Positions 1 to 64,000 of a DNA stretch of 64,000 nucleotides are shown one piece after another; position 1 is the stretch's first letter, and the number at the start of each line of letters is the position of its first letter. Source of the DNA: an uncultured Smithella sp. (GTDB lineage: Bacteria; Desulfobacterota; Syntrophia; Syntrophales; Smithellaceae); contig CAYMWM010000001.1 in NCBI GenBank assembly GCA_964394185.1, forward strand, positions 2,233 through 66,232. The letters run 5' to 3'. A program made the position numbers and the translations under genes. The notes under the pieces were generated by a model. It did not search any database and had not been told where the DNA came from. It saw only the letters and a list, made by a program, of their open reading frames with translations.

Positions 1-2984
1 CTGACGGAAAGCAACAGGGGGTTGCGGCGATCACCAAGTTTGCATCCCGTGATTTTTTCCAGCCTTTTTATCTCTTTGTTTACACGGACGGCTAGATCAT
101 TGAAAATATATTTGTAACCATAGACAGCTTCATATCCCCTGAATACTTCCGTTGTGATAATAAATCCCGGCGGCACATTAAAACCAAAGGACACCAGTTC
201 CTTGAGGAAATAACCCTTGTTGCCCAGCAGGATCTGATTATCCAGTTTTTTGTTCTTTTTATTGAAGGATGAAACCGTCAAATCAGGATTATAGGCCATT
301 ACAACCTTAAGGATTTGTTTGTTCTCTTTAAATTTTTCCAGTTCCGCATTCAGGGTCTTGATAACGACGTTGATGAAATTGTCCAGTACCTGAATACCGA
401 AAGCCGAAGCTATTATTCCCCTGATAAAATTTTCCGAGTGCTGAAAAATTAATTTTTCCTGTTTTTTATGACCGGACTTTGTCTCCGCTTCGGTATCCTG
501 CCGGTAAATCTGACCGATGATGGTCGGCAGGCTGGGGGAGTGAGTATCGATGTAGTTATTGCGGATAATATTCTGAATATCCTTGGAAATAAAACGGAAA
601 ATATCGATATACTGTTCTAGGGAAAACCCTCTGATGGAAAGGGCGTTCGTCACGTATTTGAATTTAGCCGCCAGTCCTTCGGTGGCAATACCTTCAATTT
701 CAAGAGCGCTGATATACAGCCAGAGATGCGTATGTATTTTTCTTATCGTTTGTTTGGTAATGAATTTCAGGTTAAATGAACGGCCCAATTCTTCAAAAAG
801 CATCGTAGCCAGACTCTCCAGCCTTAAAGAAAGACCAACAGCCTCAAATTTCTTCTCATAGTAGGTTCCATACATTGAGGGAATGCCTGCCGCAATATGC
901 CTTTTGTAATATATATTTTCATAAAATTGCGTTTTCCTGGAAGAAATAATTCTTTCTTTCAATACAGATAAAAACTTAAGGATAATCGTAATACTGCGAT
1001 AATAGTTCTTTGCATTTAAAGACCGCTTGAGTGCTGCAATATCGGCCTGGGGAAAAGCGTTTGTCGCTTCCAAATCCTTCAGAAGGTCAATAAACTGCGG
1101 ATAATATTTCTTGTAAATCAACTGGTAGATACGGATCATGATTTTGACCCGTTCCTGATCCCTTTCATGGATGCCCTTTACATGATTCAGTTCCCTGCAC
1201 ACCTTTTCAGTATCCCATTCAAGAAATTTAATGGGATTGTTATTGATTTTTGTAAAGAAATGTTTAAACGCTTTGTGCATTCCGTCGAAATTTTCTCCGG
1301 AATTTACGACCTGTTCATAAACTTCGTCGGGCAGGTGTGTGCGAATAAATCTTTTATCTCCGGAATTCCAGTATTGAAAAATATCTTCGGTGAATTTAAC
1401 GAGCAGGCTGTTGCTTTCCACGTGTGATTGTTTCCGGAAGAAATATACCAGTTTGTCATTGCGCAGGGAAAGTTCGTCAACTTTTGTCGTGATGTCCCTG
1501 AGTTCCCCTTCAGCGCCGATTTCGCTGAAATACACCGGGAAAATTCGCAGGAGCTGTTTAATCAATCCATACACCGGTGCAATATCCGTATTAAGCAGGG
1601 CGGAAATATTTTTTTGAATGAGGTCTGTGTCGCGGATGAAAACCCCCCCCATTTTTAAATTGATGATCAATGCGGAAATCAGTTTTTTTGTCCATCTCGG
1701 TTTCATACCGATAATTTCAAGCCAGGAACGGATATTAATGATATGAGCCGGATTGACCTTGACCTGCCATTCTTCATTCGAGCCTTTGATTTCAGGGTAC
1801 TGGAAGCCATAGGCAATCAGTTCATCAATGAAGGTGTCCGCCAGTGAATGGTTGTTTTGCGCGAAAACTTCTCTAGCTGTTGTCGTGATACAATCAAAAA
1901 TCGCTATGCTGAATTCACTTTGTGATTTGCTCTTTTTCAAAAAACTAAAAATTTTGCGTACAAAGTCATTAAGATTTTCCTTTTTTTCCTCCTGAAAAAC
2001 CATCTTCAGGGAATGGTTAATTTCCCTGAGCGCGCCGGCGTGAATATCGGCAAGGCTGGGAACATCCATGATATTAAGAAGAAAGCGTAGTTTCACCACG
2101 TGCTGGAATCCTCTGTAAGCTTCGGACTTTTCCAATTGATCGGCGGTAAGCAGATATCCGTTAACAATCTGAAAATAATCCGGCATATCAAGATAGCTCT
2201 TGATCGTATAGCGGTTTTTCTTTGCCTTGTCCGGATGAAACACGTCCAGATTTTGTATCAATGTTCTGAGATGTTCATGGCTCAGGGGCAAAATGAGTTG
2301 TTTATAAGTGTCGACCGCCATGTGGTTTTCTGAATCCGGCGCGATAAACCACTTCGACGGATCCGGTTGAGCAAGCCAGAACTGATACGTGATTTTAAAT
2401 ATCCTGTGGACCAAAAGTTCAAACAACGGACTCTGAAAGTTCGAGTTATTTTCTACCAGGCTTTTGATGATTCTTTTCACATATGAGGAACACTTTTTAA
2501 AACTTGCTTCATCTTCATTGATAACATCCAGGAGAGATTCTACAACCTCCTGAAATAATGATAAATTCCTTTGAAGTAATTCGTTGCTCTGAGTCAGTAT
2601 CGTATCAAAATAATCGAACAAATAATGTATCGCGCTGTCCTTTACATTCCGATCCGATGATGACTTAATAACATCAAAATAAATGCAGAGCAGCGTGGCT
2701 AGTGCAGACAGTCCGTCCTGATGATTATTATAAACATAGAAGTCTCCGATGGAAACCGATTTCAATTCCTTCAGAACATATTCCCAATTGACGAAAGGAT
2801 GATTTAATTCCAGGAGTAGCTCACGGGTCTTTTTTTGCAGGCCATAATGATTCTGCACAACATTAAGCAAAGGAGAATACTGCTCGGGAATTTCTATGGT
2901 CGCGGCTGTTCTTTCCAGATTGACTTTAAGGGCAGTTGAATCCAGTTCTTCGCTTTTTTTGTTTGGGTTATCTTTGGTCGCCAT
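1..2984 (-). CDS. Large PPDK/PEP-synthase-like protein, first ~994 codons (3' end beyond window). About 900 aa of unassigned N-terminal region precede a PEP/pyruvate-binding ATP-grasp domain
   Basis: Absent from the ORF track because it has no stop in the window. ATG at 2984 (MATKDNPNKK...). No minus-strand ORF fragments are listed in 1-3126 and spot translations stay in frame. The last ~80 codons read LLGNKGYFLKELVSFGFNVPPGFIITTEVF...KLGDRRNPLLLSV, like the N-terminal nucleotide-binding domain of pyruvate phosphate dikinase. Confidence 0.75.
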   Translation of the reverse strand, partial: MATKDNPNKKSEELDSTALKVNLERTAATIEIPEQYSPLLNVVQNHYGLQKKTRELLLELNHPFVNWEYVLKELKSVSIGDFYVYNNHQDGLSALATLLCIYFDVIKSSSDRNVKDSAIHYLFDYFDTILTQSNELLQRNLSLFQEVVESLLDVINEDEASFKKCSSYVKRIIKSLVENNSNFQSPLFELLVHRIFKITYQFWLAQPDPSKWFIAPDSENHMAVDTYKQLILPLSHEHLRTLIQNLDVFHPDKAKKNRYTIKSYLDMPDYFQIVNGYLLTADQLEKSEAYRGFQHVVKLRFLLNIMDVPSLADIHAGALREINHSLKMVFQEEKKENLNDFVRKIFSFLKKSKSQSEFSIAIFDCITTTAREVFAQNNHSLADTFIDELIAYGFQYPEIKGSNEEWQVKVNPAHIINIRSWLEIIGMKPRWTKKLISALIINLKMGGVFIRDTDLIQKNISALLNTDIAPVYGLIKQLLRIFPVYFSEIGAEGELRDITTKVDELSLRNDKLVYFFRKQSHVESNSLLVKFTEDIFQYWNSGDKRFIRTHLPDEVYEQVVNSGENFDGMHKAFKHFFTKINNNPIKFLEWDTEKVCRELNHVKGIHERDQERVKIMIRIYQLIYKKYYPQFIDLLKDLEATNAFPQADIAALKRSLNAKNYYRSITIILKFLSVLKERIISSRKTQFYENIYYKRHIAAGIPSMYGTYYEKKFEAVGLSLRLESLATMLFEELGRSFNLKFITKQTIRKIHTHLWLYISALEIEGIATEGLAAKFKYVTNALSIRGFSLEQYIDIFRFISKDIQNIIRNNYIDTHSPSLPTIIGQIYRQDTEAETKSGHKKQEKLIFQHSENFIRGIIASAFGIQVLDNFINVVIKTLNAELEKFKENKQILKVVMAYNPDLTVSSFNKKNKKLDNQILLGNKGYFLKELVSFGFNVPPGFIITTEVFRGYEAVYGYKYIFNDLAVRVNKEIKRLEKITGCKLGDRRNPLLLSV

Positions 2985-3126
2985 ATTATAAACCTTTTGG
3001 TTGTAGATTAATCAGAATATAAACAATTTTTCAAGCCCGGAACAGATGCTTTTACAAACAAACTCCGGCAAAATCCGCCTTAAACGGAAACTTGCCGGAG
3101 TCATAATTTATTGTTCAGAGAAATAC

Positions 3127-3426
3127 TTATTTCTTTTTTGCAGGTTTTTTTGCTGCTTTCTTAACGGGTTTTTTCGCAGCTTTTTTAACAGCCTTCTTTT
3201 TTACTGCAGGTTTTTTCTTTGCTGCCGCTTTAACTTTTTTTACCGCTGCTTTCTTTTTTGGTGGTGCTATTGCCTGTACTTTCTTTGGTTTTGCCGGGCC
3301 AATATTTACCATGGGTTCTTCACAGCAAATAAGGTCTATGGTAGCACAGCCACATTCTTCGTCTACAATTACGCGAAGACCACATACTTCACAACTCAGA
3401 ACATCTCCAGCCTTTGCTCTTGACAT
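3127..3426 (-). CDS. Desulforedoxin-like Cys4 domain fused to a Lys/Ala-rich histone-H1-like tail
   Basis: Start moved to ATG 3426 (MSRAKAGD), with GGAGG 6-10 nt upstream. GDVLSCEVCG...LICCEEPM matches the desulforedoxin CxxC...CC pattern. The C-terminal 60 aa are KKAAKKPVKK-type repeats. Confidence 0.7.
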   Translation of the reverse strand: MSRAKAGDVLSCEVCGLRVIVDEECGCATIDLICCEEPMVNIGPAKPKKVQAIAPPKKKAAVKKVKAAAKKKPAVKKKAVKKAAKKPVKKAAKKPAKKK

Positions 3427-3543
3427 TTTTTCCCTCCTCGTTGTGAGGGGCCAGAACATCATCCCTCTGATTTTGCTTCATTCTAATCAAAAATAAAAAA
3501 TTTTCAAGCACAAATTGTTAATTTTTCTAAAAACATAGACAGC

Positions 3544-3571
3544 TTGACAAGCATTTACGATTTGATATTAT
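3544..3571 (+). promoter_or_regulatory. Sigma70-like promoter upstream of alr
   Basis: TTGACA, 16 nt spacer, TATTAT, about 120 nt upstream of the alr ATG. Confidence 0.35.
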
Positions 3572-3691
3572 CCTCTCCAAAGGCTGATGTTGCTCCGGAG
3601 TGAAATTTTATCCCAAAAATCTCTTTTAATTGTCGCAAAAAATCAGTCCGAAGGTGCGGCTACACATATAGCAAAATAATTGGAATCATTT

Positions 3692-5644
3692 ATGTCACTT
3701 AAAAAGGATCAAAAATATCGCAGTTGGGTTGAAGTTGATCTTGATAATTTTATCAGCAATCTCAAGGAGATTAAAAAACTCATCGGCCCCCGGGTGGATT
3801 TCATGCCGGCTGTTAAGGCAGACGCCTATGGACATGGTTCCATCGAAATATCCAATGCCGCTTTGAAAAACGGCGCGCGAATGCTTGGCGTTGCGAATGC
3901 CGATGAGGGCGTTCAGTTAAGAGTAAGCGGCATTGAAGCGCCTATTGTAATTTTGGGCCCTTCCACTGTCGCGGAAATCGAACAAATCATCAAATACAAC
4001 CTTACGCCGTCGGTTTCGGACATGTCTTTTGCGAAAAAGCTCAATAATGCTCTGCCCAAATCCGGCCGTAAACTGCCCATACATATCGAAGTGGATACGG
4101 GCATGGGACGCGGCGGAACCATGCATACCGAAGCCATGAGACTTATTGAGGAAATATCCAAAATAAAAAACATCAAGCTGGAAGGGATTTTCAGCCATCT
4201 GGCTTCCAGTGAAAAAATAATTTCTTATAATGATAAGCAATGGGAATGTTTTTCAGAATTACTTAACGAAATCCAGCGCCTGGGAATAGACATTCCCATA
4301 CGGCATATAGACAACAGCGGAGCTGTTTTAAACTATCCGGATTTTAAACTGAATATGGTACGTCCGGGACTTATGACTTACGGCATTTATCCATCACAGG
4401 GTATTGAATCCAAAGCTAGACTTGCACCGGTCATGTCTTTTAAAACCAGCGTGGTTTTACTTAAAAGTTTTCCTCCCGGTCATGGAATTGGTTACAACAG
4501 CACATTCGTTACTTCCCGGCAGACGAGCATAGCAACCATTCCGGTCGGTTACGGAGACGGCTACGCTTTTATTCTTTCCAATCAGGCAGATGCCTTAATC
4601 CGCGGAAGAAGAGCGCCCATCGTCGGGCGGATTTCAATGGACATGTGCACCGTTGATGTAACCCATATTCCCGGCTGTAAAGTGGGTGATGAAGTCGTTC
4701 TGCTGGGAAAACAGGGCAGAGAATACATTAGCGCCAATGAGATTGCCGAAAAGGCAAAAACCATCAGTTATGAAGTCCTTTGTGCTCTGGGGAAAAGAGC
4801 CCCCCGTGTTTTTCTGCAAAAAGGGAAAAAGGAAGCTATCGAACCGAGGCTGCGGCGGATATTTGTTCCGGATGAGGAAAAATCCATCTCTCGAATCGAT
4901 AATATTATCCGCCACTGCATGCAGACCCGGGCACGCGACGAGGAACTGGGCAACGCCATTTATTACGAAATGTTTGAAACGCTCTTCGGCAAAGAAGACC
5001 GTCGGCTAGAACTGCGCTCCGGTTTCCGTTACAATATTCGTATAGCGAAATTACCCAAAACAAAGAATTCCGCATCTTCCAAAGATTATCTGCACGTCAC
5101 CACTCACATTGAATACAAAAAAATAATCCGCGATAGTATCTTTATGATCGGCTGTGCTTCCAATAATGCACAATTAGCCTCATTATTTGAAGACCCGCGC
5201 TGCGAATACCGCTGGCTGATGAGCAGCGGGAAAGATTTGGTCATGGATCGGGATTTCACCGTCGAAAGAGTGAGCATTGATGACGAAAATATTCCCATTA
5301 TCGAAACGAAAAACACAAAACGCGGTTACGAAATATGGTGCGGTGCGGAATCACTCAAAAAGAAAATAAACACTGAAGTGAAACTGGAAATAGAAATTTC
5401 GACCAAGAAGGCCAAAGAAAATAAAATTTTTCCCGTTTATCTGGTCTACCCGGTAAGAGGTTTGGAGATTAATTTCAATTACGAAAAAGCAGGCATAAAA
5501 AACGTAAGGGAAGAGAGCTTTTTTGCCGGAAGGTATCCCCAACCTTCCATATCGATTAAAAAAGGCAAGTCCATCGGCATCAGGATATCAGACAAAGAAT
5601 GGATTTTCCCGACGAGTGGTGTAATTTTCTTCTGGGACATCTGA
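3692..5644 (+). CDS. alr: Alanine racemase with a ~280-aa C-terminal extension of unknown function
   Basis: PAVKADAYGHG PLP-lysine motif and Alr-like sequence through about residue 370 (..CALGKRAPRVF). The remaining ~280 aa have no motif I recognise. ATG 3692 preferred over the track's TTG 3680. Confidence 0.85.
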   Translation: MSLKKDQKYRSWVEVDLDNFISNLKEIKKLIGPRVDFMPAVKADAYGHGSIEISNAALKNGARMLGVANADEGVQLRVSGIEAPIVILGPSTVAEIEQIIKYNLTPSVSDMSFAKKLNNALPKSGRKLPIHIEVDTGMGRGGTMHTEAMRLIEEISKIKNIKLEGIFSHLASSEKIISYNDKQWECFSELLNEIQRLGIDIPIRHIDNSGAVLNYPDFKLNMVRPGLMTYGIYPSQGIESKARLAPVMSFKTSVVLLKSFPPGHGIGYNSTFVTSRQTSIATIPVGYGDGYAFILSNQADALIRGRRAPIVGRISMDMCTVDVTHIPGCKVGDEVVLLGKQGREYISANEIAEKAKTISYEVLCALGKRAPRVFLQKGKKEAIEPRLRRIFVPDEEKSISRIDNIIRHCMQTRARDEELGNAIYYEMFETLFGKEDRRLELRSGFRYNIRIAKLPKTKNSASSKDYLHVTTHIEYKKIIRDSIFMIGCASNNAQLASLFEDPRCEYRWLMSSGKDLVMDRDFTVERVSIDDENIPIIETKNTKRGYEIWCGAESLKKKINTEVKLEIEISTKKAKENKIFPVYLVYPVRGLEINFNYEKAGIKNVREESFFAGRYPQPSISIKKGKSIGIRISDKEWIFPTSGVIFFWDI

Positions 5645-5789
5645 CATGCCAATCGCTTTTAAAGGCTAACTTTGTTGGTACAGCCTGCCCCGACAAAGGC
5701 CGGGGTCGTCGGCTTCCTCGACGTATCATTAATACGACTGCGGAGCCTCCTCCTTGCCGCCTCGTTACCCTTTAAATCGAAATGGCATG
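5645..5789. repeat. Structured intergenic element bounded by ~21-nt imperfect inverted repeats
   Basis: CATGCCAATCGCTTTTAAAGG (5645-5665) versus the reverse complement of 5769-5789 (CATGCCATTTCGATTTAAAGG). Internal GC hairpin CCCCG-N8-CGGGG. Begins 1 nt after the alr stop. Confidence 0.4.
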
Positions 5790-5797
5790 GATGTTTT

Positions 5798-5986
5798 TTA
5801 CCCATTTCTTTCTTTTAAAAGCCAGATGCCTAGTGCGGCCAGAACGATGGAGGCAATGGCGCTCGGCCAGACGGGAATTTCCATTCCCGCGGCAACTACA
5901 TTGATTCCCAAAACTAAACGGCACAATTGGGCGCAAGCCATCAAAAGAAGTAAAATACCGACTACTAACGACGCGGGACGTTTCAC
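5798..5986 (-). CDS. Small hydrophobic membrane protein (2 TM), unknown function
   Basis: 62-aa ORF with two hydrophobic spans (LVVGILLLLMACAQL, AIASIVLAALGIWLL). No homology recognised. Confidence 0.4.
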   Translation of the reverse strand: MKRPASLVVGILLLLMACAQLCRLVLGINVVAAGMEIPVWPSAIASIVLAALGIWLLKERNG

Positions 5987-6020
5987 AATTTTACCTCCTG
6001 AAGAAGGTTTACCTTATATA

Positions 6021-6935
6021 TTATTCTTCACCAAAATAATCGCTGTCTATACGTTTTATTTCATATTTAGTAACAGAAGATACTCCTAAATCATGGTCAA
6101 TCATAAGTTGAGCCAATTTTTCTCCATCAATTAAAACAATTTTTGTTTCGTTTTTTGGGGTATACTCAATAGCTTCTTTTGAGAAAGAGGAAGTGGTTAT
6201 AAAGATTCCTTTCTTCGCACCTTGCCCTGCAAGAGCACCCACAAATTTTTGAATTTCTGGACGGCCTACGACATTTCCGGTTTGCCATCTTTTTGCCTGT
6301 ACATATATAATATCAAGGCCAAGTTTATCTTCTTTAATTGTCCCATCTATTCCTTCATCATTGGTTTTACCAATTGCCTTTCCTGCATCTTTTATAGAAC
6401 CACCGTATCCCATTTTGACTAAGAGATCGACAACAAGTTTTTCAAAAAAAGCAGGTGGCAAGTTGATGGTTTTATTTAAAAGATCTTGAGCTAGCGATTT
6501 TCTAATTTTCTGATATGAATATTCCAGCACTTCTTCCGGTGTTTGATCATTGTTTGTTTCAGTTTTATCTTCAATATCTGAAATTTCCTTCTTTGCAGAT
6601 TTGAATTCAATAAATTCTTGAAATTGCTCTAAATACTTAACGTCAATTCTATTAGGCTTTTGTGCCAAGACATCTAAGCCTCTTTGCGTAATTTGATTTA
6701 CACCACGTCTTGGAGATTCAATAAGCATTGCCTTTTTCAAATAGGTTCTTGCCCAGCCGACTCTATTATCAAATAATGCCTGTTGCCCACTGGGTAAAAG
6801 TTCTTTTCTCTCTTCATCATTTAGATTAAATTATTTTGACATATTTTCGACTATTTCTCTGAATAAATGTTCTTTAGAATCTGAAAGTAATTCTAATAAT
6901 GGAAGCATTATTGATTGATAATCGGGTATTGCCAT
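6021..6935 (-). pseudogene. mrr: Mrr-type restriction endonuclease interrupted by one in-frame TAA (codon 35)
   Basis: ATG 6935 gives MAIPDYQSIMLPLLELLSDSKEHLFREIVENMSK, then TAA (6833-6831), then FNLNDEERKELLPSGQQALFDNRVGWARTYLKK, in frame with track ORF 6021-6740. Mrr_N-like N-terminus plus catalytic GIDG...VQAKRW motif. Confidence 0.7.
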
Positions 6936-6980
6936 TTTTTTATCTCCTCATTAATATAATATTATTTGGAAATTACTAAA

Positions 6981-8120
6981 TTAAATACCTTCCGTCTTAA
7001 TCTCCAACTTCCTTTTATGGCGGTCTATAGCCAGAGCAATCAGCTTATCCAGAAGATCGTTGTATTTGAGGCCGGTGGCTTCCCAGAGCTTGGGATACAT
7101 GCTGATGCTGGTGAAACCGGGGAGCGTATTTATTTCGTTGAGATAAAATTTATTTGTTTTTTTATCGAGGAAGAAATCCACCCGCGCCATAGAAGAACAT
7201 CCCAGCGCCATATATCCTTCAACGGCAAACTTTCTGATTTTTGCGGCAAGGGGTTTATCAACTTTTGCGGGAATATTCAGCGATGCGCCATTGGGATCAA
7301 TGTATTTGGCTTCGTAGGAATAAAATTCATGGTTGGGAATGATTTCACCCAGCACTGACGCGGCGGGATTTTCGTTTCCCAGAACGGCGCATTCAATCTC
7401 ACGGCAGTCAACGGCTTTTTCAATCATGACTCTTGTATCAAACTGAAAGGCAAAATTCATTGCCTTCGCCAGCAATTCTTTTTTCTTCACTTTTTTTACA
7501 CCCACAGAAGAACCCGCGCAAACCGGCTTGACGAAAACAGGCAGGCCAAGTTTATCCAGGGCATTTTTGCTGATAACTGTTGCGTTTTTGCGCCACTGCT
7601 GTTTGCTTACCGTTAACGACGGAACAACAGGGATTCCCGCCTCGTTTAACAATTTTTTAGCGATGTCTTTGTCCATGCCGATGGCCGAGCCGATAACGTC
7701 CGCTCCTACGTAAGGCACCATCGCCAGTTCCAGCAGACCCTGCAGAGTTCCGTCCTCGCCGAATGTCCCGTGAAGCACGGGAATGATAACATCCACAATT
7801 ACTTCTTTATTTTTGTTTTTGAGATTGTACAGATGCAGTTTATTGTTTTGTTCGAAATGATTGACCAGCCACATGCCGCTTTTTTTCAGAGCCATTTTTC
7901 TGCCGAAATCCCTGTCAGAAATGATTTGAGGATTTTCCTGAACGTACCAGCGCCCGTCTCTGGCAATTCCGATGGCTGTTACATCGTATTTCTTACGGTC
8001 AAGTGCGGAAAAAGCCGAGGCGGCGGAACATAGTGAAACATCGTGCTCGCCCGACCTGCCACCATATAAAAGACCTATTCTTATTTTTGCCGCTTTTTTT
8101 AAACCCGTTTTACTAGCCAT
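6981..8120 (-). CDS. ddl: D-alanine--D-alanine ligase
   Basis: GLLYGGRSGEHDVSL N-terminus and ATP-grasp body with ...EINTLPGFT. Confidence 0.9.
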   Translation of the reverse strand: MASKTGLKKAAKIRIGLLYGGRSGEHDVSLCSAASAFSALDRKKYDVTAIGIARDGRWYVQENPQIISDRDFGRKMALKKSGMWLVNHFEQNNKLHLYNLKNKNKEVIVDVIIPVLHGTFGEDGTLQGLLELAMVPYVGADVIGSAIGMDKDIAKKLLNEAGIPVVPSLTVSKQQWRKNATVISKNALDKLGLPVFVKPVCAGSSVGVKKVKKKELLAKAMNFAFQFDTRVMIEKAVDCREIECAVLGNENPAASVLGEIIPNHEFYSYEAKYIDPNGASLNIPAKVDKPLAAKIRKFAVEGYMALGCSSMARVDFFLDKKTNKFYLNEINTLPGFTSISMYPKLWEATGLKYNDLLDKLIALAIDRHKRKLEIKTEGI

Positions 8121-8350
8121 ATCAATCCTTTTTAATAAATTAAAAAATTTATTTGTCCTGTTATTTTGAAGAGATATACGCCCTGAGCGTCAACATTGTC
8201 AATTTAAATTTGGCTCTTGAATGGAAATTGACCCAAGTTATTATCTTTACAAAGATCAAAAAAAAATTTATATAAATACAAATACTCAGATTCTAAAAAG
8301 AACAGGCTTTATCTTGTGTTACAAACAACAACTGTCAAGGAGATTTTTAT

Positions 8351-9121
8351 ATGAAAAAAAATTTATTTGCCGGTTTCGGAACATTAATTTTATTGACCGT
8401 ATTTTATGTCCCGTCAGCTTTCGCTCTGGGAGTCGGTGCACAGGCCAGATATTGGATTCCCACACTGGAAGGGGATTTGCGCATGGATGACGGCAGTATT
8501 GCCGGAACAAAGGTTGATATTAAGGATGATTTGGGAATCAACAACGAGAATGTTCCGGGAGTGGAAGCTTATTTTGGTATAGGCGATCATGAAATAACAG
8601 CTTCGTACTCATTGATAGATCTTTCCGGAGACAAAAAAATAAATAAGACCATCGTATTTAACGGTGATGAATATGCTGTCAATTCCGATGTGAAAACGGA
8701 TTTTACAACAAGCATGATAGATGTTGAATACCAGTACAAGTTTTTGAACCTGGAAAATGTTCTTGCGGGATTATCTTTTGGAATAATAGTCAAGGGAAAG
8801 TATCTGGACGGTGAAGTAAGGATGCGGTCGTCGGCAAACGATAATCAGGAAGATATACAGGTTCCCATTCCCATGCTGGGACTTGGCGCGAAAATCGGTT
8901 TGCTGGCCGATATTCTGGAGGCAAGGGCAAAGATTTCGGGCATGGGCTATGATGGAAGTTTCTGCTATGACGCCATGGCGGATATCTCCGTGAACCCATT
9001 TCCTTTTTTGAATATTCATGGGGGCTATCGGATAATGTCATTAAAAATTGAGGACATAGGCGATGTATACGCCAAAATGGATTTTTACGGTCCCTATGCG
9101 GGATTAGCCCTCGAATTTTAA
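8351..9121 (+). CDS. Outer-membrane beta-barrel protein
   Basis: Signal peptide MKKNLFAGFGTLILLTVFYVPSAFA, alternating beta-strand pattern, C-terminal ...GLALEF. Confidence 0.65.
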   Translation: MKKNLFAGFGTLILLTVFYVPSAFALGVGAQARYWIPTLEGDLRMDDGSIAGTKVDIKDDLGINNENVPGVEAYFGIGDHEITASYSLIDLSGDKKINKTIVFNGDEYAVNSDVKTDFTTSMIDVEYQYKFLNLENVLAGLSFGIIVKGKYLDGEVRMRSSANDNQEDIQVPIPMLGLGAKIGLLADILEARAKISGMGYDGSFCYDAMADISVNPFPFLNIHGGYRIMSLKIEDIGDVYAKMDFYGPYAGLALEF

Positions 9122-9204
9122 CGGCAGGAAGAAAACCCTGTCTTGACAATAATTATTAGAATAAATATATTATCGCCGGGTTGAAGATAACTTTTGGGTG
9201 ATTT

Positions 9205-9738
9205 ATGCCTCTTTATTTTAACGCACGTCAGGTGCCGATGGCAACAAGCGCCTTCAATGATGCCGAAAAGTTGGTATCTAGCCAGTTCAGGTTAAACGAA
9301 AAAGAATTAAAAAATACAAAATATGAAGTAAAAACATTGGCTTATTTGAATGAACAGGAGATAAAAGACGGAACCTTCGCCCATCTTTGTAAATATTCTT
9401 ATACAAGGACGGAAGAAGCGGATCAAAATGGAAAGAGATTTGATTTTTACAGAATATGTTTGCAGGACAATACTATTCTGGATGCGGTGCAAAGGGCCAA
9501 TCCTTTCGTAAAACTGAACCCGTTGATGCTTTACATTGCTGTGCACGAACTGATTCATGTTTTGCGTTTCACGAGAGGCGAAATTGATTTTGAAGCGAGT
9601 ATAGAGGAAAAAGAAAAAGAGGAATTCATTGTTCATAACCTGACAAGGTCGGCGCTGCAACCGGTCAAGGGAAATGATTTGGAAATAATATTGGATTGCT
9701 TTAGCAGCAATATTAAAAATTTTGATGTATTTAATTAA
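9205..9738 (+). CDS. Hypothetical protein with HExxH-like motif
   Basis: 177-aa ORF containing AVHELIHVL. No other motif recognised. 14 nt upstream of the zinc-ribbon gene. Confidence 0.5.
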   Translation: MPLYFNARQVPMATSAFNDAEKLVSSQFRLNEKELKNTKYEVKTLAYLNEQEIKDGTFAHLCKYSYTRTEEADQNGKRFDFYRICLQDNTILDAVQRANPFVKLNPLMLYIAVHELIHVLRFTRGEIDFEASIEEKEKEEFIVHNLTRSALQPVKGNDLEIILDCFSSNIKNFDVFN

Positions 9739-9752
9739 GGAGGGGTGTTCTC

Positions 9753-10040
9753 ATGCCTATCTATGAGTATAAATGCCAGAAATGCGGTAAACAATTTGAA
9801 GCGTTCCAGGGAATTACCGACGCGGAATTGAAAAGCTGTAAGTTTTGCAAGGGCAAGGTGCAAAAAATGGTATCTCTTTCTTCTTTCAGCCTGAAAGGTT
9901 CGGGATGGTATGCGACAGATTATAAGGGAAAGAAACCCGGGTTACCGGCAAAGAAAGAAAAGAAAGAAACAAGCGAAAGTTCCACAGCTATAGAGACTGC
10001 AAAAACCGAATCTGCCAAAACCGGCAGCGACGATAAATAA
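9753..10040 (+). CDS. FmdB-family CxxC-CxxC zinc-ribbon protein
   Basis: MPIYEYKCQKCGKQFE...CKFCKG, typical of the family. GGAGG upstream. Confidence 0.75.
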   Translation: MPIYEYKCQKCGKQFEAFQGITDAELKSCKFCKGKVQKMVSLSSFSLKGSGWYATDYKGKKPGLPAKKEKKETSESSTAIETAKTESAKTGSDDK

Positions 10041-10114
10041 AGAGCTTCAGGCCTTAAACGCAAAGCGCACAGAAGTTTTCCGGTCGAATTATTCAAGAAA
10101 AAAATTGTCGTGAT

Positions 10115-10151
10115 AAAAACAAACCACCGTCATCACAGGTGGTTTGTTTTT
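10115..10151. terminator. Bidirectional intrinsic terminator between convergent genes
   Basis: AAAAACAAACCACC - 9-nt loop - GGTGGTTTGTTTTT, with A-run and T-run flanks. Confidence 0.6.
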
Positions 10152-11250
10152 ATTTAATATCAGGTGCCGACGATGGTTCATACTCCACTCTATCCCTGCC
10201 GTTTGCCTTGGCCCGGTATAGCGCTGTGTCAGCTCTGTTGATCGCCTGTTGAATAATTTCGCTTTGCTTAAATTCCGTCACACCGACGGATATTGTCATT
10301 CTGAAATCATCCGGCATGTTTTGATACTCGATTTTCCTGATCAATTTTCTCATTCTTTCAGCGCAAAGAACCGCCTGATCTTTTTCGACGTTGGTCAGGA
10401 TAAGAATAAATTCCTCGCCGCCATATCTCGCAATGTGATCGATGTTGCGGAGGTTTTTCTGGGTTTCCTGAGCTATTGTTTTGAGTACAATGTCGCCTGC
10501 GGAATGACCGTACGTATCATTGACCTGTTTGAAATGATCCAGGTCAAATATGCAAATGGAAAAGGGATGAACCCCTCTGTCCACGAGAGCTTTCTGATGT
10601 TCCAGAATTTTATACATCTGGCGCCGATTGAATACCTGTGTCAGGTCATCAATGATGGCAAGCTTTTCAATGGTTGCCAGAGCGTAGGATATCTGCGCTC
10701 TGAGCCTGGTAATGTATCCTCCTACCAGAGAGAACCAGGGAAGCACCATCGCCAGGATGACGATGTTCAGTATGTCCACCTTACTTACTAAATTCGGATC
10801 AATTTTATAAAGCAGAAGAATAACAAGGGAGTAATTGACAATCGCAAACGCCGACAGAAAAAGAAACTGCCAGACATTTAATCGGAAAAGTCCGAAAATA
10901 AAAACAACCAGATAGGTTAACAGGACAAGGCTTCTCATGGCGTCGGCGTAAAACGCTATAACCATAACCCAGAATGTGGCCATAATCATTTGTAGCAGAG
11001 TCATACTGGGATCTTTAAGCTTCTTGTTAAAACCGCTTCTGATTAGAGCATATATAAGACCATTGCATAAGATAATGCCGATAGAACTCACAACAAGCGT
11101 ATTGACGGTTCCTCTTGACATTTGTCCCTGGGAATAAAACAGGATGCAGATAGATAACCACATCATATAAGAACCCAATGCCATAAAAAAGCGTTTAAGC
11201 CTTAATGCTTGATTGGGATCATCTTTAGGAAATATACTGAACATGGGCAT
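10150..11250 (-). CDS. Membrane-anchored diguanylate cyclase (GGDEF)
   Basis: Five to six N-terminal TM helices, then a GGDEF domain with RYGGEEF. Confidence 0.85.
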   Translation of the reverse strand: MPMFSIFPKDDPNQALRLKRFFMALGSYMMWLSICILFYSQGQMSRGTVNTLVVSSIGIILCNGLIYALIRSGFNKKLKDPSMTLLQMIMATFWVMVIAFYADAMRSLVLLTYLVVFIFGLFRLNVWQFLFLSAFAIVNYSLVILLLYKIDPNLVSKVDILNIVILAMVLPWFSLVGGYITRLRAQISYALATIEKLAIIDDLTQVFNRRQMYKILEHQKALVDRGVHPFSICIFDLDHFKQVNDTYGHSAGDIVLKTIAQETQKNLRNIDHIARYGGEEFILILTNVEKDQAVLCAERMRKLIRKIEYQNMPDDFRMTISVGVTEFKQSEIIQQAINRADTALYRAKANGRDRVEYEPSSAPDIK

Positions 11251-11381
11251 GTCACCCTCCGATTATTCTATCTGAAAATGACTTTGTTTAAAAATATAAT
11301 ATGTAAAACTTCTTGATGTCAAGTATTGAAAACGCTGCTGAGATATTAACCTTTTGAAGTCATGTAAATATTTTCAATCGT

Positions 11382-12425
11382 TTATGAAACATTTTTAAAA
11401 TAAGGTTGCAGGTCAACGCATAATTCTTCCGGAACAGTCGGGCAAATTATTTCATTATGCAGTTTTTCAAAATAATTTAAATCGCTGGTTCCCAGAGGAT
11501 AACTCACAAAGCGGGGAACGATTTTCCCCTGCACCCAGAAATAATTATTGTTGGTCATAGCGGCGTAAAACGACATATTAAAACTGATAAAGTTACTGGT
11601 ATAAAGATAGCTGAATACGCGGGAAAGTCCTGTTAGAAAATCGTTGAAATTGGATTCAGTCAAATCAAAAAATGAAGTCTTTTCCCGGAAAATAAAATCA
11701 ATTTCGCCGGCCATGCCCTTCGGCGCAAAACTGGTAAGCCAGCAGACGGGACCGGTAGAGGCGATAAACCTTTTATCCGCCTTCTTTTCCAGTGCGATTA
11801 AATTATTCCACAGGTTATCGCCGTTGGAAAGTGAAGCGTAATTCTGCGCACCGGACAATAGTTTTTGCATGAAACTGGTCGGTCTGTGGCCTGCAATCGT
11901 CTGCAAATGCGGATGAATCATTCCGCCGCCCGCCGGCGGCATATAGTTCCAGTTAATCGAACAATATTTATAACCGAGATTCATTTCGACCATGCGATGA
12001 AAATAGTCACGGCAGATGGCAAAACCGTCACGCATGAATTCTGGAGTCAATTCATTGATCGGAACAAAATGGCGGAATGAAAAAATCGCCACGTTGTTAC
12101 TCTGATCATAGGGAAACGCGTTGGGAAAAAGACGGGCTTCTCCTCTTTTGAAATATCCTTCTTCAATAATATTGGGTGTAAACCGGGGCGTTGTTTTCTC
12201 GAAAAGATCTTCACAAAACGAGCATAATGATTCAGGAAAGTTTTCCAGATATTGATTTACATCCGGTTTCTGGGCAATGCGCATACGATAAGGCAGGATA
12301 CGGCACGCCACTCCGGTGATTTCATCAAAACGAGATTCAATGGTAATTTTCTTTTCCTGAAAACCGTTGAAGGGATCAAGATAATATCCGGTGGTGATTT
12401 CTTTTTTAAATCCCAAGTCTCTCAT
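11382..12425 (-). CDS. GalT-like HIT-superfamily nucleotidyltransferase (galactose-1-phosphate uridylyltransferase family)
   Basis: CSFCE zinc motif and the PPAGGGMIHPHLQ HxHxQ motif. Confidence 0.6.
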   Translation of the reverse strand: MRDLGFKKEITTGYYLDPFNGFQEKKITIESRFDEITGVACRILPYRMRIAQKPDVNQYLENFPESLCSFCEDLFEKTTPRFTPNIIEEGYFKRGEARLFPNAFPYDQSNNVAIFSFRHFVPINELTPEFMRDGFAICRDYFHRMVEMNLGYKYCSINWNYMPPAGGGMIHPHLQTIAGHRPTSFMQKLLSGAQNYASLSNGDNLWNNLIALEKKADKRFIASTGPVCWLTSFAPKGMAGEIDFIFREKTSFFDLTESNFNDFLTGLSRVFSYLYTSNFISFNMSFYAAMTNNNYFWVQGKIVPRFVSYPLGTSDLNYFEKLHNEIICPTVPEELCVDLQPYFKNVS

Positions 12426-12452
12426 AATATTCCTTTCCCGTAGGATAACTTA

Positions 12453-13496
12453 TTAAACAACTTCGGCAGCATGTCTCGGTGCTCTTCTCAAACTTCTGAT
12501 AAGAAACTGTTCCATGTTTTTTTGAGTTAATTCTCCTTCCAGATTTTTTTTCAATACATCCAGAGGAATTTCCATGCGCGCGGCGCTTCTGTGTCCCCCG
12601 CCCTTGCCGATTGCTCCAAACGCTCTTTGCGCAATCTCGCCGCAGTTCTGCCGGTAGCCATCGCCGCGAAATATAATGATAAGCTTATTTCCGGCAATTC
12701 CCGCCACAACAACATAATAAGTGCCGATTAAATGCAGATAAAAATCGGCAATCTGTACACAGACATCAGCACTCTCCACGCTTCCCAGAAAGCAAACTCG
12801 TCTGCCGCGAAAATTTTTCATGTTATGAAAACAGGAGTTAAAGTATTTCAAAAAACGGCCGGGAGTCTGATTAAGTTCGATACGGCGGATCAGCTGCATA
12901 TTGGCGTATTTGGTGTGATAGGAATAGGCTTTGATATCATCGTCAAGTGTGGCGCGGTCAAAATTATCAGTATCCGTCTTAATTCCATAAAGAAGAGCCG
13001 TGTGCAGGTTACGGGGAATTTTGATGCGGGAACATAGCAAATATTCCGTCAGGACGGTGGACAACGCGCCGTAATGGGGACGGACGTCTTCCAGAGGCGC
13101 CGACCATTTGCCCTGGCGCGGATGATGATCCAAAACAATCTGCGGCTTTAAATAACTTAAGGCTTTGCCGAAGAAGGAAGGCTGGGCGTCTAGAAGCGCA
13201 ATCAAACGGTATGCATGAATATCGACCTGACTGATTAAAGGAATATAAAGATGGAGGGATGAAACAAATTCAATGTTTTGCTGACGGATTAAAGGTTCTG
13301 TGGAAACAAAAACGCTTTTTGAGAGACCTTTTCTTTTTCGGATAATCTCGCGCAGAGCCAGAGCCGAAGCAATGGCATCGGGATCGGGGCTTCCATACAT
13401 CAGCAGCAGTAAAGAATCATCAGGCCGGGCGATGTCCATCAGCCTTTGAAAATTCTGATAGGTCTCTTTTCTGATTGCAATAGATTCTGAATTCAT
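12453..13496 (-). CDS. DHH/DHHA1 phosphoesterase (NrnA-like)
   Basis: GSPDPDAIASA, VLDHHP and GKGGGHRSAA motifs. Confidence 0.75.
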   Translation of the reverse strand: MNSESIAIRKETYQNFQRLMDIARPDDSLLLLMYGSPDPDAIASALALREIIRKRKGLSKSVFVSTEPLIRQQNIEFVSSLHLYIPLISQVDIHAYRLIALLDAQPSFFGKALSYLKPQIVLDHHPRQGKWSAPLEDVRPHYGALSTVLTEYLLCSRIKIPRNLHTALLYGIKTDTDNFDRATLDDDIKAYSYHTKYANMQLIRRIELNQTPGRFLKYFNSCFHNMKNFRGRRVCFLGSVESADVCVQIADFYLHLIGTYYVVVAGIAGNKLIIIFRGDGYRQNCGEIAQRAFGAIGKGGGHRSAARMEIPLDVLKKNLEGELTQKNMEQFLIRSLRRAPRHAAEVV

Positions 13497-13532
13497 GGTT
13501 TCGGCGTTAACGAAACCGCCCGCGATATCTCC

Positions 13533-14585
13533 TTAGTAAACTATAATTTTACCGGCATGATCCCCAACGACTTCTCCGATAATCGTGGCGGCAGCAATTT
13601 CGGAGGTACGCATCTTTTCGACGAGATTTTGCGCCTTATCGCCGGGCAAACTGAAAAACAAACCTCCGGCTGTTTGCGGATCGAAGAGAACATCAAAAAG
13701 CCATTCCGGGCAAGTTTCTTCCCTGGTGACTTTTTTGATGCGGAAATTCCTGTTGCGGTAAAGTCCGCCGGGAACAAAACCGGTTTCCATCAATTCCCGC
13801 ACCCCTTCAAAAACGGGCACAGCTCTTGAATTGATCCGCAGGCCGACATTACTGTTCTCTACCATTTCAAAGGCGTGTCCTATCAGACCAAAACCCGTTA
13901 TATCGGTGCAGGCGTGAATATCACCTGCCTCAATCATGATCTCTGATGCTTTCTTATTCAAAGCGGTCATTGCGTCAATGGCCTGCTTCATTTGTCCGGG
14001 AGATGATTCGCCGGCTTTAATGGCGGTACTGATAATACCTGTACCCAGAGGTTTTGTTAATATGATTTTATCTCCCGCTCTTGCGCCGCGGTTAAACAAT
14101 ACTTTATCGGGATGAATTATACCCGTCACGGAAAGCCCGTATTTTATTTCGTTATCCTCAACGCTGTGTCCGCCGATGAGTAAAGCGCTGGCTTCGCGCA
14201 TTTTATTCAGGCCGCCCTGCAAAACTTCCCGCAAAACCGAAATATCCATAGTTTTGATGGGAAAGCAGACGATATTCATTGCGGTCAGAGGTTTCGCGCC
14301 CATGGCGTAAATATCATTGAGCGCGTTGACGGCGGCAATCTGACCGAAGGTAAAGGGATCATCGACTGTGGGCGTAAAAAAATCGACCGTTTGAACCAGG
14401 GCGAGATCATCGGAAAGTTTATACACTCCCGCGTCTTCCGCGTGTTCGAATCCGGTTAGCAAATTCGGATCCTGAATCAGCGGCAAATCACGCATAATTT
14501 CAGAAAGGTCACCCGGACCTATCTTGCAGGCTCAACCCGCACTTTGCACTGTTTGCGTTAAGCGAACGACTTTTCTTTCTTCCAT
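13533..14585 (-). CDS. selD: Selenide, water dikinase containing selenocysteine (UGA codon 18)
   Basis: The track ORF (13533-14495) lacks the catalytic N-terminus. Extending in frame gives MEERKVVRLTQTVQSAG-U-ACKIGPGDLSEI, with TGA at 14534-14532 aligned to Cys17 of E. coli SelD (GAGCGCKISP). Confidence 0.9.
14502..14524 (-). promoter_or_regulatory. SECIS-like hairpin downstream of the selD UGA
   Basis: mRNA AGAUAGGUC-CGGGU-GACCUUUCU (core AGGUC/GACCU at 14506-14520), starting about 8-11 nt 3' of the UGA. Confidence 0.55.
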
Positions 14586-14798
14586 TTATTCCTCTGTTAA
14601 TCTTTGAAAATGAGGCCCTCTAAACAAGGAGATATATTAATAAGTATAGGAAGAACAGGGCTATAAGTCAATAACGAATACAAATCTTAAAGCAAGTAAG
14701 GGGATTTGATTCAATCATTTTTTCATAATGTGGTATTGAAGAAAAAACGAATTTGATTTAGTATCTACCATTATATTTTAACGTGATAAGTTTCAGGA

Positions 14799-15008
14799 TT
14801 GGATACCGATAAAAAATTATTTTTAGGAGTGGTATCGAAAATGGGTATAAAAAAGAAAATAAACAAGGCAATGTTTAAGATAATTACCAAAACGCTTCCC
14901 TTGATTCAATACTGGCCATTTAAGTACTTTGCTCCTGTTATCAGTAAACTGGCAAACTGGTATATAGAAAAGAAATTCCCGACACCCAAAGGGCAAACAC
15001 CGTCATAA
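14799..15008 (+). CDS. Small hypothetical protein (weak call)
   Basis: 69-aa AT-rich ORF in an otherwise empty intergenic region. No motif recognised. Confidence 0.2.
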   Translation: MDTDKKLFLGVVSKMGIKKKINKAMFKIITKTLPLIQYWPFKYFAPVISKLANWYIEKKFPTPKGQTPS

Positions 15009-15013
15009 GCCCG

Positions 15014-16240
15014 CTACGAGCTTGATTGATCATACCGCTTGAGTTCAAAAAGCTTTTTGTCCTGCGTGGAGACAATGTGATAAAAGCGGTCCTGCGGAAC
15101 GTAGATATAGGGAACGTCATCTTCCCGTCGGTACAGGAAATGAGAGAGGATCATCCGGTTGACGGCCTGATGCCCGACGATCATAATATTATTCGCGCGC
15201 CTGTTTAAAAAAAACGCTTTTTTGATTCCCTGTGTTATCCGGTGTTTCATCGTTTCATAACTATCGCCTTCCGGATAAACATAATGGTACTTGTCCGCGC
15301 CTCTTTTTGTAAAAACGTGAGGCAGTTTTTTTTCGATGTCCTCATACGTCATGTTTTCACAGATGCCCGCGTTGATTTCATCAAATTCCTTGAGCGGAAT
15401 GATCCGGCAATCTTTCTGCATTTTACTGATAGCGCTGGCCGTCGCTATCGTTCTTATTTTGTTGCTGGTAAAAATATAGGATATTTTCTTATGCTTAAAG
15501 AAGTTTCCCAATGCAGCCGCCTGCTTGCGGCCTTTGGGGGTAAGAGACGAGTCGCCGCCTATCCGGTTGGCGACGTTGTATTCCGTTTGAGTGTGCCGGA
15601 TGAGAAAAAGGTTTTTGACTTCATCGGTTACCAGATAGTCCCGTAACCGGTCATAATAAGTAATCGCATCACTGTGCTTTTCCCCGATAATCATGTTCTG
15701 CAAAGAATCGATGCGGATGTAATTTCTTTCTACCTTTAATGGCGAGTAGATCATCCTGTAGTAATCGATTCTTTTCAAAAACTCGCCGGTTGCCTTATTT
15801 TTTAAATGAGCGAATTCCGGCAGCCGTATCTTCTCCTGAATGCTCATTTGCAGGATATCTTCATCATCATTGACGCACTCAATGAAAATAAGCGGATGGT
15901 CATTGAAGGTTTTTTCGATGATTGACCGCCGCTCCCTCTCCGCGTTGGTCGCGTCCAGAATGGCGATCTCCCCGCTGTTATGTAAATAGTTTCTGGCCCT
16001 TTCCATATTCAGAAGGGCGATTCTTTTTCTTAAAGCCACGGCAGCCGTATTTTCCGGAGAATAAAATTCAGAACGGGATGATTCTTCCAGTGATAAATAA
16101 CGCCTGCGCAAATTTCCATTGTTGAATATCCGGGTTGAAAAGCCGTCCTTCCGGAATGAATCTCTGAGACGTTCAGCCAGCGTTGACTTTCCCCGCGCCG
16201 GAAGTCCCACCAAAACGATATATAATTTCTGATCGCTCAT
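15014..16240 (-). CDS. Bifunctional 6-phosphofructo-2-kinase / fructose-2,6-bisphosphatase-like protein
   Basis: N-terminal VLVGLPARGKST P-loop as in PFK-2. C-terminal LIRHTQTEYN...IGGDSSLTPKGRKQA histidine-phosphatase motif as in FBPase-2. Confidence 0.8.
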   Translation of the reverse strand: MSDQKLYIVLVGLPARGKSTLAERLRDSFRKDGFSTRIFNNGNLRRRYLSLEESSRSEFYSPENTAAVALRKRIALLNMERARNYLHNSGEIAILDATNAERERRSIIEKTFNDHPLIFIECVNDDEDILQMSIQEKIRLPEFAHLKNKATGEFLKRIDYYRMIYSPLKVERNYIRIDSLQNMIIGEKHSDAITYYDRLRDYLVTDEVKNLFLIRHTQTEYNVANRIGGDSSLTPKGRKQAAALGNFFKHKKISYIFTSNKIRTIATASAISKMQKDCRIIPLKEFDEINAGICENMTYEDIEKKLPHVFTKRGADKYHYVYPEGDSYETMKHRITQGIKKAFFLNRRANNIMIVGHQAVNRMILSHFLYRREDDVPYIYVPQDRFYHIVSTQDKKLFELKRYDQSSS

Positions 16241-16263
16241 ATCTCATCGCTCCGTCACTTTAT

Positions 16264-17307
16264 TTAGTTGGAGATAGGAACGCCAAAGCTCATAAATTTG
16301 ATTTTAAATCCATGCTTGGCGGCCAATGCTTTAATCTGGTTTACCTTGTTCAAATCCGGTTTAAAACCGGTGGAGAAATCCTCCTGTGTCTTTCCTTCAA
16401 ATGCCAGAATCATGGTTTCCGCCATGCAGGCAAAAATAAAACCGTCTTTGATGGGCAGTTTTAATCCGATTCTGGCTGTCGGGGGAGGCTCGATGACGGC
16501 GCCGTCGATTACAAGAATATCCTTACGGCTTTTGCAGAGGTCTTCACTGATATTGCGCGGAGAAGGAATATCGCAGATGATAGCCCCTTTTTTGAGGTTG
16601 CTGGCTGTCAAGGCGGAAGGCACTTCAATGGCTGAGGTTGTAAAAATTATAATGTCCGCGTCCTTGACGATAGTTTCCAGATCCAATCCCTTGTCTATGA
16701 CTTTCGTTGCCGATTTTTGAGAATCAAGGAATTCCTTTAGTTCGCTGAGTCTTTGCGCATTTTTTCCAAGCAGATAAATGGTATCCGCCCTGTATAAAAA
16801 TCCTAAAGCGCAGTTCTGACCAATGGCGTTCGTCGCTCCCACAATTGCGATTTTTGCTTTGCTGAGGTCGACTTTGCGCATATTTACAGCGTGCTCCAAT
16901 GTTTCCAAAATCGCCGCAGCCGCAAGGCTGGAACCGGTTGTGACGGAGACAGAAGACCTTTCGGCAATCCACTGCCCTCCTCCTCCGGTGATTCCCATTA
17001 ATGCTCCCAGGCCGATAATTTTTGCCCCGGAGCGTTCGCCGATTCGTACCGCCTGCAATATCTTATTTAAAACAACTTCTTCTTTCATCGCCAGCACCTG
17101 TTTGGAAAGCAGCGGACATGCAATGAAGCATCCGTCAATAGTAACGCCTTGAGCGGATTGCAGGTTTTTTTGACGATAAATTTTAAAAGGCGGCAGCCAT
17201 CGCGTAAACATTTTAATAACAACCGGCAGCGATAATCTTGATATAAAAAGATAATCGTGAATATTCCTGATGCTGAAGGGATTAAGCACAAATGCGAATT
17301 TACTCAT
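16264..17307 (-). CDS. Acyl-ACP reductase (cyanobacterial AAR)-like NAD(P)-dependent dehydrogenase
   Basis: Start moved to ATG 17307 (MSKFAFVLNP). IAIVGATNAIG Rossmann motif and IFACMAETMILAFEG, which resembles the Cys-containing AAR motif FACFAEAMLLEFEG. Confidence 0.6.
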   Translation of the reverse strand: MSKFAFVLNPFSIRNIHDYLFISRLSLPVVIKMFTRWLPPFKIYRQKNLQSAQGVTIDGCFIACPLLSKQVLAMKEEVVLNKILQAVRIGERSGAKIIGLGALMGITGGGGQWIAERSSVSVTTGSSLAAAAILETLEHAVNMRKVDLSKAKIAIVGATNAIGQNCALGFLYRADTIYLLGKNAQRLSELKEFLDSQKSATKVIDKGLDLETIVKDADIIIFTTSAIEVPSALTASNLKKGAIICDIPSPRNISEDLCKSRKDILVIDGAVIEPPPTARIGLKLPIKDGFIFACMAETMILAFEGKTQEDFSTGFKPDLNKVNQIKALAAKHGFKIKFMSFGVPISN

Positions 17308-17414
17308 AAAACACAGCTCCGTTATTACCCTCATTCGGTAAGAAATCATTTTAGCAAAGAATGTATAAGAGGAACTGTATTTTATGTCAATACGTATATA
17401 CTGCGTCTTCAAAG

Positions 17415-17446
17415 AATAAAAAAACGGGCAGTAAGCCCGTTTTTTA
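17415..17446 (-). terminator. Intrinsic terminator after the MFS transporter gene
   Basis: A-run, CGGGC-agtaa-GCCCG, T-run. 20 nt beyond the stop at 17466. Confidence 0.6.
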
Positions 17447-17465
17447 TTCTCTTTTATATGAGTAT

Positions 17466-18701
17466 CTAGCTCTTTACAGGCGGTTTCAGCAACACAGCCG
17501 CCATAACCAGTCCGACGGCAGCCAGCACCGCAGTCGGGTAGAACGCGAAGGTATAGGTTCCAAAAACATCCTTGGCCTGACCGGAAATAATGCCGCCGAT
17601 AATCGCGCCCAGTCCATAGGCAAAAAATACGACACCGTAATTACGCGCGTAATTCGCTATGCCGAAGAATGTAGCGGTTGATGTAGGCGCTATGGCCAGC
17701 CAGCCGCCAAGGCACATCCAGAATCCGACAAAGCTTATCACGTAAAGATTGGTGTCACCTTCTTTGGCAAAGATCATGATAATAGAAACAGTTAGAATGA
17801 TCGCCAGATTCAACATGGCTGCGTAGCGGGGTGTGATTTTATCAGTCAGATAACCGAAAATCGGGCGTCCTAAAGCGTTGAAGCAGGCAAAAACCCCCAC
17901 CAGTGTAGCCGCGGTTTCGCCTGTTATTTTGATGATTTCGTTGCCCACCGGTTTGGATATGCCAATGGCCATTAATCCGGCTATGGATCCGATAAGGAAA
18001 CAAAAAAACAGTCCCCAGTACGTTCCAGTCTTAACCATTTCACCCGGTGTAAGATTGGCAGCAGCACCGGTACCGGCAGCCGGTTTCCAGCCTTTGGGAG
18101 TCCAGCCGGCAGCAGGAAATTTTAAAGGCAAACTCAGGATAAAAAGGATAATCCCGAACGCTATTCCGAAATACATGAAGGTTGTGGACAATCCAACAGA
18201 TGGTATCATGGCATTGGCGATTTTTCCCGTAATCAGCGCGGAGCCGCCGAAACCGGCGACGATCAAACCGACAGCCAAACCTTTTTTATCCGGGAACCAT
18301 TTCGCGCCTACGGCAATCGGACAACCATAGGCAAGGCCGACACCGGAGCCGGCAATAACGCCGTAAGTAAGAACCAGCATCCAGATATTGGTGGCGAAGC
18401 TGGAAAGAAGCCATCCCAATCCCACAATAATACCGCCAACGATCGCGATATTACGGGGACCCAGCTTTTCCATCAAGCGTCCGCCAAAAAACATGAGGAT
18501 GGAAAAGAAAGCCAGAAAAACCATAAAGGGGAGAATCGATAAGAACGCGGAAGAATTAAAAGCTTGCTTTACCGGCCCCAGAAAAATGCTGTAGGCATAC
18601 ACCGCACCAAGGCAAACGTTCATAACCAATCCCAGCACAACGTACAACCATCTGCCGCTTTCCAACGGCATACCAAACAATTTTGCGTTGTCAGTCATCA
18701 A
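17466..18701 (-). CDS. MFS transporter (oxalate/formate antiporter-like family)
   Basis: 411 aa, 12 predicted TM helices, typical OFA-like N-terminus. Confidence 0.8.
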   Translation of the reverse strand: MMTDNAKLFGMPLESGRWLYVVLGLVMNVCLGAVYAYSIFLGPVKQAFNSSAFLSILPFMVFLAFFSILMFFGGRLMEKLGPRNIAIVGGIIVGLGWLLSSFATNIWMLVLTYGVIAGSGVGLAYGCPIAVGAKWFPDKKGLAVGLIVAGFGGSALITGKIANAMIPSVGLSTTFMYFGIAFGIILFILSLPLKFPAAGWTPKGWKPAAGTGAAANLTPGEMVKTGTYWGLFFCFLIGSIAGLMAIGISKPVGNEIIKITGETAATLVGVFACFNALGRPIFGYLTDKITPRYAAMLNLAIILTVSIIMIFAKEGDTNLYVISFVGFWMCLGGWLAIAPTSTATFFGIANYARNYGVVFFAYGLGAIIGGIISGQAKDVFGTYTFAFYPTAVLAAVGLVMAAVLLKPPVKS

Positions 18702-18926
18702 AAACCTCCTCGGAAAATTAATATTAAATTTAAACTGAAATTTTAAAGCGCTGGGGTCAAGTCTATAAAGATAAAAGCTTTATCTGTCAAGGGAATATTG
18801 TCGCAGCCTGGGGGGTGACCAACGGCCTATCATTGCAGGCAATTTTCTTTTAAATTGATTTTTTTGCGTAAATAAGTTTATTGTAAAAAAAATTTAAAGG
18901 GGTTTTGAAAAACCCCGACATTATAA

Positions 18927-19049
18927 GGGCTGTTCAAAAATGTTCAGATGCAAGGCGCGCAAAAACCGAATCGCGAGGCGTATATAGATATACATTGAGC
19001 GGCGCGGTTTGCAGCGCAACACAGCAGATGAGCGTTTTTCAACAGCCCC
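18927..19049 (+). repeat. Structured repeat, copy A (second copy at 42393-42525, opposite orientation)
   Basis: Terminal inverted arms GGGCTGTTCAAAAA / TTTTTCAACAGCCCC. Shared cores CAGATGCAAGGCGCGCAA (18945-18962) and GCGCAACACAGCAGA (19014-19028) flank a central hairpin. Confidence 0.5.
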
Positions 19050-19065
19050 TTTAAGGATTTTGATT

Positions 19066-20451
19066 ATGCCTATTCTGTACTACAGCACCAATCGCAATTT
19101 AAATAACGTTGAGGGAATCACTCCTTTTACCGGTAAGGTCTCTTTTAAAGAAGCCCTGCTTAAGGGTCAGGCGTCTGATGAAGGCTTGTTTATGCCGGAT
19201 ACCATTCCTCAACTCTCTTTAAAAGATATTCAAAATCTCAAAGGCAAGCCATATCACGAGACAGCTTTGCTGGTTGCCCGCGCGTTTCTTACTGACGAGT
19301 TTCCTGCGGACGTTCTGGAGAAGGTGGTTAAAGAGGCATACAACTATCCGGTTCCCCTGGAAGAGGTCAAACCCGGGGCTTTTGTGATGCGTCTGGATCA
19401 GGGGCCTACCGCTTCTTTTAAAGATTTTGCCGCGCGCATGATGGCGAGGCTCATGAGCCATTGTCGCTCCCGCGGTGAAAAACTCAATATTCTTGTTGCC
19501 ACATCCGGTGATACGGGCAGCGCCGTGGGCGAAGCCTTCAAGGGAGTGGCGGGCATTGACGTAACGATTCTTTATCCGGAAACTGAAGTCAGCAACCGGC
19601 AGAAAAAACAGCTCGACACCATCGGCGGTAACGTGCAGGCGCTCAGTGTTAATGGCAAATTCGACGACTGCCAGAATTTGGTCAAGCAGGCTTTTTCGGA
19701 GCCGGATCTGGTCAAATTCAATCTGACCTCGGCCAATTCCATTAACTTTGGCCGGATTCTGCCGCAGATCATTTATTATATCTACGCTTACGCCCATCTG
19801 GCCGAAAAGGGTGAGGAGGCAATCTTTTCCGTTCCTTCGGGAAACTTCGGCGACGCGCTGGGCTGTGAATACGCGCGCCGCATGGGCCTGCCGGTCGCCA
19901 AACTGGTAATGCCGACTAATGAAAATGATGAATTCCCCATTTTCATGGTAACGGGAAAATATAAAAAGGTTTCACCATCACGGGCGTGCATTTCCAACGC
20001 CATGAATGTCGGGCATCCCAGCAATCTGGCACGTTTCTTTGATTTATACGGGGGCACTGTTGACCGCGTGGGAGTGGTTCACAAATACCCGAATCTGGAA
20101 GAAATGCGGCGGTATATTTTTTCAGTCAGCGTAGCCGATGAGCAAACCAGGGAAACCATAAAGCAGGTCTATCAAAGCTATAAAGTTGTTCTGGAGCAGC
20201 ATGGTGCCGTCGGCTGGGCGGGTGTCGAAGAATATTTCAAAACAGCGCCGGAGCCCAAACTGGCCATCAGCCTCGAGACAGCGCATCCTGCAAAATTCCC
20301 GGAAGAAATTCAAAAACTTCTGGGCATAACCCCGTCTTTGCCGGAGAGCATGAAAAACATCGACCAGCGACAAGGCAGCGCCATATCCATCAACGGCGAC
20401 TATGGTGATTTTAAAAATTACCTGCAAAAGAATTTAAAGATAAAAGAATAG
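19066..20451 (+). CDS. thrC: Threonine synthase
   Basis: MPILYYSTN start (the track's TTG 19009 lies inside the repeat). PTASFKDFA PLP-lysine motif. Confidence 0.9.
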   Translation: MPILYYSTNRNLNNVEGITPFTGKVSFKEALLKGQASDEGLFMPDTIPQLSLKDIQNLKGKPYHETALLVARAFLTDEFPADVLEKVVKEAYNYPVPLEEVKPGAFVMRLDQGPTASFKDFAARMMARLMSHCRSRGEKLNILVATSGDTGSAVGEAFKGVAGIDVTILYPETEVSNRQKKQLDTIGGNVQALSVNGKFDDCQNLVKQAFSEPDLVKFNLTSANSINFGRILPQIIYYIYAYAHLAEKGEEAIFSVPSGNFGDALGCEYARRMGLPVAKLVMPTNENDEFPIFMVTGKYKKVSPSRACISNAMNVGHPSNLARFFDLYGGTVDRVGVVHKYPNLEEMRRYIFSVSVADEQTRETIKQVYQSYKVVLEQHGAVGWAGVEEYFKTAPEPKLAISLETAHPAKFPEEIQKLLGITPSLPESMKNIDQRQGSAISINGDYGDFKNYLQKNLKIKE

Positions 20452-20503
20452 CTGCCTTCAATACGATTTCCGTCTTGGTTCAAACATCTCACCGGAAAAA
20501 CCG

Positions 20504-21670
20504 TCACAGGCACTTATATGCCGCATCTATCAGGCGCTTCGCCCGGGGATCGGTCAGAATAAAAGTATCCATTTTATTCATGACGTAGCCGAATCCCAGA
20601 TTAGCGTCCGGATCGGCAAAGGCAAGGGAACCGCCCGCGCCGGGATGGCCGAATAACCTTTTGCCCGGGCCCATGCTGCCGGACGGGTTATCCTGATTCA
20701 GCATGAATCCCAGGCTGAATCGCGTCTTAAGATGCAAAATGCCATCCTCGCCGGTGGATGTCTCCTCCCAGCACCGTCGAATGGAATCCGGTGAGAGTAC
20801 CTGAATACTTCCTGCTTTGCCGCCATTGGCAAGAATGCCGTAAAGCTTTGCGAGGTCCCTGGCGGTGGCCTGCCCGTTGGCGGAGGGAATCTCGGCGTTT
20901 CGCCAGGCACGGCTGTTGACGCCCGTGACGATACTGAAAGGATTGCCAAAAGCGCATGATGTAGCGCCAAATGGGTGCATGGTAATTTCTCTGGTTAAGC
21001 GTAAGCAGTCCCGGTGTATTGTGGGGACCCGCACCATAATCATAGTCGCTGACCGGTGATGCTCGGCCTCATCCAGACCGATATGAATGTCGAGATTCAG
21101 CGGACCGGTAATCTCCCTTTTTAAAAATTGCCCGACGGACATGCCGGTAATCTTTCGGATGACCTGCCCCACCAGCCAGCCAAAGGTAACGGCATGATAG
21201 CCGATCCTGCCGGCCTCCCACCAGGGAGACTGGTTCTCCAGGGCGTTTATCATTGTATCCCAGTCGTATATGGCTTTTCCCGGCAGGTGTCTTTTTACGG
21301 CAACTAGGCCTGCGGTATGGTTTAGAAGCATGCGGACGGTAATAGCTTCTTTTCCTTTTTTTTCAAACCCCGGCCAGTACGCGGCTACCGGTTTGTCCGG
21401 ATCCAGCCGTCCCTGCTCGATAAGCCGGTGGACGCACATGGCGGTAAGGCCCTTGGTCGTCGAATAGATGTTCGCCAGCGTGTCTTGCCTCCATGGCCGC
21501 TTCTTCCAGAAATCCGCATAACCGGCCCAGATGTCGACAACCGTTTTGCCCCCGACAACAATTGACGCGGCCGCCCCCCGCTCCTTGCCCTTTTTGAAAT
21601 TGTTAATAAATGCCTGCTTTACTTTGTCAAAAGCAGGATCACAATAACCATTGACGTTGATTTCAGTCAT
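20504..21670 (-). CDS. Serine hydrolase of the class C beta-lactamase/esterase family
   Basis: SxxK motif IYSTTKGLTA. Length and overall pattern fit EstB/AmpC-like proteins. Confidence 0.8.
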   Translation of the reverse strand: MTEINVNGYCDPAFDKVKQAFINNFKKGKERGAAASIVVGGKTVVDIWAGYADFWKKRPWRQDTLANIYSTTKGLTAMCVHRLIEQGRLDPDKPVAAYWPGFEKKGKEAITVRMLLNHTAGLVAVKRHLPGKAIYDWDTMINALENQSPWWEAGRIGYHAVTFGWLVGQVIRKITGMSVGQFLKREITGPLNLDIHIGLDEAEHHRSATMIMVRVPTIHRDCLRLTREITMHPFGATSCAFGNPFSIVTGVNSRAWRNAEIPSANGQATARDLAKLYGILANGGKAGSIQVLSPDSIRRCWEETSTGEDGILHLKTRFSLGFMLNQDNPSGSMGPGKRLFGHPGAGGSLAFADPDANLGFGYVMNKMDTFILTDPRAKRLIDAAYKCL

Positions 21671-22165
21671 ATTATCCTCTTACATCGAGCCCGTTCATTG
21701 CCCGTCTGATTCGTTTTTTGCGGAAAAAATCAAACTTCCCGGCGCAGTTCCTTGTCCCGAAATGACGCGAGGGGTTTTTTATTTCCACTCCCCTTGCAAG
21801 CTACATTAAGGCCTGACCGCCTGTCAATGATTATGATGGCCTATGATTGTAAGTTCGGCCAGCTCAGCCAAGTCTTTTCGACTTGGCTGAAAATAATAAA
21901 ATTATGGTGAATTGCTGAAAAGTCGAGGCCAAAAGACTCGACCAAATTTGGGTTCAAGTTTGAACAAAAATATTTCGGGGCAAGTAGCAAACCTGCTCCA
22001 TCACCGACGGCAACTTCCTGTAAGTCTTATTTTTCAAATATCTGATTTTATGCTAGGTTACAACCTGCAATCGTTAAACAATTATTTTTCATTAAAAATA
22101 CAATAAATTAATTTGCGGTGTTTGTTATATTAACATATCTGTATAAATAATGTTCGGTAAAAAAA

Positions 22166-22753
22166 ATGACCAAACGTATATCGAAGTTAATTATTGATGT
22201 AGAATCCGGGAACGCTGGCGATGCTATTGAGGCGGCAAAAAAAATATCTTTCAATACTATTTCTAAAGACGAAATTGAAAAATTAGCAAGTGTTGCTAAT
22301 AATGGAAAAGAATTGCATAGCAGAGAAGCGGCGACTTATGCACTTTCCAATATTAATAACATTGATGAATCGCTATTAGTGTTGATTGATCTCTTGGATT
22401 CGTCAATAAACCATGAGTCTGTCCGCGGTCGCGCTGCTGAAGGTATTGCTAACATAAAATTTTCTCGAAAAAAGAATATAAAAAAGAAAGCTGAATATAT
22501 TCTAATTAAATGTCTACAAGACCCTTCTCCAACGGTAAGGTTCTGGTCATGTTTTGCGGTTGGCGTATTGAGATTTAAAAAAGCTCTCCCCATATTGAAG
22601 GAAATAAAAAGTAATGATCATGAAATATGTCCTGGTTGGTGGTATGTTTCAGAAGAAGCTGAGGATGCAATTAAATCAATAAATGGCAGGCATGGAAAGA
22701 ATCGGATTTCAGTAAATCAAAGAAGTAGTAGTATTCCATATTTATTAGAATAA
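22166..22753 (+). CDS. HEAT-repeat protein
   Basis: Repeated ...R..AA.AL/GI... helical-pair pattern (HSREAATYAL, SVRGRAAEGI, TVRFWSCFAV). AT-rich gene. Confidence 0.55.
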   Translation: MTKRISKLIIDVESGNAGDAIEAAKKISFNTISKDEIEKLASVANNGKELHSREAATYALSNINNIDESLLVLIDLLDSSINHESVRGRAAEGIANIKFSRKKNIKKKAEYILIKCLQDPSPTVRFWSCFAVGVLRFKKALPILKEIKSNDHEICPGWWYVSEEAEDAIKSINGRHGKNRISVNQRSSSIPYLLE

Positions 22754-22944
22754 GGACAATAAAGCGGACGGTTGTATTTAAAGATGAAGAAAGGAAGAAA
22801 AACGAAATTAAATAGAACCATCCCCTTTTCTCTTATTTGATTTTTAAGCAATTTATTCTTTCCATTTTTATTTAGATAAAGTAACATTACGTAGAAAATC
22901 GGGAAAAATCAACCAAGTATATTAATTGTTCGTTGGTGAATATT

Positions 22945-23388
22945 ATGTGTTTCGTACTTTATGTAGGAACTGAAAAATCATTAATACGCAAAAAGTGGGA
23001 TAAAGATGCTCCAGATTTGTGCATCGAAAGCCTTACTGAAAATGAAAGTATTATCAAAACCCACTTTACAAAGCAGGAAATTCAATATGTGGGTTCCACT
23101 TCGGGTTGTGGATGTGATTTTCCTCACGTAATACTACAAAATGGTGAAAGGCCAGTTTTTGAAGACCTAGAAGAAGATCAAGAACGAAAGACTAACAATC
23201 GTTATAACCGAGAAAAGCTCATGGTTCTGTTAAAAAGTACTGGAGAAGAGTTTGTTGAGATTTATGGAATTTGGGATGGCGACTACGACAAAGAACCAAA
23301 AGCAAAAGAATCAATCCAACTCACTGAGATTCTTGACAACAATTTCTTTTTCAAAGAACAAGGTTTTTATGTAATGAAAATATTGTAA
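22945..23388 (+). CDS. Hypothetical protein
   Basis: ATG 22945 (MCFVLYVG...). GSTSGCGCDFPH motif, no family recognised. AT-rich. Confidence 0.45.
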   Translation: MCFVLYVGTEKSLIRKKWDKDAPDLCIESLTENESIIKTHFTKQEIQYVGSTSGCGCDFPHVILQNGERPVFEDLEEDQERKTNNRYNREKLMVLLKSTGEEFVEIYGIWDGDYDKEPKAKESIQLTEILDNNFFFKEQGFYVMKIL

Positions 23389-23458
23389 AAGCGAACAAAA
23401 ACATCTAGCCGATCGCTACGCTCCGGCTGATTTTTACTTTCGCCAAATGTAGGAAAGT

Positions 23459-23860
23459 ATGAAGTGCAGGATATCCATCACTATGGAAACAGACTTAGCT
23501 GCCTGGGTGTCTCGGGAAGAATTCATGGCCACTGTTGATAAGGCCGACCTATTATGTCGCAAAGCTCAAGTTGTCTGCGACTGGTATCATCCCGATTGGT
23601 TCTGGAGCGACGATAAAGGTGAGCTATTCTTCATTCCACCGGCATTCGGGTTTTGGGGCGGACGTTTACGCGGCATTAATGGTCGTCATAGAGCAATACT
23701 TCTATTTAGACATTTGGAAGCCATACCAATGCTTTTGGTACAACCGGGCATGTGGCCGAAGCAAATTCTTGCTAAAATCGTACTGCGAGAAATCAGAGAA
23801 AATGAAATTGTGGAGCTTCCGAATATCCCTGTAAATACGGATATAAAAAGGGCCGAGTGA
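23459..23860 (+). CDS. Hypothetical protein, possibly ParB/Srx-like fold
   Basis: INGRHRAILL resembles the GxxRxxA box of ParB/sulfiredoxin-like domains. Weak. Confidence 0.4.
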   Translation: MKCRISITMETDLAAWVSREEFMATVDKADLLCRKAQVVCDWYHPDWFWSDDKGELFFIPPAFGFWGGRLRGINGRHRAILLFRHLEAIPMLLVQPGMWPKQILAKIVLREIRENEIVELPNIPVNTDIKRAE

Positions 23861-23962
23861 GCAAGACGTTCCACCTTTCAAATGGTAATCCTCCAATTCT
23901 TTCAACTGACAAGACAGAGCCTTTGTAGATTATCAATAAAGGACACAATCCACGGCAAGGAT

Positions 23963-24457
23963 CTATTTCAGAAACTTATTTTCAATCAAATCGGCGATGC
24001 CGGATATGTCATTGATATCGAAGCAGGGAACGCCGGCATCCAGTTTTACATCGGCGGCCAGCGCCAGCAGGTTATCCTCCTTGCCGCATAATAATTCCCT
24101 TTTCAATTCAGAACGGTAAACTTCAATTTTGGGGAACGGATTTCCCTTATAACCTTCGGCAAGAATGACATCCGCGTTCTTGATATATTTGTCTCTTATC
24201 TCCCCCAAGGAATGATCATAGTCAAGGTCTTCAATCAGTGCGACGCGTGTAGGGCAGGCAATGACTGTCGCGACAGCGCCCGCTTGCTTATGCCGCCAGC
24301 TGTCCTTCCCTTCGTGGTCTATATCGAAGCCGTGCTTATTGTGCTTGATGGTGGCAACTCGGTATCCCCTTTTCATCAGTTCGGGAATCAGTTTTTCCAC
24401 CAGCGTTGTCTTGCCGGAATTGGATTTGCCGACTATGGATATGATTGGAATAGTCAT
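23963..24457 (-). CDS. mobB: Molybdopterin-guanine dinucleotide biosynthesis adapter protein MobB
   Basis: IVGKSNSGKTTLVEKLI P-loop, ...VATIKH, 164 aa. Confidence 0.85.
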   Translation of the reverse strand: MTIPIISIVGKSNSGKTTLVEKLIPELMKRGYRVATIKHNKHGFDIDHEGKDSWRHKQAGAVATVIACPTRVALIEDLDYDHSLGEIRDKYIKNADVILAEGYKGNPFPKIEVYRSELKRELLCGKEDNLLALAADVKLDAGVPCFDINDISGIADLIENKFLK

Positions 24458-24469
24458 ATTTTATAAGAA

Positions 24470-25261
24470 TTAACGCATTGCCCGGTTGACCACGTCCTGA
24501 TCGAAATAATTGCAGGACATTCCCGCATCCACCACGATTCCCGTGGCATTGATGCCGCTGGAAACGGGCGAAAGCAGGAATACCACCGTGTTGGCAACCT
24601 CTTCGGTTTTAAGCGCCGCCTTCCGCAGCGTCAATTGTTCGGCAAAAAGATAATTGTTAACGTAGCCCGGAATGCCCGCCGAAGCCGATGTTTTCAAGGG
24701 GCCGGCGCAAACGGCATTGACCCTGACTTTGGATATTTCCGATAAAGATTTTGCCAGAAATGCCACGGTCGCATCCAGTGCGGCCTTGATGGGTCCCATG
24801 TACCCGTAAGCCGTCGCGCGGGTGCTGCTGATGGATATGGTGACGATGGATGCGTTTTCTTCAAAAGAATTTTTCAGGGCGTTTGCGAGGGTGACCAGCG
24901 ACAAGCAGGATATGTTTGTCGCCTGAAGAAAATCCTTTACATTGGTTTCAAGAAAGGGTTTGAGGCCTTCGCTGTAATTGGCAAAAGCAATGGAATGGAC
25001 AAAGCCCGCAAGCTTGATGTTGTTATTCAGGAAGTACTCTCCGAGTTGGCGGATGCTTTCGGGATTTTCCACATCACACATCAAAACGGTGCTCTCGGGA
25101 AAAAGCTTTTGCGCTCTGTCCCGATTATCCTCGTTTTGCACGGAAAATACAACGCGCGCCCCGTTATCCATCAGTCCTCTGGCGACAAAGTACGCGACGC
25201 TCTTTTTGTTGGCAACACCGGTGACGAAAAATGTTTTACCCGAAACCTGCAGAAAGTCCAT
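24470..25261 (-). CDS. fabI: Enoyl-ACP reductase (FabI type)
   Basis: Aligns by eye to E. coli FabI: FVTGVANKKSVAY, GFVHSIAFA, YGYMGPIKAALD (Tyr/Lys), NAVCAGPLKT. Confidence 0.85.
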   Translation of the reverse strand: MDFLQVSGKTFFVTGVANKKSVAYFVARGLMDNGARVVFSVQNEDNRDRAQKLFPESTVLMCDVENPESIRQLGEYFLNNNIKLAGFVHSIAFANYSEGLKPFLETNVKDFLQATNISCLSLVTLANALKNSFEENASIVTISISSTRATAYGYMGPIKAALDATVAFLAKSLSEISKVRVNAVCAGPLKTSASAGIPGYVNNYLFAEQLTLRKAALKTEEVANTVVFLLSPVSSGINATGIVVDAGMSCNYFDQDVVNRAMR

Positions 25262-25273
25262 ATCAGCCTCTCA

Positions 25274-25687
25274 CTATTGGTGCGGGAGCAGCGCCCCCTG
25301 AAATATAATTTTTAAAATCAGTTTGTCGCCAATCCTGATGGTTCCGCTCATATAAAAAGCGTTATCAAGCTTGTCATCGAGCGTTACCGTAATGGTCAGC
25401 GTATCACCGGGTCTGGCGAAATTTTTAAACTTGGCATCTTTTATCCGGGCCACGACCCCCAATCCCGGCTGTTTTTCGCCTCCCATTAAAATCGCGCCCG
25501 TCTGGAAGCAGGCCTCGCACAATAAAACACCGGGCATAATGGGATTGCCGGGGAAATGTCCCTGAAAAAAATATTCGTCATCCCGGAGGGTTCTTTGCGT
25601 CGTAATTGTATTGCCTTCACGGCTGATAATCTTATCAACAAAAAGAAACGGCGGGCGCTGAGGGATAGCGGCAAGAACTTCGTCCAT
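25274..25687 (-). CDS. fabZ: 3-hydroxyacyl-ACP dehydratase (FabZ/FabA hotdog)
   Basis: PPFLFVDKI...FFQGHFPGNPIMPGVLLCEA. Confidence 0.8.
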   Translation of the reverse strand: MDEVLAAIPQRPPFLFVDKIISREGNTITTQRTLRDDEYFFQGHFPGNPIMPGVLLCEACFQTGAILMGGEKQPGLGVVARIKDAKFKNFARPGDTLTITVTLDDKLDNAFYMSGTIRIGDKLILKIIFQGALLPHQ

Positions 25688-26427
25688 TATAGCCCTCCCG
25701 CCACCGTGATGGTTGTTCCGTTGATATAGGAAGCCTCGCGGGTCGCCAGAAAGAGAACCGCATGGGCTATTTCTTCCACCTTGCCGAAACGCTTCTGCGG
25801 AATCATCCTGAGATATTCTTTTTTTTGTTCATCGGGAAGGTCGCTGATTAATTCGGTATCGATAAAACCGGGAGAGACGCAGTTGACGGTAATGCCTTTT
25901 TTAGCCACTTCTTTCGATAGTGATTTGGTCAAAGCCACCTGACCGGCCTTGGATGCCGCGTAATTTGCCTGTCCCTGAAAGCCCATATCGCCTCCCAGCG
26001 AGCTGATGTTGATAATCCGCCCGAAACGATTGGACATAAAACGGGTAATGATTTCCCGCGACATGTAAAAAGTTCCCGAAAGATTGACATCCAGAACCTT
26101 TTGCCATTGCTCATCGGACATCATCGCCGTAAGCCCGTCCTGCCTGATGCCGGAATTGTTAACCAGCACTTCCAGCGAGGGGTATTTTTCGTCCAGATAT
26201 TTAAATAAATCCTTCACCGCCTGCGAAGAAGAGACATCATATTTCTGAATATCCAGCCTTGGCGCGTATTGTTCATTTTTATTTTTAAAATCATTGGCGG
26301 CGGCATCATTGGATGAATAGGTGGCAATGACCGTCGCGCCCGCCTTGAGAAAGGCCGTGACAATTCCCGCTCCAATGCCCCTCGTGCCGCCGGTGACAAT
26401 AACCCTCTGTCCGCTGAAATCAAACAT
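25687..26427 (-). CDS. fabG: 3-oxoacyl-ACP reductase
   Basis: TGGTRGIGAGI, NISS, YAASKAG SDR motifs. Its stop overlaps the fabZ start. Confidence 0.85.
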   Translation of the reverse strand: MFDFSGQRVIVTGGTRGIGAGIVTAFLKAGATVIATYSSNDAAANDFKNKNEQYAPRLDIQKYDVSSSQAVKDLFKYLDEKYPSLEVLVNNSGIRQDGLTAMMSDEQWQKVLDVNLSGTFYMSREIITRFMSNRFGRIINISSLGGDMGFQGQANYAASKAGQVALTKSLSKEVAKKGITVNCVSPGFIDTELISDLPDEQKKEYLRMIPQKRFGKVEEIAHAVLFLATREASYINGTTITVAGGL

Positions 26428-26436
26428 ATAAACTCC

Positions 26437-27858
26437 TCAGTTTAATTTATCCAAATAGCTATCCACTTCATACGACTGAATCACGCCGTAATTGGCGGCG
26501 CCCAGCCATCCCGACATAATAATGCCGACCGAACCCGTATGAAACAGGCCTTTGATTTCCTTATCCAGTCCCATGGAAATTGCCAGTCCCTCGTGCTTGG
26601 TCCCGAAGGACGAACCCTTCTCGTGATGCGTATATCGTTTGATGGTCACCGGTGTTGCCGCTTCAATATAATCAATTTTTTTGCCGATGCCGGGAATCAC
26701 TTTTTCCAGACTGACCAGCGTTGCCTCAATGAGTTCCTTTTTCTTTGCCTTGTAGTCTTCCTTGCTCAGATTAACCCAGTCTTCGTAACGCGCGTTGGTG
26801 GAAGCGACGATGGTGTACCCGGCATCTGCCAGTTGGGGACGAAGCCTGGGGTAGTAGAGGGAAAACGTCCGGCTGGTCGTTTTCATGGAAAGAAGCTCAT
26901 CTGTCCTGAATTCATCTGCTTCCGAATAAAAAATGAGATCGCCGATGTCTTCGACAACTTCCCCCTGCCTGATGCCCATATAAACCTGACAGGAACTGGT
27001 GTTGAGTCGTACCTTCCTGACCTTTTCCATAAACTGAGGCGTGAATTTGTCTTCGCCGACCAGATTGAAAATAGTGCCGATGAGATTGCCGTTGGAAAGA
27101 ACCGATTTGGAAGAAATAAAATCTCCGCCTACCTCAACCCCCTTGCAGACGTTATTCTCGACGACAATTTTATCCACTTTGGACTTGAGACGGATATCAA
27201 CATTATTGCGCAGAAGCTCTTCCTCCATCATCTGAATCACCAGATCCGTGCCGCCTTGAAAAGTAAAAACCCCTTTGCTCATAAAATTGGAAAAAACGAT
27301 GCCGTAGGTAATGGCCGGGTCTTCAAGCGTCGAACCATTGGCGTAGACAATCGGTTCAATCAGGAAACGATGGACATCTTTTCTGCCGGGGAAAAAACTC
27401 TCCAAAAGTTCCCCGTTGGTCATCTCCTTGTTGTCGTAGTAATTCATGTTCATGATGAGCTTGAAAAAATTATCAACCTGCTCGGGTGCAACTTTAAAAT
27501 CATTGATGAGCTTGCTGGTGAAATTCTCCACGGTGAAATCGCTTTCTATCGAATACATGGGATTGATAAAACGAACCCTTTTGAGTTGAACGATTTTATT
27601 GGCGATTTCCCTGCTCCAGTATTTTTTACAGGTTTTGACCATGCCCACGGGAAATCCATGCAGCGATACATCGAAAATGTGTTTTCCTTTCCGGTGAAAC
27701 CAGGTCGCGAATCCGCCCAGTTTGTCATGGGCTTCGAGCAATAAAATCTTGCGTCCGCCTTTTGCCATCTTATTGGCGGCGGTCAATCCTCCCAGTCCTC
27801 CGCCGATAATAATGACGTCATAATTTTGTGTAATTTTATCTTTATTGTTCAAAAGCAT
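26437..27858 (-). CDS. Phytoene-desaturase-family FAD-dependent oxidoreductase (copy 2)
   Basis: YDVIIIGGGLGGLTAANKMAKGGRKILLLEAHDKLGG dinucleotide fold. CrtI/amine-oxidase-like length (473 aa). Confidence 0.8.
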   Translation of the reverse strand: MLLNNKDKITQNYDVIIIGGGLGGLTAANKMAKGGRKILLLEAHDKLGGFATWFHRKGKHIFDVSLHGFPVGMVKTCKKYWSREIANKIVQLKRVRFINPMYSIESDFTVENFTSKLINDFKVAPEQVDNFFKLIMNMNYYDNKEMTNGELLESFFPGRKDVHRFLIEPIVYANGSTLEDPAITYGIVFSNFMSKGVFTFQGGTDLVIQMMEEELLRNNVDIRLKSKVDKIVVENNVCKGVEVGGDFISSKSVLSNGNLIGTIFNLVGEDKFTPQFMEKVRKVRLNTSSCQVYMGIRQGEVVEDIGDLIFYSEADEFRTDELLSMKTTSRTFSLYYPRLRPQLADAGYTIVASTNARYEDWVNLSKEDYKAKKKELIEATLVSLEKVIPGIGKKIDYIEAATPVTIKRYTHHEKGSSFGTKHEGLAISMGLDKEIKGLFHTGSVGIIMSGWLGAANYGVIQSYEVDSYLDKLN

Positions 27859-27920
27859 TGATTACCTCGCTGAAAGATTACGCACCTTTTCTGTATATTT
27901 TAGCCTTTTGTTGAAAAAAT

Positions 27921-27972
27921 AACAGGAATGTGAAAATGGCGGTGCCTAAATATGGCACCGGCGTTTCCTGTT
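27921..27972 (-). terminator. Intra-operon hairpin followed by a T-run (possible terminator/attenuator)
   Basis: On the minus strand: AACAGGAA...GGTGCC-N7-GGCACC...TTCCTGTT, then ATTTTTT. Nested in a longer inverted repeat (27908-28005). This is the only large gap in the 8-gene operon. Confidence 0.35.
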
Positions 27973-28116
27973 GGATAATTTTAACATATAGCAACTTTTC
28001 AACAATAATCCAATACTAAAAGTAATGGCTCAAATTTTTTAAAGGTTGTTTGAGGTAGATTGGGGCGGGTAAGAATGGTTAATAAAATCGCAAAGAACTT
28101 ATTGGCAGTGCCGAGC

Positions 28117-29148
28117 CTACCATTCGACTCCCAGCATGATTGAATTGAGGCCGGAACCGATGCCCAGTAAACCTACCTTGCTCCCTTTGGGAATCTTCTT
28201 TTGCTCATCAAAAATATTTAACGTAATCGGCAGGGCGGATGCTCCGGTATTGCCCAGATATTGATACGTGATAAAGGTTGGACAATTGTCGAGCTTCAAT
28301 ATTTGTCTTAAAAGCGCTTCGTGCGCCACTCCGACCTGATGGCCGACAAAATAATCAACATCATCATTGGTCCACTTCAGCACCCGTTTTGTTTCTTCCC
28401 ATGTTTTCTCGGCCAGAGCAATGCCGGATTTCATCAGCTCTTCGGAATCGGTTTCCATCATTAATGATGATGTATCACCGCCGCCGCGGCAAAGAACATT
28501 GGCCGATGAATCAACCATTGAGGCTCCTCCCAGCAGCAAATGACCTTCCGGAACACAGTTTTTGTGCGATATCGTATAAGCAACCGCAGCAGCGCCAATC
28601 GTTAAATTCGCGATATATTTTTTAATGCTTTTTCTGGTGATGCTATGATCATTTAACAGATGTTCCATGGTTTGCAGCAGGAGCGGCCCGCCGTTTTCAC
28701 CGGAAACAATAAGAGCGTGTTTGATTAAACCCTGCTCAATCATATTGGCGGCAACCACAAAGGAACTCATCATGCCCAGACAGGCGTTGGACAAATCAAA
28801 GAACATGGTATGTTCCCGCAGTCCCAGATTATAATGAACAATCGAGGAAGTTGATGGTTCCAGATAATCGCGGCACACAGATGCGTGGATGATCAAGTCA
28901 ATATCCTCCGGTTTCACGACATTTTTTGCAAAAAGATTTTTAGCGGCTTGAGTGGACAGATCGCTGGGCATTGTTCCGGGAGGCCAGTAACGCCTTTCTT
29001 TAATTCCCGTCATCATTTCAATCCTGCCGGCGGGAAGTTTAAGGCGTTCATAAACCGGCGCGAGCCTTTCTTCGATTTCAGTCGAAGTCATTATGGTTTC
29101 AGGAATATGATAGGCAAATGACGAAATAACAACATTTTTGAATTTCAT
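28117..29148 (-). CDS. fabH: 3-oxoacyl-ACP synthase III (FabH-like)
   Basis: Start moved to ATG 29148 (MKFKNVV), in an ATGA overlap with the upstream stop. Cys-His-Asn triad contexts SNACLG, VGHQVG, LGNTGASA. Confidence 0.8.
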   Translation of the reverse strand: MKFKNVVISSFAYHIPETIMTSTEIEERLAPVYERLKLPAGRIEMMTGIKERRYWPPGTMPSDLSTQAAKNLFAKNVVKPEDIDLIIHASVCRDYLEPSTSSIVHYNLGLREHTMFFDLSNACLGMMSSFVVAANMIEQGLIKHALIVSGENGGPLLLQTMEHLLNDHSITRKSIKKYIANLTIGAAAVAYTISHKNCVPEGHLLLGGASMVDSSANVLCRGGGDTSSLMMETDSEELMKSGIALAEKTWEETKRVLKWTNDDVDYFVGHQVGVAHEALLRQILKLDNCPTFITYQYLGNTGASALPITLNIFDEQKKIPKGSKVGLLGIGSGLNSIMLGVEW

Positions 29149-30530
29149 GATTTTTCTCCATCCATCAGGCAATGCAGATTGGCCATTGAAATACCGCTGA
29201 GCATGGCGCCGACTATTCCCAGGAATCCCTGATCGGTACCGCAGATAAAAAGATTTTTTATGCCGGTTCTGCCGTCCCGGGACTTTTGCGTGGTTCCATA
29301 AACCGCTCCCTGAAAATGACCGGTATAGCGGGTGATGGTCTTGGGAGTAAAAACATCATGATAAAGAAGGTTGGCCTGAAAGTTTGGGAACATTTTGGCT
29401 ATTAACTTCATCGCTTCATCACAGACCTCTTTTTTTCTCGAGAGATATGTTTTTCTGTCCAGTTCATTCCATTTTTCAAAATTGGCAATAAACGTGACGC
29501 GAATTAATCCTTCCTCATAGTCGTCATAACCGAAATTGTTCGGGAAGCAAATCACGGCGCTTTGGTAATCACACAGCGTCTGCGGTTTTTGATAATGATA
29601 TTTTTCATTTTCATTGGAAAATACAATGGTTTCTTGAATGCCGAATTCGCAGGGCTTCTTGTCAAAGAATAAAATGGTTTCCGTAAAGCTCATATTGCCG
29701 ATGGCGGGAGATTCCTGCCCCTCGGTAACAATGTTCATCGTTTCCGGCAGACCGATGGAGGACATGACTTTGTTGGCCACAAGTTTTTCACCAGAATCCA
29801 ATGTGACGCCTTTCACAACACCATTTTCCACATCTATTTTTTTGATACCGGTTCCCAGGCGCAGTTCGCCGCCCAGTTGGGTATATCTTTCGAGAAGTAA
29901 ATCGATGACCAGACGAACCCCGTTTTTGGGGCGGCTGAAACCTTCCAGATAAATGCTTTTAAACATGATGACAAACTGGGAAAAATCCATGTCGTTTTCC
30001 CAGGCGCTTCCGTAAATCAGCAGGGGGCAGAAAAGCATTTCCAGCAATTTTTCGTCGGTAATAATTTCGCGGACCCTTTCTTTCGCGCTCTGAGGCTTAT
30101 TGTTCAGATTAACCTCATCGAAGTTTTTGACGAGTTCAAGAAGTCTTGCAAAATTATCCTGCTGGCCCGGAAAGGCTCTGGCTATCTCTCCGGTGAGTAA
30201 TTGCGGATTATTGGAAAAAGAAAGATTGCATCCGGGAAATGCTACACATGAGAAATTCTGCTGGGACAAATCCAGTTTTTCGTACGGTATTCTTAATTGC
30301 TTGAGCAGTTTTGTTAAGGGGCGGCCTCTTTCACCCTTTTGGGCAAAATTGGTCATGGCATGCAAACCTACATCCAGCCTTCTGCCCTGCCGTTCATAAT
30401 AGGAATTAAGACCGCCGGGTACTTTATGCCGCTCCAGAATACACACCTTGTGATCGTACATGGCCAGTCTGATGCCTGCCGCCAGACCGGACATGCCCGC
30501 GCCTATGATCAGCGTATCATAATTCGTCAT
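29145..30530 (-). CDS. Phytoene-desaturase-family FAD-dependent oxidoreductase (copy 1)
   Basis: YDTLIIGAGMSGLAAGIRLAMYDHKVCILERHKVPGG, 461 aa. Confidence 0.8.
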   Translation of the reverse strand: MTNYDTLIIGAGMSGLAAGIRLAMYDHKVCILERHKVPGGLNSYYERQGRRLDVGLHAMTNFAQKGERGRPLTKLLKQLRIPYEKLDLSQQNFSCVAFPGCNLSFSNNPQLLTGEIARAFPGQQDNFARLLELVKNFDEVNLNNKPQSAKERVREIITDEKLLEMLFCPLLIYGSAWENDMDFSQFVIMFKSIYLEGFSRPKNGVRLVIDLLLERYTQLGGELRLGTGIKKIDVENGVVKGVTLDSGEKLVANKVMSSIGLPETMNIVTEGQESPAIGNMSFTETILFFDKKPCEFGIQETIVFSNENEKYHYQKPQTLCDYQSAVICFPNNFGYDDYEEGLIRVTFIANFEKWNELDRKTYLSRKKEVCDEAMKLIAKMFPNFQANLLYHDVFTPKTITRYTGHFQGAVYGTTQKSRDGRTGIKNLFICGTDQGFLGIVGAMLSGISMANLHCLMDGEKS

Positions 30531-30793
30531 TATGCGGCTAATGCGAACTTGGGTCCCAGATACTCAATGCAACTTTTCAATGTCGCGAGTTTTATGTAAT
30601 CTTCTGTGGGCACTTCGATTTTATAACGCTTCTTGAGTTCCATCACCACATCCAGAAAATCCATGGAATCCAAATCAAGCTGTTCTCTTAATCTTACATT
30701 GTCATCAAGATTGGTAAGATTCTCGGGATCTTCATCAACGGCTATGTCGGCGATGATTTCAATGATTTTCTTTCTTAAGGTCTGGTAGTCCAT
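30530..30793 (-). CDS. Acyl carrier protein (divergent, not AcpP-like)
   Basis: 87 aa, LDLDSMDFLDVVMEL phosphopantetheine-Ser context. Its stop overlaps the next start. Confidence 0.8.
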   Translation of the reverse strand: MDYQTLRKKIIEIIADIAVDEDPENLTNLDDNVRLREQLDLDSMDFLDVVMELKKRYKIEVPTEDYIKLATLKSCIEYLGPKFALAA

Positions 30794-30814
30794 AATGCCT
30801 CCTGATAAAAAATT

Positions 30815-32056
30815 TTATTTGTTATATTTTTTTATAATTAAAACCGAATTGATTCCCAGCATCCCGAAGGAGTTGCTTAAAATATATTTAACGTCCTTCT
30901 CGACGGGATTACCATTTACGAGATTCTTTAAACTGCACCGGGGATCGACATTTTCAATAAGCTTGCACGAATGAATTTTGTTATCGGTAAAACTGGGTAT
31001 ATTTCCTGCCAGTTCCAGTGCACCGGCGGCGCCCATCGCGTGTCCGATAAATCCCTTGGTGCAATTGATGTAGGTGTTTTCGGATTGTCCGAAGACAGCC
31101 CGAACCGCTTCACATTCATTGATGTCTCCGGATACTGTTCCGGTGGCATGAAGGTTAACGATGTCAATATCATCGGCCTTAAGGTCCGCCTTGGCCATTG
31201 CCGTTTGCATGCATTCAATCTGTCTTTGCGTATCGGGAAGAACAAAATCAACAGCATCGGAATTAACATGATAACCGGCTATTTCGCTGTAAATTTTTGC
31301 TCCTCTTTTCTGGGCATCTTCCAGCCTTTCCAGAACAAAAATCGCTCCACCCTCCGATACAACAATACCATTGCGGTTCACATCCAGCGGGCGGCTGGCA
31401 AGTGTGGGATCTTCATGAGTACCCAGGGCACCCTGACTCTTGAAGCCTGCAAAGATTCCGAAAGTGCCTGTGCTTTCGGAAACGCCTCCCGCCAGAGCCA
31501 GATCAACTTCATCCAGTTGCAGCATTTGCATTCCATGAATAATACCGATATTGCCAGCAGCGCAGGCGGCGCCGATCGTATAGGCAGGACCTGTGATTCC
31601 CAAATTAAGACTGACTTCGCCGGCAGGAGCATTGGCAACCGTTCTGGGATTATGATGATGAGACCATAAGCCGGCATCAAGGTTGTTCGCATGAAGTTCA
31701 TATATTTCGTTTTCCGTTTCCACATTACCGTGCTCGGTGATTCCGAGATAGATGCCCGTTCTGTTTTTAACCAAAGACTCTATGGAGAGGTCGCTGTCGA
31801 GCAGCGCTTCACTTGCGCAATAAATAGAAATTGAACCCGCCCGGGTTCCACGTTTGCGCATTTTTTTCTTTTGATGAAGTGTTTCATCAAAATTACAGTT
31901 TCCTGCTGCCACTTTGCCCATATAGCGTACTTCCATTTCGGTAATTCCGGATTTTTGCGTAAGCAGGGCGCCGCGAAAATCTGTTAGATTATTTCCGTTA
32001 GGAGCCGTAAGCCCGACACCGGTGATAACAATTCTGACATTTTGTTTAAGACCCAT
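30815..32056 (-). CDS. fabF: 3-oxoacyl-ACP synthase II (FabF-like)
   Basis: Active-site contexts GAACAAG, NLHATGT, GHAMGAAG. 413 aa. Confidence 0.85.
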   Translation of the reverse strand: MGLKQNVRIVITGVGLTAPNGNNLTDFRGALLTQKSGITEMEVRYMGKVAAGNCNFDETLHQKKKMRKRGTRAGSISIYCASEALLDSDLSIESLVKNRTGIYLGITEHGNVETENEIYELHANNLDAGLWSHHHNPRTVANAPAGEVSLNLGITGPAYTIGAACAAGNIGIIHGMQMLQLDEVDLALAGGVSESTGTFGIFAGFKSQGALGTHEDPTLASRPLDVNRNGIVVSEGGAIFVLERLEDAQKRGAKIYSEIAGYHVNSDAVDFVLPDTQRQIECMQTAMAKADLKADDIDIVNLHATGTVSGDINECEAVRAVFGQSENTYINCTKGFIGHAMGAAGALELAGNIPSFTDNKIHSCKLIENVDPRCSLKNLVNGNPVEKDVKYILSNSFGMLGINSVLIIKKYNK

Positions 32057-32331
32057 TAATATTTCCTAAATATTTTTAAAAATAATAATTACATACTGGT
32101 ATCTGCCGCGGCAGTTTCAGTATTATACATCACAAGACAAAATGATGAGGGATTTCTCGTGTCACATACAGAGATAAAAATCATTCTTTTCCCCCTTTTC
32201 GCTAAAAGGGGAAAACTATTCTTTTAACTCTCCTCGCCCTCACAACAAAAAACTTGAGACATTTCGTGCTTAGATATTATCCCTATATGTAAACATATGT
32301 CAACAAAAAAATTGAGGGAAAGCTCACTTTT

Positions 32332-32826
32332 TTAAGTTTTTGTTTTCTTTAATATTTCAATCATTATTTTGGCGCAGGCGAGGGTGTCGGAAAGGGCGTC
32401 ATGGTGCCGCAAATCAATGTTAAAGTTCCTGCAAACGGCGGGCAGGTTGGTAGGGTAAAGTCCAAAAACTTTCCGGGACAGTTTCATTGTGCATCGAAAA
32501 TCAACGTCCGGCCTAGCAAGACTGTGTCTTGCACAGCAGGCGCTCAGAACATTTCTATCAAAACCGGCGTTATGAGCAACCGCGAAATCAATATCTTCGA
32601 AAAAAGGTGTTATCGATGACCAGTACTGTTCAAAAGTCGGCTTGTCCTCCACATCCTCAAAGGTGATTCCGTGTATATATGTAAATACAAAATGTTTATA
32701 GGGAGGCCGGATAAGAAATAAAGCTTGTTCGATAATTCTATTGTTCTCAACACGCGCCAGACCGAGGGCGCAGGCGCTGTCCGGGTAATAATTGGCTGTT
32801 TCAAAATCGAGTGCAAGGAAATTCAT
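32332..32826 (-). CDS. DnaQ-like 3'-5' exonuclease
   Basis: LALDFETAN ExoI motif, AHNAGFD, HHDALSD. ATG 32826 preferred over TTG 32838. Confidence 0.75.
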   Translation of the reverse strand: MNFLALDFETANYYPDSACALGLARVENNRIIEQALFLIRPPYKHFVFTYIHGITFEDVEDKPTFEQYWSSITPFFEDIDFAVAHNAGFDRNVLSACCARHSLARPDVDFRCTMKLSRKVFGLYPTNLPAVCRNFNIDLRHHDALSDTLACAKIMIEILKKTKT

Positions 32827-32856
32827 AATAAAATTCAATGATAAAATTCTTGATTA

Positions 32857-32892
32857 TGTAAAAGAGGGGGCAGTTTTTCAACTTACCCCCTC
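32857..32892 (-). terminator. Intrinsic terminator after the FKBP gene
   Basis: Minus strand reads GAGGGGG-N15-CCCCCTC followed by TTTTAC. Confidence 0.5.
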
Positions 32893-32925
32893 CGTACGAT
32901 TTTTGTTTAACAAAATCTGCACAAA

Positions 32926-33639
32926 CTATTTCTTTGGTTTCGTCTTTGTTTGTTTCTTTGTCACTGGAGGTGCAGGTGCCTTCTGAACGTCTAATAGTTC
33001 CACCTCAAAAATCAGTGTTGCCCCGCCGGGAATAATGGGCGCTCTGCCCTGATCGCCGTAAGCGATTTCTGAAGGACAAATCAACTTGGCTTTTCCGCCG
33101 ACTTTCATTTTTGCAACACCTTCTGTCCAACAGGGAATAACCTGTCCCAAAGGGAATTCAATGGGCTGGCCGCGCTTTACGGAACTATCGAATTCCTTGC
33201 CATCAATCAACGTGCCGGTATAGTGGACTTTGACTGTATCCGAGGCTGTTGGTTGAGCACCGTTTCCAATGGTAATGGGCTGATAAATAAGACCTGAAGC
33301 TGTCTGTTCGGCCTCCTTTTCCGTGGCAGCTTTTTCCAGGAACGGTTTGGCTAATTCTTTTTGCTTTTGTGCAGCGGCCTTTGCTCTTTCCTGAGCGAGA
33401 GTATTGATGTTTTTGCCGTAATCTTCAGGTTCGACCGCCAATTTTTTACCGGCTGCAGCGTCGTTGATACCCATCTTGACATAGTCGTATTCGTCCTCAG
33501 TCAGGTCAAAAACGGACAGTTGTTTCGTTATGATAACACCCAGCGCATATAGCGTTTTTTGATCTTCAGTTTTCGGCTTGGCAGCCCATGCCGGAACAGC
33601 CAATAATATAATTACGATACAAATGATAACCTTACGCAT
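32926..33639 (-). CDS. Periplasmic FKBP-type peptidyl-prolyl isomerase (FkpA-like)
   Basis: ATG 33639 with GAAAGGAG upstream. Signal peptide, then VHYTGTLIDGKEFDSS...GGATLIFEVELL FKBP motifs. Lys-rich tail. Confidence 0.8.
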   Translation of the reverse strand: MRKVIICIVIILLAVPAWAAKPKTEDQKTLYALGVIITKQLSVFDLTEDEYDYVKMGINDAAAGKKLAVEPEDYGKNINTLAQERAKAAAQKQKELAKPFLEKAATEKEAEQTASGLIYQPITIGNGAQPTASDTVKVHYTGTLIDGKEFDSSVKRGQPIEFPLGQVIPCWTEGVAKMKVGGKAKLICPSEIAYGDQGRAPIIPGGATLIFEVELLDVQKAPAPPVTKKQTKTKPKK

Positions 33640-33826
33640 AGAACTCCTTTCTGAAAACAAAATATTTTTTATAAAATGTTATTTGAAATGTTGCTAAATA
33701 TAAAAGCTTTAATCTTATATGTCAATGAAATATTGTGACCAAAATCATTTTAATTTTTTGATAAAAAAACCCTTCATAATTATGGCTTCAAAGGGGAGCT
33801 TCCTCCTTAATATTTTTTAAAAACCG

Positions 33827-34351
33827 TCATTTAGCCTTATTAAATTTCGCAAAAATCCAGAATGGCACGGCAACAGGATTAAGACTCTTGTATTGTTGTT
33901 TTAGGGAGATGTAATCTTCAATTTTTTTAATTGCTTCTCTGGGGGTGTCGACGAATTCCACGCCGGCTTCATAAGAATCATCTTCCGTAATGATTTTAAT
34001 CCATTTAACTTTTCCCAGCGCAGTTATTTTTTGATGGAGACTTTCCAATGTCAAGTTTATATTAACCAGGGTATCAACGGGCAAAAGAACATTGCCCTGA
34101 ATTTTAGTTCCCGAAGTGGAAATGTCCCTGCTGTGTTCGCTGATATTTTTCATCTTCGGAATATTTTTTTTATTGGAGACGATTGTTATTGTGACTTCGT
34201 GTTCTTCCTTCAGCCTTTGGGACTTTCTTTTTTCACCGGTTTTGTTTTGCTCGGTATTTTTTTCTTCGCTTCCTTTCGTTTGTTTGACTTTTCCCTTGGT
34301 ATTCATAACGATCCATTCCTCCTTTTTGTTATCAGAATGTCCGTTTTTCAC
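33827..34351 (-). CDS. PilZ-domain (c-di-GMP binding) protein
   Basis: RKSQRLK (RxxxR) and DISTSGTKIQG (D/NxSxxG) motifs. Confidence 0.65.
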   Translation of the reverse strand: MKNGHSDNKKEEWIVMNTKGKVKQTKGSEEKNTEQNKTGEKRKSQRLKEEHEVTITIVSNKKNIPKMKNISEHSRDISTSGTKIQGNVLLPVDTLVNINLTLESLHQKITALGKVKWIKIITEDDSYEAGVEFVDTPREAIKKIEDYISLKQQYKSLNPVAVPFWIFAKFNKAK

Positions 34352-34505
34352 TTGTTAATTTCAAGTACTCCAAACCACACATTAAATTTATAAATATTAT
34401 CTCAACAGATGATGATAAAGACAAGCTGTTTTTATGCAGGATCTTTTTTCAGAAAGAGGAATACAAATATTAAAGACAACAGCAAATCGCTCCCAATCAA
34501 CAGCC

Positions 34506-34691
34506 TCATTTCTTTGCAATCGCAAATGAAATCAAACCGATACCCAAAATGATCAGGGTAATTGGACAGGGCAACGGCAATCCCAGGGGATTGGGCTTAT
34601 TCATAATCATTAGTGTGGAATCCGCTATAAGGAGAAATCCGGATATCGCAAAGCATATTTTTGATATCTTTAACATAAATACCTCTCTCAA
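34506..34691 (-). CDS. Small membrane protein (weak call)
   Basis: 61 aa with two hydrophobic helices. No homology recognised. Confidence 0.3.
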   Translation of the reverse strand: MREVFMLKISKICFAISGFLLIADSTLMIMNKPNPLGLPLPCPITLIILGIGLISFAIAKK

Positions 34692-34799
34692 ATGGATTTT
34701 GCCGCTGAAAATTAATATGTGACAGTATAGAAATATCTGTCCTGTGTGTCAAGGAATACAATTTATTTTGTATCAAGGTGTTTTGCCGACAATATTTAT

Positions 34800-34828
34800 T
34801 TGACTTTTGGCCGGCGCCAATTTAAGTT
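34800..34828 (+). promoter_or_regulatory. Sigma70-like promoter upstream of the KS operon
   Basis: TTGACT, 17 nt spacer, TAAGTT, about 50 nt upstream of the TTG start at 34879. Confidence 0.3.
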
Positions 34829-34878
34829 TCAGTAACTTATAATAAGTGAATGTTGAAATTTAAGTAAGGATTTTTATA

Positions 34879-36120
34879 TTGAAAAAACGTATTGTTATCA
34901 CCGGATTGGGAACTTTGAATTCTATCGCCAACAATGTACCGGATTTTGCGCAAGCACTCAAAAGCGGTACATGCGGCATCGGACCGGTTGACCTTTTTGA
35001 AACTACCGGATTTCGCAGTCAGATTGGAGGACAGATTAAAAACTTTATTGCCCGTGATTATATTCCCCGGAATTTTTCTACCAAAAGAATGTCACGGGCG
35101 GATATGCTTTCCTTTGCCGCAGCGCTGGAAGCGTTGCGTGACACCGGACTTTATCCGCCGCCTGAAGAATTGAAAGAGGATTTTGGTGTGGTCATCGGCG
35201 GCGGCGGCGGTGGACTTCTCGAAGCGGAAGAATTCTACGGGAAATTATTAAAAACAGACCGAAACGCAAAATTTTCCAGACTATCTGCTCTGTTCTGTGC
35301 CTCTTCCGCTGATTGCCTGGCTTCCGCATTCGGTTTTGCAGGACCGAAATCAACTTTTATGACTGCCTGTTCCGGGGGAGCCACCGCATTGGGTTATGCA
35401 AGGGATTTAATTCTTAACGATCAGGCATCCATTGTGCTTACCGGTGGCGTCGAACCCATGTGCCGGACGACGTATGCCGCCTTTAATGCTCTCAAGTCCG
35501 TTGATCCGGAAACCTGCCGTCCCTTTGATAAAAACCGTTCTGGGCTTTCTCTGGGCGAGGCTGCTGCAATCATGGTGTTGGAGGAACTGGAAGTTGCGCA
35601 AAAAAGAGGCGCTAAAATTTATGCTGAAATTCTGGGTTACGGCATTACCTGCGATTCTTATCACATGACCGCTCCCGATGAAAATGCCTCCGGCGCCATC
35701 CGTTCCATGAAGGCGGCGCTCAAAGACAGTGGCCTTTCCATTGGTGACATTGATTATATCAACGCGCACGGTACAGCCACACCGGTCAACGATGCCATGG
35801 AAACCAAAGCCATCAAGGAAGTCTTTGGCAATCGTGCCTACGCAGTTCCAGTCAGTTCTACCAAGTCCATGCATGCGCACACACTGGGCGCCGCAGGGGC
35901 GCTGGAAGGCATAGTCTCTGTACTGGCGCTTCAGCATGGCTTTATACCGCCGACCATTCATTATCAGGAAAGCGACCCGCAATGCGATCTGGATTACGTC
36001 ACTTCCGGTTCCCGAAACGCCTCTCTGCGAGCGGTGCTTTCCAATTCATTTGCCTTTGGGGGCAACAACACCACATTAATATTCGGCAAGTATTCCGGAA
36101 AGGGTGCTGTTAATGTTTGA
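34879..36120 (+). CDS. Beta-ketoacyl synthase (KS-alpha-like, catalytically complete)
   Basis: TTG start with AAGGA upstream. MTACSGGATA (Cys), CDSYHMTAP and NAHGTATP (His/His). Confidence 0.85.
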   Translation: MKKRIVITGLGTLNSIANNVPDFAQALKSGTCGIGPVDLFETTGFRSQIGGQIKNFIARDYIPRNFSTKRMSRADMLSFAAALEALRDTGLYPPPEELKEDFGVVIGGGGGGLLEAEEFYGKLLKTDRNAKFSRLSALFCASSADCLASAFGFAGPKSTFMTACSGGATALGYARDLILNDQASIVLTGGVEPMCRTTYAAFNALKSVDPETCRPFDKNRSGLSLGEAAAIMVLEELEVAQKRGAKIYAEILGYGITCDSYHMTAPDENASGAIRSMKAALKDSGLSIGDIDYINAHGTATPVNDAMETKAIKEVFGNRAYAVPVSSTKSMHAHTLGAAGALEGIVSVLALQHGFIPPTIHYQESDPQCDLDYVTSGSRNASLRAVLSNSFAFGGNNTTLIFGKYSGKGAVNV

Positions 36121-37354
36121 GGTAAAACAGACAGATAACGCCAGGCGTGTAGTTGTAACCGGCATCGGCATGGTAACTCCTATCGGCATCGGGAAAGAGG
36201 ATTTCTGCCGGAACCTTTTTTCCGGTGAAACCGGCATCGAGGAAATCAAATCATTCGATACAGTGTCTTTGCCGTCTCATTGCGGTGGAGAAGCCGGCAA
36301 TTTTAATCCGCGCGATTTTATCTCCGTGAAAAACATGCGGCGGATGGATAAAACATCTCAACTGACAGTGGCTTCTGTGCGCATGGCAATGGATGATGCC
36401 GGCGTAAAAATCACCGGAGAAAACCGCGATCGCGTGGGAATTATTCTGGGCACTGCATTCGGCGCCACGGATGTAACCGCTCAGTTTGCCGGCACACTGC
36501 TTACGCAGGGTCCGGCTCTTGTCAATCCGATACTCGTTCCCAACATTGTTATGAACGCTCCCGCCGGTCATGCTTCTATTGAACTGGGCTTTCGCGGCAT
36601 AAATACAACGATAACGCATTTTGCCGTATCCGCCGAAACCGCAATTACTTATGCGGCGGCGGAAATAAGACGCGGTACCGCCGATTTTATTCTTGCCGGG
36701 GGAGTAGATATTTTATCCAAATTATATTTCGAATCGCTGATTAAATTTCATGCTCTTTCACCTCAAAAAGGCGGGCCGGAAGGCTGCCGTCCTTTTGACA
36801 GGGCACGCAACGGCATCGTGGCGGCGGAGGGTTGCGGAATGATTTGTCTGGAAAATATGGAATCGGCGATGGCAAGAGGAAGAAAACCCTATTGTGAAAT
36901 CATAGGGGTAGGCATGGGTTCCTCACCGGCAAAATCCACCGGCTGGCCGCAGACTACAGACGGGATAAAACATACATTGAATCGTGCGCTGAAAAACGCC
37001 GGTTGCATGGCAAACGACATTCAGGCCATTTCTGCGGCGGGTAACGGAGATGTAATCCTTGATGCCGTTGAAGCTGACGCATACACTGAAATATTTGCCG
37101 CTTCAGAAAAAAAACCTTTCATCACCGCGCTTAAAGGTGCAACAGGAGAAAGCTTCTCGGGTGGCGGCATCAGGGCTTGTGCCTTAGCCCTGTGTATCGA
37201 TAAAAATATTCTGCCGTCGACAGCGGGGCTTACAAATCCCGTAAGGCCGTTGGCGTTTGTCACTGGTGAAAAACAGAAAATAGAAATCAATCATGCGATT
37301 CTTGCCGGTATTTCTTTTGGCGGTACATATGCCTATCTGATTTTCGGCAAATGA
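36113..37354 (+). CDS. Cys-less KS paralogue (chain-length-factor-like partner)
   Basis: ATG 36113 overlaps the KS stop (ATGTTTGA). The active-site position reads THFAVSAET (Cys to Ala). The His motif is degenerate (ISAAGNGD). Confidence 0.8.
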   Translation: MFEVKQTDNARRVVVTGIGMVTPIGIGKEDFCRNLFSGETGIEEIKSFDTVSLPSHCGGEAGNFNPRDFISVKNMRRMDKTSQLTVASVRMAMDDAGVKITGENRDRVGIILGTAFGATDVTAQFAGTLLTQGPALVNPILVPNIVMNAPAGHASIELGFRGINTTITHFAVSAETAITYAAAEIRRGTADFILAGGVDILSKLYFESLIKFHALSPQKGGPEGCRPFDRARNGIVAAEGCGMICLENMESAMARGRKPYCEIIGVGMGSSPAKSTGWPQTTDGIKHTLNRALKNAGCMANDIQAISAAGNGDVILDAVEADAYTEIFAASEKKPFITALKGATGESFSGGGIRACALALCIDKNILPSTAGLTNPVRPLAFVTGEKQKIEINHAILAGISFGGTYAYLIFGK

Positions 37355-37443
37355 CTCTATATGATTTTTATTGGCGGAAAGCATAAAATATTGTAAATAT
37401 CGTGTTGTATTGAAAAAATTATTAACCAATTGAAAGTAAAATC

Positions 37444-38682
37444 ATGAAATTTAAACTTATTTATCCGAAATGGGAAAAACTGGAACGTCAAACCAGTTTT
37501 ATATTGCCACCGCACGGACCTGTTGTTTTTGCCGCCGCACTGCCTGATGATGTGGATGTGGAATTTGTTGATGAAAACATACAGGAAATTGATTTCGAGC
37601 AGGAAGTTGATTTTGTCGGCGTTTCGGTAATGCTGACGGTGCAGATAAAGCGCGGCTGGGAAATAGCCGATAAGTTCAGGGAAAAAGGCATCAAGGTCAT
37701 ATTCGGTGGTATCGCCACCATGCTGCACTCAGAAGAAACCCGAAAACATGCCGACAGTGTCTTTTTGGGAGAAGCAGAAGGTCGCATGGAAAGGGTATTC
37801 GATGATTTTAAAAACGGCAGGCTCCAGCGGGTTTACGATTACATGCAGGATTTGCCGGCCATTGAAACTGTCGGAACCGCACGCAGAAGCATTTTAAACC
37901 GTGACGCATATAATTACAGGGGTGTGCAGATGGTTGATCTGGTGCATGCCTCGAGAGGCTGCCGCTTCAACTGTTATCCTTGCGCCGTGAGATTTCTTGG
38001 TGGACGAAAATTCCGTCCACGCCCCTTTGATAAAGTCGTTGCGGAAATGGCCAGCATTGACAACAACAGACTTTTTATTGTTGATAATTCACTGGCACAG
38101 GACAAACAGTGGGAAATGGATTTATTCCGGGAAATGATTCCGCTAAAGAAAAAATGGTGTTGCCATCCCATTGAAAATGACGATGGCGTGCTGGATCTTG
38201 CCGCTCAGGCAGGTGCGTGGTTTGTTTATCAGGCAATTTTTGATTCTTCCGATTTCATCCGCGACCGCATCAAGCGCTATCATGATTACGGTATTGCCGT
38301 GGAAGGCAGTATCCTGCTGGGGCTTGATTATCACACAGAGGATTATATCAAAAAGCTGGTTGATTTTCTGCTGGATGTTGAGTTGGACATGGCGGAATTT
38401 ACAGTACTGACTCCTTTTCCGCATACAAGGACTTTTGATGATTTGCATAATGAAAAAAGAATTTTATCTTATGACTGGAATGATTATACTTGCGGAAAAG
38501 TTGTGTTTCAGCCCAAAATGCTTACGCTTGGGGAATTGCAGACTCTTTATTATTACGCATGGGATAAATTTTATGAAGAAGAACCGCAAACCTATAAAAT
38601 GTTCAAGTTGCTGAAAAAAGTTACTGATAAAGAAAAGGCGGATGGTACATATAAGCCGCGAGTACGCAAAAGAGAAGTCTAA
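37444..38682 (+). CDS. B12-binding-domain radical SAM enzyme (class B), copy 1
   Basis: N-terminal Rossmann-like cobalamin-binding-type domain, then HASRGCRFNCYPCAV (Cx3Cx2C). Confidence 0.85.
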   Translation: MKFKLIYPKWEKLERQTSFILPPHGPVVFAAALPDDVDVEFVDENIQEIDFEQEVDFVGVSVMLTVQIKRGWEIADKFREKGIKVIFGGIATMLHSEETRKHADSVFLGEAEGRMERVFDDFKNGRLQRVYDYMQDLPAIETVGTARRSILNRDAYNYRGVQMVDLVHASRGCRFNCYPCAVRFLGGRKFRPRPFDKVVAEMASIDNNRLFIVDNSLAQDKQWEMDLFREMIPLKKKWCCHPIENDDGVLDLAAQAGAWFVYQAIFDSSDFIRDRIKRYHDYGIAVEGSILLGLDYHTEDYIKKLVDFLLDVELDMAEFTVLTPFPHTRTFDDLHNEKRILSYDWNDYTCGKVVFQPKMLTLGELQTLYYYAWDKFYEEEPQTYKMFKLLKKVTDKEKADGTYKPRVRKREV

Positions 38683-38701
38683 AGGCGGGGGAGATTTTTT
38701 C

Positions 38702-40258
38702 ATGATGAAAAAAAATAACAACAAGGGTGCCGTTGTCATCGACGGCAGCAATATCCGTTTCAATGATATTATCACTGTATCGCGCTACGGCATGCCCGTG
38801 CAGATAAGTAAATCGGGGAAATTCATAAAAATGATGGGCAGAACCCAGGAAATTCTCATGGATTCCATGCGCAAAGGGGTTCCTGTTTACGGCGTGACAA
38901 CCGGCTATGGCAAGTCATGCGGCAAGCGCATGTCATTTGATATAGCCCTGAAAAACGGCGTCAACATTTTTACTTTTCACGGCTGCGGAACGGGAGAGCC
39001 CATCGGCATTGAAGAAACGAGGGCGGCCATGCTGTGCCGCATTATCTGTCTGGCGCGCGGTTATTCAGGAGTGTCCATTGCCCTGCTGCAGCAAATGGCG
39101 GATTTTCTGAATCACGGCATAACACCGGTAGTTCCCTGCGAAGGTTCTGTCGGTGCCTCCGGTGATTTGACGCCGATGTCGTATGTCGGAGCCTGCCTTG
39201 CCGGAGAACGCAATGTCATTTATCAGGGCAAGACCATGCCCTCATCCAAAGCGCTAAGGGAAGCAGGACTCAAACCTTACAAATATTTACCAAAAGAACC
39301 GCTGGCGATGGTGAACGGCACGACAACCATGACCGGCATAGCCGTTTTAGCTGTCGAGAGAGCCTGGCGGATTTTATCCGCGGCAATTTCTGCGACAGCG
39401 CTTTCCATTCACGCGCTCAAGGGAAACGCCCGGCATTATCATCCGGTGATTTCGGAGGCTAAATCTTTTCCCGGCCAGGCTTTTGTCTCCGCCCAGATTA
39501 TCAATCTCTTAAAATCCAAAGTACCGGCTCACAAACTTGAAGATGACGCTTTGGAAACTTTGCAGGACCCATACTCCCTGCGTTGTGCTCCGCAAGTGGC
39601 GGGCGTTTTATATGACAGCCTCGACTGGATAAAAAAATGGGTGGAGATTGAAGCGAACAGCTCCAACGACAACCCGATTTTTAATCCCAAAACCGGAGAA
39701 GTGCTCATGGGCGGCAATTTTTACGGCGGGCATATAGCTTTTGCGATGGATGGCCTTAAAGCCGCGCTGGCATCTATTGCCGATATGTGTGACCGGCAGA
39801 TCATGCTTTTGGTGAATCCGAATTTAAACAGGGGATTGCCCGGAGATCTCGTGAGAAAATCCGGCAAAGTGAAAGGATTGCGCCATGGTTTCAAGGCCAT
39901 GTCGATCTCCTCTTCCGCCCTCACGGCAGAGGCGCTCAAAGCCACTATGCCTGCGGCTTCCTTTTCGCGTTCAACCGAATCCCATAATCAGGACAAAGTA
40001 AGCATGGGAACGATAGCTGCACGTGATGCTGAAAGGATTTGTACGCTGACGGAACGCGTTGTGGCCATTCATCTTCTGGCGGCTGCTCAGGCCTGCGATA
40101 TCAGAAGCAATATTGTAGCAAGACCGCTACTGGCCGGTCTTTTGAAGAGCATCAGGAAAGTATCGGCTCCTGTCGTGGACGACAGGGCAATGGATAAAGA
40201 CATTGAAAATATCTGCGAAGCAATAAAATACTCCGATTTTTTTAAGATGAAACCATGA
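38702..40258 (+). CDS. MIO-dependent ammonia-lyase/aminomutase family protein (HAL/PAL/TAL family)
   Basis: ATG 38702 after GGGGGAG. GSVGASGDLTPMSY, with the Ala-Ser-Gly MIO triad at 39155-39163. Substrate not assignable by eye. Confidence 0.85.
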   Translation: MMKKNNNKGAVVIDGSNIRFNDIITVSRYGMPVQISKSGKFIKMMGRTQEILMDSMRKGVPVYGVTTGYGKSCGKRMSFDIALKNGVNIFTFHGCGTGEPIGIEETRAAMLCRIICLARGYSGVSIALLQQMADFLNHGITPVVPCEGSVGASGDLTPMSYVGACLAGERNVIYQGKTMPSSKALREAGLKPYKYLPKEPLAMVNGTTTMTGIAVLAVERAWRILSAAISATALSIHALKGNARHYHPVISEAKSFPGQAFVSAQIINLLKSKVPAHKLEDDALETLQDPYSLRCAPQVAGVLYDSLDWIKKWVEIEANSSNDNPIFNPKTGEVLMGGNFYGGHIAFAMDGLKAALASIADMCDRQIMLLVNPNLNRGLPGDLVRKSGKVKGLRHGFKAMSISSSALTAEALKATMPAASFSRSTESHNQDKVSMGTIAARDAERICTLTERVVAIHLLAAAQACDIRSNIVARPLLAGLLKSIRKVSAPVVDDRAMDKDIENICEAIKYSDFFKMKP

Positions 40259-40674
40259 ATGAAAAAAATAAAAGCTTTGAAGTCAGAATCCGCGTGCCTT
40301 TCTTTGATCTCGATCCCATGCAGATCGTCTGGCATGCCAACTATCTGAACTATTTTGAAGTGGCGCGCGCGGCGCTTTTCGAAAATAACGGGATTGATCT
40401 TTACTCCTTTTTTCAAAAGCAACAATTAATCTTCCCCATCATCAAAACATCAACCAAGCATATACTCCCTCTGCGTCACCGTGATGAAATTATCTGCAAA
40501 GCGACGCTTGTCGACGCGTATGTCAAACTGGTTGTTGATTTTGAAATCCGCAGGGTGGATGACGGCAAGGTCTGTGCCCGCGGTCGCACGGAACAGGTCA
40601 CGGTAAAGGCTCCGGAAATGGAAACCCTGTTCAGTGTTCCCGAAGAAATTCGCCGCGCCTTTGGTTTTTCATAA
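40255..40674 (+). CDS. Hotdog-fold acyl-CoA/ACP thioesterase (4HBT/YbgC type)
   Basis: FEVRIRVPFFDLDPMQIVWHANYLNYFE. ATGA overlap with the lyase stop. Confidence 0.75.
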   Translation: MNEKNKSFEVRIRVPFFDLDPMQIVWHANYLNYFEVARAALFENNGIDLYSFFQKQQLIFPIIKTSTKHILPLRHRDEIICKATLVDAYVKLVVDFEIRRVDDGKVCARGRTEQVTVKAPEMETLFSVPEEIRRAFGFS

Positions 40675-42395
40675 TGGAAAATATTTTACAAAAGTCTTTT
40701 ATTGCCGGCCTGGAGAGGCTTGTCGCCCGCGCGGAATTGCTTGATTCCATCAATGTTTTTCCCATTGCCGACGGTGATACGGGAAGAAATCTATCCATAA
40801 GTCTTTTCCCTCTGCGTGAGGTTGGTGAACCTGATGAAAAAATCATTCACCGGCTTCTTATATCGGCGCGCGGAAATTCGGGGAATATCGCCTCGCAGTT
40901 TTTTTCCGCTTTTTGCATGGCGCAAAATGTTTCTCAACTAGCAGACCGCGCCAAAGATGGCGCCAAGAAAGCATGGCAGGCCGTGAGCAATCCCCGTTCG
41001 GGCACCATGCTGAATGTCTTTGACGCTCTTGCCGAAGTTCTGACTCAGGATTTAAATCCGGATAAACCGGCGGTGGATGCGATCATTGCTTCACTGGAAA
41101 ACGCCGTCCACAAAACCTACGAACAACTGCCGCGGCTACAGGAGGCGCAGGTTGTAGACGCCGGCGCTCTGGGTGTATACATTTTTTTTGAAGGATTCTT
41201 TTATGCTCTTGCCGGTATCTCTGAAGATTGCCATCCTGTGACGGAAACCTTTAAAAATCGTCTCAAAATTTCTTCTTCATTTCAGGAAAAAACGGAATCG
41301 GGTTATTGCGTTGATTTTGTCGTCAAGGCTCCCCGTTACTCGCCTGAAGAAATAAAGATAATCACCAGCGTTCAGGAGGAAGTTATTATCATTCCAGAAG
41401 GCGATTTTTACAAAATACATTTACATACTCAGGACAAGGAAAAGGTCCGTGATCAAATAAGCGGGCTGGGCAATGTCATCAACTGGGAAGACGATAATCT
41501 CGCCTCTCAGGTTAACCAGTTCATGCAGTCAAAAGACGGCCGGAATTTTCATATCATGACCGACGCCGCGGGTTCTCTGACCCATCAAGACGCCAAAAAT
41601 TATAACTTCACGCTTTTAAACAGTTATCTGACCGTCGGTGAAAAATGCATGCCGGAAACGTATTACCATCCTGAAGAACTTTACAAAGCCATGCTTAAAG
41701 GCATCAAGGTATCGACGTCGCAGGCTTCCGTGTACGAAAGACATCAGTTCTATCAAAGTGTTCTGGAGAGGTATGAAAAGGTTTTATATCTGTGTGTCGG
41801 CTCCGTGTTTACAGGCAATTATCAGATAGCGCTCCAGTGGAAGAAAGAACACAATAAACAGGATAGTTTTTTGGTATTGGACACCGGAGCGGCATCGGGC
41901 AGACTGGGCACAATCGCTCTGGCGACCGCGCGATATCTGGCGGAAACGAATGATATGAAAAAAACCGTTGTGTTTGCCCGGAAAGCCGTGCAGGAATGCG
42001 AAGAATATGTGTTTTTGGACAAACTGCAATATCTGGCCGAGGGCGGCCGTCTTTCCAAAACCAGCGCCAGGTTCGGCGATATGCTGCATATGAAACCGGT
42101 AGTATCTCCCCTGCCCGAAGGGGTAAAAAAAGCCGGTGTGGTCAGAAATCAGGAAGACCAGCTTAAGTTTGCCTTAAAAAAACTTGACGCATCAATCAAA
42201 GACGATTCCCGCGCATTCATCATGCTGGAATATTCAGATAACAAAAACTGGGTTGAAGGCACTGTCAAGAAGGAACTGGAAGCGTTATATGCGGACGCGG
42301 AAATTATTCTGCAGCCGTTGTCGCTGACATCCGGCGCGCACATGGGGCCGGGGACGTGGGGGGTTGCCTTTCTGCCGGATAGAACAACTTCATAA
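40674..42395 (+). CDS. FakA-like fatty-acid kinase: Dak2 (DhaL) domain plus DegV-type C-terminal domain
   Basis: LLDSINVFPIADGDTGRNL and SARGNSGNIASQFF match the FakA/DhaL N-terminus. The C-terminal half is FHIMTDAAGSL...LLNSYLTVGEK, DegV-like. TAATG overlap with the thioesterase. Confidence 0.7.
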   Translation: MENILQKSFIAGLERLVARAELLDSINVFPIADGDTGRNLSISLFPLREVGEPDEKIIHRLLISARGNSGNIASQFFSAFCMAQNVSQLADRAKDGAKKAWQAVSNPRSGTMLNVFDALAEVLTQDLNPDKPAVDAIIASLENAVHKTYEQLPRLQEAQVVDAGALGVYIFFEGFFYALAGISEDCHPVTETFKNRLKISSSFQEKTESGYCVDFVVKAPRYSPEEIKIITSVQEEVIIIPEGDFYKIHLHTQDKEKVRDQISGLGNVINWEDDNLASQVNQFMQSKDGRNFHIMTDAAGSLTHQDAKNYNFTLLNSYLTVGEKCMPETYYHPEELYKAMLKGIKVSTSQASVYERHQFYQSVLERYEKVLYLCVGSVFTGNYQIALQWKKEHNKQDSFLVLDTGAASGRLGTIALATARYLAETNDMKKTVVFARKAVQECEEYVFLDKLQYLAEGGRLSKTSARFGDMLHMKPVVSPLPEGVKKAGVVRNQEDQLKFALKKLDASIKDDSRAFIMLEYSDNKNWVEGTVKKELEALYADAEIILQPLSLTSGAHMGPGTWGVAFLPDRTTS

Positions 42396-42525
42396 AAAGT
42401 CCATACCCTAAAGTGCACTATAGTCTGCTGTGTTGCGCTTCGCCCTTCGTCATTGCAACGTATCATAAAATACGTCTCATTCATCAGGGCTTGCGTGTCT
42501 TGCATCTGGAGCTTTTTACGAAGCC
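42393..42525 (-). repeat. Structured repeat, copy B (inverted relative to copy A)
   Basis: On the minus strand: CAGATGCAAGACACGCAA (42508-42491) and GCGCAACACAGCAGA (42438-42424) around a hairpin ACGTAT-N6-ATACGT. Begins at the stop codon of the FakA-like gene. Confidence 0.5.
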
Positions 42526-42629
42526 GTTAAATACAATGGTTTAACAATTTTATTTTCTGTGATACTCGTAAGTTATTGGGAAGATGAAGAAACAGTCTTG
42601 TATCGACTGTATAATCTAAGGATATTACC

Positions 42630-43139
42630 ATGAACAGGTATATAATAAGCATAATGTTTTTAATATTTTTCTCTGTATCATCTTTATCTGCAAATGGTTC
42701 TACTGATGATTGTTTTAATAAAGAGACAAAAATCGATAAGTTCATATGCAATGCTTCACTCATTAAGGGGAAATCATTGCGTGAGATAAGAAGTATTGGG
42801 AAATTAAATCATGAATTTACAGAAAATAAACCAAATAGTCATAATGCGAACAAAATAGATACATTCATAACCTTACAATTTGATGGTCTTAAAATCTATG
42901 GATGTTTAAAATCTCAAAATGAAGTATGGCCAATTCGGGTAATTGTAACGAAGCCTCAATGGAAAATATCTGATGGTCTTGAAGTTGGCGTGCCTAATGC
43001 ACGCCTTACTGAGGTGCTCGGCGATCCAAAAGAGCAAGGAAAGAATTTTAAAAAGTATTGTGGTGAGACTGATTGTGTCACTTTCTACATTAAAAACGGA
43101 GCAATCGTAAAAGTTGAATTTGATTATTATGTAGACTAA
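42630..43139 (+). CDS. Secreted hypothetical protein (AT-rich gene)
   Basis: Signal peptide MNRYIISIMFLIFFSVSSLSANG. No family recognised. Visibly AT-richer than its neighbours. Confidence 0.5.
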   Translation: MNRYIISIMFLIFFSVSSLSANGSTDDCFNKETKIDKFICNASLIKGKSLREIRSIGKLNHEFTENKPNSHNANKIDTFITLQFDGLKIYGCLKSQNEVWPIRVIVTKPQWKISDGLEVGVPNARLTEVLGDPKEQGKNFKKYCGETDCVTFYIKNGAIVKVEFDYYVD

Positions 43140-43228
43140 GAAAACTAACCCATTGCATCCACAGTACATTCTATCTCCTCCAGTGAACAGTGCAGTTTAG
43201 ATGCAAAGTAAATCAATAATAGATTAAT

Positions 43229-43945
43229 ATGAGTACCAAAAATAAAAATAATCGAATTGCCTTTATCATTCCCGTTTATAATCATGCCGGGACGGTGGCG
43301 CAGGTGGTGAAGGATACACAGGCGTTGGGCTTTCCCGTCTTTGTTGTTGACGACGGTTCAACCGATAATACATACGATCAGATTAAAGACATAGCCGGTA
43401 TTCAAGTCCTGCGGCACGAGCAGAATCAGGGGAAGGGCGCGGCCATCCTGACCGGCTTTGCCGCGGCTACGGCTGTGGCCGATTGGGCCATCACGATGGA
43501 TGCCGACGGTCAGCACTATCCCCGGGATGCCAAAGGACTTATCAAGGCTATTCCCAAGAAAGACCGGGCGATCATAGTGGGAGCAAGAACCTATCAGGAA
43601 GGCGAACATGTTCCCTGGACGAGCCGTTTTGGCCGGAAATTTTCCAACTTCTGGGTGCGAACATCCGGAGGACCAAGTATTTCGGATTCCCAGAGTGGCT
43701 TTCGCATTTATCCAATGCCCGAGGCCCTTAATCTTCCGACAAAAGCGCGGCGCTTCCAGTTTGAAGTGGAAATTTTGGTGCAAGCCAAAAGAAAAGGTAT
43801 CCCGGTAATGGAAGCGCCGGTGCGCGTCAACTATAATCCCGGCGGTGAAAGAATTTCTCATTTTCGCCCTTTTGTGGATTTTTTACACAATTCCTCAACG
43901 TTTACCCGTCTGATTTTTACCCGCATATTTCCACCGCGAAAATAG
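43229..43945 (+). CDS. Family 2 glycosyltransferase
   Basis: IIPVYNHAGTV...VVDDGSTDNT and MDADGQH (DxD) motifs. Confidence 0.8.
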   Translation: MSTKNKNNRIAFIIPVYNHAGTVAQVVKDTQALGFPVFVVDDGSTDNTYDQIKDIAGIQVLRHEQNQGKGAAILTGFAAATAVADWAITMDADGQHYPRDAKGLIKAIPKKDRAIIVGARTYQEGEHVPWTSRFGRKFSNFWVRTSGGPSISDSQSGFRIYPMPEALNLPTKARRFQFEVEILVQAKRKGIPVMEAPVRVNYNPGGERISHFRPFVDFLHNSSTFTRLIFTRIFPPRK

Positions 43946-44020
43946 TATTTCCATCAGTAAAATAATGAAAAACCCTTTTTTAAGGTTATTGCTACAGAGA
44001 ATTTTTTAAAGATTTTGAAA

Positions 44021-46003
44021 TCAGATATTTACACGCACAGGTAAAATAACCGTAGTAATACCCTCCCACTGCAGGCGCCTCTGAATAGCGAAGGCTGTTT
44101 CATTGTGAAGGATTCTTTGGAAAGCATTCTCCTGACGGAAGACCAGTTTGCCTGTAAAAACTGATGATTTGGGGAATTCCCGGACAATTTCCTGACAGAG
44201 ATGAGTTGCCGTCTCAACAACATCTGTTCCCACATCCATGCGATAATCAGCGGCATAGCCGTAGGAACGGGCTATTTTGACGTATTGGGCGACCTGCTCT
44301 TTAATTGACGATTTTAGAGCTTCAATTTCCGATGCGCCTTTAAAGGCACCGGAGTCAATTTCCGCCACGGATACAAAAATAAAATTGCGGTAGAGTTTCG
44401 GAAATTCCTTGAAAACTGAAAGCCATGAATGCAGACCGAATCCATTGAACCCGCTTACCAGTAGAATAGCTGTCCGTTCATTGGAATTCAGCGGCTCTTC
44501 ATTGGGAACTTTACCGGAAGGAATTGACGAAAGGATTTCTTCCAGCTGACGCACGCCCTTGCGCACTTTCATGTAATGGCCTTTAATAAGATAGCACAGA
44601 CATATCAACGTTGACGTGATGACCAGAGTCACCCATCCTCCTTCACCGAACTTTTCATAAATCGTGACGATCAGGATGGTTGAACAAAGAATTAAACCTA
44701 TAATATGAATAACACTACGGCTTGCCCAGCGTTTATCCTGGTGGCGGTTCTGGAAACAAAATTTCGCCATGCCGAACTGAGAAAGTGTAAAATCCAGAAA
44801 GACGTTGATGGAATACATGACAACGAGAGCTGTTACGGAACCTTGTGTGTATAGGAGCAAAGCCAAAGAAGTAACTCCCATGAGAAGAACGCCATTCTGC
44901 ATCGTCAGGCGTTCCGAAAGAGCCGAGAAACGGCGGGGCAACCAGGAGTCTTTAGCCATATTTGCCATGATGCTGGGACCGCCGGCGAAACCGGACTGGG
45001 CGCCCACCATAAGGAGCGCCCCTTCGGACAAAATCGTGATAAAGGCCAGGGTTCCTCCCATGAACCAGCCGTTGAATGTCAGATCCGCCAGCGTGGCGTT
45101 CAGTGTCCGCCCTGCCACCGGCATAATATTGAAAAGAGCGTAACAAAACAGCAGGCCGGAGGCTGTGACAGCCAGAGAGACAGCCAGATAGAGCATCGTG
45201 CGCTTGCCCGTCTGCACTTTCGGTTCCCGCATGATGTGCATGGCTGTGGAAACGGCCTCAATTCCCGTATAGGTACCGCCGCCCATGGAAAAGGCTCTTA
45301 AAAAAATAGCTAGAATTCCAACAAACCCGATGGTTGAAAGATCCATACTGATATGACCGCTATACCGTTGCACAACGGGCCCTAATTCATTGATATGGGA
45401 ATATAATCCATAGCCGATGAGGAGGACATGGGTGACGACAAAAGTGATAAAGATCGGCGCAAGGAACGTGACGGACTCTTTGACGCCCCGGAGATTCAGA
45501 AAAACGAGAAGAATAATCAAACCCATAACAAATGGTAGTTTGTAATGCAAAAAAGCGGCAGGCAAATAACTGAAAATGGCATCACCGCAAGCGGCCAGGG
45601 AAACCGTAATGGTCAGGATATAATCGACCAGAAGAGCCGATCCGGAAACAACGCCCGCACCGCTACTGATTGTATGGGTGGAAACCATGTATCCACCGCC
45701 GCCATTGGGAAAACGTTCAATGATTCGGGAATAGGCAAATGCAAGAACAAAAACGGTGAAGGCAGTGGCAATGGCGATAAAGATGGCCAGATAGGTATGG
45801 GGTCCCAGAGCCTTGAATGCTTCTTCAGGGCCATAGGAAGACGATGACAGACCATCGGCGCCCAGACCAATCCATGCCAGAATCGGAATCAATGAAATTC
45901 TGTGAAAGAGTGACGGTTCATTGATGTTGCGCGGCGCACCGATAAAACGATGTTTCAGGCGTTCAAAGAACGATTCATGCGGTTTATTATCGGGAATATT
46001 CAT
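44021..46003 (-). CDS. APC-superfamily permease with cytoplasmic C-terminal domain (KimA-like, possible K+ importer)
   Basis: 660 aa. N-terminus RFIGAPRNINEPS...LGADGLSSSSYGPEE resembles the KimA pattern. About 12 TM helices plus a ~200-aa soluble tail. Confidence 0.65.
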   Translation of the reverse strand: MNIPDNKPHESFFERLKHRFIGAPRNINEPSLFHRISLIPILAWIGLGADGLSSSSYGPEEAFKALGPHTYLAIFIAIATAFTVFVLAFAYSRIIERFPNGGGGYMVSTHTISSGAGVVSGSALLVDYILTITVSLAACGDAIFSYLPAAFLHYKLPFVMGLIILLVFLNLRGVKESVTFLAPIFITFVVTHVLLIGYGLYSHINELGPVVQRYSGHISMDLSTIGFVGILAIFLRAFSMGGGTYTGIEAVSTAMHIMREPKVQTGKRTMLYLAVSLAVTASGLLFCYALFNIMPVAGRTLNATLADLTFNGWFMGGTLAFITILSEGALLMVGAQSGFAGGPSIMANMAKDSWLPRRFSALSERLTMQNGVLLMGVTSLALLLYTQGSVTALVVMYSINVFLDFTLSQFGMAKFCFQNRHQDKRWASRSVIHIIGLILCSTILIVTIYEKFGEGGWVTLVITSTLICLCYLIKGHYMKVRKGVRQLEEILSSIPSGKVPNEEPLNSNERTAILLVSGFNGFGLHSWLSVFKEFPKLYRNFIFVSVAEIDSGAFKGASEIEALKSSIKEQVAQYVKIARSYGYAADYRMDVGTDVVETATHLCQEIVREFPKSSVFTGKLVFRQENAFQRILHNETAFAIQRRLQWEGITTVILPVRVNI

Positions 46004-46347
46004 GTTTTTGGATTATTAATATGAACACCATCGGCAATATAACCGCAAATGAAATCATGATTGTCATTTAACTGATTTCCTTTTTCGTCATATATGCCAA
46101 TTGCAAAGTGTGGAGCAACAATCTGCAAGTGGACGGTTTTGCCATCATTTATTGTAATCTGAATGGGTCTGCACATACTTGGCAATCCTTCTTCATTACT
46201 GCCCCGGACATCAAGTTCGTATTTCCCCTTTTCAACATCAATCGAGATATCTTTTAAAGGAAGTACTTTACCTGCTTCCTGACCATTCAGCAAGATTGCA
46301 TAATCGTCGCTGCGGCTGAGATTAGAAAAAATAATCTTTGACGCCAT
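46000..46347 (-). CDS. Hypothetical protein translationally coupled to the permease
   Basis: 115-aa ORF whose TGA overlaps the permease ATG (ATGA at 46003-46000). Confidence 0.5.
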   Translation of the reverse strand: MASKIIFSNLSRSDDYAILLNGQEAGKVLPLKDISIDVEKGKYELDVRGSNEEGLPSMCRPIQITINDGKTVHLQIVAPHFAIGIYDEKGNQLNDNHDFICGYIADGVHINNPKT

Positions 46348-46701
46348 AATCTTATAAGTGTGGTTTGTAAACCGTCTGCCCGTATTTGTTAGGGGATGCT
46401 TTTACTCTGCTTGATAGGCAATTGCAAGCGAATTCATACGCCATAACTACTGAGAAAATCATTCTGCCGGCAGCTGATATTTAATGTTGATACGAATCTC
46501 AAAATGCACAGATGGAAAATCTTTAAAGAAAAAGCTACCTTTCCGCAATTCGACACGACGCAATAAACTGATTTTCCGGGTAGCCTTCTGGTGATAAAAA
46601 AAGCTTGATTTATTAAGGCTTTTGTCTTGCCACGGCAGCTAAAATGTGTTTTTATTAAATTCTTGTAAGAAACGGATAAATAAGCGAATTATTAGGTATA
46701 T

Positions 46702-49700
46702 ATGTCATTGGGTAAATATAAAATCAGATGGTCTATTATTTTTATTGTCACATTGATTGTGGCGGGGCTTTTTTACTGGGAAACAAAAAATCTCAAAATC
46801 GAAACGGATATTCTTGAGTCCATGCCGCATAAGGATCCTGTCCTTGCCGATGCGCACCTGATTATCAAACATCTGCCCGTTCAGGACAAAGTCTTCATTA
46901 ACCTTGAACAGACATCAATGGATCGCGACCAACTGGTCAATGCGGCAGTCATGGTTTCGGATAAACTCAGTAAAAGCGGACTGTTTACCAAAGTCGGTAT
47001 CGGGGATGACGCAAAAAACTTTCCCGAACTCATGGCTCACGTAAACGACAACCTGCCCGCGCTCATGAACGCATCCGATCTGGAGCAGAGAATCAAACCA
47101 CTTCTGTCGCCGGATAAAATCAGAGAAGCAATGGCGCAAAACCGGCAATTTCTGGGACAACTCGAAGGGATCGGCAGAAGTGAGATGATAGCCAAGGACC
47201 CGCTGGGTTTTTCCGGCGTTATTCTCGGGCAAATGTCGGCGATACTTCCTTCCAAAGAGGCGCAATATTATCAGGGACAACTGATTTCCGAAGACGGCAG
47301 GCACGCGCTGATTATTGCCAGCATCAAGGGTTCGGGAACGGATACAACCACTGCAGCCAAAATCGAAAAACTTCTGGAAGGATGCCGAACGGATCTGTCG
47401 GCAAAGACTGATTCCGGCAATCAATATTCATTGATATCCGTCGGCGCTTATCGCGCGGCTCTGGATAATGAAACCACTGCCAAGCGCGACGTACGGATAG
47501 CGATAACTTTAACGACGCTGGGTATAGTTCTTTTACTCATTTTTGCTTTTCCACGTCCGCTCATCGGCCTGTTGGCACTTCTGCCATCAACGGTGGGGGC
47601 GATTGCGGCTCTGTTTGTCTGTTCTTTTCTTTTCAAATCGATGTCCCTCCTGGCTGTAGGTTTTGGCGGTGCCATTATGGCCTTTACCGTTGATCTGGGA
47701 ATTGCATATCTGCTTTTTCTGGATCAGCCCTACACCACTTATGGTAAGCAGGTTGCGCGGGAGGTCTGGTCAGCGGAACTTGTAGCGGTATTAACAACAG
47801 TCGGATCGTTTCTTTTGCTTCTTATCAGTGATTTCAGAATCCTTGCGGAAATCGGCGTTTTTTCCGCTTTGGGCGTCTCTTTTGCCTTTATATTTGTTCA
47901 TTTTGTTTTCCCGAAAATATTTCCGGTCATGCCACCGGCGAAAAGGCAAAGCAACCATTTGCTTATTGATGTGGTTAAAAAAGTTGCCGCTCCCGCGAAC
48001 TGGAAATTGATTGCCGCAGTTGTCTTCGGGTTAATCATGCTGTTTTTCGCCAGGCCGGTTTTCAATGTGGATATGAATGAAATGAATTCCATGAGCAAGG
48101 AAACCATTAACGCCGATAAAAAAATGCAAAGTGTATGGGGCAACCTGTCCGGTAAGAGCTATGTTTTTCTGGAAGCGCAAAGTATTGGGAAATTGCAGGA
48201 AAAAAACGATCAACTGATGAACTGGCTTGCAGGGGATGTCCGACAGGAAAAACTCTCCCCCGTTTTTCTGCCTTCGGTTCTGTTCCCGTCTGCCTCAAAA
48301 GTCCAAAGTAATTTCCAGGCATGGCAGGATTTCTGGACAGAAGACCGCCTGACAGCTTTTAAGCGTGATTTGAACAAATCGGCCCGGGAAAATGGTTTCG
48401 CGCCTGATGCCTTTGAACCTTTCTGGAAAATAATGAATCAGAAAAATGCCGGGGTTTGTGAAATACCGGGAAAATATTTTGAAATGATGGGAATCACCAA
48501 AAAGCAGGGCGGGTTCACGCAATTGAGCCTGCTCGCGGCGGGGAAAAACTATAACGCGGACGAATTTTTTAAACGAATATCCCAAAGCGGCCTGGCCAAA
48601 ATATTCGACGCTGATTTGTTCAACAAGCGGCTGGGGAATTTTCTGAAAAATCTTTTTCTGGAGATAGCCATAATTATCAGTATTGGACTGGTCGTTGTCA
48701 CTTTTTTACATTTTCTGGACTGGCAATTGACGCTGGCGGCTCTGGCTCCGATTGTCTTTGCGCTTTTTGCCACTCTGGGCACGATGAAAATAATAGGCCA
48801 CCCGCTGGATATTCCGGGCATTATGCTCTGGATTGTCATCATGGGTATGGGGGATGATTACGCGGTTTATTATATCTGCCACTATCAGCGTAATTTTGAT
48901 GAAAAACTTCCGGCCATGCATACCATCAAATTGGCAATATTTCTGGCGGCCTGCACCACTTTAATCGGTTTTGGTGTGCTGATGATTGCAGATCACGCTC
49001 TTTTGCGCAGTATTGGGATCGTTTCTTTTTTAGGTATCGGTTATTCTTTAATCGGCGCATTTTTTATTCTACCGGTTCTGATGGAAAAGATTTATGCTCC
49101 GGTTCAGTACCCCACGAATCAAATAACCACTGGTTCGCGGGAACATCTTAAACGGACGGTTTTGCGCTACCGTCACCTGCCCGCTTATCCACGTGTCTTT
49201 GCGCGTATGAAAATGATGATTGATCCGATGTTCAGAGAACTGGATAAATATGTTCAGAATCCCCGCCGGATTATGGATATCGGCTGTGGTTATGGTGTAC
49301 CTGTTACGTGGCTTCTGGAAATTTATCCGCAAGCGGAAGTGTACGGCATTGAACCGGATGAAGAACGCGTGCTTATCGCTTCCCGTGTTATCGGCAGCCG
49401 AGGCCATGTGGAAGTCGGGCGGGCACCGGATTTGCCCCAGGTCGAAGGGCTTGTCGATTATGTCATTATGCTGGATATGTTGCATCTGATATCCGACAGG
49501 GAAGTTCAAATTTGTTTTCAGCGCATATATGAGAAACTGTCCGGTGACGGGACATTGCTTATCAGGGCAACAATTCCTTCGGATAAACGAGGTCCCTGGA
49601 AACGCTGGATAGAAATTACCAGATTAAAAATTGTCGGAGCGTCAAGCCGGTTTCGTGGTGAAAAAGAAATTGTTGATTTTATGGAAGCGGCAGGCTTTGA

Positions 49701-49770
49701 TGTTATTGTTTCTGTTTCGCCGCAAAAGGGCATTGAAGAAAAGTGGTTTACCGGAAAGAAACATATATAA
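46702..49770 (+). CDS. MMPL/RND-type lipid exporter fused to a C-terminal class I SAM-dependent methyltransferase
   Basis: 1022 aa. Two 6-TM bundles with large loops in the first ~790 aa. The C-terminus has RRIMDIGCGYGVPVTWLL...VYGIEPDE (motif I / post-I). Confidence 0.8.
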   Translation: MSLGKYKIRWSIIFIVTLIVAGLFYWETKNLKIETDILESMPHKDPVLADAHLIIKHLPVQDKVFINLEQTSMDRDQLVNAAVMVSDKLSKSGLFTKVGIGDDAKNFPELMAHVNDNLPALMNASDLEQRIKPLLSPDKIREAMAQNRQFLGQLEGIGRSEMIAKDPLGFSGVILGQMSAILPSKEAQYYQGQLISEDGRHALIIASIKGSGTDTTTAAKIEKLLEGCRTDLSAKTDSGNQYSLISVGAYRAALDNETTAKRDVRIAITLTTLGIVLLLIFAFPRPLIGLLALLPSTVGAIAALFVCSFLFKSMSLLAVGFGGAIMAFTVDLGIAYLLFLDQPYTTYGKQVAREVWSAELVAVLTTVGSFLLLLISDFRILAEIGVFSALGVSFAFIFVHFVFPKIFPVMPPAKRQSNHLLIDVVKKVAAPANWKLIAAVVFGLIMLFFARPVFNVDMNEMNSMSKETINADKKMQSVWGNLSGKSYVFLEAQSIGKLQEKNDQLMNWLAGDVRQEKLSPVFLPSVLFPSASKVQSNFQAWQDFWTEDRLTAFKRDLNKSARENGFAPDAFEPFWKIMNQKNAGVCEIPGKYFEMMGITKKQGGFTQLSLLAAGKNYNADEFFKRISQSGLAKIFDADLFNKRLGNFLKNLFLEIAIIISIGLVVVTFLHFLDWQLTLAALAPIVFALFATLGTMKIIGHPLDIPGIMLWIVIMGMGDDYAVYYICHYQRNFDEKLPAMHTIKLAIFLAACTTLIGFGVLMIADHALLRSIGIVSFLGIGYSLIGAFFILPVLMEKIYAPVQYPTNQITTGSREHLKRTVLRYRHLPAYPRVFARMKMMIDPMFRELDKYVQNPRRIMDIGCGYGVPVTWLLEIYPQAEVYGIEPDEERVLIASRVIGSRGHVEVGRAPDLPQVEGLVDYVIMLDMLHLISDREVQICFQRIYEKLSGDGTLLIRATIPSDKRGPWKRWIEITRLKIVGASSRFRGEKEIVDFMEAAGFDVIVSVSPQKGIEEKWFTGKKHI

Positions 49771-49855
49771 AAGCAAGCGGGGTGTTTGCGGAAAATTCGG
49801 GAGATAATATATTAAAAATTCAACATCATAAAAAAATTTGGGAGGAGGGGCAAAT

Positions 49856-51574
49856 ATGTACGAACAAAAACCTTGGTTGAAGTTTTATCAGCATGTTCCG
49901 CATAACATAGATTATCCTCGTGTTACCATGTATGAGGCGTTAAAAAAAACAGCGGATCAAAATCCCGATTCCATCGCCTATGATTTTCTCGGTTACACAT
50001 CCACCTATCGCAAATTCATGTCGGAAATTGATCACTGCGCGGACGCTCTCAACGCGCTGGGCCTCAAAAAAGGCGAGAAAATAACCATCTCCATGCCGAC
50101 CTCACCGCAGGGCATCATCTGTTTTTACGCCGCCAATAAACTCGGCGCAGTCAGCAGTATGATTCATCCCCTTTCCACAGCCAAAGAGATTGAATTTTAT
50201 CTGAATGTGGCCAAAAGCCGCTTTGCGCTGACACTGGACGCTTTCTACGCCAAATTCAAGGAAGCTAAAAATTCCACGCCGCTGGAGACTCTGATTCTTG
50301 CCCGGATTCCCGATTATCTGAATCTTTTCAAAAAAATCGGCTTTAATCTGACCAAAGGCCGCCAAATTCCCAAAGTACCACCCGACCCCATGGTCAAGTG
50401 GTGGGCTGATCTTATGAAAGGCAGCTATGCCAATGCGCCCCATGTCCAAATGGATACCGATGATCTGGCCGTTATTCTTTACAGCGGCGGAACAACCGGA
50501 GTTCCCAAAGGCATTATGCTTTCCAATATGAATTTCATCAGTGAAGGGATGCAGGTTTCCGCTTGGGGCAAACTTTCCAGCGCCGATTCCATCCTGGCCA
50601 TTTTACCGATATTTCACGGTTTCGGACTGGGTGTTTGTGTTAATGCCTGCTTCATGGGAGGAGGCAAAAGTATTCTGGTGCCTCAATTTACTCCGGAAAC
50701 CGTTGCTGACCTGATCAGTACGAAAAAACCTTCCTTTGTCATTGGTGTTCCCACTCTCTTTGATGCTCTGAGCCGCAGTCCCAAAATGCAGAAAGCGGAT
50801 TTGAGCTGCCTGCGGGCGACTTTTTCCGGCGCCGATTCGCTGCCCTGCACGGTCAAAGAGCGGTTTGAAGAAATGGTCAAGAAACAAGGCGGCGGTGTGC
50901 AACTGCTGGAAGGATACGGCCTGACCGAGGCGGTCACGGCAATCATGGCCATGCCGCTGGGTCATTACCGGCAAGGAAGTATCGGTATCCCTTTTCCGGA
51001 TATGCTGGCAAAGATTGTTACGCTGGACACGACCGATGAAGCGCCACTGGGTGAAGAGGGAGAAATTTGTGTTTCCGGTCCGGCGGTGATGATGGGTTAT
51101 CTGGAGCACCCAGAGGAAACAGCTGAAACGCTCAAAAAACATGCCGATGGCCGCATCTGGCTGCATACCGGTGATATCGGGACAATGGATCAGGACGGCT
51201 TTTTCCATTTCAAACTGCGGCAAAAGCGCATGATTAAATCATCCGGCATGAATGTCTATCCCGCGCAGGTGGAGGAGCTTCTCTACAAGCATCCGAAAGT
51301 GCGTGATGCCTGCGTTATCGGTGTGCCCGATGAGGCGCAGGTTCAGGTAGTGAAAGGTTTTGTCGTCCTGAAGAATCCGGCAGACGCCGGCGCTGAAACA
51401 CAGAAGGAATTGATTAATTATTGCCGTGAGCATTTGATCAAATGGAGCTGTCCGCGTTCCATTGAATTCAGGGATGACCTGCCCAAAACACTGGTTGGCA
51501 AAATAGCTTTCAATGTTCTCGAAAAAGAGGAAATTGAAAAACTGAAAAAAGAGGGAAAATATTCGGGAAATTAA
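49856..51574 (+). CDS. AMP-dependent acyl/aryl-CoA (or -ACP) ligase
   Basis: ATG 49856 after GGAGGAGGGG. YSGGTTGVPKG, GYGLTE, TGDIG..DQDGF and a C-terminal VGK. Confidence 0.85.
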   Translation: MYEQKPWLKFYQHVPHNIDYPRVTMYEALKKTADQNPDSIAYDFLGYTSTYRKFMSEIDHCADALNALGLKKGEKITISMPTSPQGIICFYAANKLGAVSSMIHPLSTAKEIEFYLNVAKSRFALTLDAFYAKFKEAKNSTPLETLILARIPDYLNLFKKIGFNLTKGRQIPKVPPDPMVKWWADLMKGSYANAPHVQMDTDDLAVILYSGGTTGVPKGIMLSNMNFISEGMQVSAWGKLSSADSILAILPIFHGFGLGVCVNACFMGGGKSILVPQFTPETVADLISTKKPSFVIGVPTLFDALSRSPKMQKADLSCLRATFSGADSLPCTVKERFEEMVKKQGGGVQLLEGYGLTEAVTAIMAMPLGHYRQGSIGIPFPDMLAKIVTLDTTDEAPLGEEGEICVSGPAVMMGYLEHPEETAETLKKHADGRIWLHTGDIGTMDQDGFFHFKLRQKRMIKSSGMNVYPAQVEELLYKHPKVRDACVIGVPDEAQVQVVKGFVVLKNPADAGAETQKELINYCREHLIKWSCPRSIEFRDDLPKTLVGKIAFNVLEKEEIEKLKKEGKYSGN

Positions 51575-51601
51575 CTATTAAGTGAATATTTTCATTAATT
51601 T

Positions 51602-52480
51602 ATGAACAAGATGCCTTATAATATACTGCTTTATTCAACCCGGTGGTTGGGTCTGTGGTTTTTTCGCATTTTTTCCTGGTTTATCGCCACCGGATACTTT
51701 TTTCTTTTCCCGGTGCGCGTGGCCAACAGCTTTGAATTCTACCGCACCCTGTTTCCCCGGCACGGGTTTTTCTATCATCTCTGGTGCGCGTGGAAGCAGT
51801 ATCATAAATTTACCGATGTCTATATTCATCGTTTCGTTCACCTTGATGACGAAGATATCGAATATGTAAAAGAAGGATGGGAATATCTGGAAGAAGCCGT
51901 GCAGAAAAAGACGGGCGCCATTTTATTGATGTCTCATATCGGCAACTGGGAACTGGCCGCGCAAACGCTGAACAAAAAAGGCCTGCCGATTATGCTTTAT
52001 CTGGGCGCCAAACACAAAGAGCAGATTGAGCATATTCAAAAACAGCTTCTGGCGAAAAGTGGCATCAGGGTTGTGGTGACATCCGAAGATGAAAAATCTC
52101 CTTTCGCTTTAATAGAAAGTATCAATTTCCTGCGTGAAGGCGGTATTGTTTCCATGACCGGCGATCGCCTCTGGGGCGAGCAGAGTTACGTCACGGTGAA
52201 TTTCCTGGGTCATGAAGTCAATCTGCCGGATACGCCGCATTTGTTTGCCCTGATGACCGGTGCGCCTTTGATGACTTTTTTTGTGTATCAGGAAGCCATC
52301 GGGAAATATCATATCAAGGTTTCGAAAGGCCGTAGAGTGTTCGCGGCAACCCGCGCAGACAGAAAAAGGGCTGTGCAGGAATCAGCACAGGCCTATGCAC
52401 AAGACCTGTCACTGTTTGCCCGCGAACATCCTTTCGAGTGGCATCATTTCGAACCGTTTTTAGGGAAGAAAATAAGTTAA
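51602..52480 (+). CDS. LpxL/HtrB-family (lysophospholipid/lipid A type) acyltransferase
   Basis: N-terminal TM helix, then LLMSHIGNWELAAQ (HxxxxE/D acyltransferase motif). Confidence 0.7.
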   Translation: MNKMPYNILLYSTRWLGLWFFRIFSWFIATGYFFLFPVRVANSFEFYRTLFPRHGFFYHLWCAWKQYHKFTDVYIHRFVHLDDEDIEYVKEGWEYLEEAVQKKTGAILLMSHIGNWELAAQTLNKKGLPIMLYLGAKHKEQIEHIQKQLLAKSGIRVVVTSEDEKSPFALIESINFLREGGIVSMTGDRLWGEQSYVTVNFLGHEVNLPDTPHLFALMTGAPLMTFFVYQEAIGKYHIKVSKGRRVFAATRADRKRAVQESAQAYAQDLSLFAREHPFEWHHFEPFLGKKIS

Positions 52481-52662
52481 AGCAGGGTTCATGTTCCGCT
52501 TGGATCCGTTTAGAAGATCCTTCATTCTGAGCGTTTCCGGATAAGGCATCCGGTGCAGCAACCGGTAACGCAGGGTTCATTAAAAAGACCTTTTCGCTTT
52601 ATTAAATTTAGTATAAGAAATGAATCTGAATAGATACTTTATTATGATAGGTAGGGCTGTCC

Positions 52663-53064
52663 ATGAAGGTAGGAGAAGTTCCACAGGATAATACTATTGA
52701 ATATTATGAAGGGATAAAACGCGCCTGTTATGCGGTCAATGATGAAGGGAAGTATGTCATTGTGCCAAGCAACGGCTGGAGCGAGGAGGAATTTATCAAT
52801 CGCATGGCCGTTAATGAGCTGGCTGTTAATCTGGAGAAAACCAGAAAAGCCGTGCTTGCCGGGGAAAAAAGTTCTCTCGCTTATCATATGGAGCGGCGGC
52901 AGATGACCCCGGATATTCTAGGTAAAACAGCCGGTATTGCCGTATTTCGGGTAAAAAGGCATTGCCGGCCGGAAATTTTCGCAACACTCAAAGATTCTGT
53001 TCTGGATCTTTACGCAAAAGCTCTCGCTATGACTATAGACGAATTAAAAAACGTACCTCAATAA
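52663..53064 (+). CDS. Hypothetical protein with a possible C-terminal HTH
   Basis: 133 aa. MTPDILGKTAGIAVFRVKRH resembles an XRE-type helix-turn-helix. Confidence 0.4.
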   Translation: MKVGEVPQDNTIEYYEGIKRACYAVNDEGKYVIVPSNGWSEEEFINRMAVNELAVNLEKTRKAVLAGEKSSLAYHMERRQMTPDILGKTAGIAVFRVKRHCRPEIFATLKDSVLDLYAKALAMTIDELKNVPQ

Positions 53065-53085
53065 TACACAAGAAAGGATTTATTA

Positions 53086-54123
53086 TTGACAACTTCAGAA
53101 ATAACATCAGCCGGTAAACCTTTTGTTCATTATCATGCCGCTCACTGCGAAACCGGCGTTACTGCCGCCTTATTGCGTGACAGGGGACTGGATATCAGCG
53201 AAGCAATGATTTTCGGCATCGGCAGTGGCGTTTTTTTCGGCCATTTTCCTTTTGTAAAAGTGATGGGTCTTCCCATTACAACCTATCGTATTCAGCCGGC
53301 AGCCATTTTTCGTAAAGCGGCCAAAAGACTGGGGTGGAAATTTGTCACACAACGTTTTCGTAATGCGCAGAAGGGTATGGACGAACTGAAGCGCGTGCTC
53401 GGATCCGGTCAGATTGTGGGAGTAACCACAAACATCTACTGGCTTTCCTATATTCCCAATCGTTTCCGTTTTCAATTCAACGGCCACAATATTGTTGTTT
53501 TACGCGAGATCGGAGGCGGCTTTCGCGTAAGCGACCCTGTTCTGGCCGATCCGGTGGATTGTTCAGAGGAAGACCTAATCAGGGCGCGTTTCGCACGTGG
53601 CCCCCTGGAGCCTCATGGATTTATGTATTATCCGTTATCTTTTAATCTTAATCCCGATTTACATAGAGCCTCTCTGGAAGGAATGCTTGATACCTGCAAT
53701 ATGATGCTTAGAATTCCTTTGCCGATTATCGGTATGCGCGCCATTCGATTTCTGGCAAAAAGAGTTATTAAATTCGAACATACATATGGGTTTGAGGAGG
53801 GCTGCAGGCAGTTGGGAACAATTGTTCGCATGCAGGAGGAAGTTGGCACTGGTGGCGCCGGATTCCGCTATATGTATGCTGCTTTTTTACAGGAAGCTGC
53901 GGAACTGTTTGGTTCCGACCAACTTCGCGAGTTATCCCGGGAAATGACAGCCATCGGTGATATCTGGCGCGAATTTGCCGTTACGTCCGCACGTATTATA
54001 AAAAAGAGAGGAAACCATGACGCGACCTTTGCCAAGGCCGGCGGACTCATGTTGATTTGCGCCGGTCGGGAGGAAGAACTTTTTAAAAACCTGCGGGACG
54101 TCGCGGGTCAACTGAAATCATGA
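53086..54123 (+). CDS. BtrH-N-like (papain/C39-like fold) plus DUF4872-like protein
   Basis: TTG start after AAAGGA. FVHYHAAHCETGVTAALL N-terminal Cys motif as I recall for BtrH-like proteins. Family assignment from memory. Confidence 0.55.
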   Translation: MTTSEITSAGKPFVHYHAAHCETGVTAALLRDRGLDISEAMIFGIGSGVFFGHFPFVKVMGLPITTYRIQPAAIFRKAAKRLGWKFVTQRFRNAQKGMDELKRVLGSGQIVGVTTNIYWLSYIPNRFRFQFNGHNIVVLREIGGGFRVSDPVLADPVDCSEEDLIRARFARGPLEPHGFMYYPLSFNLNPDLHRASLEGMLDTCNMMLRIPLPIIGMRAIRFLAKRVIKFEHTYGFEEGCRQLGTIVRMQEEVGTGGAGFRYMYAAFLQEAAELFGSDQLRELSREMTAIGDIWREFAVTSARIIKKRGNHDATFAKAGGLMLICAGREEELFKNLRDVAGQLKS

Positions 54124-54863
54124 AAGCGCTGGAAATTTCGCAAATAACTTTTTCCTATGATCGGGCGGTTGATAAATCGTCAGGTGGAGAAATCGAATAC
54201 GCCCTGCGTGATTTTTCCATGTCGGTGGAGGCAGGCGAGATTCATGCGCTTTTGGGACCTAACGGCGCGGGCAAGACCACTCTGATGCGCCTGATAACCG
54301 GACAGTTACGGAGTTATTCGGGTAGCATATTTATCCATGGCAGCAAAAACGATTCCAAAGAAGCTTTAAATTACATAGGTTATGCTCCTCAGCCGGTATC
54401 AGTGTACACATCATTAACGGCGCAGGAGAACCTGCACGTTTTCGGCGTTATGGCCGGGTTGTTCCAGGAAAATCTGGAAGAAAGGTCAAAAGCTGTTCTG
54501 GAAGAAACGGGACTATTTCCTTACGCGCAAAAAAGGGCATCAAGCTATTCCGGCGGGATGCTGCGCCGCCTGAATCTTGCCGTGGCGCTTTTGCATTCAC
54601 CAAGGCTTTTGCTTCTGGATGAACCGACGGTGGGTGTCGACCCGCAGAGCCGAAACAATATTTATGAAACGCTCAATAAATTGAATGCCGATGGCATAGC
54701 AATTGTCCTGTGCACTCATATTATGGAAGAAGCACAGCGCATGTGCTCTAAAGTGACGTTGCTGGATAGAGGGTCTGTAATTTTTGCCGGCGATATGAGC
54801 GAAATCGATAATCTGGAAAAATTCTTCCTGGAGCATACAGGGCGGGGATTGCGTGACGATTAA
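54120..54863 (+). CDS. ABC transporter ATP-binding protein
   Basis: GPNGAGKTT (Walker A), YSGGMLRRL (signature), LLLLDEP (Walker B). ATGA overlap with the upstream gene. Confidence 0.9.
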
Positions 54864-54919
54864 GATTAACTTAAAACATTACTTGAAATTGATGAGCATT
54901 TTTTTGGGGCAATAAATTA

Positions 54920-56038
54920 ATGTTCAGAAAATTAATGGAACTCATTCGCAAAGAGATGCTGGTTTTGTTGCGCGGACGCCAGACCATCCCAATTTTATTT
55001 ATCATGCCCATGGCGCTTATCTTCTTTCTGTCTCTGGCATTGCAGGGTGTTTATACGGAAAAAGTAACCGGTCAGCAGATCCCCGTTGTCATCGAAGTTA
55101 CCGGTAATTCTCCCAAGTCGATATTGCTGGCAAAGAAATTAAGCGAACACAAATTAATTAAGCGCGTCCAGCGGCCACAGGGTTTGAGCAACGATAAGCT
55201 TTTTGAATCCGGCAGGGCGCATGTGGTAATTTATATACCGGATGGATTTGGCGAAGGGACAAAACCTGTGGAAGTGGAATATGATCCCGTTCTTGACGCT
55301 GGTTACAAAGCCGCCGCCCGTTCGCTCATTACCAGTCTGACTGCCGGCGTGGTTATGGGCATCGATGATATCGAAGCCCTGTCTGCCGGTTTTATTGTTG
55401 AGAAAACAAAACACAATAAAAGTTATCCCAGCCCGCTTCAGCACACGGTGCCCGGCTGGTCAATTTTCGCGATGTTTTTTATCGCCATTCCCATGTCCGG
55501 CGGATTTCTTCGGGAAAAAAACGACGGCACTCTGCAACGGATTTTCACCTATCCGGTTGATACCGGCACCGTTATACTGGGAAAACTTGTTCCTTATTAT
55601 TTGATTAATTTGATTCAGTTTGCTTTAATGCTTATGGTCGGCGTCTATATTATGCCATTATTTATTAAAATTCCCTTCTCCCTGGGAGCGCATCCGTGGC
55701 ATATTATTCCGGTAACGCTTGCCGTCGCGGCTGCTTCCACAGGATTCGGCGTGCTGGTGGCGTCAACAGCGCGCTCTCCGGAACAGTCTTCCGCTCTGGC
55801 GGCAACAGGTTCGGTGTTGATGGCAGTATTCGGCGGAATCATGGTGCCGCATGTGGTTATGCCGCTCATCATGAAAAAACTGGCGATGATATCGCCCATG
55901 TTCTGGGCGCAGCAGGCTTATCTGGATATTTTTGTACGCGATGCTGATTTTAGTTCTATTTTACCGAAGCTGGTCATCTTAACATTTTTTGCGCTTATCT
56001 GTTTTTATATAGCTGGGAGGAAAGTAAAATGGATGTAA
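54920..56038 (+). CDS. ABC-2-type transporter permease
   Basis: 372 aa. N-terminal TM helix, large loop, then five C-terminal TM helices, typical of the ABC-2 family. Confidence 0.8.
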   Translation: MFRKLMELIRKEMLVLLRGRQTIPILFIMPMALIFFLSLALQGVYTEKVTGQQIPVVIEVTGNSPKSILLAKKLSEHKLIKRVQRPQGLSNDKLFESGRAHVVIYIPDGFGEGTKPVEVEYDPVLDAGYKAAARSLITSLTAGVVMGIDDIEALSAGFIVEKTKHNKSYPSPLQHTVPGWSIFAMFFIAIPMSGGFLREKNDGTLQRIFTYPVDTGTVILGKLVPYYLINLIQFALMLMVGVYIMPLFIKIPFSLGAHPWHIIPVTLAVAAASTGFGVLVASTARSPEQSSALAATGSVLMAVFGGIMVPHVVMPLIMKKLAMISPMFWAQQAYLDIFVRDADFSSILPKLVILTFFALICFYIAGRKVKWM

Positions 56039-56340
56039 ATCAAAGTTTAAAAGAGTTGAACGTGTCTTCTCGGGACGAATTAATTTTCAAGCTCAAAGAG
56101 TTGATAATAAGAGCATGTGAAGTGACGGACGTAAAACCGGAAGATGTTCCTACCGATGTTCCCTTTATCGGCGGTTCCGGACCTCTGATGCTTGATAGTC
56201 TCGACGCGATGGAAATTGCCATGGAGATAAGGCATGTATTTGGCGTGGAATTGAAGAACGCCTCGACAGCCGCCAAAGCAATGCAATCATTTGATACGCT
56301 GGCCGATTTTATTATCAGTGCTCCGAAGGTTAAAAAATGA
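56029..56340 (+). CDS. Acyl carrier protein (second, divergent)
   Basis: LMLDSLDAMEIAMEI Ser attachment context. Its start overlaps the permease stop by 10 nt. Confidence 0.75.
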   Translation: MDVNQSLKELNVSSRDELIFKLKELIIRACEVTDVKPEDVPTDVPFIGGSGPLMLDSLDAMEIAMEIRHVFGVELKNASTAAKAMQSFDTLADFIISAPKVKK

Positions 56341-57500
56341 ACAACAAAGAAATTTATGTGCGCGGTTGGGGCGCTGTAAATTCATTGGGATGGGATTCTC
56401 AGAAATCCGCCCGCAATTTGATTGCGGGAAATGTTCTGCCAGCCAAGAAATGTAGCTCCTCTCATTTAACTAATAACGATTTAAAAGCTTTTGAGGTAAC
56501 CTATTCGGGAAACCCTCTGGATAAATCAATGGCAATGCTGGAGCGCGCTCTGGAAGAAGCCTTCCAGCGGGGAAAAATGTCGATTCAAGAAATTACGGAG
56601 TCCAGCATACTGGTGGGAACAACAGGCGGCCTGTTTATCCGTAACGAGCATGAATTTACCAAAGCCGTACACGAAAATCCTGATCAGGAATCACCGGCCA
56701 TCTCCTGCCGCAACCGGGGCCCGGGTGAAGTAGCCGACTTTATTGTCAATAAATACGGCATCAGGGGTATTGCTCTGACTTTTAGCATGGCCTGTGTATC
56801 AAGTTCTCACGCTTTGGTAGTTGCCGCCGATATCCTGAATCAGGGGAAAGCTAAACGGGTGATTATCGTTGGTTTTGAGCCGCTGCTGAATATGACCCTG
56901 CAAGGATTTTCGAGCCTTCTTCTTTTCGATTACGATCAATGCCGGCCGTTTTGTGCGACACGTGCCGGAATGCAAATTGGAGAGGGCGCTGCCGTTATCA
57001 TTCTTGAGGCAGGAACCTTTTCCGAAGCAAAATATAAATTTACGGGCGGCTATCTGTACAACGATATAAAAAGCCTTACATCCGCGGGCATTGACGGATT
57101 AACTGTCAGCGAGGTCGTCGGACAAACCCTGATGTTGGCGCAGGTATCAGCCGATGATGTTGTCGCTATCAAGGCGCACGGCACGGGCACAAGAGATAAT
57201 GACCTGTCGGAGGGCAGGGGGTTAACCAAGGTTTTTGGAGCAAAACTGCCTCCCGTGGTTTCTCTCAAAGGCTCTGTAGGCCATACCCTAGGCGCGGCAG
57301 GAGCGGTGGAAACTGCGCTTTGGCTTTCCTGCTTAGGAGAAGGATTTATTCCGCGAAGCTTTGGTTTTTCACAAATCGATCCGGAAATCGGCTTTACACC
57401 GTCACAGGTAAACATTAAAGCGCGCGAAGGCGCTTATTTATTTACATTCTTCGGTTTTGGCGGAACCTGTACGAGTTATTTAATTATCAAGGAGAGATAA
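56337..57500 (+). CDS. Beta-ketoacyl synthase (second KS)
   Basis: FSMACVSSSHAL (Cys), IKAHGTGTRDND (His). ATGA overlap with the ACP stop. Confidence 0.8.
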   Translation: MNNKEIYVRGWGAVNSLGWDSQKSARNLIAGNVLPAKKCSSSHLTNNDLKAFEVTYSGNPLDKSMAMLERALEEAFQRGKMSIQEITESSILVGTTGGLFIRNEHEFTKAVHENPDQESPAISCRNRGPGEVADFIVNKYGIRGIALTFSMACVSSSHALVVAADILNQGKAKRVIIVGFEPLLNMTLQGFSSLLLFDYDQCRPFCATRAGMQIGEGAAVIILEAGTFSEAKYKFTGGYLYNDIKSLTSAGIDGLTVSEVVGQTLMLAQVSADDVVAIKAHGTGTRDNDLSEGRGLTKVFGAKLPPVVSLKGSVGHTLGAAGAVETALWLSCLGEGFIPRSFGFSQIDPEIGFTPSQVNIKAREGAYLFTFFGFGGTCTSYLIIKER

Positions 57501-57504
57501 TAAA

Positions 57505-58488
57505 TTGTCTTCATTCCTGAATCAATCAAACCCCGATGCATTTATGCCGGTCATCGCCGCAAGTTATATTGGTCCGCATCTTATACCGAATAACGACGCG
57601 CTTTGGGAAGAAAGTGAACTGCCGCTCAATGCCGACGGATTGGTCAATGAAATCATGGGACAGCCGATGCGTAGGGCCGGACGATTTATCAAGATGGTTG
57701 CCTGCGGAGGGCTGGCCTGTCTGCAGCAAGTATCTCTCAATTACTTAAAAGGAAAAAAGACAGGAATATTCCTGGCGACAGGCCTGGGTAATATTGATGA
57801 AATCATGCCCTTTATAACTGAGGTGTTCAAGCATGGTGGCGGATTTCCGAGCCCTAATCAATTCGCCAATTCGGTCAGCAATGCCGCGGCATTTGTTTTG
57901 GCCAAAATTTGCGAAGTCACGGGGAACGTTCTGACCATTTCTCAGGAAGAATTTTCTTTTGAAGCGGCCCTCTGGATGGCGCAGAGCTATCTTCAAAGCG
58001 GTCAAATAGAATTGGCCCTGGTCGGCGGATGCGATATTTTTACACCAACCGTTGAAGAATACCGTGAACGGGTCAATCTGACATGCAGCAACGCCCGCAA
58101 GATGCCGATGGGTGAAGGCAGCTCCTGGCTCCTGCTGGGGAAAGATGAAGTTAAGAATATTGGTAAAATTATGGTGGTGGATTTTGACGATAATGTTATT
58201 GAACCTCCCGACCTTTCAGACAATAAAAATATTGTATCGATTTTGATCGAGCCAAACAGCCCAAACCCGATTTTTCTACCTGGATTTCGCATGAAAAGTA
58301 AAGAAATCAACTTCTGGAAAGAAAAAGGTTGGGAGGTAGAAGATTACTTGCCCTGCTGCGGAATTCATTCGACGGCGGCGGCGTTCGGTATAGCGCGCGC
58401 CCTGCGGGAAAAATCAAATTCTCTTTTCGTTCACTATAATTGTCACGCTTCAGGCAGGCGGGCGTTTGTTCTAGCGTCAAAAAAATAA
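57505..58488 (+). CDS. Cys-less KS-like partner with Gln at the active-site position (KS-Q/CLF-like)
   Basis: TTG start after GGAGAG. NVLTISQEEFSFEAAL aligns with the T-x-A-C-x-S KS motif, placing Gln at the Cys position. Shorter (327 aa). Confidence 0.65.
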   Translation: MSSFLNQSNPDAFMPVIAASYIGPHLIPNNDALWEESELPLNADGLVNEIMGQPMRRAGRFIKMVACGGLACLQQVSLNYLKGKKTGIFLATGLGNIDEIMPFITEVFKHGGGFPSPNQFANSVSNAAAFVLAKICEVTGNVLTISQEEFSFEAALWMAQSYLQSGQIELALVGGCDIFTPTVEEYRERVNLTCSNARKMPMGEGSSWLLLGKDEVKNIGKIMVVDFDDNVIEPPDLSDNKNIVSILIEPNSPNPIFLPGFRMKSKEINFWKEKGWEVEDYLPCCGIHSTAAAFGIARALREKSNSLFVHYNCHASGRRAFVLASKK

Positions 58489-58490
58489 TT

Positions 58491-59939
58491 ATGGTTTCCT
58501 CTCAACAAAAAAAAAGAGTCGTTCTTGTTCATCCGCGAGGATTCAACTGGTTTCCGGGGAAGCGCGATATTACAGATATTGCCAACCGGATGGTGCCGCA
58601 GGGACTGCTTTCGCTTGCCTCATATCTTGCAGCGCAGGGTCATGATGTTTTCGTCTATGATTGTCTTGGACCGGACGCTCCCCTGGATTTACAAAAACAG
58701 GCGCAGGCGATTTTGGCCTATAACCCTCAGATTGTCGGGTTTTCGGCAACAACATCGTCTTTTCCCGATGCCGCCGAGCTTGCCCAAATCATTAAAAATA
58801 GTTCTTCTGACATCAAAACACTATGCGGCGGGGTCCACGTTTCCGCACTGGAAAAAATTCTTTTGCAGGACTATCCCGCATTTGATTTTCTTGCCGCCGG
58901 AGAAGGCGAGGAAACCATAGCCGAGCTTGCCGAAGGATGTGATCCTGCTGCAATCAAAGGTCTTATCTGGCGGAGAAAAGAAGAAATCGTAGCCAACGAG
59001 CCGCGTCTCAAAATACCGGATTTGGATTTTCTGCCGTTTCCTGCCTATGAAAAGCTTAAAGGATTTCCCCGTGATTACCATCTGCCGCTGTTCAGTTATA
59101 TCCAGGCACCCGGCGCGACGATGATAACCTCACGCGGCTGTATGTATCAATGCTCCTATTGCGATCGTTCCGTGTTCAAAAAAGGTTTTCGCTATAATTC
59201 CGCCGCCTACATTTATGAGCATATGAAATATTTGCGGGAAAAATTCGGGGTCAGGCACATCAACATTTACGATGATTTGTTCACCGCCAACCGCGAACGG
59301 ATTGTCGAGCTTGGCGAAAAACTCAGCCGCTATCCCCTGGGGATTCATTTCAACTGCGCGGTCCGTGTCGGTTACACCGATGATGACTTGTTGAAAATGC
59401 TGAAAGATGCCGGCTGCCTGATGGTGTCTCTTGGAATTGAATCCGCCGATCCGGATATGCTCAAGCGGCATAAATCGGGAGTGTCTCTTGATGAGGTACG
59501 CGATACCGTGCGGAGGATTCAAAAAGCGGGATTGCGTGTCAAGGGACTTTTTATGATGGGACTGCCGGGCGAAACGGAAGAATCCGTCAAGCAAACATCC
59601 AATTTTATTATTTCACTCGGACTGGATGATATGAACATGGCCAAATTTACGCCTTTCCCCGGCGCGCCGCTGTGGGGTACGATAAAAGACGACGGGTCAT
59701 TTAATGAAGACTGGCGGCTGATGAATTGTCTGAATTTTGTTTTTGTGCCCAGAGGAATTGCTTCCAAGGAAAGACTCGATCAACTCTATAATGAACATGT
59801 GAAGCGTTTTTATTCCGACAAAGCGTGGCGGGAAAGATTCCGCAAGCGCATCTGGCAGCACCGCAGAAGTCTGATTTATTTACTAAGACACCTGCCTTCC
59901 TTCTGGTCTGCAAAAAATCAGTTCGAACCTGAAAAATAA
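58491..59939 (+). CDS. B12-binding-domain radical SAM enzyme (class B), copy 2
   Basis: ATG 58491 (MVSSQQKK), 3 nt after the upstream stop. Cobalamin-binding-type N-domain, then TSRGCMYQCSYCDRS (Cx3Cx2C). Confidence 0.85.
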   Translation: MVSSQQKKRVVLVHPRGFNWFPGKRDITDIANRMVPQGLLSLASYLAAQGHDVFVYDCLGPDAPLDLQKQAQAILAYNPQIVGFSATTSSFPDAAELAQIIKNSSSDIKTLCGGVHVSALEKILLQDYPAFDFLAAGEGEETIAELAEGCDPAAIKGLIWRRKEEIVANEPRLKIPDLDFLPFPAYEKLKGFPRDYHLPLFSYIQAPGATMITSRGCMYQCSYCDRSVFKKGFRYNSAAYIYEHMKYLREKFGVRHINIYDDLFTANRERIVELGEKLSRYPLGIHFNCAVRVGYTDDDLLKMLKDAGCLMVSLGIESADPDMLKRHKSGVSLDEVRDTVRRIQKAGLRVKGLFMMGLPGETEESVKQTSNFIISLGLDDMNMAKFTPFPGAPLWGTIKDDGSFNEDWRLMNCLNFVFVPRGIASKERLDQLYNEHVKRFYSDKAWRERFRKRIWQHRRSLIYLLRHLPSFWSAKNQFEPEK

Positions 59940-59968
59940 GAGCAATCACTTCGGATAAAGCTTGATGA

Positions 59969-59997
59969 TTGACAGCCCCAAGAAAGCATGTTAAATC
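59969..59997 (+). promoter_or_regulatory. Possible sigma70-like promoter for tRNA-Arg
   Basis: TTGACA, 17 nt spacer, TAAATC, ending about 19 nt before the tRNA 5' end. Confidence 0.3.
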
Positions 59998-60015
59998 GCT
60001 CCAACTTCTATGGAT

Positions 60016-60092
60016 GCCCCTGTAGCTCAGTAGGATAGAGCAACGGATTCCTAATCCGTGTGCCGCGCGTTCGACTCGCGCCAGGGGCACCA
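60016..60092 (+). tRNA. tRNA-Arg (anticodon CCT), CCA encoded
   Basis: Perfect cloverleaf: acceptor GCCCCTG/CAGGGGC, D arm GCTC/GAGC, anticodon arm ACGGA-TTCCTAA-TCCGT, T arm GCGCG-TTCGACT-CGCGC, discriminator A, CCA. Confidence 0.92.
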
Positions 60093-60220
60093 AAGAAAAT
60101 CAACTACTTATGCAACATTAAGTTTCTTCCCAAAATCGTTTTTGCTAACCTATAGCTAACATGACATTTTATAATGTGCTTTATAATAGAGATAGCTGTT
60201 AAAGATCATTGACAGCGAAT

Positions 60221-60817
60221 AGTAGAGCTACATCTACCATCACCCACCACGAGTAGCTAATTCCCCTCCAACCAGTCTAACACCTATACTACGCATCTCC
60301 GCCGGCAGCAACAGTAGCAACTTTTAGCAATTCAGATAGAAAAAATGGAAACAGTATCAGATGTCCGTTGGAGTAGTATCGTCAGCCAGCAGAGTCACCC
60401 TACTCCTGTCAGCAGTAGTACCATTTTTCTACTGTGATCAAACGGGTTTTACAGGTAGTGTCAACAGTAGCCTGAAGTAACTATTCAGTAGCTTCAAATA
60501 AAATTCAGTCAGCTTTAAAAATCCATCCGTATCCCAATTTGAAATTTTCATGTAAAAATGGTATGTTACTCACGGTTCACAGTAGAGAGAAATGCTTTTC
60601 CCTCCATCCATCTAAAATTCTCTCTACGTAAACTTCCTTTCTTATGGTGACTTATCCACCCCTCCCCATTGCTTTAGGACATGAGGCCTCCGATAAGTGG
60701 AGCCTCTTTTGTTATTGTATTGGCGTTACGTCGGGAAGCTATTCTGATAGTAGCAATCAGTAGAAGGGTACAGTAGCTGTGAGTGGCTTACTTGGCGATT
60801 ATCTGGAGCCAGAGTAG
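60221..60817 (+). repeat. Cluster of about 13 same-strand AGTAG(C) motifs in an ORF-free region
   Basis: AGTAG at about 60221, 60252, 60313, 60372, 60414, 60466, 60487, 60581, 60749, 60759, 60772, 60813, plus GGTAG at 60454. Seven extend to AGTAGC. Two inverted copies (CTACT at 60400 and 60429) form hairpins with upstream copies. Confidence 0.6.
60575..60713 (+). ncRNA. Candidate ~140-nt small RNA (promoter- and terminator-bounded, C/U-rich)
   Basis: Promoter TTGAAA (60539-44), 17 nt spacer, TATGTT (60562-67). Terminator GAGGCCTCC-gataagt-GGAGCCTC plus TTTTGTT (60683-60713). Body contains CCCTCC (60600) and CCACCCCTCCCC (60656). No ORF. Confidence 0.3.
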
Positions 60818-61001
60818 CTGTGGTTCAACTATGATCACAGGACTTAAAGCACTATACAGCGTCAACAGTATTATTAAATTTCAGTAATGTTCATGCTGTA
60901 ACAATGGGTATCATATCTTTATCAGGTTAATAATTTCTATTTTAAAGTTATTTTTAAACAATTACATATTGTATAAAAATAATAATTATTTTTATAAATC
61001 A

Positions 61002-61030
61002 TTGACATACAAGATTGTTTTTCTTATACT
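61002..61030 (+). promoter_or_regulatory. Near-consensus sigma70 promoter upstream of the SNF2 helicase gene
   Basis: TTGACA (61002-07), 17 nt spacer, TATACT (61025-30). Preceded by a very AT-rich stretch with the near-palindrome AAAAATAATAATTATTTTT. Confidence 0.45.
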
Positions 61031-61100
61031 CCCTCGCGATACAAGCAATATCTTATCAAAAAACAAGTTGAGAAAATCCGAATAATGTCAGGGGTCTTTT

Positions 61101-64000
61101 ATGTTGATTGATCAACTTAAACCGAACATCATTGTCAAAGGTCCGATATTCCCCGAACCTGTTCAGATTATTGTCTCTATACCCATGGGTGATTCTGTCA
61201 AACTCGTCGGTAAAGGTCTCAAAAGCCAAAAAGTATATGAGCCAATTCTTAATGCTGATCAGCTTGCAAAGCTAGAAGCCACCCCCGAGAAAGAGCCTTT
61301 TGATGGTGACGCTGCAAAATTCCGTCTTGGCGTTGAAGCATTGCGGCTTGGGCTTGCTTACGAATATGACCCATACTTTTCCCTCTCTATTGCTAGGGTT
61401 GATCCTCTTCCTCACCAGCTTGAAGCAGTTTATGATTACTTTTTAAAGCTTCCTCGCATTCGTTTCCTGCTTGCCGATGATCCAGGTGCTGGCAAAACGA
61501 TTATGGCAGGACTTCTTATTAAGGAATTAAAGATACGCGGACTTGTAAAACGTATCTTGATTGTCACACCGGCTAATCTTTCTTTCCAATGGCAACGTGA
61601 AATGAAGGATAAATTCCGTGAGCAGTTTGCCATCATTAAAGGTGACATACTTCGTGCAAATTACGGTTCAAATCCTTGGCAGGAGATGAATCAGGTCATA
61701 ACTTCAATCTCTTGGGTTTCACGTATTGATGATGCAAAAGACAGTCTGCTTCGCAGCCAGTGGGATTTAATTATTGTTGATGAAGCTCATAAGATGAGTG
61801 CTTACAGTTCAGACAAAAAAACCTTAGCATATCAGTTGGGTGAATCTCTTTCTCAAATGACTGACCACTATCTTTTAATGACCGCCACGCCACATAAGGG
61901 TGATCCCGAAAATTTCTGTCTCTTTCTTGAACTTCTGGATAAAGATGTTTATGGCGATATTAAGAGCCTTGAAGAAGCAATGGAACGACATGAAGCACCC
62001 TTTTACCTGCGCCGGATAAAAGAAGCGCTTGTTACCTTTCCAGATCCCGACACTGGTCAGGTTAAAATGCTTTTTACCAAACGCAAAGTACAGACAACAG
62101 AGTTTCAGATTGATGATGAAGAATGGGATTTTTACGACGCTCTTACAAGATACGTTGAAGATCAATCTATTAAAGCGGCTCAGGATGATTCAGCCCGCGG
62201 TCGTGCGGTTGGTTTTACAATGGCGATGCTTCAGCGCCGGTTTGCCTCCAGTATCTATGCTGTTCGCCGCAGTCTTGAGCGAATGAAGGAAAAACGTGAG
62301 CGTATTCTTGCTGACCCAGAATCTTACCGTCAGGAACAGATAAACAAAAAACTGCCGGAAGATTTTGAGGATCTACCTGAAGAAGAACAGCAAGAAATTA
62401 TTTCACAACTTGAGGATGTCGTTGCCTCAGTTGACCCCGCTGCTCTTCGAGAAGAAATTCTTCAACTTGGCAAACTTATTGAACAGGCACAAGAGCTAGA
62501 AAAACGTGAAATTGAATCCAAACTTATTAAACTTAAGGAAGTACTTACCGAGCAGGGTATTTTCAATGATCCCAAAATGAAACTGCTTATCTTCACCGAA
62601 CACAAAGATACGCTTGATTTTCTGGTGACAAAACTACGCGATTGGAAACTCAATGTTACGCAGATTCATGGCGCCATGAAAATTGGCGACAGAGATACGC
62701 CCGGCACAAGAATTTATGCTGAACGTGAGTTCCGGGAAGACAGCCAGTTGCTTGTTGCAACGGAGGCCGCTGGTGAAGGTATCAACCTTCAGTTTTGCTG
62801 GTTTATGATTAACTATGATATTCCCTGGAACCCTGTACGTCTTGAGCAACGAATGGGACGTATCCACCGCTATGGTCAGGAAAAAGACTGTCTCATCTTT
62901 AACTTTGTCACAACCAACACCCGTGAAGGCAGGGTACTTCAAAAACTGTTTGAACGCATGAAAAAGATTGAAGACGACCTTGATCCGCAACGTACAGGAA
63001 AAATATTTAATGTGCTTGGCGATGTATTTCCTGCCAATATGCTTGAGCGTATGCTGCGGGAAATGTATGCCCACAACCTCACGGAAGATGTCATTAAAAA
63101 TCGTATCATAAATGAAATTGACACAAATCGTTTTAAGCAAATTACAAACTCAACCCTTGAGGGCCTTGCCAAGAGAGAACTGAACCTTTCCGCGATTGTC
63201 GGAAAATCAGCAGAGGCTAAAGAACGCCGTCTTGTTCCAGAAGTAATCGAGGATTTTTTTACCAGCGCTGCACCGCATACAGGCGTTCATCCCAAAGAGG
63301 TTGCAAAAGAAAATCATGTTTACCGTATAGGACGTATTCCGCGCAATCTTTGGCAGATTGGCGAGCAACTTGAACCGCGTTTTGGAAAACTCGGCAGGGA
63401 ATATAAGCAAATAGTTTTTGATAAGAATTTGCTGACTGTTGACCCGACATTTGAATGGGTTACTCCGGGACACCCTCTTTTTGAGTGTGTGCGTGAGGAT
63501 ATTTCTGAACGGGTGCAACATGATTTAAAACAAGGTGCAATATTTTATGATCTCCATCAGAAGGAACCGTATAGGTTGGAAGTGTTTTCTGCGTCTATTT
63601 GTGATGGCAGAGGAAACGTGCTGCATGAAAAGCTCTTTGTCGTACAGACAGATATGAACGGAGTAATGAGCATTCGCCAGCCTACGATCTTTCTTGATTT
63701 GTCTTTGGCAACCGGAACAAATAAAATTCCCGATAGTAGCGGACTACCTCAGCGAGATGTTGTTGAACACACACTTATTCAAAAAGCATTAAATCCGCTT
63801 CTTGAGGAAGTACGCATACAGCGTGAAAAAGAAACTGAAATAATATCACTCCACATGGAAATAAGTCTTAATGAACTTATAAATCGTCAGAATCTTCGCA
63901 TGGCTGAACTACTTGAAGCTCAGCAGAATGGTGATACGAGCCAGCCTCTTGCTGCAAATATCAAAATAACCGAAGACCGCATTTTTGAGCTAAACGGACG
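61101..64000 (+). CDS. SNF2-family (DEAH) helicase, first ~966 codons (3' end beyond window)
   Basis: Absent from the ORF track because it has no stop in the window. Motifs: LLADDPGAGKT (I), IIVDEAHK (II), LLMTATPHKG (III), LVATEAAGEGINLQ (V), WNPVRLEQRMGRIHRYGQ (VI). Frame checked against the line positions of antisense ORF 61436-61648. Confidence 0.85.
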   Translation, partial: MLIDQLKPNIIVKGPIFPEPVQIIVSIPMGDSVKLVGKGLKSQKVYEPILNADQLAKLEATPEKEPFDGDAAKFRLGVEALRLGLAYEYDPYFSLSIARVDPLPHQLEAVYDYFLKLPRIRFLLADDPGAGKTIMAGLLIKELKIRGLVKRILIVTPANLSFQWQREMKDKFREQFAIIKGDILRANYGSNPWQEMNQVITSISWVSRIDDAKDSLLRSQWDLIIVDEAHKMSAYSSDKKTLAYQLGESLSQMTDHYLLMTATPHKGDPENFCLFLELLDKDVYGDIKSLEEAMERHEAPFYLRRIKEALVTFPDPDTGQVKMLFTKRKVQTTEFQIDDEEWDFYDALTRYVEDQSIKAAQDDSARGRAVGFTMAMLQRRFASSIYAVRRSLERMKEKRERILADPESYRQEQINKKLPEDFEDLPEEEQQEIISQLEDVVASVDPAALREEILQLGKLIEQAQELEKREIESKLIKLKEVLTEQGIFNDPKMKLLIFTEHKDTLDFLVTKLRDWKLNVTQIHGAMKIGDRDTPGTRIYAEREFREDSQLLVATEAAGEGINLQFCWFMINYDIPWNPVRLEQRMGRIHRYGQEKDCLIFNFVTTNTREGRVLQKLFERMKKIEDDLDPQRTGKIFNVLGDVFPANMLERMLREMYAHNLTEDVIKNRIINEIDTNRFKQITNSTLEGLAKRELNLSAIVGKSAEAKERRLVPEVIEDFFTSAAPHTGVHPKEVAKENHVYRIGRIPRNLWQIGEQLEPRFGKLGREYKQIVFDKNLLTVDPTFEWVTPGHPLFECVREDISERVQHDLKQGAIFYDLHQKEPYRLEVFSASICDGRGNVLHEKLFVVQTDMNGVMSIRQPTIFLDLSLATGTNKIPDSSGLPQRDVVEHTLIQKALNPLLEEVRIQREKETEIISLHMEISLNELINRQNLRMAELLEAQQNGDTSQPLAANIKITEDRIFELNG

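Follow-up and report, generated by a model that had tools for sequence, protein, structure and literature searches.

Three adjoining acyl-chain gene modules with probably separate histories in a Smithellaceae genome

The window analyzed here, a stretch of 64,000 nucleotides from an uncultured Smithella sp., carries between positions 24,470 and 59,939 a dense array of acyl-chain genes on both strands, which had been taken for one lipid supercluster in an earlier note on this DNA. The question is whether the two strands serve a single product or whether independent gene sets became neighbors. The 35-kb span probably represents three modules (A, B and C) with separate evolutionary histories. All three are of kinds that have been noticed before but are still uncharacterised, and they stand side by side in some Smithellaceae only. 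The nearest relatives of the radical SAM proteins rSAM1 and rSAM2 and of the flavoprotein PD2 come from Smithella, Smithellaceae or Syntrophaceae MAGs; hence, the genome is a MAG of the Smithellaceae (Syntrophales) and not that of an anammox bacterium.

Gene content of the span

Family membership was judged by NCBIfam model cut-offs together with Pfam, and catalytic triads were judged by alignment. These profile searches assigned acyl-chain, tailoring or export functions to 26 of the 32 ORFs with 100 aa or more (Table 1), close to the about 25 of 33 genes estimated before. The proposed count of six condensing enzymes was reproduced, comprising three FabF-type KS with an intact triad, two triad-less partners and one KAS-III-type protein; their types held as well, except that the supposed FabH-like protein is of the OleA type. 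Two ACPs (serine motifs DSM and DSL), FabG-, FabZ- and FabI-like genes, two CrtI-family flavoproteins (PD1 and PD2, both in module A) and the MIO lyase with its Ala-Ser-Gly motif were recovered by profile or motif, and the same is true for the thioesterase, FakA-like kinase, AMP-ligase, LpxL-type acyltransferase, GT2, MMPL-methyltransferase, BtrH-like and ABC-2 genes. Both presumed B12-binding radical SAM proteins carry the CxxxCxxC motif, whereas the B12 domain is clear in rSAM2 (73.5 bits) and marginal in rSAM1 (32.8 bits). ATGA/TAATG overlaps were confirmed at eight junctions. As stated earlier, no FabD, PPTase or PlsX turned up among those ORFs of the remaining window that were scanned, and within the span the KR, DH and ER genes are confined to the minus strand.

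Table 1. Features of the span, with strand and basis of assignment (scores in bits, given against model cut-offs where two values appear)
Feature	Position	Strand	Basis or remark
Module A	24470-32056	-	self-contained FAS-like operon around an OleA-type thiolase
FabI-like enoyl reductase (SDR)	24470..25261	-	PF13561 180 bits
FabZ/ApeI-like dehydratase	25274..25687	-	PF07977
FabG-like ketoreductase	25687..26427	-	PF13561, PF00106, PF08659
PD1, CrtI/CrtISO-family flavoprotein	26437..27858	-	Amino_oxidase, NAD_binding_8
OleA-type head-to-head thiolase	28117..29172, likely start 29148	-	PDB matches, motifs, NF006720
PD2, CrtI-family flavoprotein	29145..30530	-	Amino_oxidase 75.8 bits
ACP1, dedicated, DSM motif	30530..30793	-	PF00550
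FabF-like KS, Cys/His/His triad	30815..32056	-	Pfam, alignment
RNase T-like exonuclease, FKBP isomerase, PilZ protein	32332..34351	-	Pfam; spacer, in no module
Module B	34879-52480 plus 58440-59939	+	Smithellaceae form of a radical SAM-containing, aryl-polyene-like cluster
KS1, near-canonical FabF-type KS, Cys/His/His	34879..36120	+	NF005589 passed, 421 vs 387
KS2, Cys-less FabF partner, CLF-like, Ala/Ala/Glu, Lys kept	36104..37354	+	alignment
rSAM1, divergent radical SAM, B12-like N-terminal domain, CRFNCYPC	37444..38682	+	Pfam, motif
MIO aromatic amino-acid ammonia-lyase or aminomutase	38642..40258, likely start ~38699	+	PF00221 504 bits, ASG motif
Hotdog (4HBT_2) thioesterase	40255..40674	+	Pfam
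FakA(Dak2)-DegV fusion, fatty-acid kinase plus fatty-acid-binding module	40674..42395	+	PF02734, PF21645, PF02645
Secreted hypothetical protein, 169 aa	42630..43139	+	signal-like N-terminal sequence
GT2 glycosyltransferase, polyprenyl-phosphate/DPM-like	43229..43945	+	PF00535
Insertion: APC-type permease (660 aa) and 115-aa hypothetical protein	44021..46347	-	PF13520
MMPL/RND exporter fused to class I SAM methyltransferase	46702..49770	+	PF03176 and methyltransferase families
FadD-like AMP-ligase, module B accessory	49838..51574	+	PF00501
LpxL/lysophospholipid-type acyltransferase	51602..52480	+	PF03279
Module C	52663-58488	+	dialkylresorcinol-type cassette that lacks DarA and DarB; insertion in B
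DarG-family protein	52663..53064	+	NF053536 132 vs 70
BtrH-related acyltransferase DarH	53086..54123	+	NF053550 398 vs 300; PF14399, PF16169
ABC ATPase and ABC-2 permease	54120..56038	+	Pfam; order as darF, darI in Azoarcus
ACP2, DSL motif	56029..56340	+	PF00550; NF006617 42 vs 70
KS3, Cys/His/His triad	56337..57500	+	Pfam, alignment
CLF-like partner, no catalytic triad	57505..58488	+	PF13723 24.4 bits vs cut-off 25
rSAM2, B12-binding radical SAM	58440..59939, likely start 58491	+	PF04055 99 bits, PF02310 73.5 bits

Distribution and linkage of the modules

Module A is an autonomous operon that is present in other phyla with no plus-strand genes nearby. Halobacteriovorax sp. GB3 (L085) has it, as do many metagenome contigs (L086, L100-L166), and its FabF-like KS shares 58-76% identity with the gene that opens the module A loci outside Smithellaceae, including Halobacteriovorax. 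PD2 orthologs show 75-95% identity in Smithellaceae and 49-65% in Halobacteriovorax, Bacteriovorax and metagenomes, PD1 is kept at 55-87% across module A loci, and orthologs of the FabI-like gene (85-88%) occupy the equivalent operon position in L081, L083, L084 and L091. Module B is a separate family that is widespread in Desulfobacterota: tblastn was positive for 515 stretches, and the rSAM1 orthologs of 67-86% identity, present in 80 or more species genomes of this phylum, span Syntrophales, Desulfobacterales and Desulfobulbales, isolates included. Outside the family the two halves were never found side by side. Of the 29 module A loci from outside Smithellaceae whose flank on the module B side extends for 8 kb or more, none has a module B gene there, and none of the 49 rSAM1 loci whose upstream flank is complete carries module A.

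Within the family the adjacency is variable. Seven Smithellaceae loci (the window, L083, L091-L094 and L097) share the same divergent layout with an identical set of spacer genes, PD2 identity being 77-84% in the six others, while A and B are unlinked in L001, L004, L006, L007, L009, L081/L082, L084, L096 and L099; in the L081/L082 pair they lie 1.1 Mb apart on one 1.3-Mb contig. The operon of module A is flanked by RNase T and MobB in L081, L083 and L084. The layout and spacer shared by seven loci indicate that the juxtaposition was inherited in a part of the family, and it could be functional.

These distributions do not sustain one cooperative supercluster, in which both strands would make a single product and module A would give ACP, KR, DH, ER and desaturase to the plus-strand genes. 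We regard such a cooperation as possible but unlikely, despite the six other contigs with divergent adjacency, the further genome with A and B on one contig (probably also several more) and the fact that KR, DH and ER exist in the window only in module A, whereas module B of Smithellaceae starts at KS1 and, apart from module C, lacks ACP, KR and DH genes. Besides the unlinked loci and the isolated occurrence of module A in other phyla, the Ole-type core of module A follows its own logic, and between the halves stand three housekeeping genes that have promoter-like sites of their own, together with a terminator-like hairpin; such sites lie between the RNase T gene and the FabF-like KS. Moreover, KR and DH activities for the Smithellaceae version of module B could come from the housekeeping FAS as well as from module A. 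Other orders keep FabG, an ApeP-like DH and ACPs inside the cluster. In Desulforhopalus the additional genes encode a KR, an ApeP-like DH, ACPs, a KS-CLF fusion, a 4CL-like ligase and a LolA2-like protein, in keeping with an aryl-polyene-like nature of module B.

The plus-strand modules

KS1 and KS2, whose genes overlap by 17 nt, resemble a KS/CLF-like pair; KS1 matches 9s5h_B (probably amxFabF2, as we assume) with 322 bits, and KS2 shares with 9s5h_C (Val/Asn/Glu) the His-to-Glu change in TGE and the motif PN.V.NAPA..ASI. Among 33 rSAM1 loci with both flanks, the partners were FakA-DegV (24), GT2 (23), the LpxL-type acyltransferase (19), the thioesterase (16) and the lyase (11). The nearest PDB match of rSAM1 is AprD4 (E = 1e-4), and with this relative and the marginal B12 domain its use of cobalamin appears doubtful; rSAM2, kept at 77-94% identity across Smithellaceae, is nearest to AprD4, TokK, CysS and TsrM. 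The MIO protein shows the PAL/TAL/TAM signature NQD and not the HAL signature QED, with FH at the selectivity switch, and stays below the HutH, BagA and FlxA cut-offs. This signature fits Tyr or Phe as substrate and lyase or mutase activity, and makes an aryl-acrylate starter for module B plausible. The GT2 scored 94 bits with the PpgS model, the MMPL-methyltransferase fusion recurs in L001, L021 and L082, and the secreted 169-aa protein found no family match in the Pfam and NCBIfam profile searches. The AMP-ligase resembles FadD and not 4CL, its best NCBIfam matches being long-chain fatty-acid-CoA ligases below cut-off, and it is inconstant among module B loci (in L008 and L009; missing from L001, L002, L004 and L082). 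The permease insertion is missing between GT2 and MMPL in L001, L002, L004, L009 and L082.

Module C matches the gene order darD-E-F-I-C-J-K of the Azoarcus dialkylresorcinol (DAR) cassette, and its CLF-like protein has Glu (Gln adjacent)/Ser/Glu at the triad positions. In L001 and L082, rSAM2 follows the LpxL-type gene directly without the cassette, hence module C is an insertion.

The likeness to aryl-polyene and flexirubin/DAR clusters noted earlier was borne out, since KS/CLF pairs, thioesterase, GT2, LpxL-like acyltransferase and MMPL exporter are likewise in the span and the DarG-family and DarH models were passed. A genuine pigment of this type, i.e. an aryl-primed conjugated polyene esterified to an outer-membrane lipid or a dialkylresorcinol, seems nevertheless improbable. 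The methyltransferase, the MIO lyase, the proximity of FabG to FlxB (248 bits) and the ApeP-like, LolA2-like and DarB-family genes in relatives would suit it, but DarA, DarB, LolA and an ApeP-type DH are lacking in the window, and the scores with FlxA (289 vs 700), FlxB (cut-off 340) and the flexirubin DarG (113 vs 170) are too low, as are, by far, those with the aryl-polyene-type ACP (42 vs 70) and KS (180 vs 407). Furthermore, an enoyl reductase is encoded, and two or three radical SAM enzymes and FakA-DegV are foreign to known aryl-polyene or flexirubin clusters.

The minus-strand operon

The thiolase of module A aligned in full length with the PDB entries 3ROW, 3S21, 4KU2 and the 5VX and 6B2 series as its top matches (225 bits), compared to at most 79 bits with FabH entries, and passed NF006720 (387 vs 285). 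The OleA motifs RDYLEPST (Glu117), NAC (Cys143), HQV (His285) and GN (Asn315) are kept. In relatives, OleB-, OleC- and OleD-like genes sit directly downstream of the OleA-type gene, ahead of PD1. PD1 reached 120 bits with the carotenoid isomerase model (cut-off 587).

KS, ACP, KR, DH and ER together in one operon could also be read as the housekeeping FAS II, which would have undermined a specialised role of the minus strand; we consider this very improbable. Every member is under its NCBIfam equivalog cut-off: the FabF-like KS reached 288 vs 494 (TIGR03150), the FabZ/ApeI-like gene 99.8 vs 113 and 95.8 vs 155, and the FabG-like gene 278 vs 298 (TIGR01830). ACP1 with 34 vs 70 (TIGR00517) is not AcpP, and the reductase with 172 bits against cut-offs of at least 299 is not a housekeeping FabI. 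Orthologs of the dehydratase carry precomputed matches to PF22818 (ApeI-like). In addition, FabD, PlsX and a canonical FabH are missing, the KAS-III gene is of the OleA type, two CrtI-like genes are embedded, and the operon is scattered in distant groups (49-76% for PD2 and FabF-like KS), often with oleBCD-like genes.

Proposed products and comparison with known systems

None of the relatives has a known product, so all chemical steps given here are what we infer from the gene identities. Most likely, module A makes a head-to-head condensed lipid and modules B and C an exported, radical-SAM-modified envelope lipid. In module A, the type II FAS with its two CrtI-family flavoproteins would form a special, possibly desaturated acyl-ACP, which the OleA-type thiolase would condense head-to-head. 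The OleB/C/D-like proteins of relatives would convert the OleA product to an olefin; the window holds the short form without oleBCD, hence the product should stop at the beta-keto acid or ketone unless oleBCD are located elsewhere in the genome. In module B, the KS/CLF-like FabF pair may build or extend a chain, possibly started with (hydroxy)cinnamate from the MIO lyase, and the two B12-type radical SAM enzymes could alter it by C-methylation or C-C chemistry. The acid, once freed by the thioesterase, might be re-activated by the FakA-DegV fusion (as acyl-phosphate) or the AMP-ligase, attached to a glyco- or phospholipid by the LpxL-type acyltransferase and GT2, and exported by the MMPL-methyltransferase. 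Module C would contribute another ACP-bound chain, which the BtrH-like DarH would transfer.

Ladderanes are known from anammox bacteria only, and a ladderane (cyclobutane) pathway outside this group is the least probable reading: the anammox-type His-to-Glu change in the Cys-less FabF that accompanies a KS, the CrtI-like flavoproteins, the B12-type radical SAM enzymes and a parts list akin to kuste3335-3352 confirm the supposed likeness in parts, but both radical SAM proteins are outside TIGR04072, the hallmark ladderane radical SAM family (48 bits for rSAM1 and 101 for rSAM2 vs 360), the CrtI-like genes are part of the Ole/FAS operon, and the cluster family is spread across Desulfobacterota. 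In this regard, 'ladderane' BGC calls by pipelines are routine in Desulfobacterota, and similar clusters are so labelled.

While the absence of a characterised product for such a cluster was confirmed, its composition is not new. The parts list of module B matches the loci that Rattray et al. (2009) found common to Desulfotalea and Kuenenia, as compared by parts lists and one Desulforhopalus relative; the FASII clusters of Desulfotalea are syntenic with those of Kuenenia, yet no ladderanes were found in Desulfotalea. Finally, KS1 and KS2 are analogous to anammox amxFabF2/amxFabFmut, a KS/CLF-like heterodimer, and Kuste3606 has Val/Asn/Lys/Glu at the sites where KS2 shows the same His-to-Glu change.

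Gene content of the span and relation of its modules

The closest relatives of the radical SAM proteins rSAM1 and rSAM2 and of the CrtI-family flavoprotein PD2 belong to MAGs named Smithella, Smithellaceae or Syntrophaceae (77-95% identity), hence the window host is placed by sequence within the Smithellaceae (Syntrophales, Desulfobacterota) and not among anammox bacteria. The span 24470-59939 contains 32 ORFs of at least 100 aa. Scans with Pfam and NCBIfam bore out the gene inventory of the earlier note almost item by item, and together with motif checks and junction overlaps they confirm what its reader had observed. Overlaps of the ATGA/TAATG type were indeed found at eight gene junctions, and, as had been claimed, no FabD, PPTase or PlsX occurs among the window ORFs scanned. 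The active sites of the ketosynthases (KS) were called by alignment with E. coli FabF; according to this alignment the triad is kept in three KS, KS2 retains the Lys, and the CLF-like protein is devoid of the triad. The ACPs carry DSM/DSL motifs.

Features of the span 24470-59939, with the basis of each assignment and the active-site residues or motifs found
Feature	Position	Strand	Basis
FabI-like ER	24470-25261	-	Pfam/NCBIfam
FabZ-like DH	25274-25687	-	Pfam/NCBIfam
FabG-like KR	25687-26427	-	Pfam/NCBIfam
CrtI-family flavoprotein (PD1)	26437-27858	-	Pfam/NCBIfam
KAS-III-type enzyme (OleA-type)	28117-29172	-	Pfam/NCBIfam, PDB alignment
CrtI-family flavoprotein, second (PD2)	29145-30530	-	Pfam/NCBIfam
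ACP	30530-30793	-	Pfam/NCBIfam
FabF-like KS	30815-32056	-	Pfam/NCBIfam; Cys/His/His
FabF-type KS1	34879-36120	+	Pfam/NCBIfam; Cys/His/His
FabF-type KS2	36104-37354	+	Pfam/NCBIfam; Ala/Ala/Glu
Radical SAM protein rSAM1	37444-38682	+	Pfam/NCBIfam; CxxxCxxC
MIO lyase	38642-40258	+	Pfam/NCBIfam; Ala-Ser-Gly
Hotdog thioesterase	40255-40674	+	Pfam/NCBIfam
FakA-DegV fusion	40674-42395	+	Pfam/NCBIfam
GT2	43229-43945	+	Pfam/NCBIfam
MMPL-methyltransferase fusion	46702-49770	+	Pfam/NCBIfam
AMP-ligase	49838-51574	+	Pfam/NCBIfam
LpxL-type acyltransferase	51602-52480	+	Pfam/NCBIfam
133-aa protein (DarG-family)	52663-53064	+	NCBIfam
BtrH-like protein (DarH)	53086-54123	+	Pfam/NCBIfam
ABC ATPase + ABC-2 permease	54120-56038	+	Pfam/NCBIfam
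ACP	56029-56340	+	Pfam/NCBIfam
KS	56337-57500	+	Pfam/NCBIfam; Cys/His/His
CLF-like protein	57505-58488	+	no triad; PF13723 24.4 bits
B12-binding radical SAM enzyme rSAM2	58440-59939	+	Pfam/NCBIfam; CxxxCxxC

The remaining window ORFs scanned are housekeeping or unassigned genes (alanine racemase, Ddl, GGDEF, ThrC, a beta-lactamase-family protein, MobB and others). The alanine racemase ORF (3680-5644) encodes 654 aa, of which the two racemase domains cover residues 19-377 only; about 270 C-terminal aa have no Pfam match, and its upstream TTG start may be wrong. The low-GC stretch 22000-24000 (0.36 versus about 0.45-0.50 in the flanks), which encodes a HEAT-repeat protein and contains two further ORFs that match no family, lies just upstream of MobB and the minus-strand operon. 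Downstream, about 1.1 kb of low-coding sequence separates the lipid genes from a plus-strand ORF (61086-64000) that runs off the window end; it is longer than 970 aa, shows helicase motifs of the SNF2/DEAD type (GAGKT, DEAH) and looks unrelated to the lipid genes.

The span can be divided into the minus-strand FAS/Ole-type operon (module A), a plus-strand radical SAM cluster beginning with KS1 and ending with rSAM2 (module B), and a DAR-type cassette inside the latter, from the DarG-family to the CLF-like gene (module C). The earlier note had regarded it as a single unprecedented supercluster and had proposed the co-conservation of its halves as a check. Such co-conservation is not general: none of 49 species-genome loci of rSAM1 with full upstream flank, nine of them Smithellaceae-type, has module A beside it, and none of 29 module A loci outside the Smithellaceae, each with 8 kb or more of flank towards the B side, carries module B genes. 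Unrelated genes, for example those for a TRAP transporter, an amidase or MerR, stand upstream of KS1 in those rSAM1 genomes. The divergent layout of the window, with [FKBP/PilZ]-RNase T-FabF on the strand opposite to KS2-KS1, recurs in six other contigs (L083, L091, L092, L093, L094 and L097; PD2 77-84% identical). Most of them come from different samples, so the adjacency is real and a chimeric assembly was rejected as its cause. It is absent from L084, L096 and L099, and on one 1.3-Mb contig modules A (L081) and B (L082) lie 1.1 Mb apart. By these comparisons, the A/B adjacency is inherited within part of the Smithellaceae and is not a conserved unit. The locus is better described as a variant of known, uncharacterised cluster kinds than as a supercluster of a wholly new category, and the interpretation of the earlier note is only partly supported, its inventory excepted.

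In the window, three unrelated genes separate the halves and there is no common promoter region. The minus strand between the RNase T and FabF-like genes (32187-32303) shows a near-consensus promoter-like site, TTGACA-16-GATAAT, and a terminator-like hairpin (12-bp stem, then a T-rich tail), which would weakly suggest that module A is its own transcription unit. Outside the DAR cassette, module B of Smithellaceae has no ACP, KR or DH of its own, while other orders keep these in the cluster; hence, A and B may still cooperate functionally.

An OleA-type operon on the minus strand

The minus-strand FabF, ACP, FabG, FabZ and FabI all remain below the NCBIfam equivalog cut-offs of the housekeeping FabF, AcpP, FabG, FabZ and FabI. 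These scores and the lack of FabD and PlsX in the window led us to reject the housekeeping type II FAS as identity of module A. The gene previously described as FabH-like is of the OleA type instead. Its protein (28117-29148, the likely start being 29148) aligned over its full length and with 225 bits to PDB entries 3ROW, 3S21, 4KU2 and those beginning with 5VX and 6B2, which we take to be Xanthomonas campestris OleA, compared with at most 79 bits for FabH entries. Moreover, Cys143, His285, Asn315 and the OleA-specific base Glu117 are kept (motifs RDYLEPST, NAC, HQV and GN). The "FabH" of these "ladderane-like" loci is therefore likely OleA, which would correct a mis-annotation.

The operon has the layout (regulator)-FabF-ACP-PD-OleA-[OleBCD]-PD-FabG-FabZ-FabI and sits between RNase T and MobB in Smithellaceae. 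Outside this family it was found in Halobacteriovorax sp. GB3 and many metagenome contigs (PD2 49-61%, FabF-like KS 58-76% identical). In the loci L083-L086 and L091-L100, the slot between the OleA-type gene and the next CrtI-like flavoprotein is filled in canonical oleABCD order by genes for a haloalkane-dehalogenase-like hydrolase (OleB-like), an olefin beta-lactone synthetase-like ligase (OleC-like) and a 2-alkyl-3-oxoalkanoate reductase-like SDR (OleD-like), the latter two missing their equivalog cut-offs (485 vs 850 and 388 vs 580 bits, respectively). In the window no oleB, oleC or oleD adjoins the OleA-type gene, only a gap of 258 bp (27858-28117). The window and L081 have this short form, in which oleBCD were lost or never present. 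Compared with the OleABCD pathway of Xanthomonas and Shewanella, module A is alike in the full-length OleA match, the catalytic residues and, in its relatives, the gene order. However, the window lacks oleBCD, and module A wraps the ole genes in a dedicated FAS (KS, ACP, KR, DH, ER) and two CrtI-family flavoproteins, additions that are missing from canonical ole operons.

It might be that the dedicated KS, ACP, KR, DH and ER together with the CrtI-like flavoproteins, acting in desaturation or isomerisation, produce a special acyl chain, which OleA would then condense head-to-head. On its own, OleA forms a beta-keto acid, which decarboxylates to give a ketone; together with OleBCD it gives an olefin. 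Desulfotalea makes the hydrocarbons C31:8 and C31:9 and has no Pfa synthase (Rattray et al. 2009). The FAS/CrtI/ole make-up of module A recalls these compounds, and an operon of dedicated FAS, two CrtI-like and oleABCD genes may represent a Pfa-independent route to unsaturated head-to-head hydrocarbons. The CrtI-like genes are linked to head-to-head hydrocarbon synthesis and not to the radical SAM genes.

A widespread radical SAM lipid cluster on the plus strand

The distribution of module B was analyzed with rSAM1 in one genome per species, using a narrow alignment as seed that left out paralogues of 33-36% identity as too divergent. The protein itself is divergent: few full-length clusters of a 50%-identity library share more than 40% identity with it. 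The genome scan gave 515 or more tblastn-positive stretches. The best 80 of them, 67-86% identical, belong to Syntrophales, Desulfobacterales (Desulfobacter curvatus DSM 3379, Desulfosarcina variabilis) and Desulfobulbales (Desulforhopalus, Desulfocapsa), and a few to Spirochaetota or Bacteroidota MAGs. The orthologs in the Spirochaetota MAGs L014, L046 and L047 and the Bacteroidota MAG L058 are 70-73% identical and adjoin MMPL, LpxL and GT2 genes in L046 and L047; their occurrence in other phyla points to horizontal transfer of module B or mis-binning.

Partner genes were counted in a tblastn matrix of the 32 window proteins against the 33 rSAM1 loci with both 10-kb flanks. FakA-DegV was found in 24, GT2 in 23, the LpxL-type acyltransferase in 19, the thioesterase in 16, the lyase in 11 and the MMPL-methyltransferase in 9 of these loci. 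A FabG-like gene also occurs in 24/33, yet is only 35-43% identical to that of the window. Accordingly, rSAM1, FakA-DegV, GT2, the LpxL-type acyltransferase and the thioesterase are the core genes, and the window belongs to this rSAM1-type cluster. Six close relatives (L001, L002, L004, L008, L009 and L082) share the order KS1-KS2-rSAM1-lyase-TE-FakA/DegV-GT2-MMPL/MT-(AMP-ligase)-LpxL. They have no counterpart of the genes at window 44021-46347 (minus strand, between GT2 and MMPL), which encode a 660-aa APC-family permease, its C-terminal approximately 170 aa without family assignment, and a 115-aa hypothetical protein. The slot between MMPL-methyltransferase and LpxL varies as well: the window, L008 and L009 have the FadD-like AMP-ligase there, L082 (7655-8998) encodes a 447-aa protein without family match, and in L001, L002 and L004 the slot is empty. 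LpxL is directly followed by rSAM2 (likely start 58491 in the window) in L001 and L082, indicating that module C is an insertion present only in some relatives (L002, L004 and L008 carry it). In L013 and L049, from other lineages, a cassette of weak similarity lies near rSAM1.

Regarding function, PDB sequence searches with rSAM1 and rSAM2 yielded no assignment beyond generic class B, B12-type radical SAM relatives (AprD4, TokK, CysS, TsrM), and the methyltransferase domain gave only weak matches there (best about 27 bits). The MIO enzyme misses the HutH cut-off and shows the "NQD" signature of Phe/Tyr lyases/mutases instead of the histidase "QED", with "Phe-His" at the selectivity switch; it probably supplies (hydroxy)cinnamate or a beta-amino acid. 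This product is a possible starter for module B, where KS1/KS2 may act as a KS/CLF-like heterodimer by analogy with an anammox pair, C-methylation being the default guess for the radical SAM enzymes. Thioesterase and FakA-DegV are conserved neighbours, which suggests a release-and-rephosphorylate handoff via an acyl-phosphate. The LpxL-type acyltransferase and GT2 could then fix the chain to a lipid for export by the MMPL-methyltransferase, while module C might contribute a second ACP-bound chain, with DarH as its transferase and the ABC-2 system as its exporter.

Taken together, we tentatively consider a joint reading, which is possible although rather unlikely to hold in full. Module B and its Desulfobacterota relatives would make an unknown class of envelope lipids, in which an aryl- or short-acyl-primed chain built by the FabF/CLF pair is remodelled by two or three B12-type radical SAM enzymes via C-methylation, cyclisation or cross-linking and handed over as acyl-phosphate by the fused FakA-DegV, with an ancestry common with the anammox ladderane candidates. 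Module A could in addition represent a Pfa-independent, anaerobic route to polyunsaturated head-to-head hydrocarbons such as C31:8/C31:9 of Desulfotalea. If module B does make such a lipid, cultured carriers such as Desulforhopalus, Desulfobacter curvatus and Desulfosarcina variabilis would offer model systems for the action of radical SAM enzymes on fatty-acyl chains, a chemistry that has so far only been proposed, for ladderanes and jawsamycin, among non-isoprenoid lipids.

Ladderane biosynthesis is still unsolved because anammox bacteria are not genetically manipulable. Many Desulfobacterota, cultured isolates among them, carry the related radical SAM/KS-CLF lipid cluster, hence its product could be found in such strains by lipidomics and perhaps genetics. 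What remains of interest is the widely conserved radical-SAM-dependent lipid of module B and the FAS/CrtI/Ole operon, both present in cultured isolates. In Smithella, which are important syntrophic alkane degraders, these products could be of use as lipid biomarkers. As a caution for genome mining, what looks like one long run of lipid genes may consist of independent modules that came to lie side by side in a single lineage.

Relation to aryl-polyene, DAR/flexirubin and ladderane loci

Three signatures had been attributed to the span, and each of them stands in part. With the aryl-polyene (APE) clusters of Proteobacteria and Bacteroidota it shares a KS with CLF-like partner, dedicated ACPs, a hotdog thioesterase, GT2, an LpxL-type acyltransferase, an MMPL exporter, a methyltransferase and an AMP-ligase. 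However, Pfam and NCBIfam scans of the span revealed neither a KR nor an ApeI/ApeP dehydratase pair in the plus-strand cluster, and no LolA-like carrier was matched among the 32 span proteins, while one is present in Desulforhopalus sp. IMCC35007 (L018). A KR and a single FabZ/ApeI-like DH are encoded in module A, together with a FabI-like enoyl reductase, an activity missing from APE clusters; the window further adds two B12-type radical SAM enzymes, the MIO lyase and FakA-DegV. Its proteins miss the APE-type family models. The CLF-like protein stays just below the PF13723 cut-off of 25. The AMP-ligase, not constant in relatives, resembles long-chain fatty-acid-CoA ligases and not 4CL/PaaK, and may or may not activate an aryl acid.

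Regarding the dar/flx clusters of Azoarcus (arcuflavin), Chitinophaga and Flavobacterium, the likeness resides in module C and in the possession of an MIO lyase, which flexirubin clusters have in FlxA. The 133-aa protein passes the DarG-family model NF053536 (132 vs 70) and the BtrH-like protein the DarH equivalog NF053550 (398 vs 300), and the order DarG-DarH-ABC-permease-ACP-KS-hypothetical/CLF equals darD-E-F-I-C-J-K of the Azoarcus arcuflavin DAR cluster. In contrast, DarA and DarB, which define resorcinol formation, are absent: no span protein reaches the DarA model, and the sole KAS-III gene scores 29-40 bits against DarB cut-offs of 450-550. The lyase (FlxA, 289 vs 700), the KR (FlxB, 248 vs 340) and DarG miss the flexirubin equivalog cut-offs. 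A tblastn search of plasmids with DarH gave only 27-31% BtrH-domain matches (Streptomyces, Acinetobacter) without useful DAR/APE context.

By the one curated marker, TIGR04072, the locus is not a ladderane cluster: rSAM1 reaches 48 and rSAM2 101 bits against a cut-off of 360, so the window is a variant without that hallmark. Ladderanes are reported only from anammox bacteria; the window comes from a Smithellaceae MAG. The candidate-ladderane claim holds for the active FabF with a triad-less partner, in which the His-to-Glu change of Kuste3606 and 9s5h_C recurs. In L018, from a non-anammox isolate, one side comprises a DarB-family KS and, at 1906-7201, the TIGR04072 "ladderane-type" B12 radical SAM gene (392 vs 360) together with genes for a CrtI-like flavoprotein, an ACP and a KS-CLF fusion; the TIGR04072 gene neighbours the rSAM1 ortholog. 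The other side comprises an ApeP-like DH, FabG, a LolA2-like protein, rSAM1, a 4CL-like ligase, FakA-DegV, GT2, LpxL, ACP, KS, a PlsC-type acyltransferase and two further radical SAM enzymes, one of the B12 and one of the SPASM type. Judged by these genes, L018 has an aryl-polyene-like architecture with radical SAM additions, and such Cluster-I-like parts outside ladderane producers sit awkwardly with descriptions of that cluster as anammox-unique. Desulforhopalus is presumably a genus close to Desulfotalea.

The loci of Kuenenia stuttgartiensis (kuste3335-3352, kuste3603-3608) and the syntenic ones of Desulfotalea psychrophila comprise radical SAM enzymes, phytoene-dehydrogenase-like genes, a phenylacetyl-CoA/F390 ligase, a glycosyltransferase, an Mmp-like membrane protein, a non-canonical FabF and a SAM methyltransferase (Rattray et al. 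2009). Compared by their descriptions, these parts lists match that of the window, with several FabF paralogues including non-canonical ones with His-to-Glu, extra ACPs, radical SAM enzymes, a SAM methyltransferase, phytoene-desaturase-like flavoproteins, an acyl/aryl-CoA ligase, a glycosyltransferase and an Mmp-like membrane protein in common. The window differs by lacking a TIGR04072-type enzyme, and its MIO lyase, FakA-DegV fusion, MMPL-methyltransferase fusion and DAR cassette are not listed for Kuenenia. The idea that a Kuenenia candidate gene had been shown to be a phenylalanine ammonia-lyase was dropped, because Javidpour et al. 2016 do not use the term "ammonia lyase". Pipeline "ladderane" calls are common in Desulfobacterota and other phyla and unexplained. 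With the matching parts list of 2009 and these routine calls, the kind of cluster to which module B belongs is already known. The earlier statement that no characterised cluster has this composition hence holds for the product, on which no paper was found in the literature on TIGR04072, ladderane-like and aryl polyene/radical SAM clusters, but not for the composition. The Genome Biol Evol 2025 anammox paper and the amxFabZ paper make no mention of non-anammox homologues.

Finally, KS1/KS2 can be compared with anammox amxFabF2/amxFabFmut, presumably the pair in PDB 9s5h. This pair of anammox Cluster I is a KS/CLF-like heterodimer (Granatino et al. 2026 preprint). The window pair differs in its reversed order (KS first), in Ala/Ala/Glu of KS2 versus Val/Asn/Glu, and in having no adjoining amxACP or amxFabZ; its scores against canonical FabF are as high as against the anammox pair. 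The likeness consists in an active FabF-type KS translationally coupled to a triad-less FabF, and in the TGE (His-to-Glu) change and the PN.V.NAPA motif that KS2 has in common with 9s5h_C.

Follow-up and report, generated by a model that had tools for sequence, protein, structure and literature searches.

The Pfa polyunsaturated fatty-acid synthase is a multidomain type I enzyme with FabA-like dehydratase/isomerase domains. In the pfa-ole clusters of Shewanella and of Geobacter bemidjiensis (pfaDABC-oleABCD-pfaE), which make C31:9, a dedicated chain-builder with its own acyl carrier protein (ACP) is linked to the condensing enzyme OleA. According to the part of PMC6463001 used here, Shewanella OleA draws the acyl chain straight from the Pfa carrier protein, and with OleA by itself a 31:8 ketone is formed. 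Kuenenia stuttgartiensis and Desulfotalea psychrophila carry type II fatty acid synthase (FASII) clusters in which FAS genes are interleaved with amine-oxidase/phytoene-desaturase-like genes. The section of Rattray et al. 2009 (PMC2649909) dealing with these clusters proposes for them an oxygen-independent route to polyunsaturation, and the idea that such clusters serve as an anaerobic PUFA route has been in print since 2009. The same section describes D. psychrophila as having no pfa genes and three such flavoproteins, and as making C31:8 and C31:9 hydrocarbons. For anammox proteins described as related to such flavoproteins, the relevant part of PMC4790861 reports no CrtI activity, and no ladderanes were obtained when anammox clusters were expressed in E. 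coli.

We have analysed a window of 64,000 nucleotides (the whole stretch studied) from an uncultured Smithella sp., whose genome assembly (G000) is 85.5% complete. It contains eight minus-strand genes that the original prediction had read, in this order, as FabF-like, ACP, phytoene-desaturase (PDS)-like, FabH-like, PDS-like, FabG, FabZ and FabI. All eight ORFs were found in their claimed positions and order, and Pfam and NCBIfam matches agree with all eight names (E-values from 3e-8 for ACP to 7e-116). The features, in the direction of transcription, are:

32276-32303, minus strand: promoter-like site, TTGACA-16 nt-GATAAT (consensus match only)
30815-32056, minus strand: KS, FabF/FabB-like beta-ketoacyl-ACP synthase, 413 aa (Pfam ketoacyl-synt N and C domains)
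30530-30793, minus strand: ACP, dedicated acyl carrier protein, 87 aa, with a DSMD serine motif (PF00550, E 3e-8)
29145-30530, minus strand: PDS1, FAD flavoprotein of predicted CrtI/CrtD-type fold, 461 aa (PF01593 and PF13450)
28117-29172, minus strand: predicted OleA orthologue, earlier called 'FabH-like' (NF006720, 387 bits, cut-off 285)
27859-28116, minus strand: non-coding gap of 258 nt, the oleBCD deletion scar (similarity to the oleD 3' end)
26437-27858, minus strand: PDS2, FAD flavoprotein paralogous to PDS1, of predicted CrtI/CrtD-type fold, 473 aa (PF01593 and PF13450)
25687-26427, minus strand: FabG-like 3-oxoacyl-ACP reductase, 246 aa (adh_short_C2, E 1e-60)
25274-25687, minus strand: FabZ-like 3-hydroxyacyl-ACP dehydratase, 137 aa (PF07977, E 2e-19)
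24470-25261, minus strand: FabI-like enoyl-ACP reductase, 263 aa (adh_short_C2, E 6e-53)
23963-24457, minus strand: mobB (PF03205, E 8e-48; TIGR00176 above cut-off)

The KS start lies some 220 nt downstream of the promoter-like site, which matches 11 of 12 consensus positions and is the top-scoring site in the region. KS and ACP are 21 nt apart, ACP and PDS1 overlap by 1 nt, and 258 nt separate oleA from PDS2; the subsequent spacings are 9 nt (PDS2/FabG), a 1-nt overlap (FabG/FabZ), 12 nt (FabZ/FabI) and 12 nt (FabI/mobB). PDS1 and oleA overlap by 28 nt if oleA begins at its TTG, or by 4 nt (ATGA) if it begins at the ATG at 29148, which is likely the true start. At three other loci (L032, L031 and L044) mobB also directly follows fabI; this was not seen at the remaining loci compared. 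It is probably a conserved neighbour in Smithella relatives that lies outside the pathway. The B12-radical SAM genes nearby belong to a divergent plus-strand cluster and not to the eight-gene operon.

The fourth gene is, as judged by sequence, an orthologue of OleA, the condensing enzyme of the olefin pathway. We have changed its name from 'FabH-like' because of its PDB scores, its passing of NF006720 (387 bits, above the cut-off of 285) and its aligned catalytic residues. Over residues 9-351 it scores 226 bits (E 6.6e-66) with PDB entries 3ROW, 3S21, 4KU2 and 5VXD, compared with at most 79 bits for other ketosynthase III-type PDB chains. We take these four entries to be X. campestris OleA; in the PDB itself they are labelled '3-oxoacyl-[ACP] synthase III'. 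In the alignment the active-site Glu (YLEPST), Cys (NACL), His (GHQV) and Asn (GNTG) are all kept. Counting along the chain in a 358-residue numbering gives 117, 143, 285 and 315 for the four aligned OleA residues; the OleA site presumably comprises Cys143, His285 and Asn315 together with the OleA-specific Glu117.

What is left here is an 11-gene cluster minus its oleBCD, and the setting is that of head-to-head hydrocarbon synthesis rather than of unsaturated fatty acids alone. In relatives the full cluster reads KS, ACP, flavoprotein 1, oleA, oleB, oleC, oleD, flavoprotein 2, FabG, FabZ, FabI, and the three inserted genes follow the ole order, with Pfam matches to an alpha/beta hydrolase, an AMP-binding enzyme and a 3-beta-HSD/epimerase, respectively. 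Where there is room on the contig, oleA follows PDS1 at 19/19 Smithella-type and 52/54 other loci (71/73 adjoining), and oleB follows oleA at 15/19 and 53/53, respectively. One locus (L104) has a reshuffled gene order, yet all 11 genes are together; at another (L108) the two flavoproteins, FabZ, FabI, oleA and oleB stand together up to the contig end; and in the genome holding the H. marinus locus (G021, L077) PDS2-FabG-FabZ comes some 8 kb after oleD. Tight linkage of FAS and flavoprotein genes to ole genes holds across phyla, and KS orthologues are 62-89% identical across two phyla. An unsaturation route had been thought attractive in an anaerobe; the cluster is not restricted to anaerobes, since Bacteriovoracaceae genomes commonly carry this gene set too.

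From the locus described here, oleB, oleC and oleD have been deleted from between oleA and PDS2. The window has no complete oleABCD; relatives have oleB, oleC and oleD at their orthologous loci. Within the gap, bases 21-130 show 70% identity to the oleD 3' end of L034 (pairwise E 3e-8), with like matches to L036, L030, L031 and L029; no protein-level match was obtained for the gap. Contigs from two studies cover the junction without differences; among the runs listed, none of RNA contains the region. Scars with differing boundaries occur in four compact loci (the window, L032, L043 and L044), and a tree (quick version) gives at least three independent oleBCD losses in the Smithella-like genus. 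No OleB, OleC or OleD orthologue was detected elsewhere in the assembly, whose 85.5% completeness makes oleBCD on a missing contig strictly possible; the best tblastn matches are paralogues of 22-33% identity. OleC was also not found in G002, which is 96% complete.

The remaining enzymes bear out the claim of a dedicated elongation set with its own ACP. The latter (MDYQTLRKK...LDLDSMDF) is indeed unlike AcpP, scoring 34 bits on TIGR00517 against a cut-off of 70, and the cluster is patchy in the genus. KS diverges from housekeeping FabF (288 bits on TIGR03150, cut-off 494), with its Cys/His/His motifs readable in the translation. FabG (TIGR01830, 278 bits, cut-off 298), FabZ (NF000582, 99.8 bits, cut-off 113; 96 against 155 in the equivalog comparison) and FabI (172 bits with the best FabI model, cut-off 362) complete a series in which all five fall under the housekeeping equivalog cut-offs. 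As had been noted, FabD is not among the eight genes; a FabD-like gene (252 bits, cut-off 261) is located on another contig (C7). A Pfam/NCBIfam search identified no acyltransferase or thioesterase among the operon genes.

Structure prediction gives the products of the two PDS-like genes a CrtI/CrtD-type fold. The AF2 models (pLDDT 85.6 for PDS1 and 83.3 for PDS2) have 4REP as their top Foldseek match, with TM scores of 0.72 (16% identity) and 0.75, respectively. The corresponding values are 0.68 and 0.71 for 5MOG, and 0.56 and 0.58 for CrtI itself (4DGK). In these models both proteins share the CrtI-type three-domain FAD fold, and hhalign aligns them with each other at a probability of 99.9 and 26% identity. 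Their best NCBIfam match is carot_isom (TIGR02730, CrtISO/CrtH), for which they score 106 and 120 bits (cut-off 587); crtI_fam (TIGR02734) gives 65 and 80 bits against 238.

As chain supplier for bacterial long-chain hydrocarbons, the cluster seems to stand in for the large polyunsaturated fatty-acid synthase. Among 200 genomes sampled in the home phylum, 20 bear OleA, nine with PDS1 only, 11 with a PfaA-like protein only and none with both or neither; the presence thresholds are of our choosing, the sampled genomes are related and so not independent, and three of the 11 PfaA-like matches are under the curated cut-off. Two of the 11 PDS1-bearing genomes of this phylum (G032 and G073) have no detected OleA. 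In Bdellovibrionota all 31 PDS1-bearing genomes sampled have OleA (40/42 for both phyla together), and among the 39 genomes with OleA there, 8 lack PDS1 and PfaA alike, showing that the complementarity is not universal. A search of five genomes (G000, G007, G002, G021 and G022) for multidomain PfaA (TIGR02813) gave nothing over cut-off, only discrete FabF- and FabD-sized matches.

We put at roughly 0.7 the probability that the operon is what survives of an ole-type lipid cluster, in which a type II synthase and two CrtI-fold flavoproteins supply a special acyl-ACP to OleA. This acyl-ACP is probably polyunsaturated. KS, FabG, FabZ and FabI would elongate the chain while it is bound to the dedicated ACP, and the FabD encoded elsewhere in the genome would take care of malonyl loading. 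PDS1 and PDS2 would introduce or move double bonds on ACP-bound intermediates, most likely by flavin-dependent trans-2 to cis isomerisation or by dehydrogenation during elongation. For the flavoproteins, desaturation of the product is no more plausible than isomerisation during elongation, and their desaturating an already completed saturated chain is less likely. OleA, whose class joins two long acyl chains in a non-decarboxylative Claisen condensation, would condense two such acyl chains and, in relatives, OleBCD would convert what it makes to a long polyolefin resembling C31:8/C31:9. Having lost oleBCD, the window genome should carry the pathway only as far as the beta-keto acid of OleA, whose decarboxylation would leave a long-chain ketone; or else the acyl chains may be diverted to other lipids.

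That these genes are the housekeeping fatty-acid synthase of the organism is hardly credible. The only FabI-like gene of the incomplete assembly sits here (tblastn), and no canonical AcpP or FabH over cut-off was found in this assembly, but 4 of 12 genus relatives, with genomes 91-100% complete, and all eight other genera of the order lack the set. FabI homologues occur in 7/12 genus relatives, OleA in 8/12 and OleC in 5/12, all with 0/8 in the other genera, and the FabI homologues are confined to genomes carrying the cluster. A search for canonical FAS genes elsewhere located AcpP in 19/21 related genomes (91-105 bits on TIGR00517) and, in G007, acpP and fabF in the order yceD-rpmF-acpP-fabF, away from the cluster. 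Nor is this the sole FAS gene set of its genome, which contains further FAS-like sets besides several FabK-type (NMO) genes, and every component, as detailed above, is below its equivalog cut-off. The eight-gene set is accessory and not housekeeping, because only part of the genus has it, FabI is tied to it and the acpP-fabF genes of relatives are elsewhere. A carotenoid/isoprenoid or ladderane (anammox-type) pathway is just as improbable. The flavoproteins have the predicted CrtI/CrtD fold, and it was for ladderanes that FASII clusters with flavoprotein genes of this kind first came under discussion (PMC2649909, section cited above), but neither the phytoene/squalene synthase family (PF00494) nor a hydrazine synthase domain (HZS_alpha) was matched in the 85.5% complete genome, and the eight genes include no radical SAM enzyme. 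The neighbours of the PDS1 and PDS2 genes are FAS and ole genes, with no carotenoid context, and their orthologues adjoin KS-ACP and ole genes, not crtB. A role of PDS1 and PDS2 as carotenoid enzymes was rejected on the shortfall from the crtI_fam and carotenoid-isomerase cut-offs and on the missing synthase.

The earlier view, of a dedicated FAS whose product is desaturated by flavoenzymes for membrane-lipid PUFAs, OleA being irrelevant or vestigial in the compact form, deserves more weight, and we consider it unlikely. The repeated loss of oleBCD with the FAS and flavoprotein genes intact suggests a use of the chains that is independent of OleBCD; two genomes have PDS1 without detected OleA, and an anaerobic PUFA route has been proposed for such clusters (in the section of PMC2649909 cited). 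However, oleA is intact in all four compact loci with a dN/dS of 0.07-0.10 (0.06-0.10 for oleA overall, 0.03-0.15 over the eight genes), values whose paths include time before the deletions and whose synonymous sites are near saturation (pS 0.5-0.7). In addition, the operon has no gene for an acyltransferase or thioesterase, and both the adjacency of PDS1 and oleA and the co-occurrence of their products, counted above, are nearly constant. Somewhat less probable again is a decaying remnant, in which the eight genes became useless after oleBCD loss and are turning into pseudogenes. The last three pathway enzymes are gone and the cluster is lacking from a third of the genus relatives (4/12), but the eight genes contain no frameshifts or stops in any of the four compact loci, and the scar is down to 70% nucleotide identity while the genes flanking it retain about 80%, with low dN. 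The earlier reading is thus supported in part: the elongation set with its own ACP stands, and the OleA/hydrocarbon context had been missed.

If the reading as an ole-type remnant is taken one step further, PDS1 and PDS2 could be the double-bond-forming catalysts of a type II, Pfa-independent polyunsaturated acyl-ACP synthase that is oxygen-independent and flavin-dependent, a proposal that we make tentatively and rate at a little under even. If true, PDS1 and PDS2 would do the work of the FabA-like domains of Pfa, and the system together with OleABCD would explain C31:8 and C31:9 in bacteria without pfa, such as Desulfotalea as described in the cited part of PMC2649909. Like products would be predicted in other carrier phyla, and the recurrent oleBCD-less form would make polyunsaturated long-chain ketones instead of olefins.

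Compared with CrtI, CrtD, plant PDS and CRTISO, the flavoproteins have the N-terminal GxGxxG motif and, in the models, the same three-domain FAD fold (TM 0.66-0.75 to 4REP, 3KA7 and 5MOG), but identity is at most 18% and the family cut-offs are far from reached. Housekeeping type II FAS (plsX-fabH-fabD-fabG-acpP-fabF) offers the same classes KS, ACP, KR, DH and ER, while the operon in the window has no FabD and no true FabH. The Kuenenia and Desulfotalea clusters show the same interleaving of FAS and flavoprotein genes, a likeness drawn from description; DP2405 and DP2406 of D. psychrophila are two adjacent flavoprotein genes, as at L104 and L108, whereas the radical SAM genes discussed for those clusters are absent from the window operon and ole genes go unmentioned in the section cited (PMC2649909). 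The pfa-ole clusters likewise join a dedicated chain-builder and its ACP to OleA; here, discrete type II enzymes and two CrtI-fold flavoproteins are present and PfaA was not found. The OleABCD pathway of Xanthomonas and Shewanella (3ROW, 4KU2) is a further close system: the predicted OleA of the window is alike over its whole length with the four active-site residues kept, and in relatives the genes after oleA are of hydrolase, AMP-ligase and 3-beta-HSD type, in the ole order. To our knowledge, classical ole clusters have no private FAS and no pair of flavoproteins. The window differs in having lost oleB, oleC and oleD, and in this lineage a private FAS and its two flavoproteins surround the ole genes.

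Eight consecutive ORFs make up the operon on the minus strand of the window, at exactly the coordinates of the original prediction. All were identified using Pfam and NCBIfam.

Genes of the operon (positions in the window)
30815-32056, minus strand: FabF/FabB-like ketosynthase (KS)
30530-30793, minus strand: carrier protein (ACP), 87 aa
29145-30530, minus strand: PDS1, amine-oxidase/NAD_binding_8 flavoprotein
28117-29172, minus strand: ketosynthase III-type protein ('FabH-like', OleA)
26437-27858, minus strand: PDS2, second flavoprotein
25687-26427, minus strand: FabG-like protein
25274-25687, minus strand: FabZ-like protein
24470-25261, minus strand: FabI-like protein

The genes abut or overlap except for a single gap of 258 nt (27859-28116), and mobB begins 12 nt downstream of fabI. 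Consensus scans reveal a promoter-like site upstream of KS and no terminator on the coding strand of the gap. No Rfam match is found at E 0.1 or better between positions 23800 and 34900. No RNA run is among 20 runs listed for the region, which speaks neither for nor against expression. The ACP sequence quoted in the original prediction agrees with the translation, and the protein is indeed unlike AcpP (34 bits against the AcpP model, for a cut-off of 70). As had also been noted, comparison of the window ORFs with Pfam and NCBIfam identifies no FabD within the operon; a FabD-like gene is located instead on another contig (C7) of the home assembly, G000.

A separate, divergent cluster of the aryl-polyene/flexirubin-like type occupies the plus strand (34879-59939) and is not part of the operon. 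KS pairs and two B12-radical SAM enzymes are among its products, and two KS/inactive-KS/B12-radical SAM triads can be distinguished. It also encodes an aromatic amino-acid lyase, a thioesterase, an acyltransferase and an AMP-ligase, together with an ABC transporter and an MMPL-methyltransferase fusion. Just downstream of mobB, the region 22000-24000 contains small ORFs with no assigned function and has a G+C content of 0.36, compared with 0.44-0.51 in the flanking DNA.

The original interpretation, a dedicated elongation set whose product is desaturated by flavoenzymes, was partly right: the dedicated set stands, but the key point, the nature of the 'FabH-like' gene, had been missed. Its product scores above the NF006720 cut-off (387 bits versus 285) and well below that of the FabH model (112 bits versus 292). 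Against all PDB sequences, the top 12 matches (226-218 bits, full length) are 3ROW, 3S21, 4KU2, 5VXD, 6B2S and their kin, which we take to be Xanthomonas campestris OleA, although the PDB label reads only '3-oxoacyl-[ACP] synthase III'. Other ketosynthase III-type chains, including FabH, do not exceed 79 bits. Residue-by-residue alignment indicates that the Cys, His and Asn of the thiolase triad are kept together with the additional Glu typical of OleA. On these family scores, matches and residues, the gene is oleA, and the operon is of the ole type.

Related loci were collected with a PDS1 scan of species-representative genomes. The best 80 of 97 loci (20 of Smithella type and 60 others, mostly Bacteriovoracaceae) were retained and searched for the eight operon proteins; no Desulfotalea or Kuenenia record is among them. 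Most Smithella loci in this set carry an insert of 3.5-4.5 kb between the homologues of oleA and PDS2, encoding, according to Pfam, an alpha/beta hydrolase, an AMP-binding enzyme and a 3-beta-HSD/epimerase-type reductase. Since both composition and order agree, the insert corresponds to oleB, oleC and oleD, giving a full form of eleven genes. Among the Smithella-type loci of these best 80 of 97, oleB directly follows oleA in 15 of 20, three (L032, L043 and L044) are compact like the window, one (L041) has nothing recognisable after oleA and one ends too early. In the non-Smithella-type loci of the same best 80 of 97, KS-ACP lies upstream of PDS1 wherever there is room (52/52), PDS1 is followed by oleA in 52 of 54 cases and oleA by oleB in all 53.

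Gene order is not fixed. For example, a Thermodesulfobacteriota locus (L104) groups all eleven genes in an altered order, an Opitutaceae locus (L108) includes six cluster genes in yet another order up to the contig end, and in Halobacteriovorax marinus (locus L077, genome G021) PDS2-FabG-FabZ is found approximately 8 kb beyond oleD. Because co-location outlasts gene reshuffling across phyla, the arrangement argues for a single pathway. In L041, a Smithella sp. SCADC contig, approximately 7 kb after oleA (past position 10350) contain no detected oleB, oleC, oleD, PDS2, FabG, FabZ or FabI; the ACP was likewise not detected.

The window has lost oleBCD. No orthologue of oleB, oleC or oleD is found elsewhere in G000 (85.5% complete), where the best tblastn matches are 22-33% identical. 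The 258-nt gap itself retains similarity to the 3' end of oleD from five full-form loci (68-70% identity over 117-135 nt; pairwise E 3e-8). In the corresponding gap of L044 (263 nt), parts of the N-terminus of OleB and of the C-terminus of OleD can still be recognised in translation, the remnants in L043 are shorter and L032 has almost none; the deletion boundaries therefore differ between lineages. In a quick maximum-likelihood tree of KS, PDS1 and OleA (22 rows; L041, L046 and L064, with incomplete genes, were left out) the four compact loci are scattered, and well-supported branches require at least three separate losses. An assembly artefact would be an alternative explanation for the junction in the window, but contigs of two different studies cover it without any difference and thus exclude this.

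Within the genus, OleA is present in 8 of the 12 sampled genomes and OleC in 5; the genome holding L032 (G002, 96% complete) has OleA and no OleC. None of the eight genes left in the compact loci is disrupted. In pairwise comparisons dN/dS is 0.03-0.15 (0.06-0.10 for oleA), with synonymous sites near saturation and paths that include time before the deletions. The oleBCD-less operon is a natural variant of the cluster. Two further observations concern individual relatives. Genome G012 has OleA twice, on contigs C107 and C146, with 85% and 84% identity to the window protein; one copy adjoins oleC, reflecting either coexisting cluster forms or a bin that mixes two strains. In L044 (14101-14596), the mobB downstream of fabI matches as three pieces in different frames and is probably frameshifted.

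PDS1 and PDS2 are paralogous (hhalign probability 99.9, 26% identity). Their best NCBIfam match is carotenoid isomerase, far under cut-off, and both also fall short of the crtI_fam cut-off. Relatives in the PDB are remote by sequence (38 bits at most). AlphaFold models (pLDDT 85.6 for PDS1 and 83.3 for PDS2) resemble gamma-carotenoid desaturase 4REP (TM 0.72 and 0.75), 3KA7, the CrtI structure 4DGK and plant PDS 5MOG, with no more than 18% identity. That the two proteins might prove to be carotenoid enzymes had been raised against the original prediction; both fall below the family cut-offs, however, and no member of the phytoene/squalene synthase family is found in G000 (85.5% complete), so we reject a role in carotenoid synthesis. 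Family scores, model matches and the missing synthase therefore place both proteins in their own subfamily of CrtI-fold flavoproteins, with a predicted non-carotenoid substrate. A ladderane pathway is likewise rejected: no hydrazine synthase domain was found in G000 (3.63 Mb, 238 contigs). The host is for this reason not an anammox bacterium, and the closest PDS1 homologues among the matches listed are from Smithella/Syntrophaceae genomes (76-95% identity). Protein Atlas provided leads on taxa only (Bdellovibrionota, Verrucomicrobiota and Planctomycetota).

Could the operon simply be the housekeeping fatty-acid synthase? A genome with no other FAS set had been named as evidence against a dedicated function, and G000 alone would fit this: AcpP and FabH are not found over cut-off in this 85.5%-complete assembly, and the operon FabI is its only FabI-like gene. 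The relatives remove the concern. Canonical AcpP is present in 19 of 21 related genomes, the exceptions being G000 and a 57%-complete genome; in the 100%-complete same-genus relative G007 it lies within yceD-rpmF-acpP-fabF-glyA. G000 (C7:37595-49248) and G007 (C20) also share a second FAS-like set comprising FabD, a carboxylase subunit (PYC_OADA), an acyl-CoA dehydrogenase, FabH, FabG, FabZ, KS and a PlsC-like acyltransferase; its FabH is split in G000 into ORFs of 210 and 120 aa. Several FabK-type (NMO) genes are present. FabI homologues are confined to cluster-bearing genomes (7/12 in the genus, 0/8 in other genera), and the whole operon set is absent from four genus members that are 91-100% complete. 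The housekeeping explanation is rejected on the distribution of canonical AcpP and on these four genomes. The accessory distribution of the set and the separate acpP-fabF of G007 bear out the dedicated, non-housekeeping set originally proposed.

G000 includes other lipid loci. A second ACP (C22:8612-12939), 59% identical to that of the operon, is close to a reductase of the NAD_binding_4/epimerase type (401 aa) and to a 629-aa protein without any Pfam match, and may represent another outlet for the same acyl chains. In a lipid cluster on C8 (35016-43617), a third amine-oxidase-type flavoprotein adjoins a KS, together with a LolA-like protein, FabG, an acyltransferase, a nitroreductase and an AMP-ligase. 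A further locus (C147:1-5275) combines an ACP and an ApeI-like dehydratase with two KS and two radical SAM genes, and is similar to the radical-SAM FASII loci that have been discussed in Kuenenia and Desulfotalea.

The set and the multidomain polyunsaturated fatty-acid synthase (Pfa) have complementary distributions. PfaA is not found in G000, G007, G002, G021 or G022. We analysed an even draw of 200 genomes from the phylum, each at least 90% complete, with cut-offs of our own choice (E 1e-50 or better for OleA-like and E 1e-100 or better for PfaA-like genes). An OleA-like gene is present in 20, a PDS1-like gene in 11 and a PfaA-like gene in 22 (12 over the curated cut-off). The 20 OleA genomes divide into nine with PDS1 (four families) and eleven with a PfaA-like gene (ten families), each having exactly one of the two. 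OleA of the PDS1 carriers is 43-49% identical to that of the window (84% in G007) and OleA of the Pfa carriers 32-40%; in four Pfa genomes oleA is within approximately 10 kb of pfaA. Two genomes of the sample (G032 and G073, family f22) have PDS1-like genes (49% identity) and no OleA-like gene at E 1e-50 or better, and may represent a further reduced form of the cluster. Among 151 Bdellovibrionota genomes, OleA is found in 39 and PDS1 in 31, and the 31 all carry OleA too, in most cases as the immediate neighbour by coordinates; in eight OleA genomes both PDS1 and PfaA are missing, and the single genome with a PfaA-like match lacks OleA. With our own thresholds and related genomes that are not independent, this is the pattern expected if the FAS/flavoprotein set and Pfa were alternative suppliers of OleA substrates.

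A pathway can be proposed alongside the gene identities, linkage, deletion, accessory status and complementarity with Pfa documented here. KS, FabG, FabZ and FabI would elongate a chain carried by the private ACP, with FabD supplied by the cell, and PDS1 and PDS2 would introduce or shift double bonds in intermediates still bound to the ACP. OleA would then join two chains and, in the relatives, OleBCD would complete the polyolefin. In the window form the path would stop at a beta-keto acid, from which a ketone would arise, or the chains would be diverted elsewhere. The nearest named family is an isomerase, and the C-H bonds on which flavins act are activated or allylic ones. For these reasons we consider isomerisation or alpha,beta-dehydrogenation while the chain is being elongated more likely than desaturation once a saturated chain is complete. 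Some FabZ homologues have isomerase activity, and the FabZ-like protein could be an additional source of it. On this reading, DP2405 and DP2406 of D. psychrophila would be orthologous to PDS1 and PDS2 and would lie close to the ole genes of that species.

The question of where bacteria with neither oxygen-dependent desaturases nor the Pfa megasynthase obtain polyunsaturated chains goes back to at least 2009, and it covers the C31:9-type hydrocarbons seen in sulfate reducers and planctomycetes. The locus and its relatives provide a compact, testable gene set (eleven genes in full, eight here) that is tied to OleA in two phyla and alternates with Pfa among the OleA-bearing genomes of the phylum sample. 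The two CrtI-fold flavoproteins are candidate catalysts of a novel double-bond chemistry on acyl-ACP, and the natural 'OleA-only' variants serve as ready-made controls. The set is also relevant to the old debate over similar genes in anammox ladderane clusters and to the engineering of hydrocarbon or ketone production.

Several parts of this system have precedents. Rattray et al. (2009; PMC2649909) describe FASII clusters that include phytoene-desaturase-like genes (Kuenenia, Desulfotalea, Geobacter and Pelobacter), report C31:8 and C31:9 hydrocarbons in D. psychrophila, which according to them has no polyketide-type PUFA route, and propose a novel anaerobic PUFA pathway; ole genes are unmentioned in the portion available. 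For kuste3336 and kuste3607, Javidpour et al. (2016; PMC4790861) detected no CrtI activity, nor did they obtain ladderanes, and a 2023 article (PMC9821293) still gives phytoene-desaturase-like enzymes as uncharacterised. Co-occurrence of pfa and ole, and C31:9 in Geobacter bemidjiensis, are described by Shulse and Allen (2011; PMC3098273) and Yoshida et al. (2016; PMC4882568). OleA accepts 16:4 acyl chains from the Pfa carrier domains and, when OleBCD are missing, produces a 31:8 ketone (Allemann et al. 2019; PMC6463001). In the literature searched, which mostly excludes subscription journals, we found no paper joining ole genes with phytoene-desaturase-like or amine-oxidase genes. The operon is of a known kind, at once an ole cluster and a FASII cluster that includes phytoene-desaturase-like genes, in a form that, as far as we have found, has not been described as such.

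Follow-up and report, generated by a model that had tools for sequence, protein, structure and literature searches.

Does a gene trio consisting of a ketosynthase (KS1), a Cys-less paralogue (KS2) and a radical SAM enzyme (rSAM1) in an uncultured Smithella sp., together with a similarly ordered set further downstream, mark a fixed biosynthetic module, and if not, to what does it belong? We analysed the whole surrounding stretch of 64,000 nucleotides (the window) and read both sets, with a probability of roughly 0.6, as belonging to one ~36 kb strict-anaerobe version (about 24.4–60.0 kb) of the clusters that make membrane-anchored, aryl-polyene/flexirubin-like lipids (Table 1).

Table 1. Genes of the Smithella cluster, with positions in the window.
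Feature	Coordinates	Strand	Remarks
Divergent FAS-like operon	24470..32056	-	probably same cluster; FabI-like, FabA/Z, FabG, two phytoene-desaturase-like flavoproteins, FabH-like, ACP1, KS5
KS1	34879..36120	+	413 aa; full-length FabF-like ketosynthase; intact Cys/His/Lys/His active site
KS2	36113..37354	+	full-length FabF-like partner; predicted CLF-like subunit; triad replaced by Ala/Lys/Glu
rSAM1	37444..38682	+	divergent radical SAM; N-terminal B12-binding-type domain; CRFNCYPC (CX3CX2C)
Aromatic amino-acid ammonia-lyase (TAL/PAL-like)	38702..40258	+	PF00221 503.8 bits; GASGDL motif
4HBT-type thioesterase (ApeK-like)	40255..40674	+	
Dak2(FakA)-DegV fusion	40674..42395	+	fatty-acid-kinase-like; accompanies rSAM1 in several orders
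GT2 glycosyltransferase (ApeJ-like)	43229..43945	+	kept in related clusters
RND/MMPL-type exporter fused to class-I SAM methyltransferase domain	46702..49770	+	
AMP-dependent ligase	49838..51574	+	acyl or aryl acid activation
LpxL/lysophospholipid-type acyltransferase (ApeD-like)	51602..52480	+	
DarG-family protein	52663–53064	+	NCBIfam NF053536 132.3 bits, cut-off 70
DarH, BtrH-like acyltransferase	53086–54123	+	NF053550 398.3 bits, cut-off 300
ABC transporter ATPase	54120–54863	+	
ABC-2 permease	54920–56038	+	
ACP2	56029..56340	+	PF00550
KS3	56337..57500	+	ketosynthase; Cys and second His kept, Ser at first catalytic His
KS4	57505..58488	+	short (327 aa), very divergent CLF-like; Glu at Cys position
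rSAM2	58491..59939	+	ATG 58491; clear class-B radical SAM; CMYQCSYC; HpnJ/BchE-like range

KS1 carries the Pfam domains PF00109 and PF02801, scores 420.6 bits against NCBIfam PRK07314 (cut-off 387) and contains all three motifs from which the initial annotation had called it complete (TACSGG, SYHMTAP and NAHGTAT). Its Cys-His-His triad is complete, alignment also confirmed the active-site residues and, judged by its sequence, KS1 is a competent ketosynthase. The reported 8-nt overlap with KS2 was borne out (ATGTTTGA, 36113–36120, from the KS2 ATG to the last base of the KS1 stop), and a separate gene call on an identical public contig chose the same KS2 start. Alignment to FabF showed the Cys of KS2 replaced by Ala (THFAVSAET), the first His by Lys and the second His by Glu, with SAAGN standing in place of the KS1-type NAHGT motif, as expected from the Cys-to-Ala exchange and degenerate His motif noted at the outset. 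A catalytic Cys retained elsewhere in KS2 would have spoken against this picture; in the same alignment, no alternative Cys fell at the nucleophile position. KS2 is intact and always adjoins KS1 in three other Syntrophales genomes, and its orthologues at loci L002, L003 and L014 (64–73% identity) likewise have Ala at the Cys position; by these residues KS2, a FabF paralogue, is conserved but catalytically dead. Since both proteins are full-length and FabF-like, their genes overlap, the KS2 triad is gone and KS2 is conserved in relatives, the pair looks like a KS/CLF-type heterodimer, and the elongation heterodimer initially proposed is further supported by the anammox amxFabF2/amxFabFmut precedent discussed below.

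The radical SAM gene with its CRFNCYPC motif does lie 89 nt downstream of KS2, as first described (KS2 stop 37354, rSAM1 start 37444), and no terminator-like hairpin was found in this spacer. The Pfam match of rSAM1 is marginal (B12-binding 32.8 bits, cut-off 32.1; Radical_SAM 25 bits, cut-off 29.5), and both domains were matched in all 24 aligned members of its family. AprD4 is the only solved structure found close to it (E = 1e-4) and is not known to use cobalamin; given this and the marginal Pfam match, the cobalamin dependence of rSAM1 is putative. In the second set, which is tightly packed with gaps or overlaps of 2–4 nt, rSAM2 reaches 73.5 bits for B12-binding and 99.4 bits for Radical_SAM, and KS4 scores 24.4 bits against PF13723 (cut-off 25), its best solved relative being amxFabFmut (9s5h_C, E = 5.5e-8). 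Between the sets, KS1 and KS3 are 28% identical and rSAM1 and rSAM2 24%, the latter over the core only, and the similarity of KS2 to KS4 is not significant. KS3/KS4 is a second KS/CLF-like pair, unrelated to KS1/KS2, within a dar-type module, and rSAM1 and rSAM2 are two distinct B12-domain radical SAM families. The claim that the gene order recurs with paralogues therefore stands in so far as an ACP-KS-CLF-rSAM set occupies 56.0–59.9 kb, but the two sets are not one repeated module, because their KS/CLF types are unrelated and each stands beside a different rSAM family. As the first catalytic His is missing in both KS3 and KS5, the chemistry of these two enzymes may not be ordinary decarboxylative condensation.

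Orthologues of rSAM1 are spread over many phyla. A KS gene lies within 10 kb at 21 of 27 orthologue loci, compared to 5 of 53 for paralogues (p = 1e-9 by Fisher's test, on phylogenetically non-independent loci), so the rSAM1-KS association exceeds chance at the level of the cluster. Lipid-cluster genes occur at 26 of the 27 loci, and desaturase-like genes adjoin rSAM1 at six. At eight of the ~25 assessable loci (L015, L016, L017, L018, L020, L023, L024 and L027) a KS and a Cys-less partner stand immediately upstream of rSAM1; they do so in L092 too, and the same order was seen in Nitrospirota, Desulfuromonadaceae, Phycisphaerales, Desulfonema and others. However, in the closest relatives, L002 and L014 (rSAM1 84–86% identical), the KS2 and rSAM1 genes are separated by those for an AMP-ligase and an acyl-CoA dehydrogenase. 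At one Syntrophales locus the KS pair lies ~5 kb away on the strand opposite to rSAM1, in Desulfobulbales rSAM1 comes after FabG-LolA-lipoprotein rather than after KS, and in Bacteroidota it is preceded by DarH-ACP-sulfotransferase or by two desaturase-like genes. Direct adjacency is thus found in several phyla but not in L002 and L014, and the intervening genes in these nearest relatives, along with the other orders in Desulfobulbales and Bacteroidota, refute a hard-wired pairing of the KS pair with the radical SAM enzyme: rSAM1 often stands beside a KS/CLF pair but need not do so, and the link is at cluster level. Orthologues of rSAM2 (46–49% identity) belong to the same cluster family and adjoin those of rSAM1, both occurring in such clusters across phyla. 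In the cultured Desulfocapsa sulfexigens, the locus comprises an ApeP-like dehydratase, KR, LolA, the rSAM1 orthologue, AMP-ligase, FakA-DegV, GT2 and LpxL.

The aryl-polyene-like label is one that we take from gene content, namely the TAL-like lyase, 4HBT thioesterase, GT2, MMPL exporter, AMP-ligase, LpxL-like acyltransferase, ACPs, KR, DH, DarG and DarH. The lyase does not reach the NCBIfam cut-offs for HAL, BagA or FlxA, and probably supplies an aryl starter. With aryl polyene (APE) clusters (ApeA-R, with ApeO/ApeC as KS-CLF) the Smithella cluster shares a type II KS with a short CLF, an ACP, AMP-ligase, LpxL-like acyltransferase, GT2, 4HBT thioesterase, MMPL exporter, KR, DH and methyltransferase, and relatives of the Smithella cluster add LolA-like and ApeP-like genes; LolA-like and DUF3261-like genes were not found in the window. 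Unlike in APE clusters, KS1 and KS2 are full-length FabF-like proteins and not of the ApeO/ApeC kind, and radical SAM and desaturase-like genes go unmentioned in the descriptions of those clusters consulted. We know of no APE cluster with a FakA-DegV fusion. The flexirubin/arcuflavin dar clusters of Chitinophaga, Flavobacterium and Azoarcus (PMC3992019, PMC3949708) have a comparable tyrosine-ammonia-lyase-type starter supply and the identical order DarG-family, BtrH-like (DarH), ABC ATPase, ABC permease, ACP, KS and CLF-like gene. The Smithella order (DarG-family, BtrH-like, ABC, ABC, ACP, KS, hypothetical) equals Azoarcus darD-E-F-I-C-J-K, but DarA and DarB, the dialkylresorcinol makers of genuine flexirubins, are missing in the window, where the KS/CLF pair is instead followed by a B12 radical SAM gene. 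A further likeness is Jaw5 of jawsamycin biosynthesis, which we take to be HemN-like and not a B12-domain enzyme, and whose partner is an iterative PKS rather than a discrete KS/CLF. Jaw5 is a radical SAM cyclopropanase that works while an iterative polyketide chain is being built (review PMC13459092); it is proposed to alter the ketoacyl chain stepwise on its carrier, which the radical chemistry on ACP-bound intermediates initially suggested for the Smithella enzyme would resemble.

The combination of a KS, a mutated KS, a B12 radical SAM and a phytoene-desaturase-like gene, initially thought not to be a described module, is that of the published anammox Cluster I (KustE3603–3608: amxACP, amxFabZ, amxFabF2 with amxFabFmut, a phytoene-dehydrogenase-like gene and a B12 radical SAM; Rattray 2009, PMC2649909; Granatino 2026, bioRxiv 10.64898/2026.05.19.726425). 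Biochemistry and crystallography identify amxFabF2/amxFabFmut as a KS/CLF-like heterodimer with a chain-length-factor role (Granatino 2026, bioRxiv 10.64898/2026.05.19.726425; PDB 9s5h). Rattray 2009 (PMC2649909) had described synteny with a deltaproteobacterium, and the concept is already published for anammox Cluster I and Desulfotalea. The Smithella locus resembles Cluster I in its two adjoining full-length FabF paralogues, of which one has the entire triad exchanged, and in having a B12-type radical SAM and desaturase-like flavoproteins within a lipid cluster. By description, it is also like Kuste3335–3352 and Desulfotalea psychrophila DP1853–1860 (Rattray 2009), which are FAS-like and hold several divergent FabF paralogues, radical SAMs and amine-oxidase/phytoene-desaturase-like genes; Desulfotalea was not among the best 120 rSAM1-relative matches listed.

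In one rival reading, the Smithella locus would correspond to these anaerobic polyunsaturated fatty acid or ladderane-type FAS clusters, and its desaturase-like flavoproteins and radical SAM enzymes would produce polyunsaturated or cyclised alkyl lipids in place of an aryl polyene. That the same gene types (KS, dead KS, B12 rSAM, phytoene-desaturase-like, ACP, FabZ) define Cluster I and Kuste3335–3352/DP1853–1860, that two desaturase-like genes lie 5–8 kb upstream, that Desulfobulbales have rSAM1 orthologues (L004, L026 and L162) and that 'ladderane' gene-cluster calls are reported for Desulfobacterota and other phyla all fit this account, which we nevertheless regard as quite improbable. Membership of rSAM1 and rSAM2 in the ladderane-type radical SAM family is ruled out by their scores of 48 and 101 bits against TIGR04072 (cut-off 360). 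Neither KS1 nor KS2 is preferentially similar to the anammox proteins (KS1, 321.6 bits against the amxFabF2/amxFabFmut pair and 328.2 against Bacillus FabF; KS2, 210.9 and 214.1), the dead KS precedes its partner in the anammox cluster, opposite to the order here, and has Val or Thr at its Cys position where KS2 has Ala, and anammox genomes account for none of the 27 rSAM1 orthologue loci. In addition, the Smithella host is a syntroph, in which ladderanes are not expected, and the added dar-type genes DarG/DarH, the lyase, GT2, LpxL and MMPL, with the ApeP-like dehydratase of relatives, indicate the aryl-polyene type.

Alternatively, rSAM1 could serve the late lipid-anchoring genes (FakA-DegV, GT2, LpxL-like) and not KS/CLF, its place beside KS2 having arisen incidentally through gene loss or rearrangement. 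Indeed, rSAM1 is followed in turn by AMP-ligase or TAL-TE, FakA-DegV, GT2 and LpxL in L003, L004, L009, L014, L019, L026 and L162, representing Syntrophales, Desulfobulbales, Desulfococcus and Polyangiaceae, and both the two genes separating KS2 from rSAM1 in the nearest relatives and the FabG-LolA-lipoprotein context in Desulfobulbales agree with this account. We still consider this unlikely: at no fewer than eight loci in other phyla rSAM1 directly follows the KS and Cys-less partner while FakA-DegV is missing in the 10 kb flanks, and either gene order is compatible with an enzyme that merely belongs to the cluster. A functionless arrangement, in which KS1 would be a spare housekeeping FabF beside its decaying duplicate KS2 and the neighbouring radical SAM genes would be unrelated to either, could appeal to the KS1 score above the FabF-subfamily cut-off and to the variable gene order near rSAM1. 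It appears very improbable beside the full-length, intact KS2 of four Syntrophales genomes, the strong enrichment of KS near rSAM1 orthologues and the tight packing of the second set.

Under the preferred reading of one aryl-polyene/flexirubin-like lipid cluster, KS1-KS2 and KS3-KS4 would each form a KS/CLF heterodimer, whose dead subunit would shape the acyl tunnel and hence chain length. An aryl acid from tyrosine or phenylalanine would be activated and then extended on ACP, the thioesterase would free the product, FakA-DegV, the LpxL-like acyltransferase, DarH and GT2 would re-activate or transfer it, and the RND and ABC systems would export it. The likeliest radical SAM chemistry, favoured because most enzymes of the class perform it, would be C-methylation or alkylation at an unactivated carbon, with C-C bond formation or cyclisation as the alternative; for methylation this is an expectation based on the enzyme class, and the cluster already holds a class-I methyltransferase domain. 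The radical SAM enzymes would thereby provide oxygen-independent tailoring of the growing or finished acyl chain, in a kind of cluster that is widespread in anaerobes and was previously noticed in anammox bacteria.

The first triad of the window consists of a ketosynthase (KS1), a KS-like partner (KS2) and a radical SAM enzyme (rSAM1). KS1 passes the NCBIfam cut-off for the FabF subfamily, and in the alignment its active site reads Cys, His, Lys and His; with the Cys-His-His triad intact, the enzyme is catalytically complete; all three motifs by which the initial annotation had recognised a complete ketosynthase are present. The 8-nt overlap reported between the two genes was likewise recovered, with the ATG of KS2 at 36113 lying within ATGTTTGA, inside the end of KS1, and the same start being chosen by an independent gene call on the identical public contig. 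KS2 is FabF-like and, at 413 aa, equal in length to KS1; for both proteins, fabF ranks first or close to first among the NCBIfam models. Alignment of KS2 with Bacillus FabF and KS1 showed that the nucleophilic Cys is replaced by Ala, the first His by Lys, NAHGT by SAAGN and the second His by Glu, in agreement with the Cys-to-Ala partner with a degenerate His motif originally described, and no further KS2 Cys aligns to the active site, where a catalytic Cys kept elsewhere would have spoken against a dead partner. In Syntrophales relatives of KS2 (64–73% identity), Ala is always found at the Cys position, and the FabF-like KS1/KS2 pair is confined to Syntrophales among the loci listed. rSAM1 follows after an AT-rich spacer of 89 nt, as had been read from the sequence; no terminator-like hairpin was found in this spacer, and its single promoter-like match is within chance expectation.

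Features of the two triads, of their surroundings in the window and of related loci in other genomes (labels L002–L162)
Sequence	Feature	Position	Strand	Description
Window	FAS-like operon	24470-32056	-	contains KS5 and ACP1
Window	Two Amino_oxidase/CrtI-like genes, ACP1, FabA/Z	25.3-30.8 kb		
Window	KS5	30815-32056	-	ketosynthase
Window	KS1	34879-36120	+	413 aa, FabF-like ketosynthase; motifs TACSGG, SYHMTAP, NAHGTAT
Window	KS2	36113-37354	+	dead KS partner
Window	rSAM1	37444-38682	+	radical SAM enzyme
Window	Ammonia-lyase	38702-40258	+	TAL/PAL-like; MIO-forming GASGDL motif
Window	FakA(Dak2)-DegV fusion	40674-42395	+	fatty-acid-kinase-like
Window	Exporter-methyltransferase fusion	46702-49770	+	1022 aa; RND/MMPL-type transporter with C-terminal class-I SAM methyltransferase domain
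Window	ACP2	56029-56340	+	acyl carrier protein
Window	KS3	56337-57500	+	ketosynthase
Window	KS4	57505-58488	+	KS-like protein
Window	rSAM2	58491-59939	+	radical SAM enzyme
Window	tRNA-Arg(CCT)	60016-60092		77 nt past rSAM2
Window	Region after tRNA-Arg	60016-64000		~4 kb without ORF >168 aa; GC near 0.40-0.43
L004	KS-CLF fusion	4314-6488		Desulfobulbales
L010	Sulfotransferase-family gene	8850-9950		Bacteroidota; Pfam-confirmed
L013	Sulfotransferase-family gene	8858-9946		Bacteroidota
L017	KS3-like protein	3-980		
L017	Three B12-domain rSAM genes	10001-14066		Desulfuromonadaceae-type
L020	KS-CLF fusion	8217-10004		595 aa; directly upstream of rSAM1
L092	Three B12-domain rSAM genes	7154-11437		Desulfuromonadaceae-type
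L162	KS-CLF fusion	1-916		Desulfobulbales
L162	Whole locus	CP003985.1 151244-172506		Desulfocapsa sulfexigens DSM 10523

The second triad, at 56.0–59.9 kb, places ACP2, KS3, KS4 and rSAM2 with gaps or overlaps of only 2–4 nt between genes. KS4, a KS-like protein that is short and has diverged strongly, carries Glu in place of the Cys; it scores 24.4 bits on PF13723 (cut-off 25), and its sole solved relative is amxFabFmut, from the anammox pair discussed below. Judged from the aligned residues, acylation at the canonical position would be impossible for both KS2 and KS4. The full Cys-His-His triad is found in KS1 alone within the window; in KS3 and KS5 the first catalytic His is replaced by Ser and Asp, respectively, while Cys and the second His are retained, and these enzymes may therefore not perform ordinary malonyl decarboxylation. 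Ser also occupies this position in the KS3-like protein of L017. The order of KS, Cys-less KS and rSAM thus does recur at 56.3–59.9 kb with non-identical paralogues, as the initial annotation had noted, but neither triad is a copy of the other. Identity is 28% between KS1 and KS3 and, restricted to the radical SAM core, 24% between rSAM1 and rSAM2, and KS2 and KS4 share no significant similarity, which rules out a recent duplication of a three-gene module.

Both radical SAM proteins carry a CX3CX2C motif that is invariant in the family alignment (CRFNCYPC in rSAM1, as first noted, and CMYQCSYC in rSAM2). rSAM2 is a clear class-B enzyme (B12-binding domain PF02310, 73.5 bits; Radical_SAM, 99.4 bits), whose best named relatives, HpnJ, ApyD and BchE, all score far under their cut-offs. 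rSAM1 is much more divergent, with Pfam scores at or below threshold (32.8 bits on PF02310, cut-off 32.1); the B12-binding and Radical_SAM domains are both present in 24 of 24 aligned rSAM1 relatives. The sole solved relative of rSAM1 is AprD4 (E = 1e-4), which carries a B12-binding domain and is not known to use cobalamin. The domain assignments point to B12-domain radical SAM enzymes in both cases, cobalamin use itself being only predicted. Membership of the ladderane-type lipid family TIGR04072 (cut-off 360) was ruled out for rSAM1 and rSAM2, which score 48.0 and 100.9 bits on its model. The best matches to rSAM1 (80–87% identity) are named Smithella, Smithellaceae or Syntrophaceae; at 50% clustering, only two full-length representatives exceed 50% identity, followed by a large family at ≤38%. 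An AlphaFold model of rSAM1, built on a shallow alignment (80–87% identity), reached a mean pLDDT of 57.9, the N-terminal alpha/beta domain being its sole confident part. About 18 residues after the fourth core strand, including an 'ES..L....K' stretch, are missing in rSAM1 and its close relatives (about rSAM1 residues 268–270), and the segment is present in all relatives at 30–38% identity.

Downstream of rSAM1, on the same strand, follow the ammonia-lyase, a 4HBT thioesterase, the FakA-DegV fusion, a GT2 glycosyltransferase, the exporter-methyltransferase fusion, an AMP-ligase, an LpxL-like acyltransferase, a DarG-family protein (NF053536, 132.3 bits, cut-off 70), a BtrH-like DarH (NF053550, 398.3 bits, cut-off 300), an ABC transporter and the genes of the second triad. 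Upstream, on the opposite strand, the FAS-like operon comprises KS5, ACP1, FabH-like, FabG, FabA/Z and FabI-like proteins and two phytoene-desaturase-like flavoproteins. The accessory set of aryl polyene (APE) clusters is present in full (ACP, AMP-ligase, LpxL-like acyltransferase, GT2, thioesterase, MMPL exporter, KR and DH), and the gene content indicates a putative cluster of the aryl-polyene/dar type of anaerobes, dar denoting flexirubin/dialkylresorcinol genes. The first 24 kb of the window hold housekeeping genes, and the tRNA-Arg closes the cluster on the other side; the two triads are therefore two corners of one cluster of ~36 kb. The ~4 kb beyond the tRNA may represent pseudogenes in a row or the decayed remains of an insertion at this gene. 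The ammonia-lyase scores below the NCBIfam cut-offs of the histidine ammonia-lyase and both tyrosine ammonia-lyase models, Tyr or Phe being its candidate substrates.

The conservation of this arrangement was followed in a scan with a seven-sequence rSAM1 alignment as query and one genome per species, in which neighbours were assigned by phmmer with the window proteins and by spot Pfam checks. At least 27 orthologue loci (48–86% identity) and at least 53 paralogue loci (27–36%) were recovered, the orthologues among the matches listed belonging to Syntrophales, Desulfobulbaceae, Desulfococcus, Desulfonema, Desulfuromonadaceae, Nitrospirota, Bacteroidota, Phycisphaerales, Polyangiaceae and Fibrobacterota. 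Among these matches, lipid-cluster genes accompany rSAM1 in 26 of the 27 orthologue loci, and a KS lies within 10 kb in 21 of the 27, against 5 of the 53 paralogue loci (Fisher p 1e-9, kinship between loci ignored). The proposed co-occurrence therefore holds at the level of the neighbourhood, but the strict triad is not conserved, and the immediate neighbour of rSAM1 varies even in related genomes. In eight loci (L015, L016, L017, L018, L020, L023, L024 and L027), rSAM1 comes directly after a KS with the Cys-His-His triad and a short KS-like ORF whose residue at the Cys position is Asn, Gly, Glu, Ala, Ser or His, except that one ORF intervenes in L017, the pair is fused in L020 and the short ORF alone was seen in L024. 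L021 has the order rSAM1, KS, CLF (chain-length factor, the dead KS partner). In the nearest relatives, L002 and L014 (rSAM1 84–86% identical), an AMP-ligase and an acyl-CoA dehydrogenase separate KS2 from rSAM1, and in L003 the KS1/KS2 pair lies ~5 kb away on the opposite strand.

More distant hosts show further layouts. In Desulfobulbales, an ACP and a KS-CLF fusion (711–724 aa) are divergently transcribed, followed by (ApeP-like dehydratase), KR, LolA, putative lipoprotein and rSAM1, a LolA-like gene and a ~220-aa protein without Pfam match preceding rSAM1. The fusions of L004 and L162 match PF00109, PF02801 and PF13723 (50.3 bits on the latter in L004); such gene fusion, seen also in L020, provides independent support for a KS-CLF complex. 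Bacteroidota have either DarH, ACP, sulfotransferase and rSAM1, or rSAM1 preceded by two desaturase-like genes; the sulfotransferase-family gene between ACP and rSAM1 in L010 and L013 hints that the product of this lineage is sulfated. The FakA-DegV fusion accompanies rSAM1 orthologues in several orders (L003, L004, L009, L014, L019, L026 and L162), and GT2 and an LpxL-like acyltransferase come next in most cases, which suggests that an acyl-phosphate step passes the product to a lipid anchor. L162 comes from a cultured, completely sequenced sulfur disproportionator, whose rSAM1 orthologue (711 bits) lies in an APE-like cluster with two more radical SAM genes and with ApeP-like dehydratase, KR, LolA, AMP-ligase, FakA-DegV, GT2 and LpxL genes.

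Conservation around rSAM2 was judged from a metagenome scan with this protein. Close relatives (77–88% identity) retain the order DarG-DarH-ABC-ABC-ACP-KS3-KS4-rSAM2, while the orthologues at 46–49% (L017 and L092–L094) have a different one: TE, KS, CLF, rSAM1 orthologue, third B12-rSAM, rSAM2 orthologue, LpxL, ACP, KS, CLF, DarG, DarH, ABC. In L017 and L092, three consecutive B12-domain rSAM genes (rSAM1 orthologue, third family, rSAM2 orthologue) thus stand between two KS/CLF pairs, the third-family gene of L092 lying at 8490-9833. No KS was found upstream of the 64% rSAM2 relative on its short contig (L090), nor were KS genes found near the relatives at ≤36% among the matches listed. As the order varies and the gene set recurs, the deeply conserved feature is that both rSAM families share a cluster with two KS/CLF pairs, the order of KS, CLF and rSAM, present twice, being a Smithellaceae arrangement.

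Classical CLFs have Gln at the position of the catalytic Cys. Compared with actinorhodin-type KS/CLF, the Smithella pairs are alike in the Cys-His-His triad of KS1 and in the adjacency of the partner genes, and unlike in having Ala (KS2) or Glu (KS4) in place of Gln; KS2 also scores higher against FabF (214 bits) than against the actinorhodin subunits (125.5 and 122.4 bits). The resemblance to dar clusters lies in the order conserved-hypothetical, BtrH-like, ABC, ABC, ACP, KS, hypothetical, which is that of Azoarcus darD-E-F-I-C-J-K. Unlike those clusters, the window lacks DarA and DarB, which form the resorcinol: the window proteins scanned include no DarA, the FabH-like protein reaches only 29.2 bits on the DarB model (cut-off 550), and no DarA, DarB or cobalamin genes were found elsewhere in the window. 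APE clusters share the accessory gene set with the Smithella cluster; they differ in that no LolA-like or DUF3261-like lipoprotein genes were found within the window, a LolA-like gene being present in the Desulfobulbales relatives.

The closest parallel is anammox Cluster I, which combines FabF, a triad-destroyed FabF, a cobalamin radical SAM enzyme and a phytoene-dehydrogenase-like gene (Rattray 2009, PMC2649909; Granatino 2026). Its amxFabF2/amxFabFmut was shown in 2026 to be a KS/CLF-like heterodimer (PDB 9s5h), whose dead subunit influences chain-length preference (Granatino 2026, bioRxiv 10.64898/2026.05.19.726425). Like it, the Smithella cluster pairs two FabF paralogues of full length, in one of which every triad residue is substituted, along with phytoene-dehydrogenase-like genes, an ACP and a FabZ-type gene; unlike it, both its rSAMs fall outside TIGR04072. 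By bit scores, KS1 (321.6 to 9s5h_B, 328.2 to Bacillus FabF) and KS2 (210.9 to 9s5h_C, 214.1) appear to show no preference for the anammox proteins over ordinary FabF. Synteny between Kuenenia and the deltaproteobacterium Desulfotalea has been reported for a gene set with several divergent copies of FabF, with radical SAM enzymes and with desaturase-like genes, the Desulfotalea product being polyunsaturated hydrocarbons, not ladderanes (Rattray et al. 2009, PMC2649909). A link to Desulfotalea DP1853/DP1855 was sought, and Desulfotalea was not named among the best 120 matches (≥84% identity) to the Desulfocapsa rSAM1 orthologue. The theme of KS, dead KS and B12-rSAM is shared with the anammox and, compared by description only, Desulfotalea clusters, with different rSAM families here. 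'Ladderane' gene-cluster calls have been noted as unexplained in Desulfobacterota, Fibrobacterota, Myxococcota and other phyla. Literature searches on aryl polyene/flexirubin with B12/cobalamin, and on arylpolyene/ladderane in Syntrophales/Smithella, found no description of an rSAM-containing aryl-polyene-type cluster. The observation of the initial annotation is confirmed and its interpretation supported in part: the module, there thought undescribed, follows a theme already published for anammox Cluster I, the strict triad is not conserved, and the cluster family is broad and chemically uncharacterised.

Radical SAM genes form a conserved part of this aryl-polyene/dar-type cluster family, and the KS genes of both pairs are tightly packed, overlapping in KS1/KS2 and separated by 4 nt in KS3/KS4. 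We propose that each KS/dead-KS pair would form a heterodimer elongating an ACP-bound chain, probably primed with an aryl acid that the ammonia-lyase and AMP-ligase would supply, with the dead subunit setting pocket length and KR and DH enzymes producing the polyene. Thioesterase, FakA-DegV, LpxL-like acyltransferase, DarH and GT2 would then fix the acid onto a lipid or sugar anchor for export via the RND and ABC systems, and the radical SAM enzymes would provide oxygen-free tailoring of the chain. The single most likely chemistry of the latter is C-methylation or alkylation, at roughly one chance in three, with C-C bond formation, cyclisation or desaturation sharing the remainder. ACP-bound substrates for this step are favoured by the recurrence of the order KS-CLF-rSAM1, and released ones by that of the order rSAM1-FakA-DegV-GT2-LpxL. 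A bolder reading is that strict anaerobes of many phyla share a pathway in which KS/CLF heterodimers and one to three cobalamin-type rSAMs, often with desaturase-like flavoproteins, would make, in an oxygen-free way, a polyene or aryl lipid of unusual structure (methyl-branched, cyclised or cross-linked), KS-CLF-rSAM acting as an iterative elongate-then-radical-modify unit on ACP-bound intermediates; we regard this as a tentative reading, with a probability of about one in five.

In scope, this is a correct genome-mining observation on a partly known theme, introducing no new principle. The mapped clusters would add a large and phylogenetically broad set of candidates, some with three B12-type rSAM genes in a row, and 'ladderane' or 'arylpolyene' mining calls in non-anammox anaerobes are better read as one family without an assigned product. 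Were the bolder reading true, the KS-CLF-rSAM unit would correspond to Jaw5 in a system of discrete enzymes, and the ladderane problem, still unsolved, would gain a tractable model. Anammox bacteria offer no genetic access, and at least one cultured, fully sequenced member of the family, Desulfocapsa sulfexigens DSM 10523, would open an experimental route.
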